Shown here: positions 1 to 64,000 of the stretch, in pieces | Position numbering within the stretch: position 1 is the first letter of the stretch | How the letters are laid out: each line of letters opens with the position of its first letter | Sequence record: OQ411014.1 | Length of the DNA: 64,000 nucleotides | Direction: 5' to 3' (one strand) | Position numbers and translations under genes: made by a program | The notes under the pieces: model-generated | Database searches by the model: none | Seen by the model: the letters and a program-made list of their open reading frames with translations, nothing else | Told to the model about the DNA's origin: nothing

Positions 1-2
1 TA

Positions 3-392
3 ACCATCAAGGATAAGACACAAATCTCCGAAATGTATGTTGGTGACTTGCGTTCTGTTATTGGTGAATACTTCAACGGTAAACAAGGTGTTACTGAGAA
101 ACAAGTAATGTCCTTTATCCAACAGCACATCCCGAACTTGGATAGTAAGATTTACCAAGAACTACTGGCAACGATTGAAGGTGGTCGTAAACAGTTCGCT
201 AACACACAGAAGTTGAAAATTGACCAGTGTGCATCGTATGATAAATTCCGTAAAAGTTTCTGGAATTCTAAAATCATCGATAACGGTACTTTCCCTGGTA
301 AGAACGTTGAACATTGGTGTACGGTAGTGTCTGACCAACAAACCCGAACAGCAATGCAAACTGGGATTCAAGAACCAATCAAATTTAGATAA
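3..392 (+). CDS. 5'-truncated phage protein, possibly LemA-like
   Basis: Frame stays open to the window edge; helical; followed by a terminator. LemA resemblance is an impression only. Confidence 0.45.
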   Translation, partial: TIKDKTQISEMYVGDLRSVIGEYFNGKQGVTEKQVMSFIQQHIPNLDSKIYQELLATIEGGRKQFANTQKLKIDQCASYDKFRKSFWNSKIIDNGTFPGKNVEHWCTVVSDQQTRTAMQTGIQEPIKFR

Positions 393-399
393 TAATACA

Positions 400-429
400 G
401 CGAAAGGTCATATGGCCTTTCGCTTTTTT
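400..429 (+). terminator. Rho-independent terminator
   Basis: gcgaaaggtca-ta-tggcctttcgc plus T6. Confidence 0.85.
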
Positions 430-442
430 GCGAGGAATACAT

Positions 443-1042
443 ATGCGTGAAGTACTGTTTACATTAGCTGATGGGTTAGCAACTTCCCATAAAGCAATCA
501 AAGAAACTAATCTATATAAAGAACTCAAACGATACAAATCTAACAATTTTAGTTATGTAGTAACGCCTGAAAATATTGAAATTTCTGCTCATGCTACATA
601 CACAGAACCGCCACCACCCAAGACTGGTCCAGCTTTGTCAACCAATAGTATTAGCGTTCCTAATGGTGCTATGACAGGCTACTACTTTTCAGGACCACAT
701 AATTATTTTATAAAGCTAAAACTCATTCTCAATGCATGGAATGAAGTTCTGAATATTCGCATAGTTCGCAATGTGAATAACCCCAACACTATCAACACTG
801 TAGGTTCGCACTCATTTACCATTACCAATGACGGTCAAAGTAACTACAGTCTAGAAGATGGTGGAGATCTTTTACATAACGTGCTATTTGTTGATAAAGA
901 CTATATCCTTTATGATGGGAAGGTGTATAATATCAATAGTTCTCCTACTGCATTCAATGAATCAATGTTCGGTGACACAATTACAGTACTGGATTTTGTG
1001 GAGATCAAAGAACGCTTTGAAGCTATCGTACGTGAAGGATAA
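443..1042 (+). CDS. hypothetical protein
   Basis: GAGG RBS before ATG 443. Confidence 0.7.
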   Translation: MREVLFTLADGLATSHKAIKETNLYKELKRYKSNNFSYVVTPENIEISAHATYTEPPPPKTGPALSTNSISVPNGAMTGYYFSGPHNYFIKLKLILNAWNEVLNIRIVRNVNNPNTINTVGSHSFTITNDGQSNYSLEDGGDLLHNVLFVDKDYILYDGKVYNINSSPTAFNESMFGDTITVLDFVEIKERFEAIVREG

Positions 1043-1046
1043 AAAA

Positions 1047-1520
1047 ATGTCAGAATTGTATGAAGAGTTTATTGAAGATGATGAAGCTGGTTACAACGAA
1101 ACACTAATTCATGGTGTTCGTGCATTGGTCAGTACTGGCATTCTAAAGAACATTAAGAGTGTTCAGGATGCAGTTCAATCTGGTTGTGCTTTCGAAATGG
1201 ATATCCTAGACAAAACTAATGTCTGGAATTCATTGAAGTGCAAAACCAATTACAACTCAATCTGTGTTGATTTTCTTTTACAGCCAGGAACACCCGAAAC
1301 CCGAAAAATGCATGTTGTATTCAGGGATGGTAAATGTATATTCTTTAGCGTTAGTATTCATGATATTGTCATGGACGTTGTTTTGTGTGATGATTCATTT
1401 ATGTTCAGCTATGGTGATAACATTACATATTCACATTTTGAAGAACATGAGTTCCAGTACTCTACATGTTCTGAAGCAGTCGCTTCTTTATTAGCACTAT
1501 CTAAAACTCGTAAGGAGTAA
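1047..1520 (+). CDS. hypothetical protein
   Basis: AAGGA RBS, ATG 1047 (the track's upstream extension overlaps the previous gene). Confidence 0.7.
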   Translation: MSELYEEFIEDDEAGYNETLIHGVRALVSTGILKNIKSVQDAVQSGCAFEMDILDKTNVWNSLKCKTNYNSICVDFLLQPGTPETRKMHVVFRDGKCIFFSVSIHDIVMDVVLCDDSFMFSYGDNITYSHFEEHEFQYSTCSEAVASLLALSKTRKE

Positions 1521-1523
1521 AAC

Positions 1524-1880
1524 ATGACTTGGATTTATCTTATTCTTTTATTCTCTGTAGTACTGTACCTTTTCTTTCTGAAAGGTGTTTCTGTAGTACT
1601 ACGCAAGATTGACAGTACTGAATGTGACGGTTCGATTGTGGATGTAATCATGGATTACCCACGTACAGTACTTGTGGGTTTATTTGTATTCTTGCTTATG
1701 TCCTTGTTTACTGTGCGTTATCAGATTGGTCAGATGTATGACTGTTCTGTTCGTAGTTCAGTACAGCAGGTACAAACGCAATATTCATGGTACTTTGATG
1801 TATGTCAGTTCAAGAACAAGTCCGGTGTTTGGATTGATTTCAAACAAGTTCGTGCTACACCGGATGGTGAGGAAGAGTAA
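1524..1880 (+). CDS. membrane protein (2 TM)
   Basis: AAGGAG RBS; two hydrophobic segments. Confidence 0.7.
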   Translation: MTWIYLILLFSVVLYLFFLKGVSVVLRKIDSTECDGSIVDVIMDYPRTVLVGLFVFLLMSLFTVRYQIGQMYDCSVRSSVQQVQTQYSWYFDVCQFKNKSGVWIDFKQVRATPDGEEE

Positions 1881-1886
1881 TATATA

Positions 1887-2363
1887 ATGTTCGAATTTGA
1901 AGAAGAGATTTATTTTGATCCTTCTGAAGATGGCTATACACACCTAAATGCGTATAGTAAAGGACGTACACGTTTGGGGAGGATGCTATCTAATTTTGCA
2001 TACTCCCCATTTGTGTTTGAGCCGTATGGTCACTTCAAATCGATGGAAGGATTCTGGTACTGGTACTGTACTGGTCAGAAGCATGATATTCTAAGAACCC
2101 TAAGTGGGGCGAAGGCCAAAGCTGAAGGCCAGAAGTTTCCTAGAGTGATTACATCAATGTCCGATGAAGATATCAGTACTATTCAAGATGCTATGGTAGC
2201 GAAGATAGTACAGAATAGTGAAATCAAAGATGCGTTGATGAAGTGTAATCTTGAGATAGTTCATTACTATGTATATGCAGGTAGGGTTGTACGATTAGAC
2301 CAGAAAGATGATTGGTTCGCAGAAACGCTGAACATGATTCGTGATGCATTACAGGGTAAATGA
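1887..2363 (+). CDS. NADAR-like protein (T4 gp30.3-like ADP-ribose hydrolase fold)
   Basis: LSNFAYSPF...F.SMEGFW and LSGAKAKAEG resemble T4 gp30.3 LSNFAQWPF...F..LEGFL and LSGLAAQQAG. Confidence 0.6.
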   Translation: MFEFEEEIYFDPSEDGYTHLNAYSKGRTRLGRMLSNFAYSPFVFEPYGHFKSMEGFWYWYCTGQKHDILRTLSGAKAKAEGQKFPRVITSMSDEDISTIQDAMVAKIVQNSEIKDALMKCNLEIVHYYVYAGRVVRLDQKDDWFAETLNMIRDALQGK

Positions 2364-2389
2364 GATGAAATGAAAAATTGTGATATAAT
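2360..2389 (+). promoter_or_regulatory. class II promoter ATGAGA-18-TATAAT with TGTGA
   Basis: Same architecture at 7 sites in the window. Confidence 0.75.
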
Positions 2390-2395
2390 CCTAAT

Positions 2396-2905
2396 ACAAT
2401 ACCAGTCCTTCGGGCGATACGTTCCCAGATTCGAAAAGTAGATGATGGATGAGCATGATGGTACATGCGAGTGCAGAGATACCCGTACGCGGCGTTTACG
2501 GCACGTTAAAGGAGCTTTTAGGCAGATAGGCTCCCTAGATAGGTAAACTGAAGGTCAACTTCACCATAATGCTAAGGGAGGCTCATATGAGCCACATGTA
2601 CGTTTGATCGAATAGACTGTACATGAAGTGGGCTAAGACCCCGACCGTTGCACATGACTGTGATAGAGAGAAACAGAGCAACCCGCTTTCGTTTCCTGAC
2701 CATTTTAGTACGGGTAAGTTGTATCTAAAATTCAGGAAAATTCACAATTCGATAATTCCGATGCTACCAGCGTCAGATTTAACATCCCCCCGTGGGGGAT
2801 GAAAATACCTCATCAAACCTCGTCAGGATATAAAGTACTAAAAGTGAATTGAGTTACGATAGTAACGAAAATTCTTTGACAATCGTAAGATTGGCGAATC
2901 AGAAC
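2396..2905 (+). ncRNA. large structured ncRNA, copy 1 (ROOL/GOLLD size class; family unassigned)
   Basis: No credible ORF; own promoter; many stems; blocks of 30/34, 21/22 and 32/36 nt identity to 45085-45640 in the same order. Confidence 0.8.
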
Positions 2906-2930
2906 CTTTACAACAATACAGGAATGAAGT

Positions 2931-3167
2931 ATGATAACAGCAATATGTGAAATGGCTGACCAAGCCAGTGGTATAAAAGATGTTAGATTGATAGAAAACA
3001 CATTACAAGCTATGCAAGATTATGAAGACTATTGTGATGATCAGATCATGTGTGGTTTGGGTTTTTGTGTATATTTCTTTGATACCGAGAAAGATATGAA
3101 AGGCTGGTCAGAAGATGATGTATATGAGTTTATGCGTATTAACGCTCACTTGGAGATTGAAGTATGA
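2931..3167 (+). CDS. acidic hypothetical protein
   Basis: AGGA RBS; overlaps next gene (ATGA). Confidence 0.65.
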   Translation: MITAICEMADQASGIKDVRLIENTLQAMQDYEDYCDDQIMCGLGFCVYFFDTEKDMKGWSEDDVYEFMRINAHLEIEV

Positions 3168-4105
3168 CTGAACTAAACAGAGCTAAAGGAAGTCTAATTG
3201 GATTAGCAGTAGGTGATGCAGTTGGAACGACTTTAGAGTTCAAAGTACGTGATGTCAAAAACATCACCGATATGGTAGGTGGTGGTCCGTTTAACCTCGA
3301 CGTAGGCCAGTGGACTGATGACACTAGTATGGCTCTTTGTTTGGGTTATGCACTTTTGCAAAATCATAATGTCAATGATATTGTTGATAGTATCAAGTGG
3401 TCACAAGTACAATTAGACAACTATGTAAAATGGTACATGAACGGTTACTGTAGTTCTAATGGATATTGCTTCGATATCGGAAGTACTACTCAAAGTGCAT
3501 TGCGTGCTTATATGAAAGATGGTGTCATTCGTAACAACGATCATTTCTTGGATTCAGGTAATGGTAGTCTTATGCGTCTTGCTCCAATTGCATTGTACTA
3601 TAACGCAAAGAATGTAGAAGAGTTCACAACTCTAGTGTATGCTGCTGACCTAAGTAGTACTACTACACATGCCAGTACTTTATGCCGTGAATCTTGTGTT
3701 GCATTTTCAGTACTACTCAATCGTGCTATCAATGGTATCGACGATAAGACTAAACTACTTGACTTCCCACCATCACTATGGAACGGTTTGGTGTCAGAGA
3801 AGTTAGTACTGGATGTGTTGAACGGTTCGTATAAGAATAAGACTCGTGAACAAATTAGTTCAAGTGGGTATGTTATTGATAGCCTAGAAGCCGCTCTATG
3901 GGCCTTCTGGAACACCGATAACTTCCGTGACGCTATCCTATTGGCTGCTAACTTAGGCAACGATGCAGACACTGTAGCGGCGATTACAGGGCAGATTGCA
4001 GGTGCTTTCTATGGTCTTGATGGTATCCCTGATGAATGGGTACAGAAGATTACAGCCACAGATGAAATCCAACAACTAGCTGAGGCTTTGTATAATGCAA
4101 ATTGA
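3164..4105 (+). CDS. ADP-ribosylglycohydrolase (ARH/DraG family)
   Basis: GLAVGDAVG, GQWTDDTSM, GNGSLMRLAP and LGNDADTVAAITGQIAGA motifs. Confidence 0.92.
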   Translation: MTELNRAKGSLIGLAVGDAVGTTLEFKVRDVKNITDMVGGGPFNLDVGQWTDDTSMALCLGYALLQNHNVNDIVDSIKWSQVQLDNYVKWYMNGYCSSNGYCFDIGSTTQSALRAYMKDGVIRNNDHFLDSGNGSLMRLAPIALYYNAKNVEEFTTLVYAADLSSTTTHASTLCRESCVAFSVLLNRAINGIDDKTKLLDFPPSLWNGLVSEKLVLDVLNGSYKNKTREQISSSGYVIDSLEAALWAFWNTDNFRDAILLAANLGNDADTVAAITGQIAGAFYGLDGIPDEWVQKITATDEIQQLAEALYNAN

Positions 4106-4541
4106 TAAGATTGTGAATGTCAAAATCGCACCAGGTCATAAAGTAACAATTGAACATACTTCGGTCGATACGCGTGAAACAATCGAAGCAGTTGTATCAT
4201 GTTCTACGCTAGATAATGGAAAAGGTGTTGCAGTCTTCAGTACTGAAGATGGTCAAGTCTTTACATGGAAACCTTCATTTTCTTCTTCACATGGGGAAGT
4301 AGTTCGAATTGATTCTGCACGTCCAGATGTTCTCGTCAATGCTTATGTAAGAGCATTCAGTACTGAAGTCCAACAGTACCGTCCGGTGCATGTAAATAGT
4401 GGTGAGTACACGTATACTGAAAAAGTATGTGAAACGCATAACTGGAGTGAAGCACTAGCACCACACGGTGATCATATATGTCTTGATTGTCGTATGGTAG
4501 TAAATGATAAATTTGAATTTGGAGTGTACTATGGGGATTAA
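4095..4541 (+). CDS. hypothetical protein with C-terminal Cys/His cluster
   Basis: CETH...HICLDC; overlapping gene arrangement. Confidence 0.65.
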   Translation: MQIDKIVNVKIAPGHKVTIEHTSVDTRETIEAVVSCSTLDNGKGVAVFSTEDGQVFTWKPSFSSSHGEVVRIDSARPDVLVNAYVRAFSTEVQQYRPVHVNSGEYTYTEKVCETHNWSEALAPHGDHICLDCRMVVNDKFEFGVYYGD

Positions 4542-4542
4542 C

Positions 4543-4764
4543 ATGTCGTACTGTATGTTTGAGAATACAGTGCGAGCATTAGAAGAAGTGTTAGAAAAGA
4601 TGTGGGAGCCGGATTTTGATCCTGATTCACTATCTTCACATGAGCGTCGTGCTTATAACCAACTCTATGAAATGGGTTCCTCTATTCACGCAGCAATCGA
4701 CGAGATCGAGGAACGCAAATATGATGAAGAACTAGCTAAACTGGATAAAGAAGATGACGAATAA
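4543..4764 (+). CDS. hypothetical protein
   Basis: GGGG RBS before ATG 4543. Confidence 0.65.
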   Translation: MSYCMFENTVRALEEVLEKMWEPDFDPDSLSSHERRAYNQLYEMGSSIHAAIDEIEERKYDEELAKLDKEDDE

Positions 4765-4960
4765 CATCCAGATGCCTTATATTATCACTGAACGTACAGT
4801 GATTGACATTGCTTACAATCCAGAGTATGGTGATAGTCGTATGTGTACTTGTGGTCATACATATGCACGTCATTTTGATTCATATGAAGATATGGACCCT
4901 GAAGGATGTAAGTACTGTGGTTGTATTGAATTTGTTGAAAAACTAAATAAGGACTTCTAA
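4754..4960 (+). CDS. small Zn-finger protein
   Basis: CTCGH...H...CKYCGC. Confidence 0.65.
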   Translation: MTNNIQMPYIITERTVIDIAYNPEYGDSRMCTCGHTYARHFDSYEDMDPEGCKYCGCIEFVEKLNKDF

Positions 4961-5460
4961 TGAAATATTATATGCTAAATGCAACTGATGCTAGTGGTCA
5001 TGGTAAAACTAATTTTTCTTACATTGACTTATCTGATAATAGTACTTTGGATGATGCGAAAGAAATCTTCTTAGAAGAGAACCCGTGGATTCAGTTCCAA
5101 GAAGTTGCTCGCATTACTGCACTGGAAATCGACCACAAAACCTATAAGGCAGGTTTGGCATTCAATGAATATGCACAGTACTGTCAAGATAAAGAATACG
5201 ATGAAGTGTACCAAGCAGCAACTGGTGAACACCCGTACCGAAACCCTAAATACACAAACAATCGTCTGTGGGAGCACCATAATATGTTTCCTACACGCAA
5301 ATGGGCTGAGATGCTCGCAGATCCAACCAAACCAGTACTGATCGGTTATCCGAAGATGTTTTCTGTGTTCAAGATGGACGATAAACGAAACCTACATTTC
5401 GTATATCATCATAGCAGTACTATTGACTTCCGTGATGATGCACGATTTGTCAAACAGTGA
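4960..5460 (+). CDS. hypothetical protein
   Basis: TAATG coupling to the previous gene. Confidence 0.7.
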   Translation: MKYYMLNATDASGHGKTNFSYIDLSDNSTLDDAKEIFLEENPWIQFQEVARITALEIDHKTYKAGLAFNEYAQYCQDKEYDEVYQAATGEHPYRNPKYTNNRLWEHHNMFPTRKWAEMLADPTKPVLIGYPKMFSVFKMDDKRNLHFVYHHSSTIDFRDDARFVKQ

Positions 5461-5468
5461 GATAGATA

Positions 5469-5738
5469 ATGGCAGTAAGACGTTACCCTGGTATATTTGA
5501 GTACTACAATAGTACTCAATTTGAAGAACATACTCAAGACAGCACAGTACTGATTAATACGTACTGGATTTGTACTGACATGGACTTCATGAAAAGTATA
5601 AAACAAGGTGTGTGGCAATACCATAGCAATAAAGGTGTAGCTGAATCAATCAGTTCACAACTACCAGGAACGACAGTACGTTTTATGGAATTTGCATATA
5701 TACCAAAAGAACCAAAGAGGATTGACAATGCAAAATGA
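5469..5738 (+). CDS. hypothetical protein
   Basis: ORF in tightly packed operon. Confidence 0.6.
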   Translation: MAVRRYPGIFEYYNSTQFEEHTQDSTVLINTYWICTDMDFMKSIKQGVWQYHSNKGVAESISSQLPGTTVRFMEFAYIPKEPKRIDNAK

Positions 5739-6060
5739 AGAGTATATTATTAGGTGTGAATGTGGTGACAAGACCGACCATGTGATTCATATCGCACAGT
5801 ACGATATCGGTGAAGATTGTGGTGATGATTCAATGGGTCAATGTGTCGTGTCATTACGTTTAGACCCACGTGCTTTCTGGTACAAGCGTGTGTGGTTGGC
5901 GTTCAAATACATCTTCGGTATTGGTAATCATTACCAGTATGTTGATACGTATATTGATGTTCAGTCATTGAAAGAAGTTGCTGAATCTTTGAAAGATACT
6001 CGTTCCGATGAACACAAAGAAGAAGCAAAAACTGATAAGACCATTCCAAAGGTATACTAA
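5728..6060 (+). CDS. hypothetical protein
   Basis: GAGG RBS before ATG 5728. Confidence 0.65.
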   Translation: MQNEEYIIRCECGDKTDHVIHIAQYDIGEDCGDDSMGQCVVSLRLDPRAFWYKRVWLAFKYIFGIGNHYQYVDTYIDVQSLKEVAESLKDTRSDEHKEEAKTDKTIPKVY

Positions 6061-6245
6061 TGGACAATTCGAAAGAATATAAGTACTGTACAGAATGTAC
6101 TTATGCTTTCACGTTTATGTCCGATAGAATATGCCCTAATTGTGGTGAAATGGACAGTACTGAAATATGTACTCGTCCATCACAATCGATAGACATTAGT
6201 CGATACCTAACATTGAAAGCTATGAAAGGACGTAAACAGTGCTAA
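6060..6245 (+). CDS. small Zn-ribbon protein
   Basis: CTEC...CPNC. Confidence 0.6.
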   Translation: MDNSKEYKYCTECTYAFTFMSDRICPNCGEMDSTEICTRPSQSIDISRYLTLKAMKGRKQC

Positions 6246-6637
6246 ACATTTACAATGAACTAATTGAACTTGATTTTTTCAAGAATCCAGCCCGTAAGAC
6301 AAGTACTGAATCATTCTTTGAAAAAGAATTCATGATGCATCTAATGTTTGAAGATGAATACAGTGATGATTCAGTGAATAGTATTCTAGTAGTGAAGGAT
6401 TTATCTGAAGGAAATCTCTCACACATCAATGTCAGTACTAATCGCTGTATGCTCCAGTACTCCAATGATACTGGAATGATTGCTATTGTCAGAGCTAATG
6501 TTTCTGAAGATTTATTCGTACCAATAGCGTGTGATGAAGGTCAGTTCTTTCAGCTTATGGTACTGGAGGATTTGGGGAAGATTACACATGAATATGTGAA
6601 ATTAGTTCAAGATGTTTATGCAATTTTGAGCAAATGA
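6239..6637 (+). CDS. family A protein (C-terminal EExFQ motif)
   Basis: DEGQFFQLMVLED. Confidence 0.7.
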   Translation: MLNIYNELIELDFFKNPARKTSTESFFEKEFMMHLMFEDEYSDDSVNSILVVKDLSEGNLSHINVSTNRCMLQYSNDTGMIAIVRANVSEDLFVPIACDEGQFFQLMVLEDLGKITHEYVKLVQDVYAILSK

Positions 6638-6655
6638 AATATATTGTGATATAAT
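6626..6655 (+). promoter_or_regulatory. class II promoter TTGAGC-18-TATAAT
   Basis: TGTGA before -10; shared architecture. Confidence 0.7.
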
Positions 6656-6665
6656 AAGGATATGT

Positions 6666-7646
6666 ATGTACGATACGTGTTTTGTGAGTAACGCACCAAT
6701 CACCCCAGGTGACCATGTGAAGTTATTCTATATCGCTGAGAAACGTGATATTTACGATACGAATCCACCAATGAAAAATAAAGGTGCAGGACAAACGTCC
6801 TGTACTGAAGATTATCTCATCATTGGATTTCCGGTTGAAGCAGTATATGATGAAGATGGGGATTACCAACACATTGATTATCCTGGATTTGAAGCTGAAT
6901 ACGTTCGTGATGTGATCACATCTCATTTAGCTTACGGATTCAGTGCAGTGATTGATTTTGGTGAAGCAACGTTATATACTCTTGATAAAATCATTCAAGA
7001 TGAGCAATTGGTTGTATCTCGCAATGGTATCCGCTCAAGGGTTCATAGAGTTGCAGTACTGGATTATATCTATGAAACAGTCCAAGATACGATTGACCCA
7101 TTTATACTGAGTTCGAATTCGTTCAAGCATTTAGCTAAAGCGTCAGTGAAACATAGTTATGCAATGTCATCTAAGACTGAATCAGTACAGCAATGGGCTA
7201 CTGAAAATGATAAGTACGTAAAGTTAGAGAAGATTCAAGACGCACAGGCTGACCAGTTCAAGTTCATTCATGCACTTGATGTTGTGAATACTAAGATACG
7301 ACCATCGTCACAAGTCAGTTCCACATATCATTTGGATAAAATTGCTTCATATCATTTACGCCTAGCACAGATTATGTTGCAGAAAGAATCCAGATTCTAT
7401 GCAAATACAAAATTCAATTTACAAGTGTGTAAGTGCATTACTCTGAAAGATTTAGAAGAGTTCTTCACTAATCACTATGACAGCGAAGTATATGAGAATG
7501 GTCTTTATGCGATAGAACGCTATAAGGAGCTATTCCAGTACGAATCACTTTATCTGGATTATGAATCGAGTAAAGCCTTACGCTTTGAGGTATTCTTTGA
7601 AGCCGTTGACGATCCCACTGTTCCTATCAAAGTGATAGTTACATAA
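6666..7646 (+). CDS. hypothetical protein
   Basis: 326 aa ORF with AAGGA RBS. Confidence 0.75.
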   Translation: MYDTCFVSNAPITPGDHVKLFYIAEKRDIYDTNPPMKNKGAGQTSCTEDYLIIGFPVEAVYDEDGDYQHIDYPGFEAEYVRDVITSHLAYGFSAVIDFGEATLYTLDKIIQDEQLVVSRNGIRSRVHRVAVLDYIYETVQDTIDPFILSSNSFKHLAKASVKHSYAMSSKTESVQQWATENDKYVKLEKIQDAQADQFKFIHALDVVNTKIRPSSQVSSTYHLDKIASYHLRLAQIMLQKESRFYANTKFNLQVCKCITLKDLEEFFTNHYDSEVYENGLYAIERYKELFQYESLYLDYESSKALRFEVFFEAVDDPTVPIKVIVT

Positions 7647-7718
7647 AAATTTACAATTATATGTAAATACGTACAGATGTAGAGGTTTTTTCTTTACATC
7701 TGTGCTATGGGAGAATAA

Positions 7719-8045
7719 ATGAAAGTAAAAGAGTTAATCATTAGACTTCAACAACTTGATCCTGAAGCCGTAGTACGTATACCAGTAACTTCAACGAGTT
7801 ATCCATATGGTAGTACTACTTCGGTGGATATTGACGGTGTTGGGGCTGGTATAGATTGGGACATAAGCATTGTACATGTGTATACAAAATCACCACTTGT
7901 ACATTTTATGCCTAATCAGTACGAGAACTTTATGAATGAATTGTTCGCAGCTAACAAGGCTCGTGATGTTGCATTCAAGAAAGGTATCAAAGATGCCAAA
8001 ATCGTCGAAATAAATATGAATCCTATATTTAAAACAGGAGTATAA
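7719..8045 (+). CDS. family B protein (MKVKELI..L...DPEA), paralog of 24293-24658
   Basis: GGAG RBS; shared N-terminus and G.DWD motif. Confidence 0.7.
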   Translation: MKVKELIIRLQQLDPEAVVRIPVTSTSYPYGSTTSVDIDGVGAGIDWDISIVHVYTKSPLVHFMPNQYENFMNELFAANKARDVAFKKGIKDAKIVEINMNPIFKTGV

Positions 8046-8047
8046 TA

Positions 8048-8605
8048 ATGCTACAAGAAATCCAAACACTAATTACACAAATTGAAAACTTCCTACAAGA
8101 AAAAGAAGGTTTCAGTGCAGAAGTCCACACTGCTGGTGCAGTACTGAAAGTTCATGAACCATCTGGTAATGAAGTACAGTACGATGGGTATGAACTACTC
8201 CTTTACACTCTAGCTTCACGTAAACTCGGTCATGAGATCAAACTAAGCGTAGTGAAAGATGAAAAAGGTAATGATACGTTCCGTATCAATTCAGGTGCTA
8301 ATTATGACCTTGATAAATATATTGCAGAAGTAAACAGTACAGTACTGTCTAAAGTGAAAGCTAAAGATGTACACGCAGTAGTAATGAGCCGTCAAACTGG
8401 TTCAGTAGAATTCCCGTACTGTATCAATACATTCTTTGAAGGTGGTTCTTGGTTGCGTTATGACGTAACTATGCCTGAAATGCTATATGCAGCTATTCAT
8501 GAACTACCAGTAGAAGAACAGTCTGACAAGTCATTCGCGTTTACTAAACTACGTAACATCACTGAAACTCTACGCGTAGAGATTGAAGAATTTCTCAAAA
8601 AATAA
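8048..8605 (+). CDS. hypothetical protein
   Basis: AGGAG RBS; 185 aa. Confidence 0.75.
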   Translation: MLQEIQTLITQIENFLQEKEGFSAEVHTAGAVLKVHEPSGNEVQYDGYELLLYTLASRKLGHEIKLSVVKDEKGNDTFRINSGANYDLDKYIAEVNSTVLSKVKAKDVHAVVMSRQTGSVEFPYCINTFFEGGSWLRYDVTMPEMLYAAIHELPVEEQSDKSFAFTKLRNITETLRVEIEEFLKK

Positions 8606-8613
8606 ATAAATTT

Positions 8614-8643
8614 TTGAACATTTCAGAAAAAATGTGATATAAT
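8614..8643 (+). promoter_or_regulatory. class II promoter TTGAAC-18-TATAAT for tRNA-Thr
   Basis: TGTGA before -10; followed by 5' hairpin tacaggaga/tctcctgta (8649-8673). Confidence 0.75.
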
Positions 8644-8681
8644 ATAAGTACAGGAGATGAGAGTTCTCCTGTAACAAATTA

Positions 8682-8754
8682 GCTTGAATAGCTCAGTAGG
8701 TAGAGCAGCGTACTTGTAATACGAAGGTCGTGGGTTCAATTCCTGCTTCAAGCA
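8682..8754 (+). tRNA. tRNA-Thr(TGT), CCA not encoded
   Basis: Acceptor gcttgaa/ttcaagc, loop ct-tgt-aa, T-loop ttcaat. Confidence 0.92.
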
Positions 8755-8792
8755 TTTATTCATACGATGATAATAAAAAATAAATATAGTCC

Positions 8793-8834
8793 TTGACAAT
8801 CTTACCCAGAATTTGTATTCTGGGTTTTCTTTTA
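8793..8834 (+). promoter_or_regulatory. overlapping sigma70 promoter (TTGACA-17-TATTCT) and terminator hairpin
   Basis: acccagaat/attctgggt plus T-tract. Confidence 0.6.
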
Positions 8835-8855
8835 ACTAATCAAAAGGTAAATCCT

Positions 8856-9362
8856 ATGCAAATGACTTACGAAGATACAATGACTCATCTCAGTACTATT
8901 GATATTGAAAAGTTCACTCTAGAAGTCACTACTGGCGACCGCAACAAGAAGATGTGGTACAGTGAATATGAAAATCAAGATGACCTGTATGTTGTGGTTT
9001 CTGATAACAGTTCTTGGGGATTGGTATCAATCACAGTATTCACACCAAATGCTGACAGGACAGTTTTGCATCGCTTCAACCGTTCTATCCATCCTAAGCA
9101 CGAACTGGACGTGATGAAGATTGAATCAATTATGTTCGACTTTGGTGGAAATCGAGATGATAAAGCGGACATTCCAGCAGTGTGCATTCAAAACCTAAGT
9201 ACACTGAAGTCCGAGTCTGATTTCTTCAGTTATATCCTAATGAACAACATCAATGATATCACACATCAGAATATCGTTGACTTCATTGAATTCACTGATA
9301 AACTGTACAGTAAATGGGTAGAACAGTTCGGTGAACCATCTCTAGGAGACGAAGATGAGTGA
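8856..9362 (+). CDS. family A protein
   Basis: AAGG RBS before ATG 8856; SESDFFSYILM. Confidence 0.65.
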   Translation: MQMTYEDTMTHLSTIDIEKFTLEVTTGDRNKKMWYSEYENQDDLYVVVSDNSSWGLVSITVFTPNADRTVLHRFNRSIHPKHELDVMKIESIMFDFGGNRDDKADIPAVCIQNLSTLKSESDFFSYILMNNINDITHQNIVDFIEFTDKLYSKWVEQFGEPSLGDEDE

Positions 9363-9753
9363 AATTCAATCCAGATGTTATATAGTACTGAACAAAGAAC
9401 TCCAGATGCCTGTCGGTAAAGCTGCTGTACAGGTTGGTCATGCGATGGATCAGGTTTGGGGAGCTTTCTGTAATATGACTTCACAACCTACCATGTCTTT
9501 GTTGGGTAACCTGAAGTACATGGAAGACTTTTCCAAATGGAAAGATGAAGGCCGTAAGAAAGTAACACTAGGTGCTAAGAACGACGCTGAAGTTCAGAAA
9601 TATAAAGACAAACTCCTTGATGCGGGTTATACTGTGTTTGATATCGTTGACTACGGAATCAATTTCTTTGATGGTGTAACCAGGACTGGTATTGTAGTCT
9701 TTCCAGTACTGAATGCTATCCCTGAACTAAAACGTTTACAGGTATTCAAATGA
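9355..9753 (+). CDS. pth2: peptidyl-tRNA hydrolase, Pth2 family
   Basis: IVLNKELQMPVGKAAVQVGHA, W...GRKKVTL, VD.G...F...T.TGIV. Confidence 0.88.
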   Translation: MSEIQSRCYIVLNKELQMPVGKAAVQVGHAMDQVWGAFCNMTSQPTMSLLGNLKYMEDFSKWKDEGRKKVTLGAKNDAEVQKYKDKLLDAGYTVFDIVDYGINFFDGVTRTGIVVFPVLNAIPELKRLQVFK

Positions 9754-10172
9754 AAGAATTCAACCGTGCAGAAGCTATAGCAGAGGCTTATGAGAAAATA
9801 AAAAACAATGAACTACGTCTAAAGGATGTATCTCAATCGAATAAGCATCGTGAAACTGACGAATACGTATTGTATTTCAACCCATATGCTGGTATGTTCA
9901 TCTTACGAATGAACTTGGAATGTATCCTAGATACAAACCAGAATCGGACGTTATTATTTTATTCGACCGATGAACCAGATGAAGCATTAGTACCAGTACA
10001 GAACGGTATTGGTAGTATAATTGTACACCCTTATAAATCTGAAGCTGAACAGTTCCAGCGTACTTTGGTCGAAGAAGATTATCCTGACGTTGAAACTATG
10101 AAACAGATTCAATATATTGTTGAGTATATCAAAAGTACACATTTCGGAGGCGTTGATGCAGTACAAGAATAG
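9750..10172 (+). CDS. family A protein
   Basis: SEAEQFQRTLVEED. Confidence 0.7.
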   Translation: MKEFNRAEAIAEAYEKIKNNELRLKDVSQSNKHRETDEYVLYFNPYAGMFILRMNLECILDTNQNRTLLFYSTDEPDEALVPVQNGIGSIIVHPYKSEAEQFQRTLVEEDYPDVETMKQIQYIVEYIKSTHFGGVDAVQE

Positions 10173-10521
10173 TTATGCAGTCCAACTCGGTACTATGCTG
10201 GCTTTTACTTTCCTGAACGGTTTGTTTGCGTTCTTTTCTCCTAGTACTCCAGAAGTACCAGCACAGGGTCAAGAGAAAGTACTCAAGATTGAAACCATCC
10301 GTCAGGACGTAACTTCATACACTCAAGTACTGAAAAAAGCCGATACGTGTGAAAAGGTAACTGATAAAGAAGAAAATGATTTCTATAGTTGTCCTGACAG
10401 TACTACTATTTCTATGGTACACTGGACTCGTAGCCCAGACCGTAAAGGTGTGGTAACAAAATACTATGACAAGGATAAGAACCTGTTGATGATCTATGGT
10501 CATCCAGATGATGTTTACTAA
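10156..10521 (+). CDS. membrane-anchored or exported protein
   Basis: GGAGG RBS; N-terminal hydrophobic segment; Cys pair. Confidence 0.65.
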   Translation: MQYKNSYAVQLGTMLAFTFLNGLFAFFSPSTPEVPAQGQEKVLKIETIRQDVTSYTQVLKKADTCEKVTDKEENDFYSCPDSTTISMVHWTRSPDRKGVVTKYYDKDKNLLMIYGHPDDVY

Positions 10522-10530
10522 GGATATATA

Positions 10531-10968
10531 ATGCAATCGTACTTCTCCATAATTACCGATGTACTCGCAGAATATACCAAACCAGAACAGTGGACACCAA
10601 TCAAATCAGACGTAGGAGAACGCTACCGTTCAGTACTGGATGGTAGTGTCCTGTCCGTATCTAAAGCATTGATTGGTTTCATTTACAATGGAGACAAAGC
10701 ACCAGTCCAGGAATTGACTGTGAACATTTTTGCTAACTCGAAGTATTTTGTATTTGTAGACCGAAATACCAACAAGGTAAGAATAAAGACCAGTGTAGGC
10801 AGTACTGGTATTATGACGAGTAAGGTACTTTCTACTTTAGTTCCAGAAGATGAGTATTTTCATTTGATGTTATCATCTGATGAGTATCAGATATCCTATG
10901 AAGAGCAGAAAATATTGCTCAAGTTCATAGAACTCGCAAAGTGGGTACACAGGAAAAATAATCGTTGA
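10531..10968 (+). CDS. family A protein
   Basis: PEDEYFHLMLSSD. Confidence 0.7.
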   Translation: MQSYFSIITDVLAEYTKPEQWTPIKSDVGERYRSVLDGSVLSVSKALIGFIYNGDKAPVQELTVNIFANSKYFVFVDRNTNKVRIKTSVGSTGIMTSKVLSTLVPEDEYFHLMLSSDEYQISYEEQKILLKFIELAKWVHRKNNR

Positions 10969-10993
10969 CAGTACTGCTAGGTGTGCGTATAAT
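10965..10993 (+). promoter_or_regulatory. sigma70 promoter TTGACA-17-TATAAT
   Basis: Perfect consensus; spacer starts with AGTACT overlap. Confidence 0.85.
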
Positions 10994-11033
10994 CACTTCA
11001 TAACGAAATGACTTAAACACTAAGGATAACAAA

Positions 11034-11291
11034 ATGGCTAACGTAATTCGCTCTCGAAAAATGATTTCTGGTAATGACCTTCGCTATCTGAACAACTATC
11101 GTCATCTTTTCCAACAGTTGGGTAAAGGTGTAAAAATGACAGTTATTACTGATACCATTCAGGAACCAGAAGACATTTTTGGTGTATACCATAGCGTTTT
11201 CAATCTATACATCAAACGTGGTCTGTTGGACGTAAAAACCATTACTGAAATTGATGACGATGAAGAGATGGAGAATTTCCTGTTCCTATGA
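11034..11291 (+). CDS. early hypothetical protein
   Basis: AAGGA RBS behind consensus promoter. Confidence 0.75.
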   Translation: MANVIRSRKMISGNDLRYLNNYRHLFQQLGKGVKMTVITDTIQEPEDIFGVYHSVFNLYIKRGLLDVKTITEIDDDEEMENFLFL

Positions 11292-11493
11292 ATAATGAAT
11301 ACTACAATGCTTGGTCGTACGCGATTGAGTTTTGTCGAAAGTACGACATATGCACGAGTACTAAAAAATGGAAACCGTGGGAGAAGAAATTCTTCTTCTA
11401 CATTTATAACCTAAAATTAGGACGTGAGGTGTAACATGCCAGAACCATTAGATCGTGATGATGATTTCATGGATGAACGCTATGGTGATAAGG

Positions 11494-11973
11494 ATGAGTA
11501 GATTCCTTACACTAGCTGATGTAATCAAGGAGGCTAATGATTATCTTGACAGTAAACCAGTGTTCAATGATAATGCAAAGGATACAAGAACATCTTTCGT
11601 CCCGAATTTGATTAACACTGCGTACGCTAATATTATTGACGTATTCGTGTGTCCACGCTATGCTATTTTCAAATTCCGTGATGTTGAGAATCTCGTGGAG
11701 TATCAACTATCAGTTCTTCCGTGGCGTAGTGGATTTTCGTTTATGTCATGGGATGATAGTTATATTGATGACGGTGAAGACATGCGGCATCTTTCAATGG
11801 GGTTTATTACATCAGAAGAACAGTTCTTCCAAGAATCGTTGAAACGTGATTTGTCATGGGTAGAATTGGTTGACGTTATCAATGCCAAGAAACTTCATGA
11901 CCGCATCTTTGAGTACTATGGTATTACACCATGTGATGATGAGCAGGACCAACTAGGTGACGTATACAAATGA
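11494..11973 (+). CDS. family A protein
   Basis: TSEEQFFQESLKRD; start placed at 11494, upstream in-frame ATGs possible. Confidence 0.7.
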   Translation: MSRFLTLADVIKEANDYLDSKPVFNDNAKDTRTSFVPNLINTAYANIIDVFVCPRYAIFKFRDVENLVEYQLSVLPWRSGFSFMSWDDSYIDDGEDMRHLSMGFITSEEQFFQESLKRDLSWVELVDVINAKKLHDRIFEYYGITPCDDEQDQLGDVYK

Positions 11974-12488
11974 AAGTAGAACCGTTCAGTACTGAATTTA
12001 TGCTGGTGGACGTATCACTCTCCAATTTCAAGCGTACTATGCGAAATTCTGGAGTGCACTATTATCGTTTTAAGAATAAACGATTAGTGCATGATACGAT
12101 TCATAACACTGTAAAACTTGTATGTGAATATCAGATTGATGAAGATACTCACACAAACCAAGTTCTGCACTTCAATTACAAAACTAACGAGTTGACTGCA
12201 CTCTTTACTGTAGTTCACAATAAAGTCAAGGAAAAATTCGTAGGTAAATATAAGTTCACGCTAGACGAATGTGAGTACTTCTTACTAAGTTTATCTGCGG
12301 AGAAATATTTTCCTAGTCTACAAGATTTAGTTCAAATCAATTCAGTAGTTCAAGAATTGAAAGAAGATGTGAAGTCTTGGGATGAAGAGATGACCGCTGC
12401 CGCATATAAGCGTCGTGTTGAGAGTTTTCATAAATGGGAAATGAAAACAGGTCGGAAGTTATTTCATTATAATAGTAAGGCAAAATAA
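11970..12488 (+). CDS. family A protein
   Basis: DECEYFLLSLS. Confidence 0.65.
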   Translation: MKVEPFSTEFMLVDVSLSNFKRTMRNSGVHYYRFKNKRLVHDTIHNTVKLVCEYQIDEDTHTNQVLHFNYKTNELTALFTVVHNKVKEKFVGKYKFTLDECEYFLLSLSAEKYFPSLQDLVQINSVVQELKEDVKSWDEEMTAAAYKRRVESFHKWEMKTGRKLFHYNSKAK

Positions 12489-12742
12489 TGAGTGAATATT
12501 CAAACGTATTGAAAGCAATCATTGCTGATTTGGGCGAAGATTGTGCTAATGTTTCCGAAGAAGAATACCAGTTGTGGAAGATGAACTATGAAAGTCTCCC
12601 AGAGCATGATAAAGTATTCAATCTTCTAGGTGCAATGTCACAGTACTTGACTTGTGCATCTAAAGCTAGTGCAAGTATCTTAGCTACTGCGGTAGTTTGC
12701 ACAGAACGTTGGTGTAACGAAAAAGATTTGGAGAATTTCTAA
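12488..12742 (+). CDS. hypothetical protein
   Basis: TAATG coupling. Confidence 0.65.
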   Translation: MSEYSNVLKAIIADLGEDCANVSEEEYQLWKMNYESLPEHDKVFNLLGAMSQYLTCASKASASILATAVVCTERWCNEKDLENF

Positions 12743-12760
12743 TATATAAAAGGATTTTAT

Positions 12761-13618
12761 ATGCAACCAATAACAGTACTTAGTCTGTTCAATGGAATGT
12801 CAGGCGGGATGCTTGCTTTAAACGAAGCACAAATACCCGTACATAAGTACTATTCATCTGAGATAGATAAGTTCGCAAACGCTGAGTCCCAAGCGAATTT
12901 CCCTGATATAGTCCAGTTGGGTGATGTTACCAAGTGGAAGGAATGGGATATTGAATGGGACAAAATAGATCTACTCATGGGTGGATTTCCATGCCAGGCA
13001 TGGTCTGTGGCTGGTAAACAGGGTGGAACGAACGATCCACGTGGAATGCTATTCCATACTATGGTTGATATCTATCATCATATTAAGGCGTTGAATCCGA
13101 ACTTGAAAGTACTGTTCGAGAACGTCAAGATGAAAGAAGACTTCAAGCAATACATTGATGGTATCTTAGGAATGACACCTAAGATGATCAACTCTCAAAA
13201 CTACACTGCTCACTATCGCCAGCGATATTACTGGTACTCATCTGATAAGTACTTTATCCCGCCTCCTATCATGTCTTCCCCTTCACTGCAATCAATTCTT
13301 GATAGTGATTACACTGATAGAGAGAAATCGTACTGTATAGATGCGAACTATTGGAAGGGTGGAGATCCTAACCAGTACTTCAACAAGTCCAGGCGGCAGA
13401 TGGTGTTCATGGACCCTGATATTGATAGAGAGTACCTTATTGAAAAGGGTATAAACAAGATTGACTATCGTAAGCTAAGTGTAGTAGAATGTTGTCGTTG
13501 TCAGGGAGTGCCGGATGATTACTTTAAAGTGTCCAGCAATACCCAAGCGTACAAGATGTTAGGTAACGGGTGGACTATCCCAGTCATCGCTCACTTATTA
13601 CGTGATATATTCTTTTGA
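12761..13618 (+). CDS. DNA cytosine-C5 methyltransferase (orphan)
   Basis: Motif I SLFNGMSG, catalytic GGFPCQ, motif VI FENV, RQRYYW, C-terminal YKMLGNGW. Confidence 0.93.
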   Translation: MQPITVLSLFNGMSGGMLALNEAQIPVHKYYSSEIDKFANAESQANFPDIVQLGDVTKWKEWDIEWDKIDLLMGGFPCQAWSVAGKQGGTNDPRGMLFHTMVDIYHHIKALNPNLKVLFENVKMKEDFKQYIDGILGMTPKMINSQNYTAHYRQRYYWYSSDKYFIPPPIMSSPSLQSILDSDYTDREKSYCIDANYWKGGDPNQYFNKSRRQMVFMDPDIDREYLIEKGINKIDYRKLSVVECCRCQGVPDDYFKVSSNTQAYKMLGNGWTIPVIAHLLRDIFF

Positions 13619-13648
13619 TATAATACTATGACTTACAAAGGAGAGCAT

Positions 13649-14218
13649 ATGAACTTTATCAAGTTCAATACATCTGAGTCAGAAGCATACTTTGATACAA
13701 ATAATAAATTCAATATTATTCTAAAAGACGGAACAGTTATTATCGGAGTATCATTACTATCATTTGATGGTGAAAACCGCAAAACTGTTTATAAATTCAC
13801 CAATCTTGATGGTGATTACTGGGATACATCAGATGTATCTAAAATTTGCACACATTATGTATTTGAATCAATTGAAGTTGGTGATGGATGGGCGTTGACT
13901 TGTAATGGTAATAAAGTATTTTCTGGTAACATATTTGGGGTAATCACCGAAAAGGAAATAGTAGACCATCATCTTCATGTCCTCAATGATACTGCTAACA
14001 CTTATACACCTGATAATATCAACCTTCGCGATATTGTAACATATACTGATTGTAATGGTTTCAGTCATAAAGCAATCGTAACTGAAGTCAAAAAACCAAG
14101 AAATTATTTCGACCACGGTGTAATTGAAGTATATATGGTAGATGTTGATAAACAATACTTTGAACATTTCACTTATACTGGTTGGGATAAATTCCTAACC
14201 GTTATTGAAGAATATTAG
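13649..14218 (+). CDS. hypothetical protein
   Basis: AGGAG RBS before ATG 13649. Confidence 0.7.
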   Translation: MNFIKFNTSESEAYFDTNNKFNIILKDGTVIIGVSLLSFDGENRKTVYKFTNLDGDYWDTSDVSKICTHYVFESIEVGDGWALTCNGNKVFSGNIFGVITEKEIVDHHLHVLNDTANTYTPDNINLRDIVTYTDCNGFSHKAIVTEVKKPRNYFDHGVIEVYMVDVDKQYFEHFTYTGWDKFLTVIEEY

Positions 14219-14272
14219 GATTACTCGTGTTCTTGATACATTTTTTACTAATTCAATGAGGTTTTTTATAGT

Positions 14273-14791
14273 ATGCCAAATACAAACAATTACAATATTC
14301 CGTCACTTGCTACTGCCAAATCAGACCGCATTAGTGAACAAAAAGAATATGTGAAACGCCGTACGGATGGTGGTTTTTGTCCAGAAAAGGGTGACCGCGT
14401 ATTCTTCCAAACAACCGACCGTGATGGTAATATTGGTCGCAGTGGTTATGGTAAAGTTAGTGGTAAACATCAGTACAGTTCAAAACACTACATGTACTTT
14501 ATAGACTGTGATGATGCTACAATAGAGAATGTTGTTGTTGGACATCCTAGTGGTTTCTATCCAAAGGACTTTATCCAGTTGGAATCAATGTATAATAAAG
14601 ATAAAGAACTCAAACCTGAAGTTGTACCAAAAGAATACTTTGGTCTATATGACTTCAGAACTCAACGAGTTGAACTTGGAAGTCTATTCACATACCGTTC
14701 TGATACGTTTGAGTATGCAACATCGAAGTACGGAAACCCATTACCACATAATTTAACGATTCGTGCATTCATCATACACGAAAAGTTATAA
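14273..14791 (+). CDS. hypothetical protein
   Basis: 172 aa ORF followed by terminator. Confidence 0.65.
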   Translation: MPNTNNYNIPSLATAKSDRISEQKEYVKRRTDGGFCPEKGDRVFFQTTDRDGNIGRSGYGKVSGKHQYSSKHYMYFIDCDDATIENVVVGHPSGFYPKDFIQLESMYNKDKELKPEVVPKEYFGLYDFRTQRVELGSLFTYRSDTFEYATSKYGNPLPHNLTIRAFIIHEKL

Positions 14792-14798
14792 ATCATAC

Positions 14799-14822
14799 GG
14801 AGTCTTTTTTTAGACTCCTTTT
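14799..14822 (+). terminator. terminator hairpin
   Basis: ggagtct/agactcc plus T4. Confidence 0.65.
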
Positions 14823-14850
14823 AAATTGAATATCCACACTAGGAGTTGTA

Positions 14851-15231
14851 ATGAATCAATTAGATTGGCTAGACAAAGCTCTTGAAAAGATGCGAGCCGA
14901 AGATCCTGAAGTCCTGCACAGAAAGTTATTCGGATTTAGTGCCGCCGAATTTGAACAGTACTGCAACGATTTGACATTCTTTGATGAAGCCAAAACTGTT
15001 CTTGACTTTATGAAGAGCAAAGACTACACGATCATTAACATCTATGATACTGATGATTTTGAGTTACCTTCTCGGATGTTCTTACATTATTTCGAATCTT
15101 ACTGTACTGAAGGATACGATGAATCCTTTTGGAGTGGGTATGGTGCACATACATTGACACATGATGAATTGCAGTTACAATATCTTTTCGTTAATGGTCA
15201 GGGGACTGAACATTTCTTTCGGATTATCTAA
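14851..15231 (+). CDS. hypothetical protein
   Basis: AGGAG RBS. Confidence 0.7.
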   Translation: MNQLDWLDKALEKMRAEDPEVLHRKLFGFSAAEFEQYCNDLTFFDEAKTVLDFMKSKDYTIINIYDTDDFELPSRMFLHYFESYCTEGYDESFWSGYGAHTLTHDELQLQYLFVNGQGTEHFFRII

Positions 15232-15233
15232 CT

Positions 15234-15602
15234 ATGTATGAAGATTACAAAGTAGTACTGGAACCTAAACATCTTGTAAAAATAAAACAAATTTATAAAA
15301 GAGCACATGAGTCCAATGAACCACATTCTTACATTGTAAATAACACAATGTTTTATCTGTGTAAGGGTTTTGCAACAATGACTCGTTCTGGTGGTAATTT
15401 TTATGTAATTTCACAAATGCATAATGACCACATAGAAATCTTCAAAATGAGTTCAATGGGAAAAATTACACATAGCCATACACTCAAATATTGTAATGAT
15501 GAAGACTATTTGTTTCAACTTTCCCTTGTGTGTGATTTTGATTTGACATTAGACGATATGAATCTTATGATTGGTATCCGAGACAATATAGTAAAGGAAT
15601 AA
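15234..15602 (+). CDS. family A protein
   Basis: NDEDYLFQLSLVCD. Confidence 0.7.
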   Translation: MYEDYKVVLEPKHLVKIKQIYKRAHESNEPHSYIVNNTMFYLCKGFATMTRSGGNFYVISQMHNDHIEIFKMSSMGKITHSHTLKYCNDEDYLFQLSLVCDFDLTLDDMNLMIGIRDNIVKE

Positions 15603-15603
15603 A

Positions 15604-15816
15604 ATGAAATACCTAATAAAAGAAGTGTTTGCATTTCTGTATGTGTTGCTGTTGAGTATAGGCTCAATTACGTTAGCTCTTACTCCTTCAATTGTGTACC
15701 AATTCATTTGTGTATCAAATGATTATAACTTCGATGAAACGATCCATTTCACATTACGTGTTTTTGGCTTCATTGTGTGGTTATGTGCATTTAGTTATTT
15801 TATGAACAGGAAATAA
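15604..15816 (+). CDS. small membrane protein
   Basis: AAGGA RBS; two hydrophobic segments. Confidence 0.65.
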   Translation: MKYLIKEVFAFLYVLLLSIGSITLALTPSIVYQFICVSNDYNFDETIHFTLRVFGFIVWLCAFSYFMNRK

Positions 15817-15817
15817 T

Positions 15818-16117
15818 ATGAACAAGCACGAAGTAATTATCTTTGACCGGAAAGTATTCGTACCAACCGAGAACAGTACTGAATCGTACTATCTCATCAA
15901 TGAGATCATGTCCGCAACTAGTACTAGCTGTGAGCAGAAACCAGGTGAGTACATCTTCAGTCAGACCATTGGGTATTATCGTTACAAAGAAAAAGAACAT
16001 TTTGACATTGATTCTGAAAAAATCATTGCAGTACTGAAAGAATGTGGCTATAATGAATGTATTGAAAACGACACTACCTTACCAGTTGTCGTGTTTACAC
16101 TAAACCCAACCATCTAG
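15818..16117 (+). CDS. hypothetical protein
   Basis: AGGA RBS. Confidence 0.65.
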   Translation: MNKHEVIIFDRKVFVPTENSTESYYLINEIMSATSTSCEQKPGEYIFSQTIGYYRYKEKEHFDIDSEKIIAVLKECGYNECIENDTTLPVVVFTLNPTI

Positions 16118-16126
16118 GATAACATT

Positions 16127-16405
16127 ATGCATTTCGAAAAATTCAACGCAAACCGTAACACACGTATTGAAATGTTGTTTGAAACTCAAGATACTATCAG
16201 TATTTGTACTAAGAGTGGTGATGTTTACCATGAATGTACTATTGAGTGGGAACAAGGCCGAACACGTTCTGTTGAGTTTGACAACTACCATTTCAAACAA
16301 GGCGACCGCAAGATCTGGCCTGAACTGGTAGAAAGCATTGCATATGAAGATGAAGATAAAGAATCTTTTATCAAAGAAAATCCAGAAAATGATGAAGATT
16401 TTTGA
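16127..16405 (+). CDS. hypothetical protein
   Basis: AGGA RBS. Confidence 0.65.
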   Translation: MHFEKFNANRNTRIEMLFETQDTISICTKSGDVYHECTIEWEQGRTRSVEFDNYHFKQGDRKIWPELVESIAYEDEDKESFIKENPENDEDF

Positions 16406-16431
16406 GCATTTTGAAGAAAATGTGATATAAT
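16402..16431 (+). promoter_or_regulatory. class II promoter TTGAGC-18-TATAAT for tRNA-Ser/Arg
   Basis: Shared architecture. Confidence 0.75.
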
Positions 16432-16485
16432 ATAATTAAGAAAGGGACAACATGATGTTCTTTTCTTGTTAATAAATAGAATACA

Positions 16486-16576
<91 letters not shown>

Positions 16577-16689
16577 GTTTTCAAAAGGTAGCCGAAAGGC
16601 AAGTTTATAGGATTTACGGATAGTTATAAATCTGAATTGACAGCAACTCCTAACAGAGTTACTATCCGCTCCTATCTTTTCTTAATCCA

Positions 16690-16764
16690 CGGGGTATAGC
16701 TTAATGGATAAAGCAGTAACCTTCTAAGTTATTGATCTAAGTTCGATTCTTAGTATCCCGACCA
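16690..16764 (+). tRNA. tRNA-Arg(TCT)
   Basis: cggggta/tatcccg, gtaac-ct-tct-aa-gttat, CCA encoded. Confidence 0.92.
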
Positions 16765-16779
16765 AATAAGAGACACAAC

Positions 16780-17286
16780 ATGAACTCCAGAATCTATAAA
16801 GAACTAACTAATATAATGTATGAATTTATGGATTTTGAAGTCCAGCTTGGTGTCATATGGGGTCACACCCAACCCCGTGCCACAGATTTGTTTGAAAACT
16901 GTGGCTATTTTGTTTCTGATTGGTCATGGTATGATGGTCACATTGTATCATTACTTTCTAAACAGTACCCAAATATTGAAATTGACTACGCTGCTTGTGC
17001 TGATTCTTATACATTTAGCAGTACTGAATTTCCTGGTTTGGCAATATGTATAGAAGAAGTTCCTAAGATAAGGACAGAGCCATCAGATCATATCTTTAAT
17101 AGAGTTCCAATTTATAAGGTACTTGAAAATAGGTCAGAAGAAGTACGTATTACTAATCCAACTCCAGAGTTCAGTGAGTTCGTACAAGAATTATGTCAGT
17201 GGGTGATGACATTTGACAAGTCAGAAGAACTTGATTATACTGTCAGTATATATGTACAAGAAAACATTGAGGTCACTGAACTATGA
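16780..17286 (+). CDS. hypothetical protein
   Basis: 168 aa ORF coupled to next gene. Confidence 0.7.
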   Translation: MNSRIYKELTNIMYEFMDFEVQLGVIWGHTQPRATDLFENCGYFVSDWSWYDGHIVSLLSKQYPNIEIDYAACADSYTFSSTEFPGLAICIEEVPKIRTEPSDHIFNRVPIYKVLENRSEEVRITNPTPEFSEFVQELCQWVMTFDKSEELDYTVSIYVQENIEVTEL

Positions 17287-17720
17287 TCAATTATGAAGCA
17301 GTACTGAAATCATTTATACACTGGTTGAACGACGATATCGTATACAAAACCATTGTGCGTACTAGAAATGATGAATACATTCCTATTCAGTATTTGGATA
17401 AGAATGAAGATATCTTCTTAGATAATGAAAACCTACATTACAGTTATCAACACTGGGAATTGAACACAACTACCCAAGCTGAAAGCCTGACTTCGTACTT
17501 TGGTATTGATATAAATCGTGATGGTTCTATTGTTATATTATATAATCCATCAGGAAGTGTACGTGATAAAACTCCACCTGCACGATTTAATATTAGTACT
17601 ACAGAAGAGGAATTATTCCAACTTAGTACTATCCAAGAGGATTATGACGTAACGATGGAAGTACTGAAAGAGTTTGCTAAACTGCACGAGAAATATTTTG
17701 GGAACCTAGACGATGTGTAA
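17283..17720 (+). CDS. family A protein
   Basis: TTEEELFQLSTIQED. Confidence 0.75.
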   Translation: MINYEAVLKSFIHWLNDDIVYKTIVRTRNDEYIPIQYLDKNEDIFLDNENLHYSYQHWELNTTTQAESLTSYFGIDINRDGSIVILYNPSGSVRDKTPPARFNISTTEEELFQLSTIQEDYDVTMEVLKEFAKLHEKYFGNLDDV

Positions 17721-18159
17721 TAGATATAACATAAAGATGATCCAACGTGGATTTGATGTGTTTAAAAATATCATTGCAGCTTATAGGTTCTTGATGGAAG
17801 TTGATAATCTTTCTGAACTTGACTTATGTAATGATTTCTGTATAATTGATGATGCTGGTAATCGCAATACTGCATCAGCCACTATAGACGATGATAGAAT
17901 AATTTTCTCATTTGACGCTGCTGGTGTTATAGTTGATAACAATGAACTGATTTACACGGAATGTCTATATGATGATTCTGGACATAAAATCAAGTTCATC
18001 GTGAAGAATCCGAAATTCATTGTAAATGAAGAAACATTCTTCCAAGCGAGTATGTTGTATGATTTGTCTGATGTGAAAAGTTACGAATGGTTTGTAACTA
18101 TTATGCAAACATATGATTTCGTTATGGATTTCATGAAAATGGATTTTGAACAATACTAG
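17713..18159 (+). CDS. family A protein, tandem paralog of 18168-18572
   Basis: VNEETFFQASMLYDLS. Confidence 0.75.
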   Translation: MCNRYNIKMIQRGFDVFKNIIAAYRFLMEVDNLSELDLCNDFCIIDDAGNRNTASATIDDDRIIFSFDAAGVIVDNNELIYTECLYDDSGHKIKFIVKNPKFIVNEETFFQASMLYDLSDVKSYEWFVTIMQTYDFVMDFMKMDFEQY

Positions 18160-18167
18160 GACTTAAA

Positions 18168-18572
18168 ATGATTGATCTTCAGAAACTGCTAATGGTTCAG
18201 TATGGTTTTGATGTGTTGTCGAGTAGTGATTTATCGAACGTGAATTTGAAAGATTTTGAATTCATTATCAGAGATGCAAACAATAACAGTACTGATGCTT
18301 ATGCGTCAATTCATAACGAAAGCGTTGATTTCACATTCAATGATTGTTCTGTGTATGTTGATGCTACAGAAATCGAAATCGTTTACCGTGTATATAGTGA
18401 AAACTACGCGGACGATATCGAATATATCCTTTGTATTGAAAATCCAACTTATATAGTGAATGAAGAAACTTTCTTCCAGGCTAGTACACTTCAAGATTTA
18501 TCAGAAGTTCCTGGGTATGAGTGGATTGTTTCTATTATGCAAATGTACAAAAATATTATTACTAAGGTATAA
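18168..18572 (+). CDS. family A protein
   Basis: VNEETFFQASTLQDLS. Confidence 0.75.
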   Translation: MIDLQKLLMVQYGFDVLSSSDLSNVNLKDFEFIIRDANNNSTDAYASIHNESVDFTFNDCSVYVDATEIEIVYRVYSENYADDIEYILCIENPTYIVNEETFFQASTLQDLSEVPGYEWIVSIMQMYKNIITKV

Positions 18573-18573
18573 T

Positions 18574-19092
18574 ATGAAAGAGCTTATTGAACGTGTAGAT
18601 TTCTTTGAACTGATTGCATTGGAATTTGATCCAGAATGTACTGATATTCTTTCAGATGTACCAATCTTCCCTATTGAAAACGATGATGGTACTTCATCGT
18701 ACTTAGAAGATTACGAAGATTATTTGCGTAGCTTCTGTCCAACATCAAACGATAAAGTGCATCTCTTTACTGAAATTATTCATGTACAATACAATACAAA
18801 TAATAAAGAAATTGTATTATGTGCAATGGATACATTCAACAGTACTGAAGCTGGTATTGCACGTGAGTATGCTAAACTATATCTCATTGATACAGGTGAG
18901 TATTGTAAACTTACCATCAAGGAAAATTCATTTATATTCAATAACAAAGAATATAAGCTAGGTACTACTGAAGAAGAGAACTTCCAGATTTCATGTACTG
19001 ACATGGGTTACTTCAATAATGTAGTAAATGAAGTAAAGAAATTTATTCTTCAAGATATTGACAAGAATGGATTACCTGAGTATAATAAATAA
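18574..19092 (+). CDS. family A protein
   Basis: TTEEENFQISCTD; start at 18574. Confidence 0.7.
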   Translation: MKELIERVDFFELIALEFDPECTDILSDVPIFPIENDDGTSSYLEDYEDYLRSFCPTSNDKVHLFTEIIHVQYNTNNKEIVLCAMDTFNSTEAGIAREYAKLYLIDTGEYCKLTIKENSFIFNNKEYKLGTTEEENFQISCTDMGYFNNVVNEVKKFILQDIDKNGLPEYNK

Positions 19093-19101
19093 CAGAATTA
19101 C

Positions 19102-19191
19102 AGAAGGTTGGCAGAGCGGCTAAATGCACTCGCCTACTAAGCGAGCACTCGCTCCGGCGAGTCGAGGGTTCGAATCCCCCACCTTCTGCCA
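19102..19191 (+). tRNA. tRNA-Ser(ACT), unusual A34 anticodon
   Basis: agaaggt/accttct, ctcgc-ct-act-aa-gcgag, long variable arm actcgc/gcgagt, G73-CCA. Confidence 0.88.
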
Positions 19192-19204
19192 TATTAGGAT
19201 TTCA

Positions 19205-19594
19205 ATGATGACAATGCATGTGTACGATGAGTATGAAGAACGTATAAAACATGAAATCCAAAGTTATTTGGATGGTGTCAATAAAAAATTGAAATACAGT
19301 TCGGGTAAACGTTTTCAATCATTCACCCTAGAATACATGGATTGTGATGATTATAAACAACGCAGAATAACTATAAAAATTGCAGTTGATCCGAAGTTTA
19401 GTTGTGTGCATTCATCTTTACAGATAGATTCCACTTTTGGTGAAGATGAAGATCAATACTGGAGTGGTTTTTCCTATATACCAGAAAGTGAAGAAAAGCA
19501 CTTTCAAGAAACGTTACTCAATAAACAGATTTTAAGCTGGGATTTATTGCAGTACTTGATTGTTTTCTTCACTAAAATGCAAAATAAAGATTGA
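19205..19594 (+). CDS. family A protein
   Basis: AGGA RBS at about 19196; SEEKHFQETLL. Confidence 0.7.
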   Translation: MMTMHVYDEYEERIKHEIQSYLDGVNKKLKYSSGKRFQSFTLEYMDCDDYKQRRITIKIAVDPKFSCVHSSLQIDSTFGEDEDQYWSGFSYIPESEEKHFQETLLNKQILSWDLLQYLIVFFTKMQNKD

Positions 19595-19619
19595 CTGTAC
19601 TGTAATGAACTAGTATTAT
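19591..19619 (+). promoter_or_regulatory. sigma70 promoter TTGACT-17-TATTAT
   Basis: Near consensus; overlaps upstream stop codon. Confidence 0.75.
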
Positions 19620-19641
19620 ATTACTTAGAGGATATAAAAAC

Positions 19642-20001
19642 ATGGCAGTTCAGGATTTTTCAAAATATGAAAAGTTTCTTAGAACATTTTTGAATTCCAA
19701 ATTAACATCTTACGATGCAGCACATAGTGAAGATAAACCAGCACGTCGCATTGTAAATGAAAATCAAGATTCATTTATTATTACTAATGATGAAATTATT
19801 TTTGAATCATTTGAAGATATAAAAAGACCTGCAAAACCAACTTTACAAGATATCGTAAATAGCTTAAATGCTAGATACATTACCTTTCAGTTGTGTAATG
19901 ATGAAGAAGATGAATTTCAGAAAAGTACAGTATATGAGAATATCTTTCCACATGAATTAAATTCTGTTATACTTGATATACTGAATAGTACTGAACAGTA
20001 G
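19642..20001 (+). CDS. family A protein
   Basis: DEEDEFQKSTVYE. Confidence 0.7.
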   Translation: MAVQDFSKYEKFLRTFLNSKLTSYDAAHSEDKPARRIVNENQDSFIITNDEIIFESFEDIKRPAKPTLQDIVNSLNARYITFQLCNDEEDEFQKSTVYENIFPHELNSVILDILNSTEQ

Positions 20002-20028
20002 ATATCAGTACTGATAAAAGGGTAACAC

Positions 20029-20238
20029 ATGAAAGCACGAGAACTTGCTAAAATTCTGATGGATAATCCCGAAGCTGAAGTTGTTTTGAATGATAATGAA
20101 TCAAATTATCAATTTTCACATATTGCCTGTACTGAAACTTTTTATAAAGATTCGTATGCTGAATCTTGGCAAAACGATGATAACAAAACTATTTCAGAAA
20201 ATGAAAAATTCAAAGTTGATGTAATAGTTTTGTACTGA
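20029..20238 (+). CDS. family B protein
   Basis: MKARELAKILMDNPEAEVVL. Confidence 0.65.
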   Translation: MKARELAKILMDNPEAEVVLNDNESNYQFSHIACTETFYKDSYAESWQNDDNKTISENEKFKVDVIVLY

Positions 20239-20244
20239 TATAAT
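20216..20244 (+). promoter_or_regulatory. sigma70 promoter TTGATG-17-TATAAT
   Basis: Near consensus, upstream of a non-coding stretch and tRNAs. Confidence 0.65.
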
Positions 20245-20250
20245 GAATTC

Positions 20251-20440
20251 CACAATCAGACGTATATGGTGTAAGTTACGTCGATGTAATCCAGAACAAG
20301 ATCTCTGGTACTCTAGGAAGTGGTGAATGTTAACCTAGACGGGTTTGATAATTGGACGATAGGCAATTATTACTTGACTAGCAGGTTTAAACTAGAGGTG
20401 ACAGTCCTTCACCAAACTGGAAAACCGGATGGACTTTTTA
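20251..20440 (+). ncRNA. candidate ~190 nt structured RNA upstream of tRNA-Ser(GCT)
   Basis: No ORF; several hairpins, possible pseudoknot, ends agtcc/ggact plus T-tract. Confidence 0.45.
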
Positions 20441-20445
20441 ATTTA

Positions 20446-20540
<95 letters not shown>

Positions 20541-20607
20541 TATTGTTCCGAAAAGAATCGAGTTCTAAGATTTGTGATAACTTGTCTTAGTATAAGATTT
20601 TGTGTAA

Positions 20608-20686
<79 letters not shown>

Positions 20687-20695
20687 TCCAAATTC

Positions 20696-20769
20696 GGCCC
20701 TTTAGCTCAGTTGGTTAGAGCAGAGAACTCATAATTCTTTGGTCACTGGTTCGAGTCCAGTAGGGGCCA
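20696..20769 (+). tRNA. tRNA-Ile2(CAT, presumably lysidine); Met not excluded; CCA not encoded
   Basis: Acceptor ggccctt/aggggcc and body closely resemble enterobacterial ileX; loop ct-cat-aa. Confidence 0.85.
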
Positions 20770-20785
20770 TTAACAAGGAAACAAA

Positions 20786-20971
20786 ATGCAACTTTTCATT
20801 CTTTCTGTATTGTATATTATGATAATGATTCCATTATCAATACGTCTAATTGCAGTAGAGGGATTTTTATCGAAACATGGACATAGATCTATGATCTTAG
20901 TTCCTATTGGTTTGATACTGTTTGGTATTGTTGCATTTATCATGGGAATTAAAGCTGCATTCTTTTCATAG
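20786..20971 (+). CDS. small membrane protein
   Basis: AAGGA RBS; 2 TM. Confidence 0.65.
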   Translation: MQLFILSVLYIMIMIPLSIRLIAVEGFLSKHGHRSMILVPIGLILFGIVAFIMGIKAAFFS

Positions 20972-20980
20972 GAAACAACA

Positions 20981-21238
20981 ATGACATATTTCTTGATTCA
21001 AAGCGATGCGGATGATGAAGTAATCGCAAAAACTAAAATCGATATTGATAACTACCGTACAGTACTGGAAGCTATTCACTACTATGATGTGCGTTTACCA
21101 AGCAATGTCAACGAAATCAAAAACTGGATTGAACTGGGTGAATACAAAATTGAATCTTTATCCATTTCAGGTGATGAGTTAGAAGAAGATGGTTTCCTTA
21201 CAGAAACTATGTACTTGACTATTGAAAACGAGTTCTAA
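20981..21238 (+). CDS. acidic hypothetical protein
   Basis: AGGA RBS. Confidence 0.65.
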   Translation: MTYFLIQSDADDEVIAKTKIDIDNYRTVLEAIHYYDVRLPSNVNEIKNWIELGEYKIESLSISGDELEEDGFLTETMYLTIENEF

Positions 21239-21255
21239 CTCACGGGGAATAACGA

Positions 21256-21507
21256 ATGTTATCAGTATATGTTGTAATATCAATGTCGATTGTCATTTCA
21301 CTTATTCTCATGGTTATCATTTACGATACACTGGTAACACTTAACATCGTTGATGGTACACGTATCAGTACTGGACTATTCGGTTGGCATGTGTTAGCAT
21401 TCATGCTTTCATTTCTACCATTTATCAATCTAGTATGGTTGATGGTTATTATCGTCCATATCCGAAACATGCGTAAAGACACTGGGAAATCAAATGAAAA
21501 AGAATGA
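21256..21507 (+). CDS. small membrane protein
   Basis: GGGG RBS; 2 TM. Confidence 0.65.
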   Translation: MLSVYVVISMSIVISLILMVIIYDTLVTLNIVDGTRISTGLFGWHVLAFMLSFLPFINLVWLMVIIVHIRNMRKDTGKSNEKE

Positions 21508-21895
21508 CTTGATCAAAATGCTCCAAGAGATTGACGGCAATCCAGAGATTGTTATTTGGAATGGCTATGTCGATGATTATATGAACATCGAAAAAGGCTT
21601 GACTAAAATCACTCTAGTCAAAGAAACTGAACAGTTCCTTCTGAACGCATTAGAACACGAATGGTGCGAACGTAACAAGACATTCGACATACCAGAAGAC
21701 CAACGAACTAAGATTGCTGAACGGGCAAAAGAACTTCATAAGAAACGTGAATACGATTTCCAGAACCCATATGTTACTGAAGAAGAATTCAATCACTGGT
21801 ACGGAAAGAAAAAGTTGACAAAGTATGTCCTTTCACCTAAACTACGTGGTAAGACTTCACTTGGTGTATTCAACGCTTCTGACTTGGACTACTAA
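21494..21895 (+). CDS. family B-like protein
   Basis: MKKNDLIKMLQEIDGNPEIVI. Confidence 0.7.
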   Translation: MKKNDLIKMLQEIDGNPEIVIWNGYVDDYMNIEKGLTKITLVKETEQFLLNALEHEWCERNKTFDIPEDQRTKIAERAKELHKKREYDFQNPYVTEEEFNHWYGKKKLTKYVLSPKLRGKTSLGVFNASDLDY

Positions 21896-21906
21896 GGAAA
21901 AATAAA

Positions 21907-22227
21907 ATGATGTGGTATTCTAACGTACCGTGTGAACCTAAATATATTCAGATTTCACATAATGCACTGAAAGCGTTCTGTGATAATTGCAGTACTAAAG
22001 ATTATCACTTCGAAGACTTCAGAACGTTGATTTATGACCATCACTGTCAGCCAGCAACCAAAGATGGTATGTTTGTAATTGAACAATTCTTTCATGGTAA
22101 AGTATTGCAAATTGTTGCTGATTATCTGAAAGCAATGGGATATATTATCAAAGATGATTATCTTGATTTGGAAGGTGAATGCATTGTTGATGGTTATGAT
22201 GGTGTACTGATGAATTGGACATGGTGA
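21907..22227 (+). CDS. hypothetical protein
   Basis: AAGGA RBS. Confidence 0.65.
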   Translation: MMWYSNVPCEPKYIQISHNALKAFCDNCSTKDYHFEDFRTLIYDHHCQPATKDGMFVIEQFFHGKVLQIVADYLKAMGYIIKDDYLDLEGECIVDGYDGVLMNWTW

Positions 22228-22231
22228 TGAA

Positions 22232-22534
22232 ATGATTGCAACAATGATGATTGTACTTATCCCAATAGTACTAGTAATTCTAGTTACTTCATATGGTGCA
22301 ACCACAACTATTGAAGATCTAAAAACACATTACGCTATCGTCTTTAGTGAAGCACATGAAGACTTTGGTACAGTACTGACCGATAAGACTTATATTGCAA
22401 CTAAATGTAAGTACTACCGATTCTGGGAACGTTCTGACAAATACCACTACAGAGATGAGAAAGGCGTGAATCAGTACTTAGACGTACTGGATGCATTCTT
22501 GAAACCTTACTATACAGTAACCGAGGTAAAATAA
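22232..22534 (+). CDS. N-terminally anchored membrane protein
   Basis: Hydrophobic N-terminus. Confidence 0.6.
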   Translation: MIATMMIVLIPIVLVILVTSYGATTTIEDLKTHYAIVFSEAHEDFGTVLTDKTYIATKCKYYRFWERSDKYHYRDEKGVNQYLDVLDAFLKPYYTVTEVK

Positions 22535-22535
22535 C

Positions 22536-22751
22536 GTGAAAGCTAAAGATTTGATTTCAATTTTACAGAAAAACCCAGAAGCAGATATTCTTATTCATGC
22601 TTCGCCTTATGATGACTATGCGATTGGTAGTTGCGAAACTGCTCATTCATATCAAGCAGGGGACACCGCTGTTGAAGAGTCTGGTGAAGATTTTTCGGAT
22701 TCATTTGATGAAGATGGAAAACTCTTAGTACCAGTCATCATCCTCTCATAA
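22536..22751 (+). CDS. family B protein (GTG start)
   Basis: GAGG RBS; MKAKDLISILQKNPEADILI. Confidence 0.65.
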   Translation: MKAKDLISILQKNPEADILIHASPYDDYAIGSCETAHSYQAGDTAVEESGEDFSDSFDEDGKLLVPVIILS

Positions 22752-22840
22752 AAGAACGAAATGTAGACGGTCGTATTCAGTACTGAGTCACCAGGGGAGG
22801 TTGTGATTCCCGATTCAGTAGCTTATAAAGCAGTTCCGTG

Positions 22841-22941
<101 letters not shown>

Positions 22942-22960
22942 AGAGGTACTTCGAGTATGC

Positions 22961-23087
<127 letters not shown>

Positions 23088-23088
23088 A

Positions 23089-23135
<47 letters not shown>

Positions 23136-23232
23136 GTTAGATAAAGGTAAGAGTAAAAAATAATACAGTAAGATAACCTCCCCTCAATGCGAAAGAGTAT
23201 GGAGACTTGTTGGTTATCTTACTTCCTAAATA

Positions 23233-23294
23233 GCCGTTTAGCTCAGTTGGTAGAGCAAACACCTAGGTCGTCTGTTCGAGTCAGATAAACTGCA
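23233..23294 (+). pseudogene. tRNA-like element lacking the anticodon arm
   Basis: Acceptor gccgttt/aaactgc, intact D-arm agctcagttggtagagca and T-arm gtctg-ttcgagt-cagat, only about 7 nt (aacacct) where the anticodon arm belongs. Confidence 0.7.
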
Positions 23295-23311
23295 CAAAAT
23301 AAAGGTACAAT

Positions 23312-23728
23312 ATGGAATACAACATTGTTAAAATGGTGAACTACGTATTAAAAAACAACACATGGTCACTCTATGATGTACAAATAGAAGATATTGGTGA
23401 AGTTAGAGTATTTTGTTATGATCCAGATTTGTATGAAACCACAGATTTGAGTAAATGTTTTAATATTTTTCTTGGTTATGAAATCAATAATCATTTTTAT
23501 TCATTTGATGTGTATTTTGAACGAGTTATAATCAGAATTACTAATGTAGATAATGATTATTTTGACACTGAAATTATATTGAATTTTAACGATATTGATA
23601 CAGAAGAAAAATTCTTCCAGTACTCTTTAGTTAACGACACAATGGGATTGTCATTTGAGGACATTGAAGCTATACTTAAAGTTCAAAGTTCAATTTCAGA
23701 AGAGGTTCTAAATCCGTTAAATGTCTAG
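23312..23728 (+). CDS. family A protein
   Basis: DTEEKFFQYSLVND. Confidence 0.75.
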   Translation: MEYNIVKMVNYVLKNNTWSLYDVQIEDIGEVRVFCYDPDLYETTDLSKCFNIFLGYEINNHFYSFDVYFERVIIRITNVDNDYFDTEIILNFNDIDTEEKFFQYSLVNDTMGLSFEDIEAILKVQSSISEEVLNPLNV

Positions 23729-23933
23729 AACAGTTTACAAGCACAATGGTGTAGTTTACATTACTGACAATGCTGGAACGTGGATTGTTAATAAAGGTAA
23801 TGCACCAAACCCGTACTCAATTGGTAGTGAGTTTTTATTGAAAAGGACATGGATTGCCACAGACAATATGTGCAAGTGCGGTGAGTACAGTACATATGAA
23901 GAAGCAATGAACCGTGTTCGTTCTATTATGTAA
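23721..23933 (+). CDS. hypothetical protein
   Basis: Overlapping ORF in operon. Confidence 0.55.
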   Translation: MSRTVYKHNGVVYITDNAGTWIVNKGNAPNPYSIGSEFLLKRTWIATDNMCKCGEYSTYEEAMNRVRSIM

Positions 23934-23944
23934 TAGGAGATTTT

Positions 23945-24136
23945 ATGATTTGGAATTTAGCATGTTTATTTGGTCGTACATTCGTACTGGCAATTATCCA
24001 CACTCCTGGTATTCGTAATTTCGTTTCGTATGAATTCAAAGAAGCATACCATAACAACACTGAGCCTCGTCTTATTCGTATGAGTAAAGACTTTAACGTT
24101 CCTGTACAAAAATTCAAAAAGTACAGCGACGAATAA
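23945..24136 (+). CDS. small hypothetical protein
   Basis: AGGAG RBS. Confidence 0.6.
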   Translation: MIWNLACLFGRTFVLAIIHTPGIRNFVSYEFKEAYHNNTEPRLIRMSKDFNVPVQKFKKYSDE

Positions 24137-24292
24137 TATAACAAATTTGAACAATTCAATCCGAACTAGTACTGATAGAACAAGCACTTACGGCTGTAAA
24201 CTGGGGTTCAGTACAAACCCCTTCAGGTACAGAGTGCAACAGATTGATGACAAAAGGTATCCTTCGTCACGTTCAACCCATAAGGACAACCC

Positions 24293-24658
24293 ATGAATGT
24301 AAAAGACCTCATGGCGATTTTAACTCGCCTTGACCCTGAAACTGAAGTAGTTATTGACGTTCAGGTTCCATATGACTCAATCGGTCCTACACCTAGTGTA
24401 GCTATCAAACACGCAGTAAAAGGATTTGATTGGGATAATGGTACAGTACGTTTATGTACTGAGCAGAAGTTAGTACTGTTCAATGAAGAGCAATATAAAC
24501 ATTTCTGTGTAATGAAGACTGAAGCTCGTAAAGAACGTTCAGATGCATGGAATAAACTAAACATCAGGAGTATGTCCTATGAAGAGTCCATTGAAGTTTC
24601 TAAGGACATTGATAAAAATGTACACCCTCTATTCAAAGGTTCTTACAATGAAAGATAA
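24293..24658 (+). CDS. family B protein, paralog of 7719-8045
   Basis: MNVKDLMAILTRLDPETEVVI, GFDWD. Confidence 0.7.
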   Translation: MNVKDLMAILTRLDPETEVVIDVQVPYDSIGPTPSVAIKHAVKGFDWDNGTVRLCTEQKLVLFNEEQYKHFCVMKTEARKERSDAWNKLNIRSMSYEESIEVSKDIDKNVHPLFKGSYNER

Positions 24659-24865
24659 GAAATTCAATACAAAACGGTTTATCAGTCCAGAAGTAAAAGC
24701 TCGTCTAATCGAGATGTTGAAAAAGAAATAATCAATAATACCTATCATCTAATATCAGTACTACCAGGCGAGGTTCTACGTTTGCAGTACTGACAGGATA
24801 CCTCGTTCGCCAGTGGTGGGTTCGGGGGATGTACGTAAAGTCGTACTGGGTATGCCAAATGTGAT

Positions 24866-25357
24866 ATGGAGAGAAACATGGAATTAAGTTTAAAGCACCA
24901 GAATGCTCTGAAACGAGTAATGGACCATATCAAAACGAACAAGTCACTTTCTATGAGTACGTATGATTCCTTCCACAAAACAACACAAGTGTGGGCGAGT
25001 GATTCATTCGATAACTCGAAAGATAAAAGTAATTCTTGTATAGAAGATACTGATGGTGTAATATATGTAAATCTAAAGTACTCAAATTTTGAAGAAATGT
25101 ATATGTATATCGACATCAGAGATATGGTGGTTAACATTTCATATGCATATGATGAAGACATTGCTGCATTGAAACATGAATCGGAGATAACAAATGATTA
25201 TTGGTATGCTGATTTCACTGTTCCGATATTTGAAAAAGAAGAAGAATATTTCCAGTACTTAACTACTGAAGAGAATCCTTTGTCTATAGAAGAAAACAAA
25301 ATGTTTATTGATTTTGTTGTTGAATTTTATAAAAGAAAAGAAAAACATATTCGTTGA
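24866..25357 (+). CDS. family A protein
   Basis: KEEEYFQYLTTEE; start may be 24878. Confidence 0.7.
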   Translation: MERNMELSLKHQNALKRVMDHIKTNKSLSMSTYDSFHKTTQVWASDSFDNSKDKSNSCIEDTDGVIYVNLKYSNFEEMYMYIDIRDMVVNISYAYDEDIAALKHESEITNDYWYADFTVPIFEKEEEYFQYLTTEENPLSIEENKMFIDFVVEFYKRKEKHIR

Positions 25358-25398
25358 CACATGACCTGTACTTGAGTATAATCAGTACAGGTTTTTTT
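25354..25398 (+). promoter_or_regulatory. sigma70 promoter TTGACA-17-TATAAT with -10 in the loop of a terminator hairpin
   Basis: acctgtact/agtacaggt plus T7. Confidence 0.8.
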
Positions 25399-25417
25399 AT
25401 TGTCAAAAGGTGAAGAC

Positions 25418-25885
25418 ATGACAGCCCAAACTATAGCAAAGCACTTTCAACAGGAATGTGAAACGTTCAGGACATTTAAAATTGACAACTGGTTAGGTCC
25501 AGATGGTAAGCCAACTGTAGATTTCAATGCTAGTGGTGAAGGAATTACTAATTACTACGCCCCGAACTATAAACCATCTGTAGGTTTAGCACAGACTATA
25601 TACATCGGCAATTATGCAACATCTATTGGTGTAGTTGGTGGTGATGGAACAGGTGATATTGAACTGGATTTGAGTTATTATTACGAAACCAGTACTCTGA
25701 AGATTCACTACAGTTATACTAACGCCAATGACTACGGTCAGATTGAAACGAAAATTAGCGGTACTGAAGAAGATTACTTTCAACAAAGTACAATTCATGA
25801 GAAGCTATTCTCGCTGGAGTTCGAAAAAGAAATGTACGAATTCTTTCAAGAAGTCAAGAAACATTTCGCATATAAATCTAGGTGA
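25418..25885 (+). CDS. family A protein
   Basis: GTEEDYFQQSTIHE. Confidence 0.75.
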   Translation: MTAQTIAKHFQQECETFRTFKIDNWLGPDGKPTVDFNASGEGITNYYAPNYKPSVGLAQTIYIGNYATSIGVVGGDGTGDIELDLSYYYETSTLKIHYSYTNANDYGQIETKISGTEEDYFQQSTIHEKLFSLEFEKEMYEFFQEVKKHFAYKSR

Positions 25886-25888
25886 CAT

Positions 25889-26302
25889 ATGAGTAAGTTA
25901 TTTGAAGAGTTATTAGACATGCTCGTTCAAGGGGCATATGATTTGGGTACGTTCTCTGCTGAAGAACATGCACGGAAATTCCGCTACGGCCTGACTAGTT
26001 CTTCTATGATCGTCGGGACGTACGCAGTGTTTGCACCTGATTCGTCCTTTAGTCTCAAAAGTGAAGCATATACTATTGACAAAGACGTATTGAAACTACC
26101 TAACGGTACTAAGATTCCACACAAAGAGTGCCAAACAGAAGAACAGTACTTCCAATTTAGTTTATTAGAGAATACTCTGGACCTGGAGTACCATGAATAC
26201 GCGTACGTTGTGAAGAAATATAAAACTCTACAATTCACTGCGAATCGCAAGATTTATCATTACAACAATTTATCACATAACAGTTTAGTTGCGAGGTACT
26301 AA
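25889..26302 (+). CDS. family A protein
   Basis: QTEEQYFQFSLLEN. Confidence 0.75.
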   Translation: MSKLFEELLDMLVQGAYDLGTFSAEEHARKFRYGLTSSSMIVGTYAVFAPDSSFSLKSEAYTIDKDVLKLPNGTKIPHKECQTEEQYFQFSLLENTLDLEYHEYAYVVKKYKTLQFTANRKIYHYNNLSHNSLVARY

Positions 26303-26700
26303 TGATGTGGACTATCAATGTAAAATATCAAACTGGGGATAGCTTTGGTTCTTCTGAATCTGAAGATACTATCCCTGTTGTGTGGGAAAACTTGGCATTA
26401 GCTAAAGAAGCACTACAGGCGATCCGTAATCACAACACAGCGGCGAATGAAATCGATAACGCAAGAAACCGTGAAGCAAAAATTGCATCCATGATGAAAT
26501 ACAATGCTGAGTACTGGTTCCTTCCATCAGAGAACCTGACAGGCCAGCACTGGGACTACAACTTAGCAGTACTGAACGATGATCGAATCCCTACTATTAT
26601 TCATGCTTTCTGGCGTGGATACTTTGAGCGTATTATTTGTGCTAAGATTGTGAAGTACACTGAAGATGATGAAGATGATGGTATGGAAATTTATTTCTAG
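26302..26700 (+). CDS. hypothetical phage protein
   Basis: TAATG coupling; Y.TGDSFG motif. Confidence 0.7.
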   Translation: MMWTINVKYQTGDSFGSSESEDTIPVVWENLALAKEALQAIRNHNTAANEIDNARNREAKIASMMKYNAEYWFLPSENLTGQHWDYNLAVLNDDRIPTIIHAFWRGYFERIICAKIVKYTEDDEDDGMEIYF

Positions 26701-26728
26701 TTGACAACGCATTCAGTACTGATATAAT
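26701..26728 (+). promoter_or_regulatory. sigma70 promoter TTGACA-16-TATAAT
   Basis: Consensus hexamers; CAGTACTG abuts -10. Confidence 0.75.
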
Positions 26729-26940
26729 GTCAGTACTTTAACCAACTAAGGGTAATGAAATGCAAAAGCAACGTATAGTGAACGTTCCAAAGGCGAATGA
26801 ACCTAATAACCGTGTGTTAGGGTTCGTGGTCGATTCTTCTAAAATTCCAGTAATGGGTTTATTCGAAGAAGAGTTCGAAGAAGAGTGCATTAACTATCTT
26901 CGTTCTAAGGGTTATGTTATTCAGTCCATAGGGGAATGAT

Positions 26941-27456
26941 ATGTTTTCAATTATGTACAAAGATGAGAATAATCAGCCACAGTACTTAGAGAGTTCCAGA
27001 TTTTACTCTTGGACTGATGATCTCGACGATGCTGCAAAGTTCGCACAAGAGAAGACAGCAGAAAAAGAAGTCAAGAAGATGTACAAAAATGGCTTCGATG
27101 AACAACTCTACGTAGTCTCTGTGAAGTGTGTTGCTATGTCTTTGAATACTGTAAAAATGCCCCCTATGAAGAATGGGTATACTTTCTGGTTGTCTGTTAC
27201 TGAAGAGTTCTATCGTGGTCCTAAGAAAAACTTCGGATTCAGTTCTTTCAGTACTGCGGTAAGTGCATGTACTATATTCAAAACAGAAGAAGAAGCTGAA
27301 AAAACAATGCAAGAATATATTCAGTTCTTGCAGGATTGTTATAATATGTATAAAACAACTTCACCTTCGTATAAAGTATATAAAGATACATATGATAAAG
27401 AATCAGTACAGCTTCGTGTTGTGAAAATTGTTGATGGGAAAATGCACAATGCGTAA
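26941..27456 (+). CDS. hypothetical protein
   Basis: GGGG RBS; two similar A..F..E..AEK segments. Confidence 0.7.
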   Translation: MFSIMYKDENNQPQYLESSRFYSWTDDLDDAAKFAQEKTAEKEVKKMYKNGFDEQLYVVSVKCVAMSLNTVKMPPMKNGYTFWLSVTEEFYRGPKKNFGFSSFSTAVSACTIFKTEEEAEKTMQEYIQFLQDCYNMYKTTSPSYKVYKDTYDKESVQLRVVKIVDGKMHNA

Positions 27457-27937
27457 AATTCATCACAAGATGAAACCCTTCTGGAAAGAAGTTGATGGGC
27501 TGGTGGAGTACTTAGTGTACTACCATGCATTTGGTTCCGTCTATGAACGACAAGGCTTGAAGGACCGTTCCATCTGTATCAATAAATCCAAATCGTACTT
27601 CATTTCATTTCAGTACGATAACTTATTGTACATGATTCTTTACAGCCTGAAGAACCCGAATGTGTTTTCTATTGAGATTGCAGATACATGGGACAAAACA
27701 TCATATTCTACACTATATGATTTCACTGTACCAGTACTGCTAACTGAAGAAGAACTGTTCAGTAAAGCATTGACGCAAGACATTGCGGAGTATAGTATTG
27801 AATTGCATAAGGAAGTATATAATTACTTCATGTACGTTCACACTATGCTTGGGGTTGGTCAGTTGAAAGATATGGACCCAATCACACCGCACATCCAGTC
27901 AGTACTGGATTCTGTAAAAGATTTGAAGAAGTGTTGA
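27449..27937 (+). CDS. family A protein
   Basis: LTEEELFSKALTQD. Confidence 0.7.
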   Translation: MRKIHHKMKPFWKEVDGLVEYLVYYHAFGSVYERQGLKDRSICINKSKSYFISFQYDNLLYMILYSLKNPNVFSIEIADTWDKTSYSTLYDFTVPVLLTEEELFSKALTQDIAEYSIELHKEVYNYFMYVHTMLGVGQLKDMDPITPHIQSVLDSVKDLKKC

Positions 27938-27962
27938 CATAGGGGGAATCTTCCCCTATAAT
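27934..27962 (+). promoter_or_regulatory. sigma70 promoter TTGACA-17-TATAAT with hairpin in the spacer
   Basis: tagggg/ccccta fills the spacer. Confidence 0.8.
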
Positions 27963-27989
27963 TAATTCATACAAAACGCAGAGGTTAAC

Positions 27990-28691
27990 ATGGACATTAC
28001 TGATTCTTTAATTGTGGTATTACGTAATCACATACAAAAGCACTTCAATAGGACTGAAATTAGAAATTTCAATTATGAACTATCTGAATGCACCAAGCTG
28101 CAATTTGTACACGAAGAACCATTTAAGGTTATTAGTGTAGCATTTGTTTCCGAAGGTGGGTGTACACAGCATCCGTTCTTTGAGTTCGAGGACAAATACT
28201 TAAAGAGTGCATTTAGCTATGAAGATACTATTTCAATTGAAACATCAAGGATTGCACCAATTCATATAGAAACGATTCCGTGGAGTCGATTACTTGATGC
28301 ACCTGCAATTCAATGCGAACCTGACTGGGTGGGACTTAGTATTGAAGTAATATCGTACATTCAATATCCTACGTCAGACGATTATGGATTTGCTCTTGAT
28401 GCGTACCTATTACAATGTACTGATTTGAAGATGAAAACAGTACTGAAGACTTCCAGAAAGCGAACTGACCTGATATACTATAAGGATGAGATTATAGCTA
28501 TCATGTCCGGTACTGGATCATATGGGATGCGTTATACAGTACTCAGTACTGATAGAGATAAGTTCACTGAAATGATACATACAATCATTACAGAATCCAA
28601 AGCTGAAGATTACAAAATTCCAATTGAACATACGAAAGTGATTGACTTCACCCAAGACCCTGATGTATACTTTCATGTACCAGGTTTATAA
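27990..28691 (+). CDS. hypothetical protein
   Basis: GAGG RBS; 233 aa. Confidence 0.75.
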   Translation: MDITDSLIVVLRNHIQKHFNRTEIRNFNYELSECTKLQFVHEEPFKVISVAFVSEGGCTQHPFFEFEDKYLKSAFSYEDTISIETSRIAPIHIETIPWSRLLDAPAIQCEPDWVGLSIEVISYIQYPTSDDYGFALDAYLLQCTDLKMKTVLKTSRKRTDLIYYKDEIIAIMSGTGSYGMRYTVLSTDRDKFTEMIHTIITESKAEDYKIPIEHTKVIDFTQDPDVYFHVPGL

Positions 28692-28710
28692 ACAAACATA
28701 GGAACAGAAA

Positions 28711-28905
28711 ATGAAATTTTTTGAACGTATCGTCGCATCAATCAAAGCATATCTTGGTAACAACAACACAGGCCCAGGTGAGCTAGAGTGCTGGCGTGAT
28801 TGGGATAAACGTATGGATAGTATTGTTCCAGCGGCACATCCTAAGACGTATGACCGTTACGACCCGAAGTACAATCTTCATGAAAAAATTGAAAAAGATT
28901 CATAA
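28711..28905 (+). CDS. small hypothetical protein
   Basis: AGGA RBS. Confidence 0.65.
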   Translation: MKFFERIVASIKAYLGNNNTGPGELECWRDWDKRMDSIVPAAHPKTYDRYDPKYNLHEKIEKDS

Positions 28906-28909
28906 AAAA

Positions 28910-28939
28910 ATGAGACAAACTGGAAAATTGTGATATAAT
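28910..28939 (+). promoter_or_regulatory. class II promoter ATGAGA-18-TATAAT
   Basis: Shared architecture; followed by a two-hairpin leader (acatc/gatgt, gcgttcaa/ttgaacgc). Confidence 0.75.
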
Positions 28940-29036
28940 ATAATTATCCAAACATCGTCGGATGTAAAACGAAAAACTCACAGCGTTCAATCATTTGAAC
29001 GCAATTCTATAGAAAAGTAATAAAAGGATTTATAAA

Positions 29037-29258
29037 ATGGCTAACGAACTAAACCAAACCGCAGTAATCGCTGACATTTCCGATGTAGAACGTACCATGA
29101 ACTACATTCAATTCCAACTAAGTCAAGCAGATGCTGAATTGGCTACCTTTGCTGGTACAGATGCTAAGAAAATCTGTTATGTTCACCTACTTGCTTGGAA
29201 GCAAGAGCTACAAACTGAACTACATGAACTACGCAAAGCTCTAAAGCGTAAAGCATAA
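29037..29258 (+). CDS. small helical protein in its own transcription unit
   Basis: AAGGA RBS; promoter upstream, terminator downstream. Confidence 0.75.
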   Translation: MANELNQTAVIADISDVERTMNYIQFQLSQADAELATFAGTDAKKICYVHLLAWKQELQTELHELRKALKRKA

Positions 29259-29268
29259 GTTCATAATG

Positions 29269-29295
29269 AATGCCATCCACATGGGTGGCATTTTT
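29269..29295 (+). terminator. terminator
   Basis: aatgcca/tggcatt plus T-tract. Confidence 0.75.
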
Positions 29296-29319
29296 AAACT
29301 TACCTATTTGGAGATTATA

Positions 29320-29568
29320 ATGAAACAAGGCGATTTGGAGCAACAAGTCAAACATCTACACAAACGTATTGAGCAGATGAAAGCCCAACGTACAGAAGCG
29401 TGGAGTAAATGGCAAGAACTACAAAACGTACAAGCAACTCGTGAAATTCAAAAAGAAATTTCTTCTCTTTCTGGATTGATTTGTTCTCTGAACTATAGTA
29501 TTATGGGTACTCAGAAGACGTACAAAGAAGCGTGTTCCGAATTGATTTCATTCATCACTAAAGGGTAA
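29320..29568 (+). CDS. coiled-coil hypothetical protein
   Basis: GGAG RBS before ATG 29320. Confidence 0.65.
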   Translation: MKQGDLEQQVKHLHKRIEQMKAQRTEAWSKWQELQNVQATREIQKEISSLSGLICSLNYSIMGTQKTYKEACSELISFITKG

Positions 29569-29573
29569 TAACA

Positions 29574-30101
29574 ATGTCAATTGAAATGATTTTTCTGTTC
29601 TCATGTTTAGCTTTCCTGGGTGCGTTCATTGTACTGCTAACTATCAGTACTGCGGTAATTGGTTCTAACAAAGCACTTCGTTTGCAATACATGATGAGTG
29701 CTCTGAAGAAAGATAAGAACGTTACTGATATCGTTGAGCATATCTTAGCTAAAGAAGAAGTAGGTCTTCTTGAAGTTTCACTATCTGGTAATCGCTTACG
29801 TTTTTATGAAGTAGGTGAAGTTCCAAATGATGGTCTTTCCTGGAGCAACCGTAACTCACATAGTGTTTCTATTTGGATTGGTAATCGTTATTCTAACTAT
29901 GGTTATATCGAGAAGTACTATTCCGAAGATGATTCACAGTTCGACGGTAAGTGTCCAGCATATAAGACTTGGTTGAAACTGATTGCACTTGAACAAAGGA
30001 TTGCAAACAAAGAAACTGGTATCAATACCGACAAGACCAAAGCTAAGAAAGAAACTACTTACAAAGCTGAAAAGAACAAAGTAACAGAAATCGAATTATA
30101 A
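29574..30101 (+). CDS. membrane-anchored protein
   Basis: N-terminal TM; AAGGG RBS. Confidence 0.7.
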   Translation: MSIEMIFLFSCLAFLGAFIVLLTISTAVIGSNKALRLQYMMSALKKDKNVTDIVEHILAKEEVGLLEVSLSGNRLRFYEVGEVPNDGLSWSNRNSHSVSIWIGNRYSNYGYIEKYYSEDDSQFDGKCPAYKTWLKLIALEQRIANKETGINTDKTKAKKETTYKAEKNKVTEIEL

Positions 30102-30103
30102 TC

Positions 30104-30127
30104 AAAAGGGGTCTTGTGCCCCTTTTT
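30104..30127 (+). terminator. terminator
   Basis: aaaagggg/cccctttt. Confidence 0.7.
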
Positions 30128-30138
30128 CGTGTAAGGAA

Positions 30139-30444
30139 ATGAATATGAGTATTCACCAAACTATTGTTGATAAACTCCAAGAAGTTCTCGATGAAGTTCA
30201 AGAACTTCCTGCTGGATATCAGTACAAGATTCGTGAGTTATGTTCTTGTATTGAAACTGTTGTTAGCATGTATGAAGATGTTCAGAAGGGTATCATCCCT
30301 GAAGTTTTCAAAAAGAATACGGCACAGCATGTAGATGCAGCAGAACATGAAGTTCAGGATGAACCACAGCCTGTTCAAGAAGTAAAAGAAGAAGTAAAGC
30401 CCATAAAGAATGATGTGTTGAATATCCCTAACATCGAGCTATAA
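30139..30444 (+). CDS. hypothetical protein
   Basis: AAGGA RBS. Confidence 0.65.
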   Translation: MNMSIHQTIVDKLQEVLDEVQELPAGYQYKIRELCSCIETVVSMYEDVQKGIIPEVFKKNTAQHVDAAEHEVQDEPQPVQEVKEEVKPIKNDVLNIPNIEL

Positions 30445-30446
30445 TT

Positions 30447-30947
30447 ATGATAAACCCAAAGGTACTCAAAACTATAAAAGACGAATTGACAGTACTGCAA
30501 AGTACTATCCCAATGACTCGTAATAGTGGTGTACACAATTCAACAAAGAAGACTACCGTATTCATACCCATTGATGGTGTTAGTGGTGAAGATATAAATC
30601 TCACAGTGAACACGTATCATAATGGAGAGACATTCTTTGATGGTAAGTGTAGTAACATTCATATACTCGTTGTGGGTAGAAATGATGATGTTGATGCAGC
30701 GGGGAATCGATATTCTTCATTTTTCGAGATTGACATATATCGAGATAGATTGTTCATGCCTGGAATGAATGGTGAAGGATCTATCGATTTCAGTATGTTC
30801 TCTGACGATTATGAAATTAGTGAAAAAGAATTGTTTGAATTTTTCCTAGTTACTGATACAATGGGTTTACCAGATGACCTCATGTTGACTATCATCGAAG
30901 TTACACGAGTATTACAAGATACTGATACGTTTTCACCCATATTCTAA
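30447..30947 (+). CDS. family A protein
   Basis: ISEKELFEFFLVTD. Confidence 0.65.
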   Translation: MINPKVLKTIKDELTVLQSTIPMTRNSGVHNSTKKTTVFIPIDGVSGEDINLTVNTYHNGETFFDGKCSNIHILVVGRNDDVDAAGNRYSSFFEIDIYRDRLFMPGMNGEGSIDFSMFSDDYEISEKELFEFFLVTDTMGLPDDLMLTIIEVTRVLQDTDTFSPIF

Positions 30948-30956
30948 GGAACAACA

Positions 30957-31229
30957 ATGCAAAATTTAGATGGCTTCAAACCTTTCTTCACTTTCTATGA
31001 CTTTGGTATTCGCAAAGAAGATGCTAAAGGTTTCTTACAATTTGGTGCTACTGTAGCAGGTTCCCCAAACAGTGGATATCATGTGTTCATTGCAGCACTA
31101 GGGAAACGTTCTAAAGTACTGGCAGACTTGGAACTCTTCCATAAGCTACATGTTGCGTTAGAAGATAATCAAGAGTTTTATGATTTGTGTGTTCAAATTG
31201 TAACAGAAAATCCAGAACGTAATAAATAA
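30957..31229 (+). CDS. hypothetical protein
   Basis: AAGGA RBS. Confidence 0.7.
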   Translation: MQNLDGFKPFFTFYDFGIRKEDAKGFLQFGATVAGSPNSGYHVFIAALGKRSKVLADLELFHKLHVALEDNQEFYDLCVQIVTENPERNK

Positions 31230-31438
31230 TAATACCAAAAGAAGAATAACATAATTATATCCCTCCCCTACCTATGGGATTTGGTGTACTAGTACTGCAA
31301 TAGTACTGTACATCCCGTTGGTAGACAACTTGTGTATCTCCTGCACATATAAACATCCGCAAACTGTCCAGCTTTATGCTGGACTTTTTGTTTTTATGCT
31401 GTTATAATTTAAGTATTAACAACCATAAAGAGATAATC

Positions 31439-31828
31439 ATGAAAGCTGAACTATATGATTTATTGTTACAATCATTGAAGACTGAATTTGTATTTGACTT
31501 CAAGAACCCAACTGGCTCAATTGTATTCACGAACAAGATCGTTTATGCCAAAGCTGAAGGCGGGGCATCTGTAATCTACGTACCGTATGAAGGTCAATCA
31601 TTTTATGTGTGTATCTATCCTGACACAACAGATTACGTTACAGTAATGTACATGTCAGGTGATGATTTTGAAGAAAAAGAGGGCAGTACTGAATCTTTTG
31701 GTACATTCAAAATGATCAGTACTGAAGAAGAGTTCTTCATGAAGAGTACTATCAACGATATGAATCATTCTTTTGAATTGATCAGTACTCTTCATGAACT
31801 CCAGAAAGAACTTGACCAGTATTTGTAA
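31439..31828 (+). CDS. family A protein
   Basis: STEEEFFMKSTIND; start at 31439. Confidence 0.75.
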   Translation: MKAELYDLLLQSLKTEFVFDFKNPTGSIVFTNKIVYAKAEGGASVIYVPYEGQSFYVCIYPDTTDYVTVMYMSGDDFEEKEGSTESFGTFKMISTEEEFFMKSTINDMNHSFELISTLHELQKELDQYL

Positions 31829-31834
31829 GGACAG

Positions 31835-32170
31835 ATGATGTTAGAACTACTAGAAACAATCCTGTACGCAGCTAGAGCAGAACGATATGATAAACTCGAT
31901 GCACTAGCACCTAAAGTGTTTTATGGTCGAGAAGGTGATGCGATATTGTCCTTTACTATCATGACAGAAGAAAACTTTTCTATCATGATTAGGGCAACAC
32001 ACGTCATTGACTGTCGTTGTAAAAACTGGTCTGACGCAACATTGAAGTACGGTTACAAGGAAGATGAATTCTTCTTAGAATCACTCAAGCGTGAAATACA
32101 TTTTTCCTATGAAGAATATCTACTTGCACAAAAAATTTCAGAAGTTCTAAAAAGACTCGCATATAAATGA
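31835..32170 (+). CDS. family A protein
   Basis: YKEDEFFLESLKRE. Confidence 0.7.
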   Translation: MMLELLETILYAARAERYDKLDALAPKVFYGREGDAILSFTIMTEENFSIMIRATHVIDCRCKNWSDATLKYGYKEDEFFLESLKREIHFSYEEYLLAQKISEVLKRLAYK

Positions 32171-32196
32171 GAAATTTAGGATAAATGTGATATAAT
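32167..32196 (+). promoter_or_regulatory. class II promoter ATGAGA-18-TATAAT
   Basis: Shared architecture. Confidence 0.75.
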
Positions 32197-32204
32197 ATAA
32201 TTAT

Positions 32205-32312
32205 TAGGGACATTCGTCCCAACCGCCCTCACTGAAGCATGGTCAGACTCAGTGAGCACACTACGGGTGCTCTGACTGGTAAATGGAGGCTACCATAGAT
32301 GTAGCCTCCAAT
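32205..32312 (+). ncRNA. candidate ~105 nt pseudoknotted small RNA
   Basis: Own promoter; GC-rich; stems gggac/gtccc, ctcactga/tcagtgag, loop ggtcaga pairing with tctgact, final ggaggctac/gtagcctcc. Confidence 0.6.
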
Positions 32313-32338
32313 TTATCCTTAAACAAAAGGAGAGCAAA

Positions 32339-32785
32339 ATGAAATTCAACAAAATTCAGTTAGTGTTTGAAAACTGTGAAACTTTAGTTATTAATGCATC
32401 TGATATTGTTACATTGAAGACTTCACCAGCCCAAACTTCTTATCACAAGAACTACGGTAACAGTATCATTGAAGAACATGAAATCAAACACATCTTCCTG
32501 GCAGTGAAGAATGGCACTAAGGCTGATCCTGATTCTGTGTCATGGGACGATGACAGTACTGTGCGATTCCGTAATGACGTTACGAACATTACCTTCATTA
32601 GTGATAATGAAAGTAAAAACTACGTAGTTCGTTGGGAAGAGAGTAATACTAATAATTACTCATCTGCGTATCAGCGTTGCACAACCACTCTAGATGGTCA
32701 TCAAGTCTGGATCAACTCATCTGATGTTATTATGGATTTGCAAATTTCTGACGTTGATGAGTTAGCATCGTTTATGAATATCTAA
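32339..32785 (+). CDS. hypothetical phage protein
   Basis: AGGAG RBS. Confidence 0.75.
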   Translation: MKFNKIQLVFENCETLVINASDIVTLKTSPAQTSYHKNYGNSIIEEHEIKHIFLAVKNGTKADPDSVSWDDDSTVRFRNDVTNITFISDNESKNYVVRWEESNTNNYSSAYQRCTTTLDGHQVWINSSDVIMDLQISDVDELASFMNI

Positions 32786-32794
32786 GGAAATCAA

Positions 32795-33157
32795 ATGACA
32801 AAGCACCGTACATTACATAATGCAATAAAACATGTTCATACTAATATCAGTACTATCATGTCTAACCAGCCATATATATGCGGTGCTTTGGAATTCACAT
32901 CTCTAGGACACCAAACTGTCCACGCATACGAACTCTTCTGGAACACCCACAGAGCCATTACTATTGATATGTATGAGAATCACATGGCCTTCAAATCATG
33001 GAACGTTGATACGTACCGATGGATGGATGTGTGCAAGATAAGTTATGACATCACCAGGGAAGAGTTCGATCAGTTGTTGTTCGTTCATGACTTACGTACT
33101 TTGGAGTTCAAATCATTCAAGTACCTAAAGCTCATCAAAGAACACATTTTCAGTTGA
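32795..33157 (+). CDS. divergent family A protein
   Basis: ITREEFDQLLFVHD. Confidence 0.6.
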   Translation: MTKHRTLHNAIKHVHTNISTIMSNQPYICGALEFTSLGHQTVHAYELFWNTHRAITIDMYENHMAFKSWNVDTYRWMDVCKISYDITREEFDQLLFVHDLRTLEFKSFKYLKLIKEHIFS

Positions 33158-33181
33158 CAATGATTTGTTATGATGTATAAT
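33154..33181 (+). promoter_or_regulatory. sigma70 promoter TTGACA-16-TATAAT
   Basis: Consensus hexamers with TG extension. Confidence 0.75.
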
Positions 33182-33210
33182 ACTAACAAATAACACAGAG
33201 GATTGAAAAC

Positions 33211-33639
33211 ATGTCATTAGAAGCTAAAGTACATTTCAAAGATACGTGGATTGACTTAACCACCAATACAGTACTGAACAATGAATTCAGTACACAAACT
33301 CTTTCTGCTGATACAGTAGAAGAACTAACCAAAGATGTTAAGCAACTCATCTCATCACGTGTTGGCTCTGACGTATACAACGCTCAACGCCATATTACTG
33401 AATTGTTAGGTGTAGATGGTATTGAATACCAGATGCAGTACAAAATGAGCAAAGAAGAGATGTTTGACTTCATTTTGACTAACAATGTAGAAATCACACG
33501 AGATGGTGCTGTTTGGACTAAAACTGACGGTCGTAAAGTTCGTGTGAAATATTCTGTCAAGATCAATGATTTGAACTTAGCTGGATATGATTTAGAAGAA
33601 GCTATTCAGTACTATCACGATACGAGAGGTTCACGATGA
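33211..33639 (+). CDS. hypothetical protein
   Basis: GAGG RBS. Confidence 0.7.
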   Translation: MSLEAKVHFKDTWIDLTTNTVLNNEFSTQTLSADTVEELTKDVKQLISSRVGSDVYNAQRHITELLGVDGIEYQMQYKMSKEEMFDFILTNNVEITRDGAVWTKTDGRKVRVKYSVKINDLNLAGYDLEEAIQYYHDTRGSR

Positions 33640-34028
33640 TTGTAGTTGCAGTATTACTTGGATTTGCTATAATGGCTATAACGTTACGTCTTAACGGTTA
33701 CTACAGAGACGAACGATTTCGCATTGAGCGAGAGAAAGAACGTGACTTGCACAAAGAAATATATAAAGCACATGAGCCAGTAAAATCACCATATGAAGTT
33801 CGATTGTCTTTGAGTAAGGACAAGAAGTTGGGTTATGCAGTGTATGACCACAGTGTGGGGCATTTTGCGAACTCAAATGGTGTTTTTATGTGGTTTCCTG
33901 ATTCGAAAAGTGCTATGATATTTCAAACAACACTGGAAGTGATTGGTTCATATCCACTAACGTACAAAGAATATCTAGATGTAATTCTTCCTGAAGTACT
34001 AAACCAAGAGAAAACTGAGGAAAAATAA
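33636..34028 (+). CDS. membrane-anchored protein, tandem paralog of 34029-34379
   Basis: N-terminal TM; LGYAVYD...FAN. Confidence 0.7.
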   Translation: MIVVAVLLGFAIMAITLRLNGYYRDERFRIEREKERDLHKEIYKAHEPVKSPYEVRLSLSKDKKLGYAVYDHSVGHFANSNGVFMWFPDSKSAMIFQTTLEVIGSYPLTYKEYLDVILPEVLNQEKTEEK

Positions 34029-34379
34029 ATGTTAGCTGCAATCATCTGTACTGTTATCTTTTCTGCAACGTATTATATTTGCCAGAAGAAACGTACTGAA
34101 GCGTTTGAAACAGCACAAGCTAATCAACTAGAACTTGAGCGTTCTATGTTGATACAGGAGTCCAATGAGGGTAAAGAAGATTCCCCATTCCTCATTAAAC
34201 GTGTAGAATGTAATGGTCGCTGGGGTTATGCAATTTGGGATAAACGTATTTCTGATTATGCTAACATCTCTGACCAAAAGATTGAATTCTTCAGGACATT
34301 GGCTGCGGTTTATTGTATTATGAACGAAATAGAAACTTTTGAGAACTTTAAAGTTACTAAACCTATGCATACATTATAA
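34029..34379 (+). CDS. membrane-anchored protein, tandem paralog of 33636-34028
   Basis: N-terminal TM; WGYAIWD...YAN. Confidence 0.7.
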   Translation: MLAAIICTVIFSATYYICQKKRTEAFETAQANQLELERSMLIQESNEGKEDSPFLIKRVECNGRWGYAIWDKRISDYANISDQKIEFFRTLAAVYCIMNEIETFENFKVTKPMHTL

Positions 34380-34540
34380 GGAGATATAAGATGATTACTG
34401 TACAACTAAATGGTGTAGAACTAGAACTATCTGTCAAGGATGCAGAGAAACTAGTAGAAGAACTGAACTTCAAAATCAACGAGTACTATTACAGTACTAC
34501 TAACGTTCCTGACTCGGAAATCCTATACCGCGAGTAAATC

Positions 34541-34942
34541 ATGCAAGAAGAAGATATTGTCGATATACTGAAGGGTGTAGTCAAAGAAATCAGAGATAAT
34601 GGTGAATGCAAACAATGTAGGTTCACCATCAATGATGGTAATGGTTCTGATGGCTCATTTCTTATGCAGTTTGAGAATATGACACTTACCATTTACCCGA
34701 CTTCAGTTATAACAAATCAGTTCGAAACAAATTCAGTGAATTACTTTCGGCGGCATCCAAACGATACAGAAGAACAGTACTTCGCTAGAATGCTAACAGG
34801 CACTGAGAGTATAATTTCTCCCAGTACTGAATTAGTACTACAAAGATTCTTTTTCGTTGTCATTACATTCATTCGTGATGGTCTATCCATGTTTCACGAT
34901 ACAGTCTGGACTGGCAATGCATACTACGATGACCAATTATAA
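34541..34942 (+). CDS. family A protein
   Basis: DTEEQYFARMLT. Confidence 0.7.
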   Translation: MQEEDIVDILKGVVKEIRDNGECKQCRFTINDGNGSDGSFLMQFENMTLTIYPTSVITNQFETNSVNYFRRHPNDTEEQYFARMLTGTESIISPSTELVLQRFFFVVITFIRDGLSMFHDTVWTGNAYYDDQL

Positions 34943-34956
34943 GTTAGGAGATATAT

Positions 34957-35754
34957 ATGATTTTTGATAAAGTTAGTTTTCCTGCACATGCCTTCACTCA
35001 TGCGATTGTAGAAGACACAACTCTGTACGTGTACCTTAGTACTGGTAAGTGTATTGATATTGAATACGATAGCAATGACGCAGCAGAATACGCACTACTA
35101 CGCATTGATGCAGCCGTTTCACAATCCAATCCAGCACAAGAAGTTGTGTACGATGTGAAAGGTAAGATCACTGACATTGTGGGTTCTCTGAAAGAAAAAG
35201 TACTAGACGTTGCTAAAGATAAGGTCAAGAAAACTGCTCAAGAGAAAATCCAAGACACCATTGAAGAACGTGCACAGAAAATGTACGATGACCTACAGAA
35301 TGCACTAACTAACACCAAAGGTGTAGTTCAGAAGGTAGATGATATTTTCAGTACTATCTTTAGTGTTGGTGCACCCACTGAAGAAGAAAAACCTAAAGCA
35401 AAACCAGAAGTGAAACCTTCCCAACCTAAGAAGAAAACATACAAGCATTTTGGTGAAGATTTTTACAGTACTGTAAAAGTAACTGACCAACCGCGTGATC
35501 TAGACGGTCATCAACTACTCAATACTAAAGTATCTGATTTGACCCTGGATGAACTACGTACTGCTGTTGGTTTTGGTATTGATGATGCAATTTCTAACAA
35601 TCCAAATGTTAGTGAAAGTATCAAGATGATTGTGAAAACATTTGGTGCACAAGAAACTGAAGAAGCAATGACTTATCTAAAAGACCTGATTGTGGATTAT
35701 GCACAATCACAACCGAACGCAACCGTTCGACAAGCAATCGCTAAATTCTTGTAA
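34957..35754 (+). CDS. hypothetical protein
   Basis: AGGAG RBS; 265 aa. Confidence 0.75.
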   Translation: MIFDKVSFPAHAFTHAIVEDTTLYVYLSTGKCIDIEYDSNDAAEYALLRIDAAVSQSNPAQEVVYDVKGKITDIVGSLKEKVLDVAKDKVKKTAQEKIQDTIEERAQKMYDDLQNALTNTKGVVQKVDDIFSTIFSVGAPTEEEKPKAKPEVKPSQPKKKTYKHFGEDFYSTVKVTDQPRDLDGHQLLNTKVSDLTLDELRTAVGFGIDDAISNNPNVSESIKMIVKTFGAQETEEAMTYLKDLIVDYAQSQPNATVRQAIAKFL

Positions 35755-35755
35755 T

Positions 35756-35788
35756 AAAAAAGGCTCCTATAAAGGAGCCTTTTGTTTT
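35756..35788. terminator. bidirectional terminator
   Basis: A-tract, aggctcct/aggagcct, T-tract between convergent genes. Confidence 0.85.
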
Positions 35789-36929
35789 AATCTTTTCCAG
35801 CAATTACGATAGAACCAGCAAACCCATCGAGGGCTGTTAGTACTATATCATCTGCGTCATTAACCTGAACCTGAACAGTACAAACTGATGTACCATCATA
35901 TACAGTATATGACATATTGGATTTACCATGTTGTGCTTTGGTAATAGAAGCACTTGAGGAACCATCACCATTTGGTGTCCATGATAGAGCAGAACGGAAT
36001 GGAACACTTTGAGATGTTTTACCAATAATAACAACAACAGCGGCAGACGCAGCACTTTGTGTAACAGTAATGTTACCACTTGCATCTACGTCTACAGTAC
36101 TGAATTGTACTGCGTCATCTTGAGGTTCATGTAACTGAACAACCAGGTCCGCACCACGTCCGTGAATGATAGCAGGAACAGTAGCTTTGTACTGACCATC
36201 TGATTGTATTGCAAAATCAGCAGGAGCAATGTTGATTGAAGTTACATAGTCAGAATCAGCACCATCTGCATATACAGGGAATTGTACTTGAATTTCATTG
36301 TAATTCGGTGAAGTAATTGTTATAGTAGCTGTACCAGTTTGGGAGATAACCACTGGAGAAATACTGAATGTTCCATCTGGATTAACAGTACCTTCATATT
36401 CAGAACCATCTGGTAGAACAATTTTAACAACCATATCAGTAACGTCTAGAGCACCCGAACTAGAGGTGATAGCACCACTAATTTCAGTATCATTAACGTG
36501 AACTGGATTGATTACGATGTTGTCAATATCTGGTAGAGGGATAGTACATGTAGGTGTGTACATATCATAAAGCGTTTTACCAGTACTGAGAATTATTTTG
36601 TTCAATAGGAAACGAATGACGAAACCTTCCTTGGTCTTTTGATCATTGTAACCCCTTACAAAGAAGGTATTGCGTGGAATCTTAGCCAAGATTTGATCGT
36701 TATTTTCTAGATAATCCAGAACTCTACCCTCGGTGTCATAACCAGTGAGTAGTACTTTTTGATAAATTGTGTTTGTCGCAGGATCAATAAGGTCGAACAT
36801 TACATCAGAACGTTGTTTGTATATACGTAACATCTTTTTCTTTGTAAAGTCTCGCAGATATGCCCCATCAACTACAAATCCACAAACCCCATAAGGATAA
36901 TCCCCAACCCCAGCTATCGGTTTAGCCAT
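35787..36929 (-). CDS. putative virion protein with Ig-like/beta-sandwich domains
   Basis: GGAG RBS before ATG 36929; PVHVNDTEISG...GTVNPDGTFSI resembles bacterial Ig-like repeats; two similar C-terminal H.K/G repeats. Confidence 0.6.
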   Translation of the reverse strand: MAKPIAGVGDYPYGVCGFVVDGAYLRDFTKKKMLRIYKQRSDVMFDLIDPATNTIYQKVLLTGYDTEGRVLDYLENNDQILAKIPRNTFFVRGYNDQKTKEGFVIRFLLNKIILSTGKTLYDMYTPTCTIPLPDIDNIVINPVHVNDTEISGAITSSSGALDVTDMVVKIVLPDGSEYEGTVNPDGTFSISPVVISQTGTATITITSPNYNEIQVQFPVYADGADSDYVTSINIAPADFAIQSDGQYKATVPAIIHGRGADLVVQLHEPQDDAVQFSTVDVDASGNITVTQSAASAAVVVIIGKTSQSVPFRSALSWTPNGDGSSSASITKAQHGKSNMSYTVYDGTSVCTVQVQVNDADDIVLTALDGFAGSIVIAGKD

Positions 36930-37049
36930 AGATAAACTCCTTTTTTTGTTTTTCATTATGAACGTATTTACCCCTTGACATGTGATTATGCTTGTATTAT
37001 GATACATGCATTGATTGACGCACATGTAATAAAGAACATTAAATGTGTG

Positions 37050-37078
37050 TTGACAGTACTGAATGACTGCTCTATAAT
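37050..37078 (+). promoter_or_regulatory. sigma70 promoter TTGACA-17-TATAAT
   Basis: Perfect consensus; AGTACT overlaps -35. Confidence 0.85.
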
Positions 37079-37123
37079 ACTTACATCAACTACGAACTTA
37101 AAGAAACCATAAGGAATACTAAA

Positions 37124-37702
37124 ATGACTACTCGCTTAAAAATCGTTGACAACAAAATGTCCATCAGCCTGTTCAAAGACGAAGCTGATTCTTACATGGC
37201 TAAAGCAATGGCTAAATCACAGCGTTATAACAACATGCTGAATGGTCGTAAAGCTCCTTACGGTCAGAACCACCCACACAGCCACTACGTTGGTATGGTT
37301 GCTGAACACGCTACTTTAGTACTGATGGAAGAAATCGAACAGCTTCTGAACATTGATATGAAAATCGATGCAGTGTTCCTGGACGACAAGCGTGACAAAG
37401 AATGTGATATCGTTGTGAATGGTCTGCGTATTGAAGTAAAATGCATCAAGTACGGTTCATGGGTAAAATTCGGCCCTTGCATTACTGCCGCTCAACGTAA
37501 GAACATTGAACGCAAAGCTGATGTAGTACTGTGGGCTGTATACAACGAACGTAAACAATCCTTTACGTTTGAAGGTTTCAACCGTGTAGAAGACATTGCT
37601 AACATCCCAACTGAAATGACTGGTGTCCAAGGTCGTGAGAAGATCGAAAACCATCCAGTAATGAGTATCATCAAACCTTTACAGGAGATGCAATTTTGCT
37701 AA
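37124..37702 (+). CDS. PD-(D/E)XK nuclease-like protein
   Basis: GMVAE helix, CDIVVNGLRIEVKC (D..EVK), ADVVLWA. Confidence 0.6.
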   Translation: MTTRLKIVDNKMSISLFKDEADSYMAKAMAKSQRYNNMLNGRKAPYGQNHPHSHYVGMVAEHATLVLMEEIEQLLNIDMKIDAVFLDDKRDKECDIVVNGLRIEVKCIKYGSWVKFGPCITAAQRKNIERKADVVLWAVYNERKQSFTFEGFNRVEDIANIPTEMTGVQGREKIENHPVMSIIKPLQEMQFC

Positions 37703-37905
37703 AATATTTCTTACACTTCGAAGATGATGATGAGTTTATTGTGGTACGTGAATTTACATTACCACATAAACCACAGAAAGGTGATTTCATTACAATTGGA
37801 ACTGAATACCATTCAGTACAATATGTAGTTCAAGAAGTCGATACGTTCCTTGATATTGAAAGTGCAGCGTATAGTGTGAATGTTCATTTGGAAAAACGAA
37901 AATAA
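37696..37905 (+). CDS. small hypothetical protein
   Basis: GGAG RBS, TTG start. Confidence 0.6.
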   Translation: MLKYFLHFEDDDEFIVVREFTLPHKPQKGDFITIGTEYHSVQYVVQEVDTFLDIESAAYSVNVHLEKRK

Positions 37906-38252
37906 TGAAAATTGTATCAGTACTGGCTGGGTTGATTTTATGTAGTACTCAAGTATTGGCTAGTACAGTCGATACTGATGTGAATTATAAGAAAGAGTAC
38001 AAGACTGGTATTGCATCTGACCCATCATATTGTATTGGTTATGCGGATGCAAAGATGTTCCAGACAGGGAATCAGCAGTACTACGAATGGATGAAACAAT
38101 GGTACGAGGATCAAACTAGTAATACTGATTTGGTCATGAAGCCATTCAATCATCGTTCGTACGTTAACGGTACTGAAATGAATAATAACGATTTGACCGT
38201 TGAATGTGTAATGGAATTTGATTTCATTATCACTGACGAGGTACAACAGTGA
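37905..38252 (+). CDS. putative exported protein
   Basis: Signal peptide MKIVSVLAGLILCSTQVLA; Cys pair. Confidence 0.65.
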   Translation: MKIVSVLAGLILCSTQVLASTVDTDVNYKKEYKTGIASDPSYCIGYADAKMFQTGNQQYYEWMKQWYEDQTSNTDLVMKPFNHRSYVNGTEMNNNDLTVECVMEFDFIITDEVQQ

Positions 38253-38258
38253 GGCTCT

Positions 38259-38723
38259 ATGAGTGTATTTGATTTGGTATCTAGTATTTCGTGGATTGAA
38301 GTAATAATCTTTATTGTACTTAGTGCAGTACTGTTCATGTTCATGTTCAACGATGATTACACGTACTGTAAAAAGATTCATAAAGCATGTGCAGAACCAG
38401 TATGGAAATCATTTTGGTATATGCAGTTCATCCCGAATAAGTTCATACGACCGTTTGAAAGCTGGTGTGATGTTTCAACCAGAACAGTCCCCACGATTGA
38501 AACGATTTTATCTCTCTATGAAGATAATCGAGATTCGTTGATTATCAAACTTATACCTACATTAGATGATGATACAATCGAATTCATATGCAAGAGATTA
38601 CCATCCGTATCAATTAGGGTTAGTAACAAAATGGTTGTGAACTACAGGACTGAGCATGTGATTCCACCACGAGTTCTTGTGGGTTTGTTGAATATGTACG
38701 AAATAGAACGAAAGAAAATCTAG
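38259..38723 (+). CDS. membrane-anchored protein
   Basis: GAGG RBS; N-terminal TM. Confidence 0.65.
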   Translation: MSVFDLVSSISWIEVIIFIVLSAVLFMFMFNDDYTYCKKIHKACAEPVWKSFWYMQFIPNKFIRPFESWCDVSTRTVPTIETILSLYEDNRDSLIIKLIPTLDDDTIEFICKRLPSVSIRVSNKMVVNYRTEHVIPPRVLVGLLNMYEIERKKI

Positions 38724-38780
38724 ACATATACTTTGAGTGTGTTATAATACAGTCATCAAATAACAAGAAGAGAGGTTTAT

Positions 38781-39230
38781 ATGAACGTACTAGGAACGAA
38801 GTTCAGTACTGCAATGGGTGCACGTAATGGTTGGTTTACTATCAATGAAGTACTGGACGATACTTTCAAACATTACACGTTCAATCAGTGCCTAAAACTC
38901 AAAGTAACTCCAGAAACTAAAGATGACATGAACTTCATCGAGTGGGTTATGTATTGGGAAGGTTCACCCGTTGCAGTGCATTTACACGTTCTAACTACAG
39001 TATTGAGTACTGGTTATGTGAAAGCAACTGTCATCTCTAAGCGTCATGTATTCACTGATGAAATTGGTGAATTCCCAGGTAAACAAGCAATCATTGATGG
39101 TTACATGATTGATGGGAAATTCATGGATAAGAAGGGTGCAGAGGCATATCATACTCGTAAGCTAATGAACGGGAACTTCCGTCCAGCAGCTAAGATCCCT
39201 GATGCAGTCATTCAACCTAAACGTAAGTAA
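38781..39230 (+). CDS. early hypothetical protein
   Basis: TAGACA-17-TATAAT promoter upstream; GAGG RBS. Confidence 0.7.
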   Translation: MNVLGTKFSTAMGARNGWFTINEVLDDTFKHYTFNQCLKLKVTPETKDDMNFIEWVMYWEGSPVAVHLHVLTTVLSTGYVKATVISKRHVFTDEIGEFPGKQAIIDGYMIDGKFMDKKGAEAYHTRKLMNGNFRPAAKIPDAVIQPKRK

Positions 39231-39279
39231 TGTAGTCCCTCCTTAACTGGGGGGATTTAAACACATAAGGACAAAATAA

Positions 39280-39705
39280 ATGTTCAAATATTGTTTCCGT
39301 ACGTATGTAGTACTGTTCTTAGTACCAGCACTGTACTTGATTACTGCACAACTTAGTAAAATCTTCGAAAGTCTTAGCTTTTTGAATTTTACTGCACCAG
39401 AACAGTACAAAATTCTATTGACAATAATGTACGTTTTTTCTTTCATATTGTCAGTACTGATCATTTTCAATTCAGGATGTGACTACCGAGAGTTTCATAT
39501 TTTCAGAAACTTCAAGAACGTAACGTACTCAAAGTTCTGGAGTTATATACTCGCAGTCCCTGTTGTATTGAATTTCCATATTGAGGGCTTCTCGTTCACA
39601 ACTTTTATGCTCTTCATTGAACCAATTGCAATCTATATGTACATCCATCAACATAACCGATTCGTATTGAGTCATAATCTAGTCCACGTAGAGGAACAAC
39701 CATGA
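39280..39705 (+). CDS. multi-pass membrane protein
   Basis: About 4 hydrophobic segments. Confidence 0.7.
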   Translation: MFKYCFRTYVVLFLVPALYLITAQLSKIFESLSFLNFTAPEQYKILLTIMYVFSFILSVLIIFNSGCDYREFHIFRNFKNVTYSKFWSYILAVPVVLNFHIEGFSFTTFMLFIEPIAIYMYIHQHNRFVLSHNLVHVEEQP

Positions 39706-40199
39706 ATACGTATATCAGTGGGTTTTACAAGTACTACCTATCGTTCATAACTATATTTGCTATTCTGTTATTGAATGAAACAGAACAATTTGGATCAAAA
39801 TTCCTATCAGAAGGACTAGGAATCTTCCTTCAGGTTATCTTTGCACTGATGGCTGCTATATCAATGCCAGTACTGATCTATGGTATTCATCTTGTTGCGA
39901 GCGATGACCAGGATAGTAAGGACTCGTGTATCCGTGAGTACTGCCAAGCAGCAAAATACAGTACTATAAGTTCTATGATACCGTTTAGTCTAATTATTGT
40001 GTCCATCGCTATGTTCCAATGGAATCTGTGGTTCTTGGGTACGTTTGGATTTATTATGGGTTGTAGTATGTACGTGTATACTAAAGTACTATACAGAGGT
40101 GAGAAACTATTCACTGAAATGGAAGCCCGTAAAGGAACCAAAGCACCAGTTCAACGAGAAGAGCGAGATTATTTCGCACCAGACGATGAGTTACCTTGA
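39702..40199 (+). CDS. multi-pass membrane protein
   Basis: About 4 hydrophobic segments. Confidence 0.7.
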   Translation: MNTYISGFYKYYLSFITIFAILLLNETEQFGSKFLSEGLGIFLQVIFALMAAISMPVLIYGIHLVASDDQDSKDSCIREYCQAAKYSTISSMIPFSLIIVSIAMFQWNLWFLGTFGFIMGCSMYVYTKVLYRGEKLFTEMEARKGTKAPVQREERDYFAPDDELP

Positions 40200-40224
40200 C
40201 ACGTACCTGAAGAGTAGCTATAAT
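40196..40224 (+). promoter_or_regulatory. sigma70 promoter TTGACA-17-TATAAT
   Basis: Perfect consensus. Confidence 0.85.
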
Positions 40225-40259
40225 ACTTTCATTGAAGCGAAACTAACAAAGGAAACATA

Positions 40260-40514
40260 ATGGATACCGTACAGATTGAATCTTTGACTTCACTTGTTCT
40301 TGATAATGTAAAAGCTGAAGAAGAAATTTCAGTACAAATCAAAGCAGAGTATCAGTGCATTACTGAAAAGCTCCAAGATGCGAAGTACACTGTAACGAAA
40401 GAAATTGAAGAGCATTATAAGAACATTGAACGTCTGTTCCGTGTCAAGCAAGAACACATTGTTCGTCAGAATAACGCTAAGACTGCAATCAATAAACTTC
40501 TGGGAATCGCATAA
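40260..40514 (+). CDS. coiled-coil hypothetical protein
   Basis: AAGGA RBS. Confidence 0.7.
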   Translation: MDTVQIESLTSLVLDNVKAEEEISVQIKAEYQCITEKLQDAKYTVTKEIEEHYKNIERLFRVKQEHIVRQNNAKTAINKLLGIA

Positions 40515-40993
40515 TGAAAAACGTACAACAATACATTCAGAACTTCACCGCATATCCAGTATCAGTAATGTTCGGACATATCGATACACCTACTCCTAAG
40601 CAGAAGAAAGCGGAGAAACGTGTAGCAGAAATCTGTGAAGAACTGTATCGTTTTGATTGTACAGTACTATCAGATGTGCGAGCAGCATTCCGCGAGTTAG
40701 ATGTTCTTATCTCCTTGAGTGATGATAAGTTCCGCATCAAGCAAGTGCGTCTAACTCGTATGACTGGTCGTTTGGCATATTTTGTTGACAAAGCGGTTGT
40801 AATGCTCGATAATATGCACAAGAAAGACCAGCAACTTCAGCAGTACTGGCAACCGCTGTCAATGAAAGCTAAAGTACTGAAGGATGAAATCAAATCATTC
40901 CTTATCCAGTACGATACTTCAGTTGATAAGATTGTATTACTGTCTGAATTTGACAATGCATACAAAGAAGCCCAAGAGGAAGATAAGAAATGA
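40514..40993 (+). CDS. helical hypothetical protein
   Basis: TAATG coupling. Confidence 0.7.
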   Translation: MKNVQQYIQNFTAYPVSVMFGHIDTPTPKQKKAEKRVAEICEELYRFDCTVLSDVRAAFRELDVLISLSDDKFRIKQVRLTRMTGRLAYFVDKAVVMLDNMHKKDQQLQQYWQPLSMKAKVLKDEIKSFLIQYDTSVDKIVLLSEFDNAYKEAQEEDKK

Positions 40994-41490
40994 CAACTGT
41001 TTTCGTGAGTAAAGAATTAGGAATTGCTATTACTGACTCACGAGCCACGTTTCAAGAGTCCAGGAAGTTTCTTGGGCTTTTTAACTTGACTCCATTACCA
41101 TCGTATAAAGTTGTGAATCAAAAGGCTTTGTATGTTCATGACCGTTTATTCTTAGCATGTGGAAGTGTAGATACTATTGATAAAGTATTGCAATATTTCA
41201 TCGACGGTACTAAGTTCAAGATAAACAAGAAAACTCCAAGCTGTGAGTGTCTTCTTCTTGGTAAAGAATACGGTGTACACTTGTACGTGTGGAATGGTAA
41301 GATTCATAAGAAGACTATCTTCTTGGCGTATAATTTTGTACACTTCATGGGGTCTGGTAGTTCTGCCCTACTCAGAAAGTACTACAAGACTTTAGAACGT
41401 AATACACCAGATGAAGTTATTGATATTTTCAAGACTGTACATTTGGATGATAGCTTCACTGACGATAACGTAAATTTATACAGAATCTAG
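40990..41490 (+). CDS. Ntn-hydrolase (HslV/proteasome beta-like) protein
   Basis: MTT start, DSRAT, CGS, FMGSGS and D..T near the end. Confidence 0.55.
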   Translation: MTTVFVSKELGIAITDSRATFQESRKFLGLFNLTPLPSYKVVNQKALYVHDRLFLACGSVDTIDKVLQYFIDGTKFKINKKTPSCECLLLGKEYGVHLYVWNGKIHKKTIFLAYNFVHFMGSGSSALLRKYYKTLERNTPDEVIDIFKTVHLDDSFTDDNVNLYRI

Positions 41491-41519
41491 TTGACAGTCT
41501 AAAAGAGATATCATATAAT
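41491..41519 (+). promoter_or_regulatory. sigma70 promoter TTGACA-17-TATAAT
   Basis: Perfect consensus. Confidence 0.85.
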
Positions 41520-41710
41520 CATTGCATACCACAACGAGAGAGAAACAAAATGAGTACATTCATCGTAGAATATGTTCTGACTGGTCAAAGCATCTGGCAG
41601 GTACAAATGGTAAAAGCATGTAATAAAGAGCAAGCCCAGAGCACGCTCAAGAAAATGATTTCTGGTGTAGTAACCACCAAAGCATACCCAGCATAATTTA
41701 GAGCTATAAT

Positions 41711-41739
41711 GAATCCGCTCTGTGCGGATTCTTTTTTTT
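41711..41739 (+). terminator. terminator upstream of the sigma gene
   Basis: gaatccgc/gcggattc plus T8; a TATAAT lies just 5' of it. Confidence 0.8.
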
Positions 41740-41758
41740 AATATCAAAGGAGAAAGTA

Positions 41759-42751
41759 ATGACTGTAAAACAACTCAATCTAGAATCTATTCAAGACGAT
41801 ATCATGGATGAATGTTTTGTAAATGAAAACAATACGTTCGAGCGTATTAGTGAACAGTCACATGACAGTACTGAAGAAGTAGAAGAAAGTACTGATGACG
41901 TAGGTTCTTTCAAGACTTACAACACATCTAGCGTTTTACCAGAAGGTGAGACGAATGAATCTATTATTCGTTTAATCCGTGACGGTATCAATGTGAAGCG
42001 TAACATTGACCTTATCGTACGTAACAACGTAGGCTTAGTATATAGCCAAGCACGTCAGTGTACTTGTAATATCCCATTCCAAGATAAAGCACAGTACGCT
42101 TTTGAAGGTCTAATGCGTGCAATCCATCGTTATGATGTGAATCAGAATATTCTTTTCAGTACTTACGCTACTGTGTCTATTCGCCAAACACTCTATAACT
42201 TTGGTAATGATGAAGTTCGTCTAATCAGTATTCCACGTCACTTGTCAGTGGATAACATCAAGATTCAGAACTACATTGAGAAGCATCGTTCTAAGTTCGG
42301 TCGTACCCCAAGTGAAGATGAAATCAGTACTGCTACTGGCATCAAGTTATCCGCAGTGAAACGTGTAGTGCAGTACATGAACAGTAAGCCAATGAGTTTC
42401 GATACTCCAATGGGTTCTGACAGTACTGAAAACGATATGAGCTTAGTGGATGTAATCCCAGGAACTTCCAATGATTACACACTAAGTGCAGATACAGTTC
42501 AGAAAGCACCACTAGATGTAATTGCATTGGTCATGTCTGAACTACCAGAAGAAGAGCAGTTGCTGATCAATAAGATTCACGGCTTGAATGGACATGAAGA
42601 AAGTACTTTTATTGCTCTAGAGACTGCTGGATTGGTAGATGCGAAGGGTAAGAAGCTAACTAACCGTTGCACTATTCATCGTCGTTACAATGCAATACTG
42701 GATAAGATTCGTAATATTCTAAAAGCACGTGACATTTCATTCGATGACTGA
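41759..42751 (+). CDS. RNA polymerase sigma factor, sigma70 family
   Basis: Region 2 NVGLV, GLMRAIHRYD, FSTYAT.SIRQ, RLISIPRH; region 3 GRTPSEDEIS; region 4 remnants. Confidence 0.9.
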   Translation: MTVKQLNLESIQDDIMDECFVNENNTFERISEQSHDSTEEVEESTDDVGSFKTYNTSSVLPEGETNESIIRLIRDGINVKRNIDLIVRNNVGLVYSQARQCTCNIPFQDKAQYAFEGLMRAIHRYDVNQNILFSTYATVSIRQTLYNFGNDEVRLISIPRHLSVDNIKIQNYIEKHRSKFGRTPSEDEISTATGIKLSAVKRVVQYMNSKPMSFDTPMGSDSTENDMSLVDVIPGTSNDYTLSADTVQKAPLDVIALVMSELPEEEQLLINKIHGLNGHEESTFIALETAGLVDAKGKKLTNRCTIHRRYNAILDKIRNILKARDISFDD

Positions 42752-42915
42752 TATGATTCGTTACAAGGCAAACAAAGTACAAGGAACTGCTGTTGTAGTT
42801 TTCTTGTACTGGACTGAGAATCCGGTCTATGTTCTGGCAGAGAACAGTACTGTATCGCTGTCGGAGTTCATTGATATAGCAATTGAAGAATTCAAATCAT
42901 TAGAGGAATAATACT

Positions 42916-43287
42916 ATGTTGCACAAAGTTGAAGGTTCAAAGCACAATTGGATTGACGAATACGATATCTATGTTGGGTATGATACTTCCCCGTGTTGTT
43001 GTGAATATGCGGATTACTTCTTGAGTTATGAGATTGAGAGGAATGGAGTACCAGACGAAGAACTAATTGATAAAAGTACTTTCAAATGGGAAGAATACGA
43101 CTTCTATCCATTCGCATCTGCACTGATCGAAAACGTCCCAGGACTTGATGAAGGTGCTATTGCGATGTTCCCAATGATCCACAAAACGACTTCCCGTATG
43201 GTGTACTTGCACTTGTTTAACGCTCACAATGGTTATTACAGCCACGGGTTCGAAAGCAATACATTCATTGGTAACGGTTCTTTATAA
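42916..43287 (+). CDS. hypothetical phage protein
   Basis: GAGG RBS; CCCE and HNGYY motifs. Confidence 0.7.
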   Translation: MLHKVEGSKHNWIDEYDIYVGYDTSPCCCEYADYFLSYEIERNGVPDEELIDKSTFKWEEYDFYPFASALIENVPGLDEGAIAMFPMIHKTTSRMVYLHLFNAHNGYYSHGFESNTFIGNGSL

Positions 43288-43475
43288 GGAATTTTTGTGA
43301 AAACTAAAAACTCAAAATCTTTAGGTACATATGTGAATGGTAATCGCTATGCGAAAATCAGTACATGTATTGATTGCAGTACTGGAAATACTTTATACTA
43401 TTACTGTATTCCTGGTGAGCGGGTGTATATCAGTTCAGAAGAATTCAAGAATGAATGGGTAAAAAACTAAAACAA

Positions 43476-43509
43476 AATGCTTGACTTCGGTCGAGCATTC
43501 TTTTAATAT
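43476..43509 (+). promoter_or_regulatory. terminator/promoter hybrid cassette
   Basis: aatgcTTGACttcggtcgagcatt plus T-tract; TAATAT at a 17 bp spacer. Confidence 0.7.
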
Positions 43510-43549
43510 AATTGCATCAACTACACTACTACACTTGAGGATAACAATC

Positions 43550-43990
43550 ATGGCTTGGATTCACAGCAATCATTCTGAACTGAACAATTTCGATATCTTT
43601 GCATTCGTGAACATGCAAGAGAAGATCTTCATCAAAGGACGTCTCTGCACGCTCTCTGACGGCTCACGGGCCATCTGTAACATGAACAACAAGGGTGAAG
43701 TACTGGATATCGTTGCTCTTCCTGCGTGGGCTACTGTGCAGCCTGAAGAGGCACTTATGCGTCTACTCTTTGAAGAGATTGGTAAACTTCCAGGTACTGA
43801 TGTGGAGAACAAACTCTTCAACATCAAACACTCCAAGTACAGTGCTGACCAATTATCTGGTTTAACTGATACAGTACTGAAAGAAGTTGTAAGTAATCAA
43901 TGTAACGTAATTCTTAAGTACGTTCCTGAACTGGAACTGACTGAAGAAATGCTAGTGGAATTTGACATCAACGCTAAGGGTTCTCTATGA
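43550..43990 (+). CDS. early hypothetical protein
   Basis: GAGGA RBS before ATG 43550. Confidence 0.75.
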   Translation: MAWIHSNHSELNNFDIFAFVNMQEKIFIKGRLCTLSDGSRAICNMNNKGEVLDIVALPAWATVQPEEALMRLLFEEIGKLPGTDVENKLFNIKHSKYSADQLSGLTDTVLKEVVSNQCNVILKYVPELELTEEMLVEFDINAKGSL

Positions 43991-44349
43991 GACTAATCCT
44001 GTTACTGATTTTGTTAGTAACTGCACAGACGATACCATCTGATTCATATATCGATATAAATCCAGCACGTGAGTTCATTATTTGTACAGACAGAGTAGAC
44101 AGTACTAAAAAGATTGAAGTCCTCTTCGATTCAAGTACTCCAGAATATGTAGTGACGAACAAAGTACAGTACAAATTCATTTCTCACGAAGTTATTGGGG
44201 ATGTAGATGTACTTCAATATAAGTTCGGTTCAAAGACTATGAATTTTGAATTTATTATGCAAGGTGATAAAGTATCTTCTATTCGATTGGAAGTACTTGG
44301 TGCTATCCCTGGTATGGAATTCATGGATGGGGAGTGTAAACTGCTATGA
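43987..44349 (+). CDS. putative exported protein
   Basis: Signal-like N-terminus; Cys pair; beta-rich. Confidence 0.65.
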   Translation: MRLILLLILLVTAQTIPSDSYIDINPAREFIICTDRVDSTKKIEVLFDSSTPEYVVTNKVQYKFISHEVIGDVDVLQYKFGSKTMNFEFIMQGDKVSSIRLEVLGAIPGMEFMDGECKLL

Positions 44350-44690
44350 TTTCAGTACTGAATAGTATTAGTATTGTTGTTATGATTTTAGCCTGTACCT
44401 ACGCTATCCTAGCTGGGGTGCTCATCTTCTACAAGAAGACTAAGTTCTTGGGGTGGTTACAGATAAGTAAAACTGGCTATTGTTTTGTGTACGGAATAAG
44501 TGCCTTTTGTATATACAGGGATTTATTTTTAGGAGTACTTCCTCCTGATTTCAATGGGTACAACTTTAGTGCAGTGTTCTTATTGTTTTATATTGTACTT
44601 ATTGTGCTTGGTCTTTGTATACCGTATGTACTTATAGTTGGTGTTTCAAAGGTACTTGAGTACCGTAAACGTATTCCTGATGAGGATTGA
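44346..44690 (+). CDS. 3-TM membrane protein (paralog of 44694 and 54750)
   Basis: Three TM segments, ends RKRIPDED. Confidence 0.7.
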   Translation: MISVLNSISIVVMILACTYAILAGVLIFYKKTKFLGWLQISKTGYCFVYGISAFCIYRDLFLGVLPPDFNGYNFSAVFLLFYIVLIVLGLCIPYVLIVGVSKVLEYRKRIPDED

Positions 44691-44693
44691 TAA

Positions 44694-45023
44694 ATGAAGA
44701 TGGAAGACTTAGTAGAACTATTACAGCCGTACGCTACAGTACTATTTTTGATTGCTTCAATGTATACTGTTGTAACTCTAGTACTTGGATTCTTCAAGTA
44801 TCGAACACTAGCTAAACGCTTAGACGAGAACTTATGGCTCTCTGTTCCTAGTATCTTTAGTGTAGCTATTAGTATTGCAAACTATTTTATTGAAGATCGT
44901 ATGTTCGCTGCTATTATGTTATTATTTGTTTTGGTTGGGGTAACATTTGTAGGTACTATCTATGCAATGTGTAAAGGATTTGTGTACGTTCGTTCCAAGA
45001 TACCAGATCCAGAACAAGAATAA
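44694..45023 (+). CDS. 3-TM membrane protein
   Basis: Three TM segments, ends RSKIPDPEQE. Confidence 0.7.
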   Translation: MKMEDLVELLQPYATVLFLIASMYTVVTLVLGFFKYRTLAKRLDENLWLSVPSIFSVAISIANYFIEDRMFAAIMLLFVLVGVTFVGTIYAMCKGFVYVRSKIPDPEQE

Positions 45024-45031
45024 TTCTAATT

Positions 45032-45074
45032 AATGCTCACTTCGGTGAGCATTTTTTTTATTTTGTGATATAAT
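45032..45074 (+). promoter_or_regulatory. UUCG terminator whose 3' arm supplies the -35 of a class II promoter (GTGAGC-18-TATAAT)
   Basis: aatgctcac-ttcg-gtgagcatt, T-tract, tgtga-tataat. Confidence 0.8.
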
Positions 45075-45084
45075 TAAGCTATAA

Positions 45085-45640
45085 TCTCGATTAACCATTA
45101 TGGTATAAAGAAACCTAATCCACTCGAAAATGTAGAGGGTAGATGAGTTGAGTAATCGCAACGAAGTGCAAATGAAACCCGTTAGGTGAAGGCATAGTTA
45201 GTACCTCCCACGGCGACGCGGCACTATAAATGAGCATGGTAAGATGATATTGCTCACTCGATAGACGTATAGGATGAACACCTACCAAATATCTAAGGGA
45301 GTTCATCAAAAAGGCTGGCTATAGATCCGTCCAGAATTTGATGAACACAGTACTGAATTGACTGTATAGTTCAGTACTGAAGTGTAGTAAGACTACGACC
45401 GTTGCAGAACAGAGATAGGGAGAAACAGGGCAACCCGCTTCCGTATCGTAAGATAATTCTCTATACAGTACTCCGATGCTATCAGCGTCAGATTGTCGTC
45501 CCTCCCTTGTGGGGGGATGAAATTTCCTCAACAAATCTCGTCAGGATTGATTCAGTACTATTGATATTAAATGAATATTCAGTTATGATACGAAGTATCT
45601 AACGAATACCAGACTTCTCATAAGAGAAGGATGTGATGAC
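45085..45640 (+). ncRNA. large structured ncRNA, copy 2
   Basis: No credible ORF; own promoter; colinear conserved blocks and covarying stems relative to 2396-2905. Confidence 0.8.
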
Positions 45641-45654
45641 CCAAAGGAGATATA

Positions 45655-45903
45655 ATGAAGATTTTCAAATTTATTGCTGCTTCAGTACTAGCACTTTCCC
45701 TAAGTGCGTGTGATCGCGTAACAGAAGAACGTTCGCATGAGTTCGCACTTCCTTCTGAGTTAGTTCAAGCAGGATGTAAGATTTATCGTATGCGAGCTGA
45801 AAGTGGTGTAACTCTATATGCTTTGTATTGTCCTAATTCCACAACCACAACAAGCTACACCAGTGGTAAACAAACTCATCATGTCACTACGTACAGTAAC
45901 TAA
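45655..45903 (+). CDS. small lipoprotein
   Basis: Lipobox LSAC; AGGAG RBS. Confidence 0.8.
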   Translation: MKIFKFIAASVLALSLSACDRVTEERSHEFALPSELVQAGCKIYRMRAESGVTLYALYCPNSTTTTSYTSGKQTHHVTTYSN

Positions 45904-45905
45904 CT

Positions 45906-46676
45906 ATGTTCAAAATATCATACTACTCACCTAAGTGTATAACTGAGCTTACACAGTCAGAGATTGATGGTATTGACTGGACTGAAATAGATCCACCAAC
46001 AATGGATTCTATCCCAGAGGATTATCTACATCACGTCAAGAATCTTCCGATTCTCTTTGAAAAGAGAACACCTGGTACGGTCAGTGATGCGTGTCTTCGT
46101 AAGTTACTTCTCAAAAGCATGAAAGGACGTAGTACGTACTATCGTGATAGTATTTGTGAAAGTCTCTGTGACTGGGCTGGGCCAGAATTTAGTGCTAGAA
46201 ATGTGACAATGTTTGCACGTTTCATGCGAACTGGACCAATGTGGAGAACTAAACTCTACCTTATGAAACATAACATCATTAGCCTAAATGTTTACAGAAG
46301 TACCAAATCATTGAGTTCTGCAAACATGGAAGAAGTGCTGAGTTCTGTACATGTCCCAGTGCAGGAAAAGTTTGAGTACTTACTGCATTCGAATTACATT
46401 TTCGACAAGTACAATATCATTGACGAATCGTGCTTATTCGTTCATAATAAGTATCTCATAGATTTGGGCCTACCACCAATAGTGGTTAACCCTAACTCCA
46501 TGAACGAATATGAAGTACAAGAATGGAGTAATCTCGGATGTCTACAATGGGATGTTCTCCTTGATGCGTACCTTCGTGGAGAAATCGCTCCAGAATATCT
46601 GTATGACATTCATATGATGTTCTTTGATGAAAATAGCATGAAAGATAGAACCTTCTATTTTCGTGATAATGAATAG
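45906..46676 (+). CDS. hypothetical protein
   Basis: 256 aa ORF followed by terminator agtacagaaa/tttctgtact. Confidence 0.7.
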   Translation: MFKISYYSPKCITELTQSEIDGIDWTEIDPPTMDSIPEDYLHHVKNLPILFEKRTPGTVSDACLRKLLLKSMKGRSTYYRDSICESLCDWAGPEFSARNVTMFARFMRTGPMWRTKLYLMKHNIISLNVYRSTKSLSSANMEEVLSSVHVPVQEKFEYLLHSNYIFDKYNIIDESCLFVHNKYLIDLGLPPIVVNPNSMNEYEVQEWSNLGCLQWDVLLDAYLRGEIAPEYLYDIHMMFFDENSMKDRTFYFRDNE

Positions 46677-46722
46677 AATAATACAGTACAGAAACTTTTC
46701 TGTACTTTTTAAGAAAAAAGAG

Positions 46723-46750
46723 TTGACACAGATTTCAGTACTGATATAAT
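46723..46750 (+). promoter_or_regulatory. sigma70 promoter TTGACA-16-TATAAT
   Basis: Consensus hexamers; CAGTACTG abuts -10. Confidence 0.75.
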
Positions 46751-46987
46751 TACTACATCAAGAACGAACTAACTAAAACACTCAAACATAGGATTAAAAA
46801 TATGCCATATCTTCTGATTATTATCATTTCTTTCGGTGCAGGTATCTACAGTGGTAAAGTGATGTTTGAAAAAGAAATCACTGCTGGTGCTTGTTTGGAC
46901 AACAGTACTAAGTCCATCGGAGAGAAGTATGATGATATTATGAAAATCATCAAAGAATAATTCTACACTATACAAAAGGAAACAACT

Positions 46988-47311
46988 ATGAAAGCTCTAC
47001 GTAACATTATCGCTTATGCAGTAATCTCTATGGGTATGACCTTTGCAGCACATGCAAACAGTTCTATCCTATGTGAATCGGAAAATGGCAAACAGCACGT
47101 TATGAAACATAACAGTACTGTTATGACTGTTCACGGTGAAAACTTCAACTTTGAACAAACTGGCACTCTCAAGAGCGGTGCGGATGTATTTGTTTACTGG
47201 AACCAAGAGCGTACTAAACTATTGGCGGTAACTTCTGCTGATAAGCAAACTATTGTTTATCAAATCATGGATAAGCGTCAACGTGTACTTGACATGGGTA
47301 CTTGTAACTAA
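46988..47311 (+). CDS. putative exported beta-rich protein
   Basis: Signal peptide ending AHA; Cys near both ends. Confidence 0.75.
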   Translation: MKALRNIIAYAVISMGMTFAAHANSSILCESENGKQHVMKHNSTVMTVHGENFNFEQTGTLKSGADVFVYWNQERTKLLAVTSADKQTIVYQIMDKRQRVLDMGTCN

Positions 47312-47371
47312 TATACTTTATGGGTGCATTAATATTGATGCACCTAAAACAACTAGCTCTGGAGTTTAGAT

Positions 47372-47677
47372 ATGATTGGTGTAAATTGGAATATCATTGT
47401 ATTATGTGTACCGTTGTTATTCATGACTATTGCAATGCTTGTCCGAATGTGGAAGCCCAGCATCACTGAAAAGGATATCGGATTCAATCCGCTGATTCAG
47501 CTACTCGACAATGTTTTATGTATGTGGGTAGTACTGGCATTCGTTTGGCTCTATGTATTCAATGAAGATTATCTAAACGCCAGAGCAGCACTGTATTCAA
47601 TGATTGCACTTGGGTGGTTGTGGTTGACGTGCTTCACTATTCAAACTACAGTAAAGTTCTTTCAAAATAAGGGTTGA
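47372..47677 (+). CDS. membrane protein
   Basis: GGAG RBS; 3 TM. Confidence 0.7.
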   Translation: MIGVNWNIIVLCVPLLFMTIAMLVRMWKPSITEKDIGFNPLIQLLDNVLCMWVVLAFVWLYVFNEDYLNARAALYSMIALGWLWLTCFTIQTTVKFFQNKG

Positions 47678-47696
47678 CTTCGGTCAACCTTTTTTG
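47669..47696 (+). terminator. UUCG terminator of the hybrid-cassette type (no good -10 found)
   Basis: gggttgac-ttcg-gtcaacct plus T6. Confidence 0.8.
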
Positions 47697-47742
47697 AGCC
47701 TAATTTTGGGAACTTGATCTAGATCAATGTACAGGAGTAGTA

Positions 47743-48069
47743 ATGAAAAAGATATTTTTCAGCACTTTAGTAGTACTGAGTTTGTTGTCTTTCAATGTTA
47801 GTGCTTTAGAGTGCATAGATGATGCCGATAATCATTACATCATTGAGCCAGGAGAAGAAGATTCAGTACTGATCAATAACACAGAGTTTTATAAACTCAA
47901 TACGGAGGAATTCAAAGATACAGAGACAACCATTCATGATACTTGGTTACAGGATGAATCTGGAACCATTGCATTACTATCAGTAATAACAACAAAGAAA
48001 TCAAAAGAAGTTCAAACTAAACTGCACTTCGTCCAGGGAGATGAAATGTATAAGGGGATTTGTAAGTGA
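47743..48069 (+). CDS. putative exported beta-rich protein
   Basis: Signal peptide ending VSA; Cys near both ends. Confidence 0.75.
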   Translation: MKKIFFSTLVVLSLLSFNVSALECIDDADNHYIIEPGEEDSVLINNTEFYKLNTEEFKDTETTIHDTWLQDESGTIALLSVITTKKSKEVQTKLHFVQGDEMYKGICK

Positions 48070-48371
48070 ATACAACACGCGTCATAAACTATGTCATGGC
48101 AGACATGAAACAAGCGTACGAAGATGCATACGTACGTTACTTAGGGAAAGAGGAAGTTATTGCGACGCGAGTATACCTTGCATATGAGATGAGTTGTTCT
48201 ACACACCCTTCACTGAATAGCAAAGAAAACGCTAAGTTATTTCGTAAAGTAATTATTGACCACTACCGTAAAAACGGGTATCATATCCCTAGTGTTATGA
48301 AACTCTTCATGAATGTGATTCCTTCTAAGTATTCAGTTCATGGGGACTACGAGCCATTAACCTTAGAGTGA
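48066..48371 (+). CDS. hypothetical protein (GTG start)
   Basis: Overlapping operon arrangement. Confidence 0.6.
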   Translation: MNTTRVINYVMADMKQAYEDAYVRYLGKEEVIATRVYLAYEMSCSTHPSLNSKENAKLFRKVIIDHYRKNGYHIPSVMKLFMNVIPSKYSVHGDYEPLTLE

Positions 48372-48377
48372 TAAACC

Positions 48378-48710
48378 ATGCAACTAAGAGAAGTACCATT
48401 AGTCCTGCCAGTACTGGCAAATTGTGTAGTACTGTTGATATTTGTATACGCATTCTTTGAATGTTTGTGTCACTTATATGTAACAGGAAGATACAGAAAC
48501 AAGTTCTTTGAGTACTCAAGAGTAGACGTAATTGCTTCAACATATTGTACGTTACTGTCGAGTACTTTGGTATGTGCTTTCTGTGTTTATATATTACCGG
48601 ACACATATTTCGCATTGACTATGTGGGCTATGATATCTAATGGTGCTGCTTTGATGTACCTGATATACATCGTGGACTACTGGAATCTAAAAAGAACTAA
48701 ACGTATATGA
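48378..48710 (+). CDS. membrane protein
   Basis: 3 TM. Confidence 0.65.
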   Translation: MQLREVPLVLPVLANCVVLLIFVYAFFECLCHLYVTGRYRNKFFEYSRVDVIASTYCTLLSSTLVCAFCVYILPDTYFALTMWAMISNGAALMYLIYIVDYWNLKRTKRI

Positions 48711-48832
48711 TTTTATTCTTTATTTTATGTAGTACTGTAGTGTATACTCTCTTCGCTCCAAAGAAATCTACTATACAGATCTTGAGCGAAGAGATTAATA
48801 AATCCAAATCTAAATCCAATAAGGAGAAGTAA

Positions 48833-49084
48833 ATGTCACTACTTGCTTTTGTAGTACAAATGCTCATTGCAGTTTTAGTCGTACTTCCAGTACTGATCGC
48901 GTTATTCCGTGCTAAACAGGGTGTGTTCTTCGCAACAATGGGCTTGACATTTGTTATCCCAGTTGGACACCAAATCATCTTTGGTTCTTACGCAAACATG
49001 AGCAATACTGTACTAATTGTATATGGTGTATGTTATGTTACAGCACTAGCCCTCGCAATCTTCACTGAAGCAGATAAAGGATAA
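48833..49084 (+). CDS. small membrane protein
   Basis: AAGGAG RBS; 3 TM. Confidence 0.7.
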   Translation: MSLLAFVVQMLIAVLVVLPVLIALFRAKQGVFFATMGLTFVIPVGHQIIFGSYANMSNTVLIVYGVCYVTALALAIFTEADKG

Positions 49085-49088
49085 GAAC

Positions 49089-49592
49089 ATGCAACTAGAA
49101 AATTGGTTAGGATGGACTATCGTAGTAATATGTGTAGTACTGATGTATGCCCCACTAGTGCTGGTATTCGTCAAAACTAAAACAATCTCAATGCTGCTTC
49201 TGTCAATGGCAATCATTGCTGGTGCAGTAGGTGCACTCTTCGGTCAAGCATCTCCTAAAATCAGTGCAGTATTGATGGTAATGATTTGGGTAGTGATGTT
49301 GTTCGTTTCTCTCAAACTCATTTGGGCTGAGAAGGCTCCAATGTTTGAAGCTGATGAAAAGGGTAAGCGATGGTTCCTGTACTGCTTGAGTCATGATTTA
49401 CGTGTACGCATTACTGACGGAAAGATTGAGTACTATCTAGGTGAAGTAGTAACGCTTGACGAAATTCTAAAAGTGTATAAACTATCAGAACAGAATCATA
49501 ATGCATTACTTGACCAGATTGAAGCTGAAGAGTTCGCAGAACATCGTGAACAAATCAAGAAGGACTTAGCTGATTTGCGTTGTGCAAACTAA
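49089..49592 (+). CDS. membrane protein with soluble C-terminal domain
   Basis: AGGA RBS; N-terminal TMs resemble 48833-49084. Confidence 0.7.
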   Translation: MQLENWLGWTIVVICVVLMYAPLVLVFVKTKTISMLLLSMAIIAGAVGALFGQASPKISAVLMVMIWVVMLFVSLKLIWAEKAPMFEADEKGKRWFLYCLSHDLRVRITDGKIEYYLGEVVTLDEILKVYKLSEQNHNALLDQIEAEEFAEHREQIKKDLADLRCAN

Positions 49593-49597
49593 ACACT

Positions 49598-49622
49598 AGG
49601 GAACCGATGGGTTCCCTTTATT
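49598..49622 (+). terminator. terminator
   Basis: agggaacc/ggttccct plus T/A tract. Confidence 0.65.
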
Positions 49623-49646
49623 AATCCAACACACATAGAGAACAAA

Positions 49647-49946
49647 ATGAATTACATCTTATCTGTCATCTTCTTCAGTACTCTAATTGCGTATTCAGTC
49701 AATTCTTATAAAGAGAACATTGCACCAGATATGTATGAGTGTACAATAAATGTACAGTACGATACAGTACTGAAGACTAAGAAAGATACGTTCACATCCA
49801 CACGTCTGAACGAGATTGTAGACCACGGTGGTGCAATGCTGGGTGTTCATGTAGAAGATATGAAAGAAGATTCAGATTCATATAAAGGTGTAGTACTGAA
49901 ATATGAAGACGTAGTTGGTGGTAGTGTAGTGTGTAACAGAATATAA
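49647..49946 (+). CDS. putative exported or anchored protein
   Basis: Hydrophobic N-terminus; Cys pair. Confidence 0.65.
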   Translation: MNYILSVIFFSTLIAYSVNSYKENIAPDMYECTINVQYDTVLKTKKDTFTSTRLNEIVDHGGAMLGVHVEDMKEDSDSYKGVVLKYEDVVGGSVVCNRI

Positions 49947-50149
49947 AAAGAGGTACGAGTGATGAAAAAATGTACACTTTATGTATTGGCTTTTAGTATC
50001 TTTGCTGTACTGACATATTTTTCATTTTCTATCAAAGAAAGTTCTTCCCTTTGGGTATTCGTTGTGTTAGAATTCTTTTCGTTGGCAGTGACAATGTTGT
50101 TCATCGAACTATATTGTCGTTACATTAAAACTTAAATGAGATACTAACC

Positions 50150-50785
50150 ATGACTAAACAAGATATTTTCAAAACTGTAATCAATGCTCTTCGGTCTGAA
50201 GAAGTTCGTTGTATGATGGAATACAACATCAATAAAGCCACTGACGCTATCGTTCCTGTTATTGAAGCTGCTGGCCTGGTGTTCGTTGGTATTGGTATGT
50301 ATTCTGTCGTTGTGGAGCATCCTAAGTACCCTGGACGTGTGTTTAAGGTTAGTACTTCACGTTGGGATGGTTTCCGTGAGTACGCTAAGTACTGCAAAGA
50401 TAACAGCAACAAACCATTTGTACCTGCTATCTATAGTGCTGAAGTTAAAGGTAACTTCGCATGGTATGAGATGGACAAATACTTCTCAATCATGAAGGCT
50501 GATGAATCTGATTTCGTAAGCAACAAAGCAGATGAAATGTATTCCTTTGCTAATGCTGGTCAGTACGGTTCATCTCTTCGTGAAGAGATGGATGTACAAC
50601 AGGATCGTATGGATATCTACAACTTCGCTAAGGAGTTAGAAAGTGCATACGGTTCGCGTTTCACGCTGGACATTCACACTGGCAATATCATGATGGATGT
50701 ATTCGGTAACTTCTTTATCACTGACCCACTTGCTGGTGATTTACGCCGCGAGATTCCAGTACTGGAAGAAGATCCAGTATTCTAA
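50150..50785 (+). CDS. Ser/Thr protein kinase, T7 gp0.7-like catalytic domain
   Basis: G.G.YS..V.HP.YPGRVFKV, Y..YC...P..P.IY, DIHTGNIM, ITDP align by eye with T7 gp0.7 (G.GHFS...HP..P.RVIKV, DMHSGNIM, ITDP). Confidence 0.85.
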   Translation: MTKQDIFKTVINALRSEEVRCMMEYNINKATDAIVPVIEAAGLVFVGIGMYSVVVEHPKYPGRVFKVSTSRWDGFREYAKYCKDNSNKPFVPAIYSAEVKGNFAWYEMDKYFSIMKADESDFVSNKADEMYSFANAGQYGSSLREEMDVQQDRMDIYNFAKELESAYGSRFTLDIHTGNIMMDVFGNFFITDPLAGDLRREIPVLEEDPVF

Positions 50786-50794
50786 GGAGATATA

Positions 50795-51088
50795 ATGAAA
50801 GGTGCATTATTAGTAATTTTTGGAATGATTTTGATTTATTTTAGTGTTGACAAGTACACACAAAAGTCTGTACAATCAGTACCAGAAGCCCAAGAGACTT
50901 CACCAGTTCAGGAGCCACCAGCACCGGAACCTAAGTCCCAAGAGCAAGTACAAAACGAATACTACGCACATCACGTGTATCGTTTTAAAGATGACAAGTA
51001 CAAAGTTATTTGCTGGCGTATCATGAATATGAACCATGCAGGTTTATCTTGTCTCCCTGAACATTTGGTAAACGAAAGGACCGAATAA
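50795..51088 (+). CDS. membrane-anchored protein
   Basis: AAGGAG RBS; N-terminal TM, Pro/Gln linker, Cys pair. Confidence 0.7.
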   Translation: MKGALLVIFGMILIYFSVDKYTQKSVQSVPEAQETSPVQEPPAPEPKSQEQVQNEYYAHHVYRFKDDKYKVICWRIMNMNHAGLSCLPEHLVNERTE

Positions 51089-51420
51089 TGAATATCATTT
51101 ATCCTAACACAAGCACCAATTTTGATGACGTTGTAAGTGTTCTGAACAATAACAGTACTGTAACAATTCAGTTTCAGTTATCACCAAGTACTGGTCTTCT
51201 TGTGAAGAAAGAAGTATCCAAATACGTTGGCTATGAAAACCAAACTGTAATTGAAGTTTCGTTCTATGAAGATGATGCATCTGTGTTCGGTCGCATGTCA
51301 TCTGGTACTGAAATTCATGCAGCAGATGAAGCACTATTAGTAGTGCGTGCACTAAAGGAACGCTTGGCTTCAACGTCACCAAGCGATGTCAGTTCTATCT
51401 CTCTAGCTCGCGTGTGGTAA
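51088..51420 (+). CDS. hypothetical protein
   Basis: TAATG coupling. Confidence 0.65.
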   Translation: MNIIYPNTSTNFDDVVSVLNNNSTVTIQFQLSPSTGLLVKKEVSKYVGYENQTVIEVSFYEDDASVFGRMSSGTEIHAADEALLVVRALKERLASTSPSDVSSISLARVW

Positions 51421-51425
51421 ACGAA

Positions 51426-51728
51426 ATGAAACAGGTTATTATTGCAACGTTTGTATTTTTACTATTCACTCCAGTAACTTATGCTGGTATCAATCTGGAT
51501 TGTGTACTCACTAATTCATCTGGTGCAAAGATGCAGATCAATACCAGACAGACCTTTGGTGAATCTTATATTGAGTCAGATGCTTATATCAACTTCAAAG
51601 CAGTGGACTTTGTTGAAGGCTCGTTCATCAACTCCAACATGGTACTGGATAAGATTACTCTCAAGGGAGTGTTCAGTACTCAAAAGGATAACGGTAAAAC
51701 CCATCACGCAATGGTAGATTGTAACTAA
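51426..51728 (+). CDS. putative exported beta-rich protein
   Basis: Signal peptide ending TYA; Cys near both ends. Confidence 0.65.
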   Translation: MKQVIIATFVFLLFTPVTYAGINLDCVLTNSSGAKMQINTRQTFGESYIESDAYINFKAVDFVEGSFINSNMVLDKITLKGVFSTQKDNGKTHHAMVDCN

Positions 51729-52041
51729 GAGGAAAGCTAAGTTATGACGTACTTATCTATTGCAGTTGTTGTATTTTTAGTTTTAGTCGTTTGTGCATTT
51801 GGGTATCTCATGACTAAAGGTGATTGAATGTGAAATACATATTAGTCCTACTAGTATTATTCACTACATGCACAAATGCTAGTGCATTGAAGGAGCAGAA
51901 ATTCTTTGTATCCTTCTTTGCACCAGTACAAACGAAGCACATTAAATGGACGTATAATTCAAATCTACTAGAGTTGAATGAGCACAGGATTGGATTCGTT
52001 ATCAATTACGTGTGGTGAATAACAATTCAGTACTGAAGAAT

Positions 52042-52075
52042 GGGTTGACTTAGGTCAGCCCTTTTGTTATAAATA
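52042..52075 (+). promoter_or_regulatory. terminator/promoter hybrid whose -10 is also a T4-type late box TATAAATA
   Basis: gggTTGACttaggtcagccc tttt gt TATAAATA. Confidence 0.7.
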
Positions 52076-52120
52076 ACGGTATAGAAAAACACTATATGAA
52101 ATCTATGGAGAGAAATCAAA

Positions 52121-53641
52121 ATGCCAAATGATATGAAACACAAGAATGGTGCATTAGTACAACACTCTGACAAATGGAGTGAAGCTAATCGTCGTAAGAA
52201 TTCACACAACGCAGGCCAAGGATCTCGTGGCTCTCGCAATCAGGGGACTGGTGAAGCTGGTAAAGCTAATACAGTTGCTTCTGGTGGTATGGACACTTCC
52301 AATATGTCTCAACATGAGAAACTAAAGTACTTCAACAGTTTAGGACTCCTAAACCCTACACAGAAGAAGCAATTACAAGACATGGACGCTGCTGCATCTG
52401 CACCAAAAGAACAGCCACAGCAAGCTCCTAAAGCTGCTCCTGCTGGTAATCCTGTCAAAGAGCTATCTGATAACTTAGGTCGTATCTTTGCACAGAAGCC
52501 TAATCTAATTCAAGGTATTGTAAAAGAACTACAAGCAGTACCGAAGGAAGAGCTAAAGAGTAAAGCACAAGCTGTACTTGATGCTATGAAAGGCAATCGC
52601 AGTACTGAACCAACCGAAGTATTCAGTACTATCATGCGTGCACTTCAAGCTAAACCACAAGCTGCTCCAGCACAGAAAGCACCTAAGATGGACAGTGCAC
52701 AGGACATGTCAGATTTGTTTGGTAAAGTTGGTGCTGAAGGTAAGAACAACGCACAACAAGTCAAGAACGTCCAAGCTAAGATTATTGATCGTTTAGGTGA
52801 TAATCAAGACAAGACTAAGCGGGCATTTGACGCATTGAACAAAGCACTTGAATCTTATGTTCCTGGTGAGAAAGACAAGTTCCAGACCATCATGAACGCA
52901 GTCTTTGGTGAAATGAAGAAGTACGAAGCAGAGCACGGTGAGAAGGTATCATCTGATGGCTATATGATTCGTAAAGACGAAGAAGGTGCAGTAGACCAGA
53001 AAGATGCTCCTAAAGAGCAAGAAGACCTACCTGATACAGTTGATATGGATGGTTACATTTCTCGTCCAGATGAATATGACTTCGGTTCAGACAAAGAAGG
53101 TTATGAGTATGCTATGGACATTTATCGTTTCCTAGCTAAGAACTATGATTATGCTAACAAGTACGTAGATCAGTTTGTCAGTGCTTGGGATAATTACAAA
53201 GATAAAGGTTATGACTTCCCTGCGGAAGCTGCATTCTTTGAGTTAGGTAAACTACTCCAGAAAGATGGTGTAGAGATTGGCTCGAAAGAAGATACTTCTA
53301 GTCTAGATGCAGAATTGGCAAAAGACCGTCAAATGACACCAGGTTCTAAAGCTGAATTGAATAAGCTCCTATCATGGATTGTTGACATTGGTAAAAATGC
53401 TGGTAAAGATAACAAGAGTATCAACCGCAGTATTTCTTGGATCAATAATAAAATTGATAACAACGGGCGTAAGCTACAGAAAGCATGGAGTGATTTAGTC
53501 AATGGTGCAGATGAGATCGATATTGATTCTCCTGAAGCATATGAGTATGCGATGACGACTCTAGACAATTCCTTCCAGGACTATGAAAATGGTAATCTAA
53601 CTGCTAGTGAACAAGACATCATGCGTTCACACGGAAAATAA
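52121..53641 (+). CDS. 506 aa protein with low-complexity, A/P/Q/K-rich N-terminal half; possibly virion-packaged
   Basis: GGAG RBS; TATAAATA upstream; function inferred only. Confidence 0.7.
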   Translation: MPNDMKHKNGALVQHSDKWSEANRRKNSHNAGQGSRGSRNQGTGEAGKANTVASGGMDTSNMSQHEKLKYFNSLGLLNPTQKKQLQDMDAAASAPKEQPQQAPKAAPAGNPVKELSDNLGRIFAQKPNLIQGIVKELQAVPKEELKSKAQAVLDAMKGNRSTEPTEVFSTIMRALQAKPQAAPAQKAPKMDSAQDMSDLFGKVGAEGKNNAQQVKNVQAKIIDRLGDNQDKTKRAFDALNKALESYVPGEKDKFQTIMNAVFGEMKKYEAEHGEKVSSDGYMIRKDEEGAVDQKDAPKEQEDLPDTVDMDGYISRPDEYDFGSDKEGYEYAMDIYRFLAKNYDYANKYVDQFVSAWDNYKDKGYDFPAEAAFFELGKLLQKDGVEIGSKEDTSSLDAELAKDRQMTPGSKAELNKLLSWIVDIGKNAGKDNKSINRSISWINNKIDNNGRKLQKAWSDLVNGADEIDIDSPEAYEYAMTTLDNSFQDYENGNLTASEQDIMRSHGK

Positions 53642-53650
53642 GTAAAAATA

Positions 53651-53683
53651 AGGGTTGACATATGTCATCCCTTTTTGTATCCT
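53651..53683 (+). promoter_or_regulatory. terminator/promoter hybrid
   Basis: agggTTGACAtatgtcatccct tttt g TATCCT; 17 bp spacer. Confidence 0.75.
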
Positions 53684-53720
53684 ATCAGTACTGAATTAAT
53701 CCCAACTAAGGTGACAAAAC

Positions 53721-54041
53721 ATGGAACTCAAACAATACGACGCAGCAATCGAATTTATGGGTTATACTGAAGAGTACCCAAATGACTTCATCTATAAGCA
53801 CGATGTAGGGCGTGATCATTCAATTTATTTCATTCAGCATAAACAAACTGGTGTACGCATTGGTGTGAATGATACATATTCTGTAGCGAAGAACTTTTCT
53901 TCCTTCAATCATGTAAATTCAACTGTAGCAAAGAATGTTGTTGACACAGTACGCAAATTCATAGAGAATGAACGTCATCAGGAATCAGTTTCCTCCGACA
54001 ACGCAAGCCTTATGAAAGTGTTTGCTCACTATAAACTCTAA
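53721..54041 (+). CDS. hypothetical protein
   Basis: AAGGT RBS. Confidence 0.7.
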   Translation: MELKQYDAAIEFMGYTEEYPNDFIYKHDVGRDHSIYFIQHKQTGVRIGVNDTYSVAKNFSSFNHVNSTVAKNVVDTVRKFIENERHQESVSSDNASLMKVFAHYKL

Positions 54042-54355
54042 TGCTGAGACTAATCATGACTAATCCACAATCTGATTTTGATATTGAAGTGTATGTAGGT
54101 TCTAATGTGTACCCTGAAATCTTGTCAGATGTACAGGAACTGAAAGGTACAAGTTCAGTACTGCACTTTGAAGAACTTTGCGTGAAGTACGGTTCTATGG
54201 GTGATAAAGAGTTTATTGCATTCTACATGGAAGCGAGAAACTTGAAGTTTTTAGATGGTTCATATTTCAAAGTACAAGAAACAGTCGCAGCAGACTATTC
54301 AAAGAAATATGAAAGTTCAATCATTGACTTGTATAAAAAGTACGGAATCTTATAA
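54041..54355 (+). CDS. hypothetical protein
   Basis: TAATG coupling. Confidence 0.65.
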   Translation: MLRLIMTNPQSDFDIEVYVGSNVYPEILSDVQELKGTSSVLHFEELCVKYGSMGDKEFIAFYMEARNLKFLDGSYFKVQETVAADYSKKYESSIIDLYKKYGIL

Positions 54356-54364
54356 GGAACTCCA

Positions 54365-54742
54365 ATGCGTGTATCATATAAAGTAACTGAATTCAACAAA
54401 GATTTGTTAGTACGTTCTATGTTTGAAGATGCGAAATCATTCAAGTACTTCAAAATTGGATTAGATGCGTGTATTGAGATTCAGAAGTTGATAGATGCTG
54501 GATATATCATCATGGATAATGGTGAACCTATTCCACGGCATTATGAGTTCAAGATTGCATTTGACTCATTCGATTCAGTGCTTAGTATGCCGCGACTGGG
54601 ACCAGATGGGGTTATGTGGTTAGGTTCAACTATGGGTAACATTGAAGATACTGTGTTTGTGTATAAGAAAGAACTCAACGAAGCATTTGGTAAACTTTCT
54701 TACATCAAGCCAGAAGACCAATGTAAACTGAAATTTATTTGA
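54365..54742 (+). CDS. hypothetical protein
   Basis: AAGGA RBS. Confidence 0.7.
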   Translation: MRVSYKVTEFNKDLLVRSMFEDAKSFKYFKIGLDACIEIQKLIDAGYIIMDNGEPIPRHYEFKIAFDSFDSVLSMPRLGPDGVMWLGSTMGNIEDTVFVYKKELNEAFGKLSYIKPEDQCKLKFI

Positions 54743-54749
54743 GGTATGT

Positions 54750-55082
54750 ATGTTAGTATATAATTACTTCAGTTTTATAATCTTCATGATGTTTTCGCTT
54801 TATATCATCATGGGTAACGTTGCGTGTTTCTTGAAGCATTATAAACTCGCAAACAGATGGTTTATGATGACAAATCCTTGCTTCCCGAATTTCTGTGCAT
54901 TTATATCTGGGATTTTAGTACTGGTAGATTTGTTCTTGGGTATCTCATCGGAACAACCATGCTTCTCTGCGGTAGCGATGACATTTTTGCTCGTTGCAAC
55001 AGTCCTGGGTATTGTGTTTATCATCTGTACAGTACTGATAGAGTTGATTAGTGATTGGCGACGAAAGTGGCCTGAACAATAA
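54750..55082 (+). CDS. 3-TM membrane protein (paralog of 44346/44694)
   Basis: K.YKLANRW, three TM, ends RRKWPEQ. Confidence 0.65.
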   Translation: MLVYNYFSFIIFMMFSLYIIMGNVACFLKHYKLANRWFMMTNPCFPNFCAFISGILVLVDLFLGISSEQPCFSAVAMTFLLVATVLGIVFIICTVLIELISDWRRKWPEQ

Positions 55083-55090
55083 CATCATAA

Positions 55091-55124
55091 AAGGGTTGAC
55101 TTCGGTCAGCCCTTTCTGTATTAT
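55091..55124 (+). promoter_or_regulatory. terminator/promoter hybrid
   Basis: aagggTTGACTtcggtcagccctttctgTATTAT; 17 bp spacer. Confidence 0.8.
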
Positions 55125-55151
55125 ACATACATCAACTGAGAGGATAATTAA

Positions 55152-55580
55152 ATGCGTGTATTTCGTTTTGAATTAAAATATTCTATTCTTGAAGGTAAGT
55201 ACAACTCTATCATTACTGGTATGGGACCATTCACATGGTACTACAAAGATTACAGTACTGAAGCTGGCTACCGTGCACTTGAAATGAAAACGCTTGAAGA
55301 GTGTCAACCAGAGCCAGAGGATGATGGTATTCATGCTATTAAGAACGGATGGGCTTTTGGGTGTGACTCACTGGAATCGCTGTATGAGTTCTTTAATGCT
55401 GATATCCAGGCTTTGAGTGCTGCTGGGTTTGCAGTGTCTGAATATGAAGTTCCTTATCAGCACGTAGACATTGGTCTACATCAAGTACAGTACTACAAAA
55501 AGAGTGCACAATTGCTAGCTATCCATGATGTGAATGAAATATTCAAATCAGTACTTGACAATTGTACTGTTCAGTACTAA
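55152..55580 (+). CDS. hypothetical phage protein
   Basis: GAGGA RBS; GPF...PEP..D...FGC.S..L..FF motif. Confidence 0.7.
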   Translation: MRVFRFELKYSILEGKYNSIITGMGPFTWYYKDYSTEAGYRALEMKTLEECQPEPEDDGIHAIKNGWAFGCDSLESLYEFFNADIQALSAAGFAVSEYEVPYQHVDIGLHQVQYYKKSAQLLAIHDVNEIFKSVLDNCTVQY

Positions 55581-55612
55581 ACTATATCTAACTTAACAGA
55601 GGAATCAAACAA

Positions 55613-56224
55613 ATGACTAAATGTGCTTACGGTCTGGACTATTCCATCAATGGTAAATTCACATCTCTCGGCACTTCTAACGATTGGCGTGCCATTTTTG
55701 AGACATTCATTAATGATGTTATTAGCACATCAGTTGAAAGTGTTGAATATGCAATCCTCACGTTCAACGATGAACCGATTGTAAATTCAGTACTGGACGT
55801 TATTCTTTTTGGGATGGTAGAACACAAATATCGTGTAGTTCTTTTGAATAAAGAACGTGACACTATTATTTCATGTGCTTCTTACAACGAAACATATAAC
55901 ATGCGTGAATGTAATTTATGCTCTGGTATTATTGAAGTAAAAGCAGTAAATCAAAACAACTTATGTTTTTCATTGGGTAAGGACTTTTCATTTAGTAGTG
56001 CTGATTTTGAAGTGTTCATGAATGATTGGAATACTATGCATCTCAAGACTAAAACTAAAATTTCTAGCTTACAACGCCCTACTGAAGTTGCAAAAAACGA
56101 GAATACTATTCAGTACCATGTCAGTACTGAATTAGAGAAAGCAATCAAAGTAATTGATTCTAATCCAGAAGAAGCAAAGCGTATTCTTAACGTAATGCAA
56201 TATATGTTCACTAACAAAGGATAA
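55613..56224 (+). CDS. hypothetical protein, weak family C C-terminus
   Basis: GAGGA RBS; ends ...EEAKRIL. Confidence 0.7.
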   Translation: MTKCAYGLDYSINGKFTSLGTSNDWRAIFETFINDVISTSVESVEYAILTFNDEPIVNSVLDVILFGMVEHKYRVVLLNKERDTIISCASYNETYNMRECNLCSGIIEVKAVNQNNLCFSLGKDFSFSSADFEVFMNDWNTMHLKTKTKISSLQRPTEVAKNENTIQYHVSTELEKAIKVIDSNPEEAKRILNVMQYMFTNKG

Positions 56225-56229
56225 TTGAA

Positions 56230-56826
56230 ATGCTATTCAATAAAAGTAATTATTTTTCAGTACCGAAGGTTTCTGGCAAACCGCTCCAAATGACTTTTGA
56301 TATGAATATCAGTACTATATTCTATAATTTGCTTCGCATTCAAAATAATGATAAAGAGTTCGTCTTGGGTAAAGCAGCAATTTACAATTCAGATGATATT
56401 CCTTTGATTTGTGATTTTGATAAAATTCTTGAAGCAGCACGTTCAGCCACCAGTAGAGTATATAAATTCACTGTTTGTGATTTGTCACAGAAGGTACTTG
56501 ATTATAGTTTCTATATGGATGAAGAAAGTTTGAAGGTAAGTATCACAAATATCATCAATGCAGACATTACCCTTGATAAGAAACCGCACCTTTCGATCAC
56601 AGATAATGAGACTGGGGAAACTCGAAGTGGTACTGTGAATGAAATTTATGATCATTACTTCCATGCACAGATTGCACCTAAAAATGATTCTACTATGTCT
56701 GTAGTACTGGACATGGAAGAAGTACTGAATGAAATGCGTCCTATTATTCAGAATGGTACTGACGTAGAAAAGTCCAACGCAAAAGCAATCCTGGCGTATG
56801 TTGCAGCTAAATTGGCTAAACAATAA
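56230..56826 (+). CDS. family C protein (C-terminus shared with 61302-61964)
   Basis: LDMEEVLNEMRPIIQNGTDVEKSNAKAILAYVAAKLAKQ. Confidence 0.75.
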   Translation: MLFNKSNYFSVPKVSGKPLQMTFDMNISTIFYNLLRIQNNDKEFVLGKAAIYNSDDIPLICDFDKILEAARSATSRVYKFTVCDLSQKVLDYSFYMDEESLKVSITNIINADITLDKKPHLSITDNETGETRSGTVNEIYDHYFHAQIAPKNDSTMSVVLDMEEVLNEMRPIIQNGTDVEKSNAKAILAYVAAKLAKQ

Positions 56827-56863
56827 AAGAAAAAAGGAGACTTTGTAGTCTCCTTTCTTTTTA
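56826..56863. terminator. bidirectional terminator
   Basis: aaaggagact/agtctccttt flanked by A- and T-tracts between convergent genes. Confidence 0.85.
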
Positions 56864-58039
56864 TGGTAAATCAAATTCCGTATATGAATATTTGTATACA
56901 CCATCTGGTCCACGACCTGAGTATCGTAATTTACCAGAAGTAGTTATATATGCTGAAGTAATATTACTAGTACTGAATATGTTAAACACTGACTTCATAT
57001 CATTCACTGTACCGTTACCGAATGGTATCAGGTTAAGTTCATTGCCGTTGACACCAGTACTCAATCTTCCTGAAGAATTTGCTCCACAACCATATGCATT
57101 TGATGGGCTAAGAGCAACGTAACCAGTATTACTAGTATAATAACTTAGTAAACCAATAAAATTCTCTGTAGTGGCTATTTCAGTAAAGACTCTAATATTG
57201 ACAGAACTATTCACTCCATTACCTAAGTTTCCAGCATTCTGGCTTCCCGCAGCATATAGATGTGTTTTACCAGTACCGTCACTGTACAATATTGTGAATG
57301 CTGATTCAGTTAGACCAATATCAAAAACACTAAGACCTGGGTCTGGTAGTGGTACTTGTGTTAGCACATTTATTCTTGTATCTGGATGACCAATACCGAG
57401 TTGACCAAATGAGTTTGAACCTGAAACCCAAACACTTAAATCATTTTTTAATATCAGTACTGATGAATTAACAAATTCAACTTTTTGAACATCTGATGTA
57501 AGTTTTGAGAAAGTAGTTAGTGCAAGATAATTACCAGTTGCTAGTTGGCCTTGGTTATTAAAACCGCTTCTATAAAGATCACCATTGTTCATTAATATAT
57601 ATAATGCATATACACCAGCATGAACAGATGTTATTTGATTAAGATTCCCTGTACCTATACCAGCTTCAATAAATGGGGTACAATCAGTATATGATGTCAC
57701 AACTTCAGTAGATGATGTATTGCCAGTTTGAAAGCTACGGCGACCAGTATATAATAATTTTCCATCCATAGTTTTAATGATAACAAAACTTGTGTTTGTA
57801 CACCAAACATCTTGAACATCATCTCTGATTAAAGTCCACTCTAGCTTTTGTTCTGTTGGCTTTCCATCCCCATAGATATAATTATCAACTGTTCCTCCAC
57901 CGATACCATACAATCTGTTATCATCATATAATACCATAAATGCCGGACGAGACGATGCATAAGGTACTAATATTTTTGTAATTTCAGGTAATGAAGGTGC
58001 TTTATTACCATAATTAAGCATTCGTACAAAAGGTAACAT
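56861..58039 (-). CDS. RCC1/BLIP-II-like beta-propeller repeat protein, probably virion-associated
   Basis: Repeated G.N..GQL(G/A).G units; MLPFVRMLNYGN N-terminus of the kind recalled from this phage group; GGAG RBS. Confidence 0.8.
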   Translation of the reverse strand: MLPFVRMLNYGNKAPSLPEITKILVPYASSRPAFMVLYDDNRLYGIGGGTVDNYIYGDGKPTEQKLEWTLIRDDVQDVWCTNTSFVIIKTMDGKLLYTGRRSFQTGNTSSTEVVTSYTDCTPFIEAGIGTGNLNQITSVHAGVYALYILMNNGDLYRSGFNNQGQLATGNYLALTTFSKLTSDVQKVEFVNSSVLILKNDLSVWVSGSNSFGQLGIGHPDTRINVLTQVPLPDPGLSVFDIGLTESAFTILYSDGTGKTHLYAAGSQNAGNLGNGVNSSVNIRVFTEIATTENFIGLLSYYTSNTGYVALSPSNAYGCGANSSGRLSTGVNGNELNLIPFGNGTVNDMKSVFNIFSTSNITSAYITTSGKLRYSGRGPDGVYKYSYTEFDLP

Positions 58040-58085
58040 AATTAAATCTCCGTCTAATAATTATAATGTATTTACCAAAAAGGAC

Positions 58086-58114
58086 TTGACAGTACTGAAC
58101 AGTACTAGTAGAAT
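58086..58114 (+). promoter_or_regulatory. sigma70 promoter TTGACA-17-TAGAAT with two AGTACT in the spacer
   Basis: Read directly. Confidence 0.8.
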
Positions 58115-58148
58115 TGTATCCAAGATAACTCACTAAGGAATATCCAAA

Positions 58149-58439
58149 ATGACAACTGTTACTTATTATCAAACACGCCGCCTTTTTGACATGACTGAAG
58201 GGCGTGGCCCAATGATCAATGATTTGGCATTCACTGAGTACCGCCATGCTGAAGCATACATCAACTCCCAACCTGGTGTTATGGGTCGTCGCTGTAACTG
58301 GACACAAGAGCGTCATGCGTCTGACTGGGACATTCAAACAGTACACGCCAGGACTGAAGCCTATGATCCACAAGAAGAAGCACGTCAGCGTGCATTAGCT
58401 AAACTAACCAAAGAAGAACGTAAACTACTAGGACTCTAA
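58149..58439 (+). CDS. early hypothetical protein
   Basis: AAGGA RBS. Confidence 0.75.
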   Translation: MTTVTYYQTRRLFDMTEGRGPMINDLAFTEYRHAEAYINSQPGVMGRRCNWTQERHASDWDIQTVHARTEAYDPQEEARQRALAKLTKEERKLLGL

Positions 58440-58440
58440 T

Positions 58441-58653
58441 ATGACAGTACAACTAAAAACTTATAAAGAAGATGATAAAACATATGTAGCTACTGGTTTT
58501 ATCAAAGACAATGGCTTCCATCGTGCACACGATCAACGTCAATACACAGCAGAACGTGCTGGCGGTGAAGTACTCAACACTGACAGCTATGATGATGCAT
58601 TAGCTTTCATTGCTGCCGGACTAGGTAAACCAGAGCGGTTATATACGTTATGA
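58441..58653 (+). CDS. hypothetical protein
   Basis: AGGA RBS. Confidence 0.65.
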   Translation: MTVQLKTYKEDDKTYVATGFIKDNGFHRAHDQRQYTAERAGGEVLNTDSYDDALAFIAAGLGKPERLYTL

Positions 58654-58916
58654 AATACATTCTAGTACTTCTAAGTATCTTCTTTCTTACGGCATGTGAA
58701 CCGGAAGAAGAACGTGAAGAACGTATTGATGCGAAGTATCTGGTGGCGAATGATTGTAAGTACACTGGCGAATCCTTTATAAACGAAGAAACCATTATGG
58801 TGGGTCCAGCCCGTTTCTCTAGGCCAGAGGTCGTTGAGAAGCGTTATTACGTGTATAAATGCAGTCAAGAGCGGAAGGTTCTCGCTACAGTTCGATTTGA
58901 AATTGAAAAAGAATAG
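58650..58916 (+). CDS. small lipoprotein
   Basis: Lipobox LTAC. Confidence 0.75.
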   Translation: MKYILVLLSIFFLTACEPEEEREERIDAKYLVANDCKYTGESFINEETIMVGPARFSRPEVVEKRYYVYKCSQERKVLATVRFEIEKE

Positions 58917-58953
58917 TTGACACACAATGGGAGTACTGTATAATACTCCCATC
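58917..58953 (+). promoter_or_regulatory. sigma70 promoter TTGACA-16-TATAAT with -10 inside a hairpin
   Basis: atgggagta/tactcccat. Confidence 0.75.
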
Positions 58954-59143
58954 TTAACGACAAAAGAGGAATTGAAATGGAACGTGTATACTTGAACGTA
59001 ATCACTGGTGCTAAACGTAAGTTCATCGGCAAAGAAGGATATTTCTGGATGAACAATAAGCAGTGGGTTCCTAATGGTACATCAGAAGAACTCATCAAAG
59101 CATTACCATATTACAAAGTACTCTAACTATAGGAATCAATCCC

Positions 59144-59791
59144 ATGCTCAAAGATATATCAATTGATGTAGATGCACTGAATGAAGAGTACAAAGATAAA
59201 GGGATTGATTTTTTTGAAACCGTAAGGGAAAACCCAATTAATGGTTCAAAACTACAAGTTACAATGGGAGTTGTTAATCCATTACATCCAGCAATACAGG
59301 CAAAGAAACTACCTATTAGTACTAAACCAATACGCCTTATGCTCGCGGCACATTGTAGTACTGGTATCTATATGGGATTCCCATTACATGAAACTATTCG
59401 CAAGTACAGCAAAAGCGAAGTTGTTTCTCGTATGGTTGAGTTTGATTTGAGTACTGGAATGTGGTATGATTCTCATGAAGTGGCACAGTCCTTCAATGAG
59501 AAGGAATTACCTTCTGGAAAGGCTCCTGCCGATATTACTCGCTTGAGTAGTTCTTATGGTTTAGCTGATAACATCAAGCAAATCATCAAGCACTACAGAA
59601 AAGTAATTAACAGGAGTGACTTCAATGTAGTGCTGCATATTACGTACAACAATGAAAAGCAACTGGCTGGATTGCGTTGGCATAAATGCGGGAAGTACTT
59701 GGGTAAGCATAAACAGAAGCACGAATACTTAGAAGAAGATAATATAAAGAGTATTCTACAATTCCACCTTTATGTACTGAAGGAGGACTAA
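59144..59791 (+). CDS. hypothetical phage protein
   Basis: AGGA RBS; YG.AD..Q, RWHK.G.Y.G and FH.Y motifs. Confidence 0.7.
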   Translation: MLKDISIDVDALNEEYKDKGIDFFETVRENPINGSKLQVTMGVVNPLHPAIQAKKLPISTKPIRLMLAAHCSTGIYMGFPLHETIRKYSKSEVVSRMVEFDLSTGMWYDSHEVAQSFNEKELPSGKAPADITRLSSSYGLADNIKQIIKHYRKVINRSDFNVVLHITYNNEKQLAGLRWHKCGKYLGKHKQKHEYLEEDNIKSILQFHLYVLKED

Positions 59792-59955
59792 ATGAATCAT
59801 GATAAGATTCAAGAAATTGAAGAGAAGCGTAATCACTTAAACGCACTCACGTATGAAATGACACAGACTGCTGATGTGGTGATGGGAGTATTATCAACAT
59901 CCGCAGTTCTTTCAGTACTGATAGCGATTTATATATTTTTCTTGTCATGAAGTGT

Positions 59956-59984
59956 TTGACAATCTTAGTATCATCTAGTATGAT
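59956..59984 (+). promoter_or_regulatory. sigma70 promoter TTGACA-17-TATGAT
   Basis: Near consensus. Confidence 0.7.
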
Positions 59985-60016
59985 GTTTGTACTATAATGA
60001 TATAAGGAAATACAAA

Positions 60017-60262
60017 ATGAAATTTATTAGTGCAATTATTCTTTCGATGACTTTATTGGTTGGATGTTCAACTGATTTCATGAAAGAAGCATACGTTGGT
60101 GAAGTGAATGGACGTACAATCGTCTTCTTCAAAGATATCCAACGTAACGGTATGCAGTACTACACTCCGCAGTTTGCATCTGTATGCCGTGATATGTTCG
60201 GGGTAAGTTCACCATGTAGGATAAAAGAAACTGCAATCAAAAACATTCGTCCATACAAATAA
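60017..60262 (+). CDS. small lipoprotein
   Basis: Lipobox LVGC; AAGGA RBS before ATG 60017. Confidence 0.75.
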   Translation: MKFISAIILSMTLLVGCSTDFMKEAYVGEVNGRTIVFFKDIQRNGMQYYTPQFASVCRDMFGVSSPCRIKETAIKNIRPYK

Positions 60263-60273
60263 GGAAACACAAT

Positions 60274-60597
60274 ATGTTTATTCTTTCTTTCCCACTGTTC
60301 GTTCTGCTTATCTGTTATATTGCAGTAGTAGCAGTAGGTTCTAAGTACAAAGATCTCCCTGAATATCTGAACATTGGTGACGGTCAAACAAATTCGCTAC
60401 GCTTTGTTCTGGGTGCAACGTTTGTATCATTAGGGTTCCAAATTCTTGGTCTGTTCTTTGCGTTTGCAATTAGTCTAGGACTGTTGTTTTCAACTATTGC
60501 TTCAGTCCTTGCGTGGTGGTGGTTGTTTGAAACATTCCAGTCTGGTAAGATCAAGATCTGGTACAAAGATGCTAAAGCATATTTCGATCAGGACTAA
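60274..60597 (+). CDS. membrane protein
   Basis: AAGGA RBS; 3 TM. Confidence 0.7.
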   Translation: MFILSFPLFVLLICYIAVVAVGSKYKDLPEYLNIGDGQTNSLRFVLGATFVSLGFQILGLFFAFAISLGLLFSTIASVLAWWWLFETFQSGKIKIWYKDAKAYFDQD

Positions 60598-60652
60598 TTG
60601 ATTCATTGTTTCATCGGGGTTAACATGTGTTAGCCCTTTTTTGTAGGTAATA

Positions 60653-61036
60653 ATGCGAGCGATGATTAGTATAGATAAGAAAGGTGCAACTCGGATTGTA
60701 TTCTTGACGAAGAGATACGCAATCAAGATACCATCTTTCTATTCGTGGAAAATGTTCTTACATGGATTGATTGCTAATCTAAATGAAAGAGCATTCAAAG
60801 AGTACTCATGTTCTCCTGGTTCTGGATTATGCCCTACTGTATATGCGTCAGGAACGGGTCTAATAAGCATTCAGAAGAGATGTTTACCAGTACAGCACAG
60901 AGGTATGTTCTGGGTGGAATTGGCTCACCTAGCGTGCAGTACTGTACTACATGAGGACTTCTTTTATTCGGATGCGAAGCCTGAGAACTTCGGGTATATA
61001 GATGGGAAGTTAGTAAAATTGGATTACGGAGATTGA
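60653..61036 (+). CDS. minimal protein-kinase-like protein
   Basis: GATRIVF, YAIKIP, N..E, DAKPENFG, KLDYG in only 127 aa. Confidence 0.7.
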   Translation: MRAMISIDKKGATRIVFLTKRYAIKIPSFYSWKMFLHGLIANLNERAFKEYSCSPGSGLCPTVYASGTGLISIQKRCLPVQHRGMFWVELAHLACSTVLHEDFFYSDAKPENFGYIDGKLVKLDYGD

Positions 61037-61037
61037 T

Positions 61038-61226
61038 ATGCTAATTTACAATAACAATGGTATTAGAGTACTTCAGCATGAATACTTACAAGTGTTTCAT
61101 GTACAGAAGTTCATGGAGGGTGATAATCCTCGGAGCTATGGTCGTACGATGGATTACTTCACTGTAAAGGAATGCTATAGTATTCAAGAAGTTCGTGAAG
61201 TTGTATCTGAATTACTTGAAGAATAA
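61038..61226 (+). CDS. small hypothetical protein
   Basis: GGAG RBS. Confidence 0.6.
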   Translation: MLIYNNNGIRVLQHEYLQVFHVQKFMEGDNPRSYGRTMDYFTVKECYSIQEVREVVSELLEE

Positions 61227-61233
61227 TATTAGA

Positions 61234-61269
61234 AAGGGGTTGACTTCGGTCGGCCCTTTTTGTTATAAT
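61234..61269 (+). promoter_or_regulatory. terminator/promoter hybrid
   Basis: ggggTTGACTtcggtcggccc ttttt gt TATAAT; 18 bp spacer. Confidence 0.8.
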
Positions 61270-61301
61270 CATTACATCGACAACCAATAGGAAATCTAAA
61301 A

Positions 61302-61964
61302 ATGCCAATTCCATTGTTTCATGAAAGTAATACATTCACTATCTACAAAAATAATGGCGAACTGAAGACTATTCACTTCACTGGTCACAAAGTAGGTTTG
61401 TATTACAAGTTGTATTCAATCCTACGTAAGAGTCACAACTTCAATATGCCTTCAGTAACTGTACGTGATATTACAGGGCGGGTATTATCCAATGGAAACT
61501 TCTTGGATATCTATTTTGAGTTGATTGATGTATTGAAAGCAGAACACAAGTACTCAATCATGACGACCAATAGTGTTGGTGAAGATCTATATCACTTCCG
61601 TGATGAACCTGAAGGTGTACTGCAACAACTGAAGCATCTGAGAGATACATATACTAAAAATGGTGATCCGCGTCGTTTTGAATATCACACAGTAGTACGA
61701 AGAGATGACTCATCGTTTATTCGTAACAAGTTGGATTATTTGATTATAGAATACCAGAAAATTGCTGATGCAGAGAACTCAGAGAAAGCTGGCGAAACCG
61801 ACTGCATTGGTGAAACTGGCGAAATGGGGTTAGGTGTGTACCTGGAGTTCGATGAAGTAGTGAACGATATGCGTGAGCAAATCAAATCAGGTACTGACAA
61901 AGAGAAGATTGAAGCTAAAGCAGTACTGTCATATATCGCTACTAAAATAGCACTGAAACAGTAA
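61302..61964 (+). CDS. family C protein
   Basis: LEFDEVVNDMREQIKSGTDKEKIEAKAVLSYIATKIALKQ. Confidence 0.75.
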   Translation: MPIPLFHESNTFTIYKNNGELKTIHFTGHKVGLYYKLYSILRKSHNFNMPSVTVRDITGRVLSNGNFLDIYFELIDVLKAEHKYSIMTTNSVGEDLYHFRDEPEGVLQQLKHLRDTYTKNGDPRRFEYHTVVRRDDSSFIRNKLDYLIIEYQKIADAENSEKAGETDCIGETGEMGLGVYLEFDEVVNDMREQIKSGTDKEKIEAKAVLSYIATKIALKQ

Positions 61965-61969
61965 AATAA

Positions 61970-62004
61970 AAGGGTTGACTTCGGTCGGCCCTTTTTGCTA
62001 TAAT
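61970..62004 (+). promoter_or_regulatory. terminator/promoter hybrid
   Basis: agggTTGACTtcggtcggccc ttttt gc TATAAT; 18 bp spacer. Confidence 0.8.
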
Positions 62005-62034
62005 CATTTCAACTTCTGATGAAAGGAAAATTAT

Positions 62035-62283
62035 ATGTTCGCACTACGCCACAAAGAAACAAAGAACTTCATGTGTATTGATACACAGTGGGATTGCTTT
62101 GGTAGTACTGAAGTATTGGAAGAACACGCTGAGAACGTCTTTGTTGTTAGTGAACGTTCATTGTTGGAAGCACTAATTGAGGACTTCAATGCTGGTACTA
62201 ATGCATTCTCTCTGAACTTTCCGGTTGTTGCAGATCCAGAAGCATTTGTTATGTACGAAATTGTAGAACTTACTGTGAAATAG
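62035..62283 (+). CDS. hypothetical protein
   Basis: AAGGA RBS. Confidence 0.7.
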   Translation: MFALRHKETKNFMCIDTQWDCFGSTEVLEEHAENVFVVSERSLLEALIEDFNAGTNAFSLNFPVVADPEAFVMYEIVELTVK

Positions 62284-62300
62284 TATCATTGGAGATAACC

Positions 62301-62597
62301 ATGAAAGCACTGACCGCCGTAGAAATCAAAGAGCAATACAAAGATTTATTCGAGTTTAAACACAACGGTGAAGAATTCAAACGTAGTAGTACTGTACGTG
62401 ACTTCTTGAACAAACTCTTCTGTACTAAGTTCAAAGCTGCGTACATTACTATGCCTGAGCGTACTTCAAGTGCAGAAGATATCAAGAAGTTCGGTTTAGG
62501 TTGGGATGCACAATCAATCATCCTGGTGAATGCAGATGAAGAGCTAGTGTACTTGACTAACTCCGAGTGGGCTTCTTTCATGTATCTTCGTAAATAA
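62301..62597 (+). CDS. hypothetical protein
   Basis: GGAG RBS before ATG 62301. Confidence 0.7.
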   Translation: MKALTAVEIKEQYKDLFEFKHNGEEFKRSSTVRDFLNKLFCTKFKAAYITMPERTSSAEDIKKFGLGWDAQSIILVNADEELVYLTNSEWASFMYLRK

Positions 62598-62606
62598 GGA
62601 ACTATA

Positions 62607-62789
62607 ATGAAACTGAAACGTTATGACCGCAATCGTATTATGGATGCTTTGTATCGTGAAGAAATTTCACTCAATAAGGTGAAAGTGTACTTTATGTTAG
62701 AAGGACGGCTTCCAGCACGTAAAGCTAAACAGTTAGCTATTGAACTGTTGAACGAAGGTATTGAGTACTGGCATTATGACGGATATTGA
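62607..62789 (+). CDS. small hypothetical protein
   Basis: AAGGA RBS. Confidence 0.65.
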   Translation: MKLKRYDRNRIMDALYREEISLNKVKVYFMLEGRLPARKAKQLAIELLNEGIEYWHYDGY

Positions 62790-62800
62790 TTTGTGAAATA

Positions 62801-62834
62801 AAAGGTTGACTTCGGTCAGCCTTTTTCGTATTAT
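62801..62834 (+). promoter_or_regulatory. terminator/promoter hybrid
   Basis: aaaggTTGACTtcggtcagcc ttttt cg TATTAT; 17 bp spacer. Confidence 0.8.
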
Positions 62835-62865
62835 GTACTCATCGAAACGAAGGAGATATAAAAAA

Positions 62866-63102
62866 ATGAAACTATCTTTTATACGATTGGGTCAATTCTT
62901 CGGTACTAATGTTATAACTTTACAACAAATTGCAGATAATACATCTCTAACGATTCAAGAAGTACTTGACTTGGATGACATAAATTACGATACTACATGT
63001 ATCGAGTACAAAGAAGGTCTTATCGAAAAGGATAAGATTCAGGCTAAAATTAATGGTGCTGGAAAAGTTCAGTACTGGAAGGGAGTGTTAAGTAATGTGT
63101 AA
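62866..63102 (+). CDS. hypothetical protein
   Basis: AAGGAG RBS before ATG 62866. Confidence 0.7.
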   Translation: MKLSFIRLGQFFGTNVITLQQIADNTSLTIQEVLDLDDINYDTTCIEYKEGLIEKDKIQAKINGAGKVQYWKGVLSNV

Positions 63103-64000
63103 CTTTGATGTTTTAGATTGTTTTTCTGTAGATGAAATTATTTATGAACCCAAATCACATAATTCAGTATCCCCAGGGCAATATGAAAAGAAAATAACAG
63201 AGTTATTTTCATTAAATGATCATAATGTTGTTTTTATCGGATTCAATATGAAAACCGCCAATGAATGGCAAGCGGGTGATACTAAAGTACATTTTAAACT
63301 CGTCAACAAATATTACGAGGATATTTTTTCTGATGTGACAATAGAAAAGATTATCAAAAAATTTAAGAAAAAAACCTACAAACCTAAACATAAAAAATTA
63401 ACAATGGAAATTATTGAATATCAGGCCAAGGCTGTATCTTACTTAAAAGGCCATCGGATTATATCATTTGGTCCATTTGATGGTGCACTCACTAAAATTG
63501 AGATGGAATGTCTAATGGATTCACATACGTGGTCTACCAGTTACAATTCATATGTGACAAATGACAAAGGTTGTGTTAAATGTGGAATTGTAGTGACCTC
63601 TGAGTTTCACCGGACAAATCACGATGATGTGAACTTGTTCTTAAAAGAAAATGGAGATATTAACAATTATGATTTATATGAAGAATTCATATATTCTAAT
63701 AATTTAACAATAATAAAAAGAATTTGCAAAATATGTAATCATGGTAAATGTGGAGAATGGAAAACGTCTTATGAATGCATTAAGAATCGTGATCATCAGT
63801 GTCCAGTATGTAAGACAACTGAAGCTCGGTGCATCAAACGTGATCTAGATCCGATTTTTAGTGGGTTCGGTGTGGTAGAATGTGAAAAAAAATATGATGA
63901 TTGTAGGATGATTAATCATTTACGCTACGACCGCTTCATCCCGAAACTCAACATGTTATTTGAATATGATGGAGAGCAACATTTCAATAAGAGGAACATT
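63095..64000 (+). CDS. 3'-truncated homing endonuclease-like protein (Zn ribbons plus Vsr/DUF559/EDxHD-type nuclease); absent from the ORF track
   Basis: Translated by hand: open for 302 codons; C...H...GCVKC, CKICNH...CPVC, then EKKYDDCR...LRYDRFIPKLNMLFEYDGEQHF. Confidence 0.8.
   Translation, partial: MCNFDVLDCFSVDEIIYEPKSHNSVSPGQYEKKITELFSLNDHNVVFIGFNMKTANEWQAGDTKVHFKLVNKYYEDIFSDVTIEKIIKKFKKKTYKPKHKKLTMEIIEYQAKAVSYLKGHRIISFGPFDGALTKIEMECLMDSHTWSTSYNSYVTNDKGCVKCGIVVTSEFHRTNHDDVNLFLKENGDINNYDLYEEFIYSNNLTIIKRICKICNHGKCGEWKTSYECIKNRDHQCPVCKTTEARCIKRDLDPIFSGFGVVECEKKYDDCRMINHLRYDRFIPKLNMLFEYDGEQHFNKRNI

Follow-up and report, generated by a model that had tools for sequence, protein, structure and literature searches.

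PeSL-type cassettes as candidate terminator/promoter units in the early, hypervariable gene region of Escherichia phage EJP2

Escherichia phage EJP2, a RaK2-like jumbo phage (Asteriusvirus) with a 349-kb genome of 37% G+C, carries a short repeated sequence in which a hairpin followed by a T-tract overlaps the elements of a sigma70-type promoter. This raises the question as to whether a single unit of about 35 bases could end one transcript and start the next, and whether its repeated copies mark the points at which genes are gained and lost. We addressed this question in a 64,000-nt stretch of the genome (record 248001 to 312000; here, the window). Positions are those of the window unless the record or another phage is named, and all features described are on the + strand.

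The eight cassettes claimed in an earlier note on this DNA were all located (8/8), each of them intergenic and on the + strand, and seven of the eight carry a -10 hexamer, as claimed, with a spacer of 17 to 18 nt after TTGAC(T/A). The core TTGACTTCGGTC, allowing at most one mismatch, has 7 matches on the + strand of the window against 0.14 expected, a count reached by none of 100 shuffles; the eighth copy (53655) has the loop ATAT. Across the whole genome there are 14 cassettes (14/14 on the + strand), at record positions 3916, 7447, 291481 to 312939, and 346417. They are restricted to the early-gene region, which adjoins the phage sigma-factor gene, and 11 of the 14 fall within record 291 to 313 kb.

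Each window cassette occupies a gap of 53 to 102 nt separating + strand genes and is bracketed by a stop codon on its 5' side and a Shine-Dalgarno (SD) site and ATG on its 3' side. The upstream stop codon precedes TTGAC by 10 to 26 nt, except at 47674, where a TGA stop lies inside TTGAC itself; in each cassette with a -10, the ATG follows 27 to 47 nt beyond that hexamer, after a leader and SD. No other phage record covers more than 8% of positions 43000 to 64000, and 10 of the cassette-flanked ORFs have no Pfam family. We consider it likely that these units are promoter-early stem-loop (PeSL)-type composite terminator/promoter cassettes of an early, hypervariable gene region, a reading that the earlier note had put forward and that agreed with the DNA at every level at which sequence can test it. 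The unit of about 35 bases separates many early genes, and it probably ends one transcript and begins another.

Anatomy of the cassettes and RNA-level pairing of the stem

Cassette 1 (43476 to 43509) lies between EJP02_434 and EJP02_435. Its hairpin (43476 to 43499, AAUGCUUGAC-UUCG-GUCGAGCAUU; -13.4 kcal/mol, z -5.1) contains the -35 TTGACT (43481 to 43486), which is followed after a spacer of 17 by the -10 TAATAT (43504 to 43509), and its stem base is ATGC/GCAT where the remaining copies have the covarying GGG/CCC. Cassette 2 (47662 to 47697) is decayed: a perfect palindrome, GGTTGAC-TTCG-GTCAACC, is followed by T6 (-15.8 kcal/mol), the EJP02_443 stop codon falls within TTGAC, and there is no acceptable -10 downstream of the TTGAC at 47674. 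We read this copy (47669) as a terminator only, and its counterpart in phage Turkey5 (311587) retains TATACT at a spacer of 18. Cassette 3 (52042 to 52073) combines a hairpin with the loop UUAG (52042 to 52061) with TTGACT at 52045, a spacer of 17, and the -10 TATAAA (52068 to 52073) preceded by TGt. Cassette 4 (53650 to 53683) has a hairpin at 53650 to 53673 with the loop AUAU and one U-U mismatch (-11.4 kcal/mol, z -3.3), the -35 TTGACA at 53655, a spacer of 17, and the -10 TATCCT (53678 to 53683).

In cassette 5 (55090 to 55124; hairpin 55090 to 55115, -16.8 kcal/mol, z -5.4), TTGACT at 55096 is separated by 17 nt from TATTAT (55119 to 55124). Cassettes 6 (61232 to 61269; hairpin 61232 to 61261, -17.7 kcal/mol) and 7 (61968 to 62004; hairpin 61968 to 61995) both have a spacer of 18 and an extended -10, with TTGACT at 61240 and TGtTATAAT ending at 61269 in the former and TTGACT at 61975 and TGcTATAAT ending at 62004 in the latter. 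Cassette 8 (62800 to 62834; hairpin 62800 to 62825) has TTGACT at 62806, a spacer of 17, and TATTAT at 62829 to 62834. A decayed cassette-like terminator at 60616 to 60643 (GGGGTTAAC-ATGT-GTTAGCCC, then T6) has lost TTGAC and has no -10 downstream.

The window hairpins have minimum free energies of -11.4 to -17.7 kcal/mol (z -3.3 to -5.4), and six of the eight have the loop UUCG, the others being UUAG (52045) and AUAU (53655). We further analyzed 122 unique copies for which TTGAC-N4-GTY and a -10 were the sole selection criteria. The four outer stem pairs, which played no part in the selection, are paired in 89% of cases (n = 122) against 75% +/- 0.9% in column shuffles, none of which attained the observed pairing (0/1000). 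Each outer pair shows 9 to 24 double changes, and whole stem bases are exchanged in compensatory fashion (GGAG/CTCC, ATGC/GCAT, GGGA/TCCC). Stem pair 5 is U.G in 91/122 copies, and the pairing rate in this set falls from 93% for the sense strand to 80% for the antisense strand, which argues for a structure acting at the RNA level; G.U pairs are confined to the sense strand. In all cassettes the U-tract lies 3' of the stem; these tracts are short (3 to 6 U) and are not continuous at 55096 and 43481, which may leave termination incomplete. As in PeSLs, a stable stem-loop predicted to be able to terminate or attenuate transcription lies in or beside the promoter.

These data bear on whether the units could be promoters only, the inverted repeat acting as DNA (as an operator at which a dimeric regulator of phage or host origin turns off early transcription, a cruciform, or a recombination target) with no RNA terminator. 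TTGAC-N4-GTCAA is a near-palindrome resembling the sites of dimeric regulators, and the symmetry is perfect in copy 47669 and in several copies of Turkey5. Arbiol et al. raised the speculation that the PeSL stem is the target of a DNA-binding protein (PMC2839356), and terminator palindromes may double as transcription-factor sites (bioRxiv 10.64898/2026.08.19.745784). However, the symmetry is usually broken while the RNA pairing is preserved, as the pair 5 and strand figures above indicate, and changes at the stem base are compensatory. In addition, half of the copies have the RNA-stabilizing UUCG loop, the U-tract is invariably 3' of the stem, and the cassette is present across phage families, for which a shared dedicated regulator is unlikely. 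We therefore regard this explanation as improbable.

Cassettes at module boundaries in related phages

The earlier note had also proposed that the units serve as recombination points, and comparison with phages Turkey5 and 121Q and with metagenome contigs bears this out at the level of sequence. Synteny breakpoints are enriched at cassette junctions (8/18 against Turkey5, P 0.004; 5/11 against 121Q, P 0.02; 16% expected), although about half lie elsewhere. The alignments indicate that exchange, gain, and loss of genes among relatives took place precisely at cassettes and that, as in PeSLs, the ends of indels and replacements fall within them.

Alignment of EJP2 with Turkey5 covers 42% of the genome, with a median identity of 71%, and only three segments are at least 95% identical. 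Two of the three (record 310023 to 310851 and 312191 to 312690) have both ends within 50 nt of cassettes. They correspond to two cassette-bounded modules that are 97 to 99% identical in these phages. For the module EJP02_477-479 (62035 to 62789; 97.3% identical to Turkey5), the block of identity runs from just past cassette 7 into cassette 8. Turkey5 has different content between the cassettes at record 310806 and 312202: an unrelated DUF4379 gene takes the place of EJP02_480-481 (62866 to 64000), which fills the interval from cassette 8 to the next cassette (record 312202, just beyond the window end). Cassette 8 shares a 48-nt core (GGTTGAC ... CATCGAAACGAA), without any difference, with the copies at record 312645 and 312939. 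The Turkey5 cassette at 325092 is an exact hybrid of the left flank of the copy at record 312645 and the right flank of that at record 312939, which defines an indel of 294 bp that contains an ORF of 43 codons.

Other modules are also delimited by cassettes. EJP02_457 (52121 to 53641; 506 aa, no Pfam family) is a single-gene unit bracketed by cassettes in EJP2, Turkey5, and 121Q, and homology at cassette 3 begins 6 nt (Turkey5) and 2 nt (121Q) upstream of TTGAC. Homology to 121Q begins 2 to 8 nt upstream of TTGAC in three instances, and half a cassette is present in 121Q at 109862. The unit EJP02_462-464 begins at cassette 5 and finishes at a two-way terminator (56830 to 56859). EJP02_476 (61302 to 61964), a one-gene module reaching from cassette 6 to cassette 7, is missing from other E. 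coli Asteriusvirus records; its homologs, at about 52% amino acid identity, are limited to RaK2-like phages of Salmonella and Klebsiella.

Cassette 7 is a junction point in natural variants. A contig of metagenome run X20 skips 62010 to 62865, including the module EJP02_477-479, and in a contig from X3 473 nt are inserted at 62011; the metagenome joints at this cassette lie at 62009 and 62011. At least four sequences absent from EJP2 and Turkey5 follow the cassette 7 core in metagenome contigs; contig ends at cassettes are in part repeat-induced assembly breaks, and some loose ends are other EJP2 cassette contexts. Turkey5, 121Q, and the X3 contig have an endonuclease gene immediately 3' of a cassette, a gene that is missing from EJP2 at this site.

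Such genes invite the explanation that an active mobile element has its ends or its targets at the cassettes, with modules moved between them by a dedicated enzyme (homing endonuclease or recombinase) rather than by passive homologous recombination, the more so as the half cassette in 121Q comes after the endonuclease gene. Yet the hybrid cassette of Turkey5 is the expected product of a simple crossover inside an identical stretch of 48 nt, most modules have no nuclease gene (the ten flanked ORFs noted above have no Pfam family), and T4-type recombination requires merely homology patches of less than 50 bp (PMC2839356). We give a dedicated enzyme only a small chance, and its involvement would be compatible with the main explanation of the cassettes.

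Promoter elements and a proposed mode of action

TTGAC is invariant in 14/14 EJP2 copies, and the complementary arm varies (GTCAG, GTCGG, GTCAA, GTTAG, GTCGA, GTCAT). An A-rich tract lies 5' of every EJP2 cassette. The hairpin and the -10 are coupled: in 50 copies from IMG/VR viral contigs, picked by hairpin plus TTT alone, TAnnnT is present at spacer 17 to 18 in 46/50 and TGn in 41/50, against 1 to 7/50 in displaced registers. The predicted promoters share with PeSLs a sigma70-type early character, a spacing of about 17 nt, and an AT-rich tract upstream. Those at 52045 (TATAAA) and 53655 (TATCCT) have weak -10s. A generic promoter scan of the region found no sigma70-like excess overall (67 found, 72 expected). 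The region also has hairpin-free promoters and plain terminators. In the one RNA run compared, no reads fell on the window.

It is very improbable that the cassette is just a terminator or 3'-end stabilizer whose -35/-10 likeness is a by-product of a hairpin and T-rich tail in a 37% G+C genome: a T-tract followed by AT-rich DNA frequently mimics a -10, copy 47669 appears to work without one, and sigma70-like matches are not in excess region-wide, but the -10 keeps the exact register just described, TTGAC is fixed even though the facing arm can vary and pairing would improve with a C across from the G, and a leader, SD, and ATG lie within 27 to 47 nt of every -10.

As a PeSL-type cassette, the unit would be read twice. 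On DNA it would be a strong host sigma70 promoter, with an A-rich UP-like tract, TTGACT, a 17- to 18-nt spacer, and a -10 (often extended, TGnTATAAT), a predicted start about 7 nt beyond, and then a 25- to 45-nt leader with an SD site. The cassette is also present in other phage families (a KVP40-type phage, PY100, and a Vequintavirinae phage), which suggests that the promoter is read by host sigma70 and not by the phage's own sigma factor. In RNA arriving from upstream, a G/C-clamped hairpin with a UUCG loop and then 3 to 6 U would form an intrinsic terminator, ending the preceding unit about 10 nt ahead of the next start. The hairpin's 5' arm doubles as the putative -35, and its 3' arm together with the U-tract would make up the spacer, the architecture that the earlier note had described. 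Each gene or small group of genes would then have its own start and be shielded from its neighbors, and a module so equipped should be expressible wherever it is inserted. As direct repeats of about 48 to 80 nt, the cassettes would allow ordinary homologous recombination to delete, insert, and exchange whole modules, both within one genome and between coinfecting phages. We infer that the units actually initiate and terminate transcription, that they do so early, and that modules move by this pathway.

Comparison with known systems

Promoter and terminator activities of PeSLs, together with mini-circles, were demonstrated in RB49/phi1 (Arbiol et al. 2010, PMC2839356), and PeSLs have been reported in PST/T4 and nt-1/KVP40 (Comeau et al. 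2014, PMC4122927). EJP2 cassettes resemble them in having an A-rich tract, a sigma70-type -35/-10, a G/C-clamped stem-loop, and an SD plus ATG. They likewise are intergenic and concentrated in ORFan-rich hyperplastic regions, where indels and replacements among relatives end in cassettes. The nt-1/KVP40 consensus is A3-4G3-loop-C3T3-4, with -35 TTGYVH and -10 TAWWAT (PMC4122927). Phage phi-pp2, of the KVP40 species, has seven cassettes near-identical to the EJP2 unit (AAAAGGGTTGAC-N4-GTCAGCCCTTT..TATTAT), and the unit shared by phi-pp2 and EJP2 agrees with that consensus.

There are also differences. PeSLs were described in T4-like phages, whereas EJP2 lies outside the Straboviridae. The EJP2 layout is uniform, with the -35 always within the 5' arm, whereas the stem-loop of RB49/phi1 usually separates the -35 from the -10 or overlaps the latter, and that of PST is upstream of the promoter. 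Activities in the original work were measured with lacZ fusions and mini-circles were detected; for EJP2 the promoters and terminators are predicted from sequence. In phage CBB, also RaK2-like, 18 RpoD-like sigma70-type promoters with a UP-like element have been predicted (Buttimer et al. 2017, PMC5259590). They are concentrated before short hypothetical genes near the sigma-factor gene and in the terminal repeat, a distribution that matches the EJP2 cassettes; that paper treats promoters only and mentions no stem-loop, terminator overlap, PeSLs, or breakpoints.

Bacterial promoter-coupled terminators have a dual function in vitro and in vivo (Fletcher, Forrest, ... Grainger, bioRxiv 10.64898/2026.08.19.745784). 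There, as in the predicted EJP2 units, the stem-loop DNA is the -35, the T-tract is the spacer, and the -10 follows directly; both kinds of element lie between tandem genes. The bacterial termination site is about 8 to 11 bp upstream of the next start, the class being defined by a mapped end at most 35 bp (mode about 10 bp) before a mapped start, and promoter occupancy increases termination (bioRxiv 10.64898/2026.08.19.745784). For EJP2, geometry predicts about 10 to 13 nt from the end of the U-tract to the start. The bacterial elements are single-copy and sequence-diverse, with no recombination-linker role reported, whereas the EJP2 cassettes are a near-identical repeat family; phages and PeSLs are unmentioned in that study. 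PeSL-type cassettes in RaK2-like phages appear to be new, as we found no description of them in the literature searched, although the design has already been published for T4-like phages. In sequence the EJP2 unit matches the KVP40-type PeSL, and in design it matches the bacterial promoter-coupled terminators.

Cassette copies and their setting in EJP2

The window matches Escherichia phage EJP2 (OQ411014.1, 349,185 bp), an Asteriusvirus and RaK2-like jumbo phage, at 100% identity. We rebuilt the EJP2 genome from the public record, with window position 1 at record position 248001. The earlier note had reported eight copies of a cassette of about 35 bp in which a hairpin, a putative terminator, is fused with a predicted sigma70 promoter whose -35 lies in the 5' arm. 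All eight are present, with TTGAC starting at 43481, 47674, 52045, 53655, 55096, 61240, 61975 and 62806. The 12-mer TTGACTTCGGTC (at most one mismatch) accounts for seven of them, every time on the + strand, against 0.14 matches expected and with none of 100 shuffles reaching seven; in the eighth copy the loop is ATAT. Every copy occupies an intergenic gap of 53 to 102 nt with + strand genes on both sides. The upstream stop codon precedes the cassette by 10 to 26 nt, except at 47674, where it lies inside TTGAC, and the next ATG, preceded by a Shine-Dalgarno site, begins 27 to 47 nt after the -10. That seven of eight carry a -10 was also borne out: it is found at a spacer of 17 to 18 nt in all but the copy at 47669 (TAATAT, TATAAA, TATCCT, TATTAT twice and TATAAT twice), with an extended TGn in three of the seven.

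Across the whole genome, 14 copies were counted, every one on the + strand. A main cluster of eleven (record 291481-312939), three of them just beyond the window end, starts directly downstream of the phage sigma-factor gene and is made of short hypothetical genes. Pfam returned no family for 10 cassette-flanked ORFs, and Rfam returned nothing at gathering score within 42000-64000. The three outlying cassettes (record 3916, 7447 and 346417) are near the record ends and have about 35 more bases in common after the -10 (CATCGAAACAAT.TAGCCCAC.GGGTGCA...), with no ORF start nearby. Turkey5, a partial relative of EJP2, has four copies of this outlying type, with its long common 3' tail, at 9578-18888.

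Other elements of the window touch on the same architecture. At 60616-60643 lies a decayed cassette, a hairpin GGGGTTAAC-ATGT-GTTAGCCC followed by T6, which has lost TTGAC and the -10 and is comparable to the "half PeSLs" (PeSL, promoter-early stem-loop) of a 2014 paper (PMC4122927). At 45032-45075, just 5' of a gene-free stretch (45085-45640), a hairpin AATGCTCAC-TTCG-GTGAGCATT without TTGAC is followed by T8 and an extended -10, TGaTATAAT; it is a predicted second design of terminator-promoter fusion, lacking a -35. A palindrome, CAGTACTG (AGTACT core), is very common near promoters and between EJP2 genes (e.g., 52025-52040 and 53686-53695).

A hairpin that overlaps a predicted promoter

All window copies fold into the expected hairpin (-11.4 to -17.7 kcal/mol; z of -3.3 to -5.4 against dinucleotide shuffles), with 3 to 6 U directly after it, and the stem bases of the EJP2 copies include the compensatory pairs GGAG/CTCC, ATGC/GCAT and GGGA/TCCC. 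For covariation we drew on EJP2, Turkey5 and 35 IMG/VR loci, which together gave 122 unique copies chosen only by TTGAC-N4-GTY and a -10. Outside this selection lie the four outer stem pairs; they were paired in 89% of cases, compared to 75% ± 0.9% in column shuffles, of which none of 1,000 matched the observed value, and each pair showed 9 to 24 double changes. The outer-stem test rests on these two measures; a slid-register control was dropped as uninformative toward the 3' side (0.85 to 0.88 versus 0.89), because C and U runs offer the G-run pairing partners in several registers. In 91 of the 122 copies, the first T of TTGAC stands opposite G, and total pairing falls from 93% on the sense strand to 80% on the antisense strand, which together indicate that the structure is selected in + strand RNA and not as a DNA palindrome. 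The wobble preference would also keep the antisense strand free of a mirror-image TTGAC. Judging from the sequence, termination at the hairpin and U-tract is probably only partial.

TTGAC is unchanged in all 14 EJP2 copies, whereas its pairing arm varies (GTCAG, GTCGG, GTCAA, GTTAG, GTCGA and GTCAT), so the 5' arm is constrained in sequence beyond pairing. As an independent promoter set, we used 50 unique viral-contig copies picked by hairpin and TTT only. TAnnnT was found at a spacer of 17 to 18 nt in 46 (TATTAT in 19, TATAAT in 10 and TATACT in 8), compared to 1 to 7 of the 50 in six displaced control registers, and 41 have TGn before the -10. The identical unit is found in other phage families (a KVP40-type phage, PY100 and a Vequintavirinae phage), which argues that the promoter is read by host sigma70. 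Transcription is predicted to start about 7 nt past the -10, with the U-tract ending about 10 to 13 nt upstream of that start. The hairpin is therefore outside the cassette's own transcript and can act only on RNA arriving from upstream. Among 20 public runs that contain most of 54001-64000, none was recorded as RNA, and the raw RNA-seq run X21 gave no reads on it, a result that says nothing against expression.

These features suggest a working order for the region. Early in infection, host sigma70 RNA polymerase would initiate at every cassette, read one to four small genes and terminate, probably in part, on reaching the hairpin and U-tract of the cassette that follows. By analogy with bacterial promoter-coupled terminators, polymerase bound at that cassette's promoter may strengthen termination. 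Every module would bring its own start, insulated from its neighbors, and direct repeats of 48 to 80 nt would serve as portable homology by which modules could be deleted, inserted or swapped between co-infecting phages.

Module exchange at the cassettes

Turkey5 (PQ471516.1) is the best partial relative of EJP2, with 42% of the genome aligned at a median identity of 71%. Only three segments are at least 95% identical, and two of these are in the cassette region. The first (record 310023-310851, window 62023-62851; 97.3%) begins 48 nt past TTGAC in cassette 61975 and ends 45 nt past TTGAC in cassette 62806, and the second (record 312191-312690; 98.8%) extends from cassette 312202 to cassette 312645. 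Between them, EJP02_480-481 is swapped for an unrelated DUF4379 gene in Turkey5, flanked by the same two cassettes. The third segment (record 334388-335616, outside the window) falls within a minus-strand array of RCC1/beta-propeller genes. Turkey5 cassette 325092 corresponds on its left to EJP2 cassette 312645, up to ...CATCGAAACGAA, and right of there to EJP2 cassette 312939; the two EJP2 cassettes have 48 identical bases in common. The hybrid indicates that the stretch between the two, 294 bp with a 43-codon ORF, is extra in EJP2, and by its sequence the hybrid is the putative signature of a crossover inside the cassette.

In the comparison with phage 121Q, homology begins 2, 8 and 8 nt 5' of TTGAC at three cassettes. 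Taking gene junctions as the null, with a cassette at 11 of 68, the ends of high-scoring segments fall at cassette junctions in 8 of 18 cases versus Turkey5 (P of ~0.004) and 5 of 11 versus 121Q (P of ~0.02), from small numbers and in two tests that are not independent. The earlier proposal that cassettes act as recombination points, with synteny comparison as its check, thus stands as an enrichment of breakpoints at cassettes, to which they are not confined. EJP02_476, the single gene between cassettes 61240 and 61975, was considered as a cassette-flanked module elsewhere and rejected, its homolog in Salmonella phage 7t3 being the third gene behind a cassette and not individually flanked.

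In Turkey5, the leader directly behind the equivalent of cassette 61975 contains a free-standing endonuclease gene, about 435 nt long (locus L059, 21765-22199). Such a gene is also found in 121Q (locus L045, near 109279-109900), where a half cassette (GGGTTGACTTCGGTTACAC...) follows it at 109862, and in metagenome run X3 at window position 62011. This arrangement suggests that the gene inserts at or into cassettes.

Natural variants were sought in public metagenomes. Among 50,697 phage records, the stretch 54001-64000 is nearly exclusive to EJP2, and 58 to 84% of its sampled words occur in 20 public runs. These come from 15 studies, mainly of bird, gut and compost metagenomes with freshwater also represented, and indicate that close EJP2 relatives are widespread in nature. 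The search for joints covered 58001-64000. A contig from run X20 joins 62009 to 62866 with 21 other letters between, skipping genes 477 to 479; the gap opens 5 nt past the -10 of cassette 61975 and closes at the ATG of gene 480. The X3 contig (39.6 kb) has 473 additional letters at 62011. Probes absent from both EJP2 and Turkey5 comprised five sequences 3' of a cassette core and two preceding a cassette. Loose contig ends were partly dropped as variation, some being assembly breaks at repeats, in other cassette contexts of EJP2 or Turkey5, and we counted only these seven probes and the two joints.

The modules that are 97 to 99% identical in genomes otherwise about 71% identical, with the exact hybrid cassette, are unusually clean comparative cases, and they extend PeSL-type modular shuffling from T4-like to RaK2-like jumbo phages. 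Cassettes would explain the near isolate-specific early regions of these 350-kb phages and mark the points of gain and loss of accessory genes, probably for host take-over or counter-defense. At about 35 bp, with insulator and strong promoter both predicted, the cassette is a compact natural part that could also serve phage engineering.

Likeness across phage families and to known systems

The likeness between families extends over a unit of about 60 nt: an A-tract, GGGTTGAC-UUCG-GTCAGCCC, a T-tract, TGnTATTAT and a recurrent start region, CATCGAAAC. RaK2-like, KVP40-type, Vequintavirinae and PY100 copies are 80 to 85% identical over 55 to 68 nt. Convergence on a near-unique optimum could explain most of this identity, and is plausible because a hairpin that contains TTGAC, is clamped by G/C, carries the most stable tetraloop and comes with an extended -10 has nearly one best solution. 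The start-region motif CATCGAAAC is demanded by neither promoter nor terminator rules. ATCGAAAC (at most one mismatch) is present in 9 of 52 copies, whose contigs differ greatly in size, versus a 1.3% background, and in 3 of 7 phi-pp2 copies. The motif (C)ATCGAAAC(GA) was seen behind the -10 in unrelated phages (window 62829-62850; loci L082, L084 and L085; IMG/VR loci L025, L032, L047 and L058). Horizontal spread of the cassette itself is possible, and no gene common to different families was found beside it. That the unit is one cassette moving among virulent enterobacterial and vibrio phages that are not related to one another, and not a reinvention in each lineage, we consider unlikely, although the cross-family identity and the recurrence of ATCGAAAC speak for it. 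If true, RaK2-like, KVP40-type T4-like, Vequintavirinae, PY100-like and other phages would have a shared adapter for trading ready-to-express early genes.

PeSLs were defined in RB49 and phi1 as strong sigma70-like promoters with transcription-terminating stem-loops, located in hyperplastic regions where indels end inside them and mini-circles were detected by inverse PCR (PMC2839356). Their stem-loop lies mostly between the -35 and -10 or over the -10 (PMC2839356), unlike that of EJP2. In nt-1/KVP40, the stem consensus is A3-4G3-loop-C3T3-4, with -35 TTGYVH and -10 TAWWAT (PMC4122927). Phi-pp2, a phage of the KVP40 species, has seven units AAAAGGGTTGAC-N4-GTCAGCCCTTT..TATTAT, and the one behind rIIB equals the EJP2 cassette almost base for base, which places the EJP2 units among PeSLs, in their KVP40-type form. 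This likeness, together with folding, covariation and the -10 at a spacer of 17 to 18 nt in 46 of 50 copies, supports the earlier reading of a PeSL-type terminator and sigma70 promoter.

Forward matches to the core pattern number 13 in 121Q and 14 in RaK2, clustered in both. For the RaK2-like phage CBB, 18 RpoD-like promoters with UP elements were predicted at the same genomic places as the EJP2 cassettes, with hairpin, terminator overlap and PeSLs unmentioned (PMC5259590). The EJP2 paper says nothing of phage promoters, and a literature search with the core sequence gave only unrelated primer hits. We found no description of this cassette type in RaK2-like jumbo phages in the papers searched; the principle itself is already published. 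In bacterial promoter-coupled terminators, the DNA of the stem-loop is the -35 and the T-tract is the spacer, termination occurs 8 to 11 bp before the start, shared bases are needed for both functions, and promoter occupancy raises termination (bioRxiv 10.64898/2026.08.19.745784). That 2026 preprint neither mentions phages nor cites the PeSL literature. The geometry of the EJP2 cassette is that of the bacterial promoter-coupled terminator, and it now links the phage PeSL literature to this bacterial work.

Follow-up and report, generated by a model that had tools for sequence, protein, structure and literature searches.

A large, multi-pseudoknotted non-coding RNA family of Rak2-like jumbo phages, present as two diverged paralogues in a 64-kb window of Escherichia phage EJP2

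Our analysis identified a large, multi-pseudoknotted non-coding RNA (ncRNA) of Rak2-like jumbo phages, with units of ~420–650 nt, that is undescribed in the databases and literature that we searched. The stretch of DNA analyzed (64 kb in length; hereafter, the window) matches at 100% the genome of Escherichia phage EJP2, an Asteriusvirus (OQ411014.1; 349,185 bp), and a window position x corresponds to position x + 248,000 of that record. Two members of this single ncRNA family are found in the window, i.e., copy 1 (~2396–2925) and copy 2 (~45081–45640), both on the plus strand, and they are diverged paralogues. In the OQ411014.1 record, copy 2 falls in a 630-bp gap without annotation that is flanked by two hypothetical genes.

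The alignment of copy 1 with copy 2 spans their whole length, and long identical blocks alternate with differing stretches. A search of the window with nhmmer, using a profile of the homologues, returned exactly two matches, both on the plus strand, at 45077–45491 for copy 2 (E = 8e-98) and at 2424–2776 for copy 1 (E = 1e-67); this resemblance is far beyond chance. Using blastn, we found homologues in 62–72 GenBank phages, all of them ~350-kb Rak2-like jumbo phages, which fall into the Asteriusvirus, Mimasvirus, Eneladusvirus, Munch/7t3, Kae01, and Hallingskeid groups and have Escherichia, Klebsiella, Salmonella, Erwinia, Yersinia, Serratia, Pectobacterium, Cronobacter, and Xanthomonas as hosts. 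The ncRNA typically occupies 3–5 places per phage genome. Most of these loci are unannotated in GenBank or are covered by tiny "hypothetical protein" calls, often on the wrong strand. In addition, a search for the core pattern uncovered 30 stretches in IMG/VR, nearly all on ~350-kb contigs and a few on shorter fragments, and the same pattern was found in 40 stretches from metagenomes.

Each of the EJP2 copies can be divided into domain A, which in copy 2 is a ~410-nt multi-helix fold (H1–H14) with two pseudoknots (45081–45491), and a downstream module B of ~150 nt. A divergent clade, carried by uncultivated phage contigs with DHFR and MazG-like genes, keeps the 3' half of domain A together with module B, and its 5' half is strongly changed; no relative of this clade was found among 50,697 GenBank phages.

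A protein-coding reading of these loci was rejected on three grounds. All six frames contain stops (5–16 per frame), the variable alignment columns are spread over the codon positions as 97/92/95 and thus show no 3-base periodicity, and of the 19 indels that separate the two copies, only 2 have lengths divisible by 3, so that most break the frame. We also discarded a 15–17-codon ORF that starts from a conserved AUG after the G-run, as it is out of frame between relatives and has 1-nt indels in a conserved block; an SD-like AAGGGAG precedes an AUG in a few members only. The loci might still be viewed as a non-RNA element, either a dispersed DNA repeat or the small protein genes that several GenBank records annotate, and some records indeed draw 3–4 tiny "hypothetical protein" CDS over the homologues. 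Those ORFs, however, are not conserved and suffer from the same stops, missing periodicity, and frame-breaking indels, while the compensatory changes and G.U pairs described below point to a single-stranded molecule made from the plus strand. We therefore give the non-RNA explanation practically no credence.

The earlier note, made from the window alone, had proposed that equivalent helices of the two copies differ in sequence and still pair, and that selection acts on RNA structure. Its coordinates and stems all proved correct when the sequence was read directly. More specifically, ggagc/gctcc of copy 1 (2511–15/2530–34) becomes tgagca/tgctca in copy 2 (45231–36/45251–56); catgtac/gtacatg (2595–2601/2619–25) becomes cagtactgaa/ttcagtactg (45348–57/45370–79), with aagtg after both; ggctc/gagcc becomes gttcatcaaa/tttgatgaac (45301–10/45337–46), after ctaaggga; and tgaag/cttca becomes tagg/ccta (45270–73/45281–84). 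Elements common to both copies are gttgc/gcaac (45401–05/45430–34), gatgc/gcgtc (45475–79/45485–89), and a C-run/G-run hairpin (45500–16) before ATGAAA.

These changes extend to the whole family. RNAalifold predicted 56 pairs from 34 non-identical homologues, 37 of them with compensatory changes. A 13-helix model, which was hand-curated on the same 34-homologue alignment and adds two pseudoknots, has standard pairs in 97.2% of its 2,214 cells, compared with 37–42% in slid controls, i.e., those in which the 3' partners were displaced by 1–3 columns. Compensatory changes among the homologues were looked for in this model, and 47 of its 66 pairs change on both sides. Its covariation score is 0.521 versus 0.05–0.09 for the slid controls, and none of 500 shuffles reached the observed value. 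Since MAFFT aligns H7, the outer part of H8, and H9 poorly, these helices were folded singly in 28 representatives, and the same three hairpins appeared in 28 out of 28, with unrelated stem sequences. Given that H5–H8 covary or fold family-wide, the four changed stems are genuine covarying helices, and the counts with their slid and shuffled controls lend strong support to the view that RNA structure is under selection. The further suggestion that the invariant blocks are tertiary-contact or ligand-binding cores needs amendment, as not all of these blocks are unpaired: gttgc/gcaac is a covarying helix (GUCAU/AUGAC, GUUGU/ACAAC, and GUUAC/GUAAC in relatives) that is pseudoknotted with GGGAG/CUUCC.

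The strand can also be assigned. More than 100 cells of the 13-helix model are G.U, which would read A.C on the opposite strand, and together with the orientation of the promoter and terminator they establish that the RNA corresponds to the plus strand. Neither strand has more than a modest minimum-free-energy z-score (−2.3 on plus vs −3.4 on minus), and plus does no better than minus; these scores are therefore of no use for this choice. Collectively, these data show that the plus-strand RNA itself is the selected product.

We then mapped the parts of copy 2, all of which lie on the plus strand. Its flanks are as the earlier note had described them, with a lipoprotein-like ORF downstream. Upstream, the terminator scan and the sequence place the intrinsic terminator of the preceding gene at 45032–45061 (a GCUCAC-UUCG-GUGAGC hairpin and a U-run), which is followed by an extended −10 promoter, TGTGATATAAT, at 45064–45074. 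Its TGNTATAAT box aligns in nearly all homologues, and the window contains 17 such boxes on the plus strand versus 1 on the minus strand. From this promoter, we infer that transcription of copy 2 starts at ~45081.

Domain A was delimited by nhmmer, RNAalifold, and pair counts, and the pair counts also support its individual helices unless stated otherwise. Hairpin H1 (45115–45142; strands 45115–25/45135–42) closes a conserved loop, GAAAAUGUA (45126–34), and 6 of its 8 pairs change on both sides. A conserved tandem-G.A-like junction follows (45141–45164), in which AGAUGA and GAA surround the H2 hairpin (45147–50/45159–62); the divergent clade has the same motif in the form CUGUAUGA-hairpin-GAA. 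H3 (AGUGC/GCACU; 45165–45225) is arranged around H4 (CCGU, 45179–82/ACGG, 45210–13) and a variable insert, and covaries across homologues from GUGC/GCAC to CAGC/GCUG to GAGC/GCUC. Beyond H5 (45231–45256; 6/6 pairs change on both sides) and H6 (45270–45284), the homologue alignments reveal a conserved single-stranded segment, CUAAGGGAG (45293–45301); AAGGGAG shows no variation in 13 sequences, and the shorter AAGGGA persists throughout the 34 homologues as well as in the divergent clade. H7 (45301–45346), which folds in every homologue, carries the insert module GGCUGGCUAUAGAUCCGUCCAGAAU (45313–37). H8 (45348–45379) is 99.6% paired, with 6 of 7 pairs changing on both sides, and its loop ACUGUAU (45361–67) forms pseudoknot PK1 with AUACAGU (45463–69), located ~100 nt downstream.

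H9 (45383–45397), supported by individual folds as well, precedes the core double pseudoknot (45401–45469), for which H10–H13 and H8 provide the pair counts. Here, H10 (GUUGC/GCAAC, 45401–05/45430–34) crosses both H12 (GGGAG/CUUCC, 45418–22/45438–42) and H11 (AGAGA/UCUCU, 45411–15/45458–62), and H13 is a GUAA hairpin (45445–54). According to the alignments, domain A closes with the H14 hairpin (GAUGC-UAUCA-GCGUC; 45475–45491), which ends in a segment that we refer to as site 1, CAGCGUCAG (45483–91). The peripheral hairpins H7 and H13 are capped either by GNRA loops (GAAA, GUAA) or by a common insert module, UACAAUAUAGAUCCGUCCAAAAUU, which is found in H7 in copy 2 and in H13 or both hairpins in other members. 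Such an alternation of GNRA-capped hairpins with a swappable peripheral element is typical of large tertiary-folded RNAs.

In copy 2, a U-rich spacer lies between domain A and the C-run/G-run hairpin with which module B opens (CCCUCCC UUGU GGGGGG, 45500–45516; conserved in all clades). The next stretch (45517–45544; alignments) contains the conserved AUGAAAUUUCCUCAACAAAUCU and then site 2, CUCGUCAG (45537–44), which repeats site 1. The remainder of module B (45545–45640) is the least conserved stretch of copy 2 and holds hairpins at 45587–99 (GAUAC-GAA-GUAUC) and 45614–29 (CUUCUC-AUAA-GAGAAG). Since the equivalent hairpins of relatives hold their shape despite different sequences (CAAUC-GAA-GAUUG, CAUUC-GAA-GAAUG, CAUAC-GAA-GUAUG, and GGAACAUC...GAUGUUCC), module B is RNA as well. 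Two other pairings were tried and rejected: a second module B hairpin predicted by RNAalifold (GAUGA...UCGUC) is almost invariant and missing from the divergent clade, and a long-range pairing of AGAUGAG with site 2 (CUCGUC) is complementary in the main clade and uncompensated in two units (L045 and L012) and the divergent clade. In copy 1 (2379–2925, plus strand), the promoter TGTGATATAAT is located at 2379–89, domain A at ~2396–2776, and module B at ~2777–2925, and the next gene starts at 2932.

Site 1, the final 7–10 nt of domain A, and its recurrence in module B, site 2, follow a strict pattern. In ~55 distinct units, both sites always have the same variant (CGUCAG+CGUCAG, CGUCAA+CGUCAA, CGACAA+CGACAA, or CGAAG+CGAAG), and a rough tree suggests at least 3–4 independent switches between variants. 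One genome has both A-type and G-type units (L036 and L025); therefore, the coupling operates within a unit rather than across a genome. Both sites form the 3' strands of look-alike hairpins (GAUGN-loop-NCGUCAG) in the main clade, a description that fails in the divergent clade; the 5' strand of H14, considered as an alternative partner of site 2, is the best one in only about half of the units; and no explanation of the matched sites fits all clades. The pattern hints that the two sites may have a common reader.

Matched sites could also belong to a ribozyme that processes itself by cleavage, or by cleavage and joining, at both of them and frees the 50–140-nt segment in between. Such a ribozyme would account for the identical variants over repeated independent changes, and the double-pseudoknot core and the hammerhead-like (C/U)AGAUGA-hairpin-GAA junction present in both clades are compatible with it. 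Nevertheless, we regard it as very unlikely, given that Rfam yields no match to any self-cleaving or splicing family, that a hammerhead would require U4, which is missing, and a different arrangement of stems I and III, and that a covarying guide strand complementary to the sites is absent, save for the 5' strand of H14 in about half of the units.

The comparison with known RNAs was based on Rfam 15 (4227 models), which includes GOLLD, ROOL, OLE, HEARO, raiA, group I/II introns, RNase P, and tmRNA, as well as 6S, pRNA, self-cleaving ribozymes, and riboswitches. At the gathering threshold, the whole window yielded only 6 tRNAs; copy 2 searched at E ≤ 10 gave only chance-level matches to unrelated small RNAs; and seven homologous loci searched at E ≤ 5 gave no match over the ncRNA. 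Several candidates were rejected individually. A group I intron does not agree with an intergenic ncRNA that has its own promoter and no Rfam match, nor with an H10/H12 pseudoknot that lacks helices at the P4–P6 and P8 positions between its strands. The NNGAUGA-hairpin-GAA motif, with its potential tandem G.A pairs, locally resembles the hammerhead core, but U4 gives way to another base (CAGAUGA) or is shifted in position (CUGUAUGA), H1 and H2 form two hairpins in succession, the partner strand of H3 lies ~60 nt downstream, and no model matches. For RNase P RNA and HDV-like ribozymes, helix orders were compared by hand and do not fit. No account of this RNA was found among the publications searched, and others may exist.

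Some described RNAs nevertheless share features with the family. GOLLD and ROOL are likewise stand-alone, phage-borne RNAs of several hundred nucleotides, with many covarying helices and pseudoknots and with functions that were unknown at their discovery. In contrast to these RNAs, which are present in one copy per genome, the EJP2 family comprises 3–5 diverged paralogues in Enterobacterales jumbo phages and gives no covariance-model match. The phi29 pRNA is another structured RNA that a phage encodes and expresses from an early promoter, and it depends for its function on a loop pairing that covaries; however, it is a single-copy RNA of 174 nt whose loop pairing is intermolecular, whereas in the EJP2 family, for which Rfam gives no match, PK1 links the loop of a hairpin with a neighboring strand within one fold. 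The nearest described objects are the "putative lncRNAs" ncRNA001–004 of PA5oct, which belongs to the wider Rak2/PA5oct group of jumbo phages: they are defined by RNA-seq as ORF-free transcripts of 236–619 nt, two of them being among the most abundant phage transcripts, and no structure or covariation is reported for them (PMC7318152). We compared ncRNA002 and ncRNA004 with the family and obtained no match using nhmmer --max at E ≤ 100; kinship was thus rejected for these two, which have no detectable sequence similarity to it.

The earlier note had regarded copy 2 as a stand-alone unit. This description applies to relatives that have terminators. T1, as we call an intrinsic terminator located after domain A and before the C/G hairpin, occurs in roughly half of the units, as judged by reading the aligned units, and a bidirectional terminator follows module B in the Munch group and in three other units (L019, L022, and L024). 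The description probably does not hold for copy 2: for both EJP2 copies, the terminator scan detected no terminator-like site before the next gene, and copy 2 is therefore probably co-transcribed, as a ~570-nt leader, with the lipoprotein gene. The latter consists of a Shine-Dalgarno sequence (AAAGGAG) and an 82-aa lipoprotein-like ORF with a lipobox-like LSAC (45643–45903 in total, ORF at 45655–45903, plus strand) and lies outside the RNA family.

Accordingly, the RNA might be a cis-acting leader, i.e., a giant riboswitch, a protein-binding attenuator, or a processive-antitermination RNA, and we consider this possible though unlikely. In this reading, domain A would respond to a signal, or alter RNA polymerase, and thereby set T1 read-through into module B and the genes beyond. 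The order promoter, structured domain, H14, T1, and genes is indeed seen in roughly half of the units, the EJP2 copies continue directly into genes, the structured nature of module B implies at least occasional read-through of T1, and look-alike sites 1 and 2 are the products expected of alternative-pairing switches. Against a leader, the downstream genes differ from paralogue to paralogue, those past the unit in the Salmonella phage Munch record are convergent (on the opposite strand) behind a second terminator, and the copies in chromosomal islands are followed by ORF-free DNA. Moreover, close orthologues differ by the clean insertion or deletion of T1, which is present in Hallingskeid copy 1 and absent from EJP2 copy 1; site 2 lies downstream of T1 and thus cannot decide it; and ~410 nt with two pseudoknots is far above the size of known aptamers. 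The family probably behaves as a self-contained unit, with copy 2 probably serving also as the 5' part of a lipoprotein-operon transcript.

Units are not restricted to jumbo phages. Full units with phage-type promoters are present in three different chromosomal islands that have no other jumbo-phage genes, two in Serratia (L045 and L046) and one in E. coli LR-29-1. In Serratia fonticola GTA-SR07, the unit adjoins a large serine recombinase and two ParB/RepB-like genes, near duplicated rof and tilS, and in Serratia sp. 2723 it adjoins a different large serine recombinase; the two strains have only ~870 bp in common (93%). Extending the Serratia island leftward added 1.9 kb, within which a clear boundary was not found. 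Among 5,426 complete E. coli genomes, 2 contain the unit. In LR-29-1, the one of these that we examined, it is located in a ~10-kb island at ffs that has a disrupted tyrosine integrase and carries the candidate defence system PDC-M45 (DuOB + DUF488). The island copies keep the core and vary in their peripheral inserts, which argues that the RNA may be functional there without the phage genome in cis.

Dispersal over the genome and capture by islands raise another explanation, namely a replication-origin transcript: an RNA from an early promoter would form an R-loop from which DNA synthesis is primed, as with ColE1 RNA II and the transcripts of T4 oriF/oriG. The units would then be several dispersed origins of a 350-kb genome, borrowable by mobile islands. 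The 3–5 copies are indeed spread over the genome, e.g., at ~91, 193, 248, and 327 kb for the four copies found in phage 121Q by the IMG/VR search. Each copy has a strong promoter and the G6 run is conserved, and units reside in integrative islands, one of them beside ParB/RepB-like genes. In addition, ColE1 RNA II and the T4 origin transcripts are likewise promoter-driven and several hundred nucleotides long, they act at the template DNA, and the T4 origins are dispersed. However, no copy was found on 72,556 plasmids, and the fold of the EJP2 family, known here from sequence and covariation, is far more elaborate than theirs, its density of covarying helices and pseudoknots exceeding what primer transcripts are generally known to need. 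GC skew is monotonic at both copies, gives no signal, and is uninformative. We judge a primer transcript to be quite improbable, and the picture of multiple borrowable origins to be no less so.

The reading that we prefer, and to which we would give about an even chance, is a compact folded RNA that acts in trans together with a partner, either protein or nucleic acid. The partner might be a phage protein, a host protein, or another nucleic acid, and the RNA would work as an RNP scaffold, a decoy, or a catalyst, and not as a gene-specific riboswitch. One and the same partner, or strand, would recognize both matched 3' sites. Both EJP2 copies appear to have lost the internal terminator and would therefore also constitute, if not processed, the 5' part of the mRNA for the genes downstream. 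This model draws on the selected structure, the strand signals, and the lack of a coding frame, and the apparent independence from neighboring genes and the full units in three islands may also favor it, as may the GNRA-capped peripheral hairpins that alternate with a swappable insert. Conversely, the EJP2 copies, with no terminator before the next gene, fit a leader equally well, the z-scores are modest, and the matched sites have no clade-wide explanation. More speculatively, the family could represent a new class, i.e., a ribozyme or a self-assembling or RNP particle in specialized paralogues, captured by Serratia and E. coli islands with a phage-type promoter to exploit or jam the phage; we hold this view tentatively and think it rather unlikely. 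If island capture of this kind were true, the RNA fold would be a shared weapon in phage-host or phage-satellite conflict.

To our knowledge, a new family of bacterial or phage RNAs that are both large (>400 nt) and densely covarying is seldom found, and earlier ones, such as RNase P, group I/II introns, GOLLD, ROOL, and OLE, proved to be catalysts or to have unexpected architectures. The present family is unusual in being large and doubly pseudoknotted, in having several old paralogues per genome, in being conserved over phages of at least nine host genera, and in occurring in integrase-bearing islands, one of which has a candidate defence system. It is new by every test that we ran, and whether it would constitute a new kind of system depends on its function. 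Because some of the phages grow on E. coli K-12, such as Sharanji, which has a family member and whose host is recorded as K12 MG1655, the family is experimentally tractable. From a practical standpoint, the small proteins that many GenBank records place over these RNAs are spurious.

The 3' part of the large structured RNA of these jumbo phages contains two matched sites, which in copy 2 of the window lie at 45483-45491 (site 1, at the end of domain A) and 45537-45544 (site 2, within module B), both on the + strand. The two sites share a 7-10-nt motif and occupy equivalent positions in all homologues. In every unit examined, the variants of this motif (CGUCAG, CGUCAA, CGACAA, and CGAAG) switch jointly at both sites; the coupling is one of identity covariation rather than complementary covariation.

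We also identified a ~25-nt peripheral module, UACAAUAUAGAUCCGUCCAAAAUU, which in copy 2 occupies helix H7 (window 45313-45337) and in loci L037, L045, L046, and L090 sits in helix H13. Its host hairpin varies by member (H7, H13, or in some cases both), and GNRA loops replace it at these positions in members that do not carry the module.

T1, the intrinsic terminator between the end of domain A and the C-run/G-run hairpin, is absent from both EJP2 copies in the window, and comparison of copy 1 of phage Hallingskeid (L007 753-830), which contains it, with EJP2 copy 1 (window 2779-2806) revealed a clean ~30-nt indel. For Mimasvirus and Eneladusvirus, the ~30-kb paralogue has a terminator-like element, a GC-rich hairpin followed by U6 (L004 326-370, with equivalents in L014, L016, L023, and L026), just 5-35 nt 3' of the TGNTATAAT box, a location that separates the RNA from its presumed promoter.

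A divergent clade of the family is present in metagenomic contigs of uncultivated phages with a higher G+C content (L057, L060, L072, L073, L074, and L078). Its members retain module B and the 3' domain, and their 5' domain is mostly different; no counterpart of this clade was found among GenBank phages. In the related phage PA5oct, ncRNA004 (L089 317-935) carries at its 3' end a C-run/G-run hairpin and then GGAAAUCUUCUCC, loosely resembling the start of module B, and no statistical similarity to the RNA family was found for this locus.

Complete RNA units with a phage-type promoter can also be found in integrase-bearing islands of the chromosomes of Serratia (L046 3560-4160, - strand; L045 5280-6040, + strand) and E. 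coli LR-29-1 (L090 11890-12640, + strand). The Serratia fonticola GTA-SR07 island, which adjoins rof/tilS, encodes two ParB/RepB-like proteins and a large serine recombinase different from that of the Serratia sp. 2723 island. The ~10-kb LR-29-1 island lies at ffs; its tyrosine integrase is split, and it also carries PDC-M45, a candidate defence system. In addition, blastn matched the unit in a second E. coli, EEC_W5, the island details being from LR-29-1 alone. These RNA-bearing islands may be satellites or defence islands.

Several GenBank records (PQ464590, PP191103, MK773491, OR699181, and others) show 3-4 very small "hypothetical proteins" across the RNA loci, some of them antisense to the RNA; these annotations are very probably spurious.

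The window additionally contains six tRNA genes (8682-20769, + strand), three of which are 87 nt in length and have a long extra arm.
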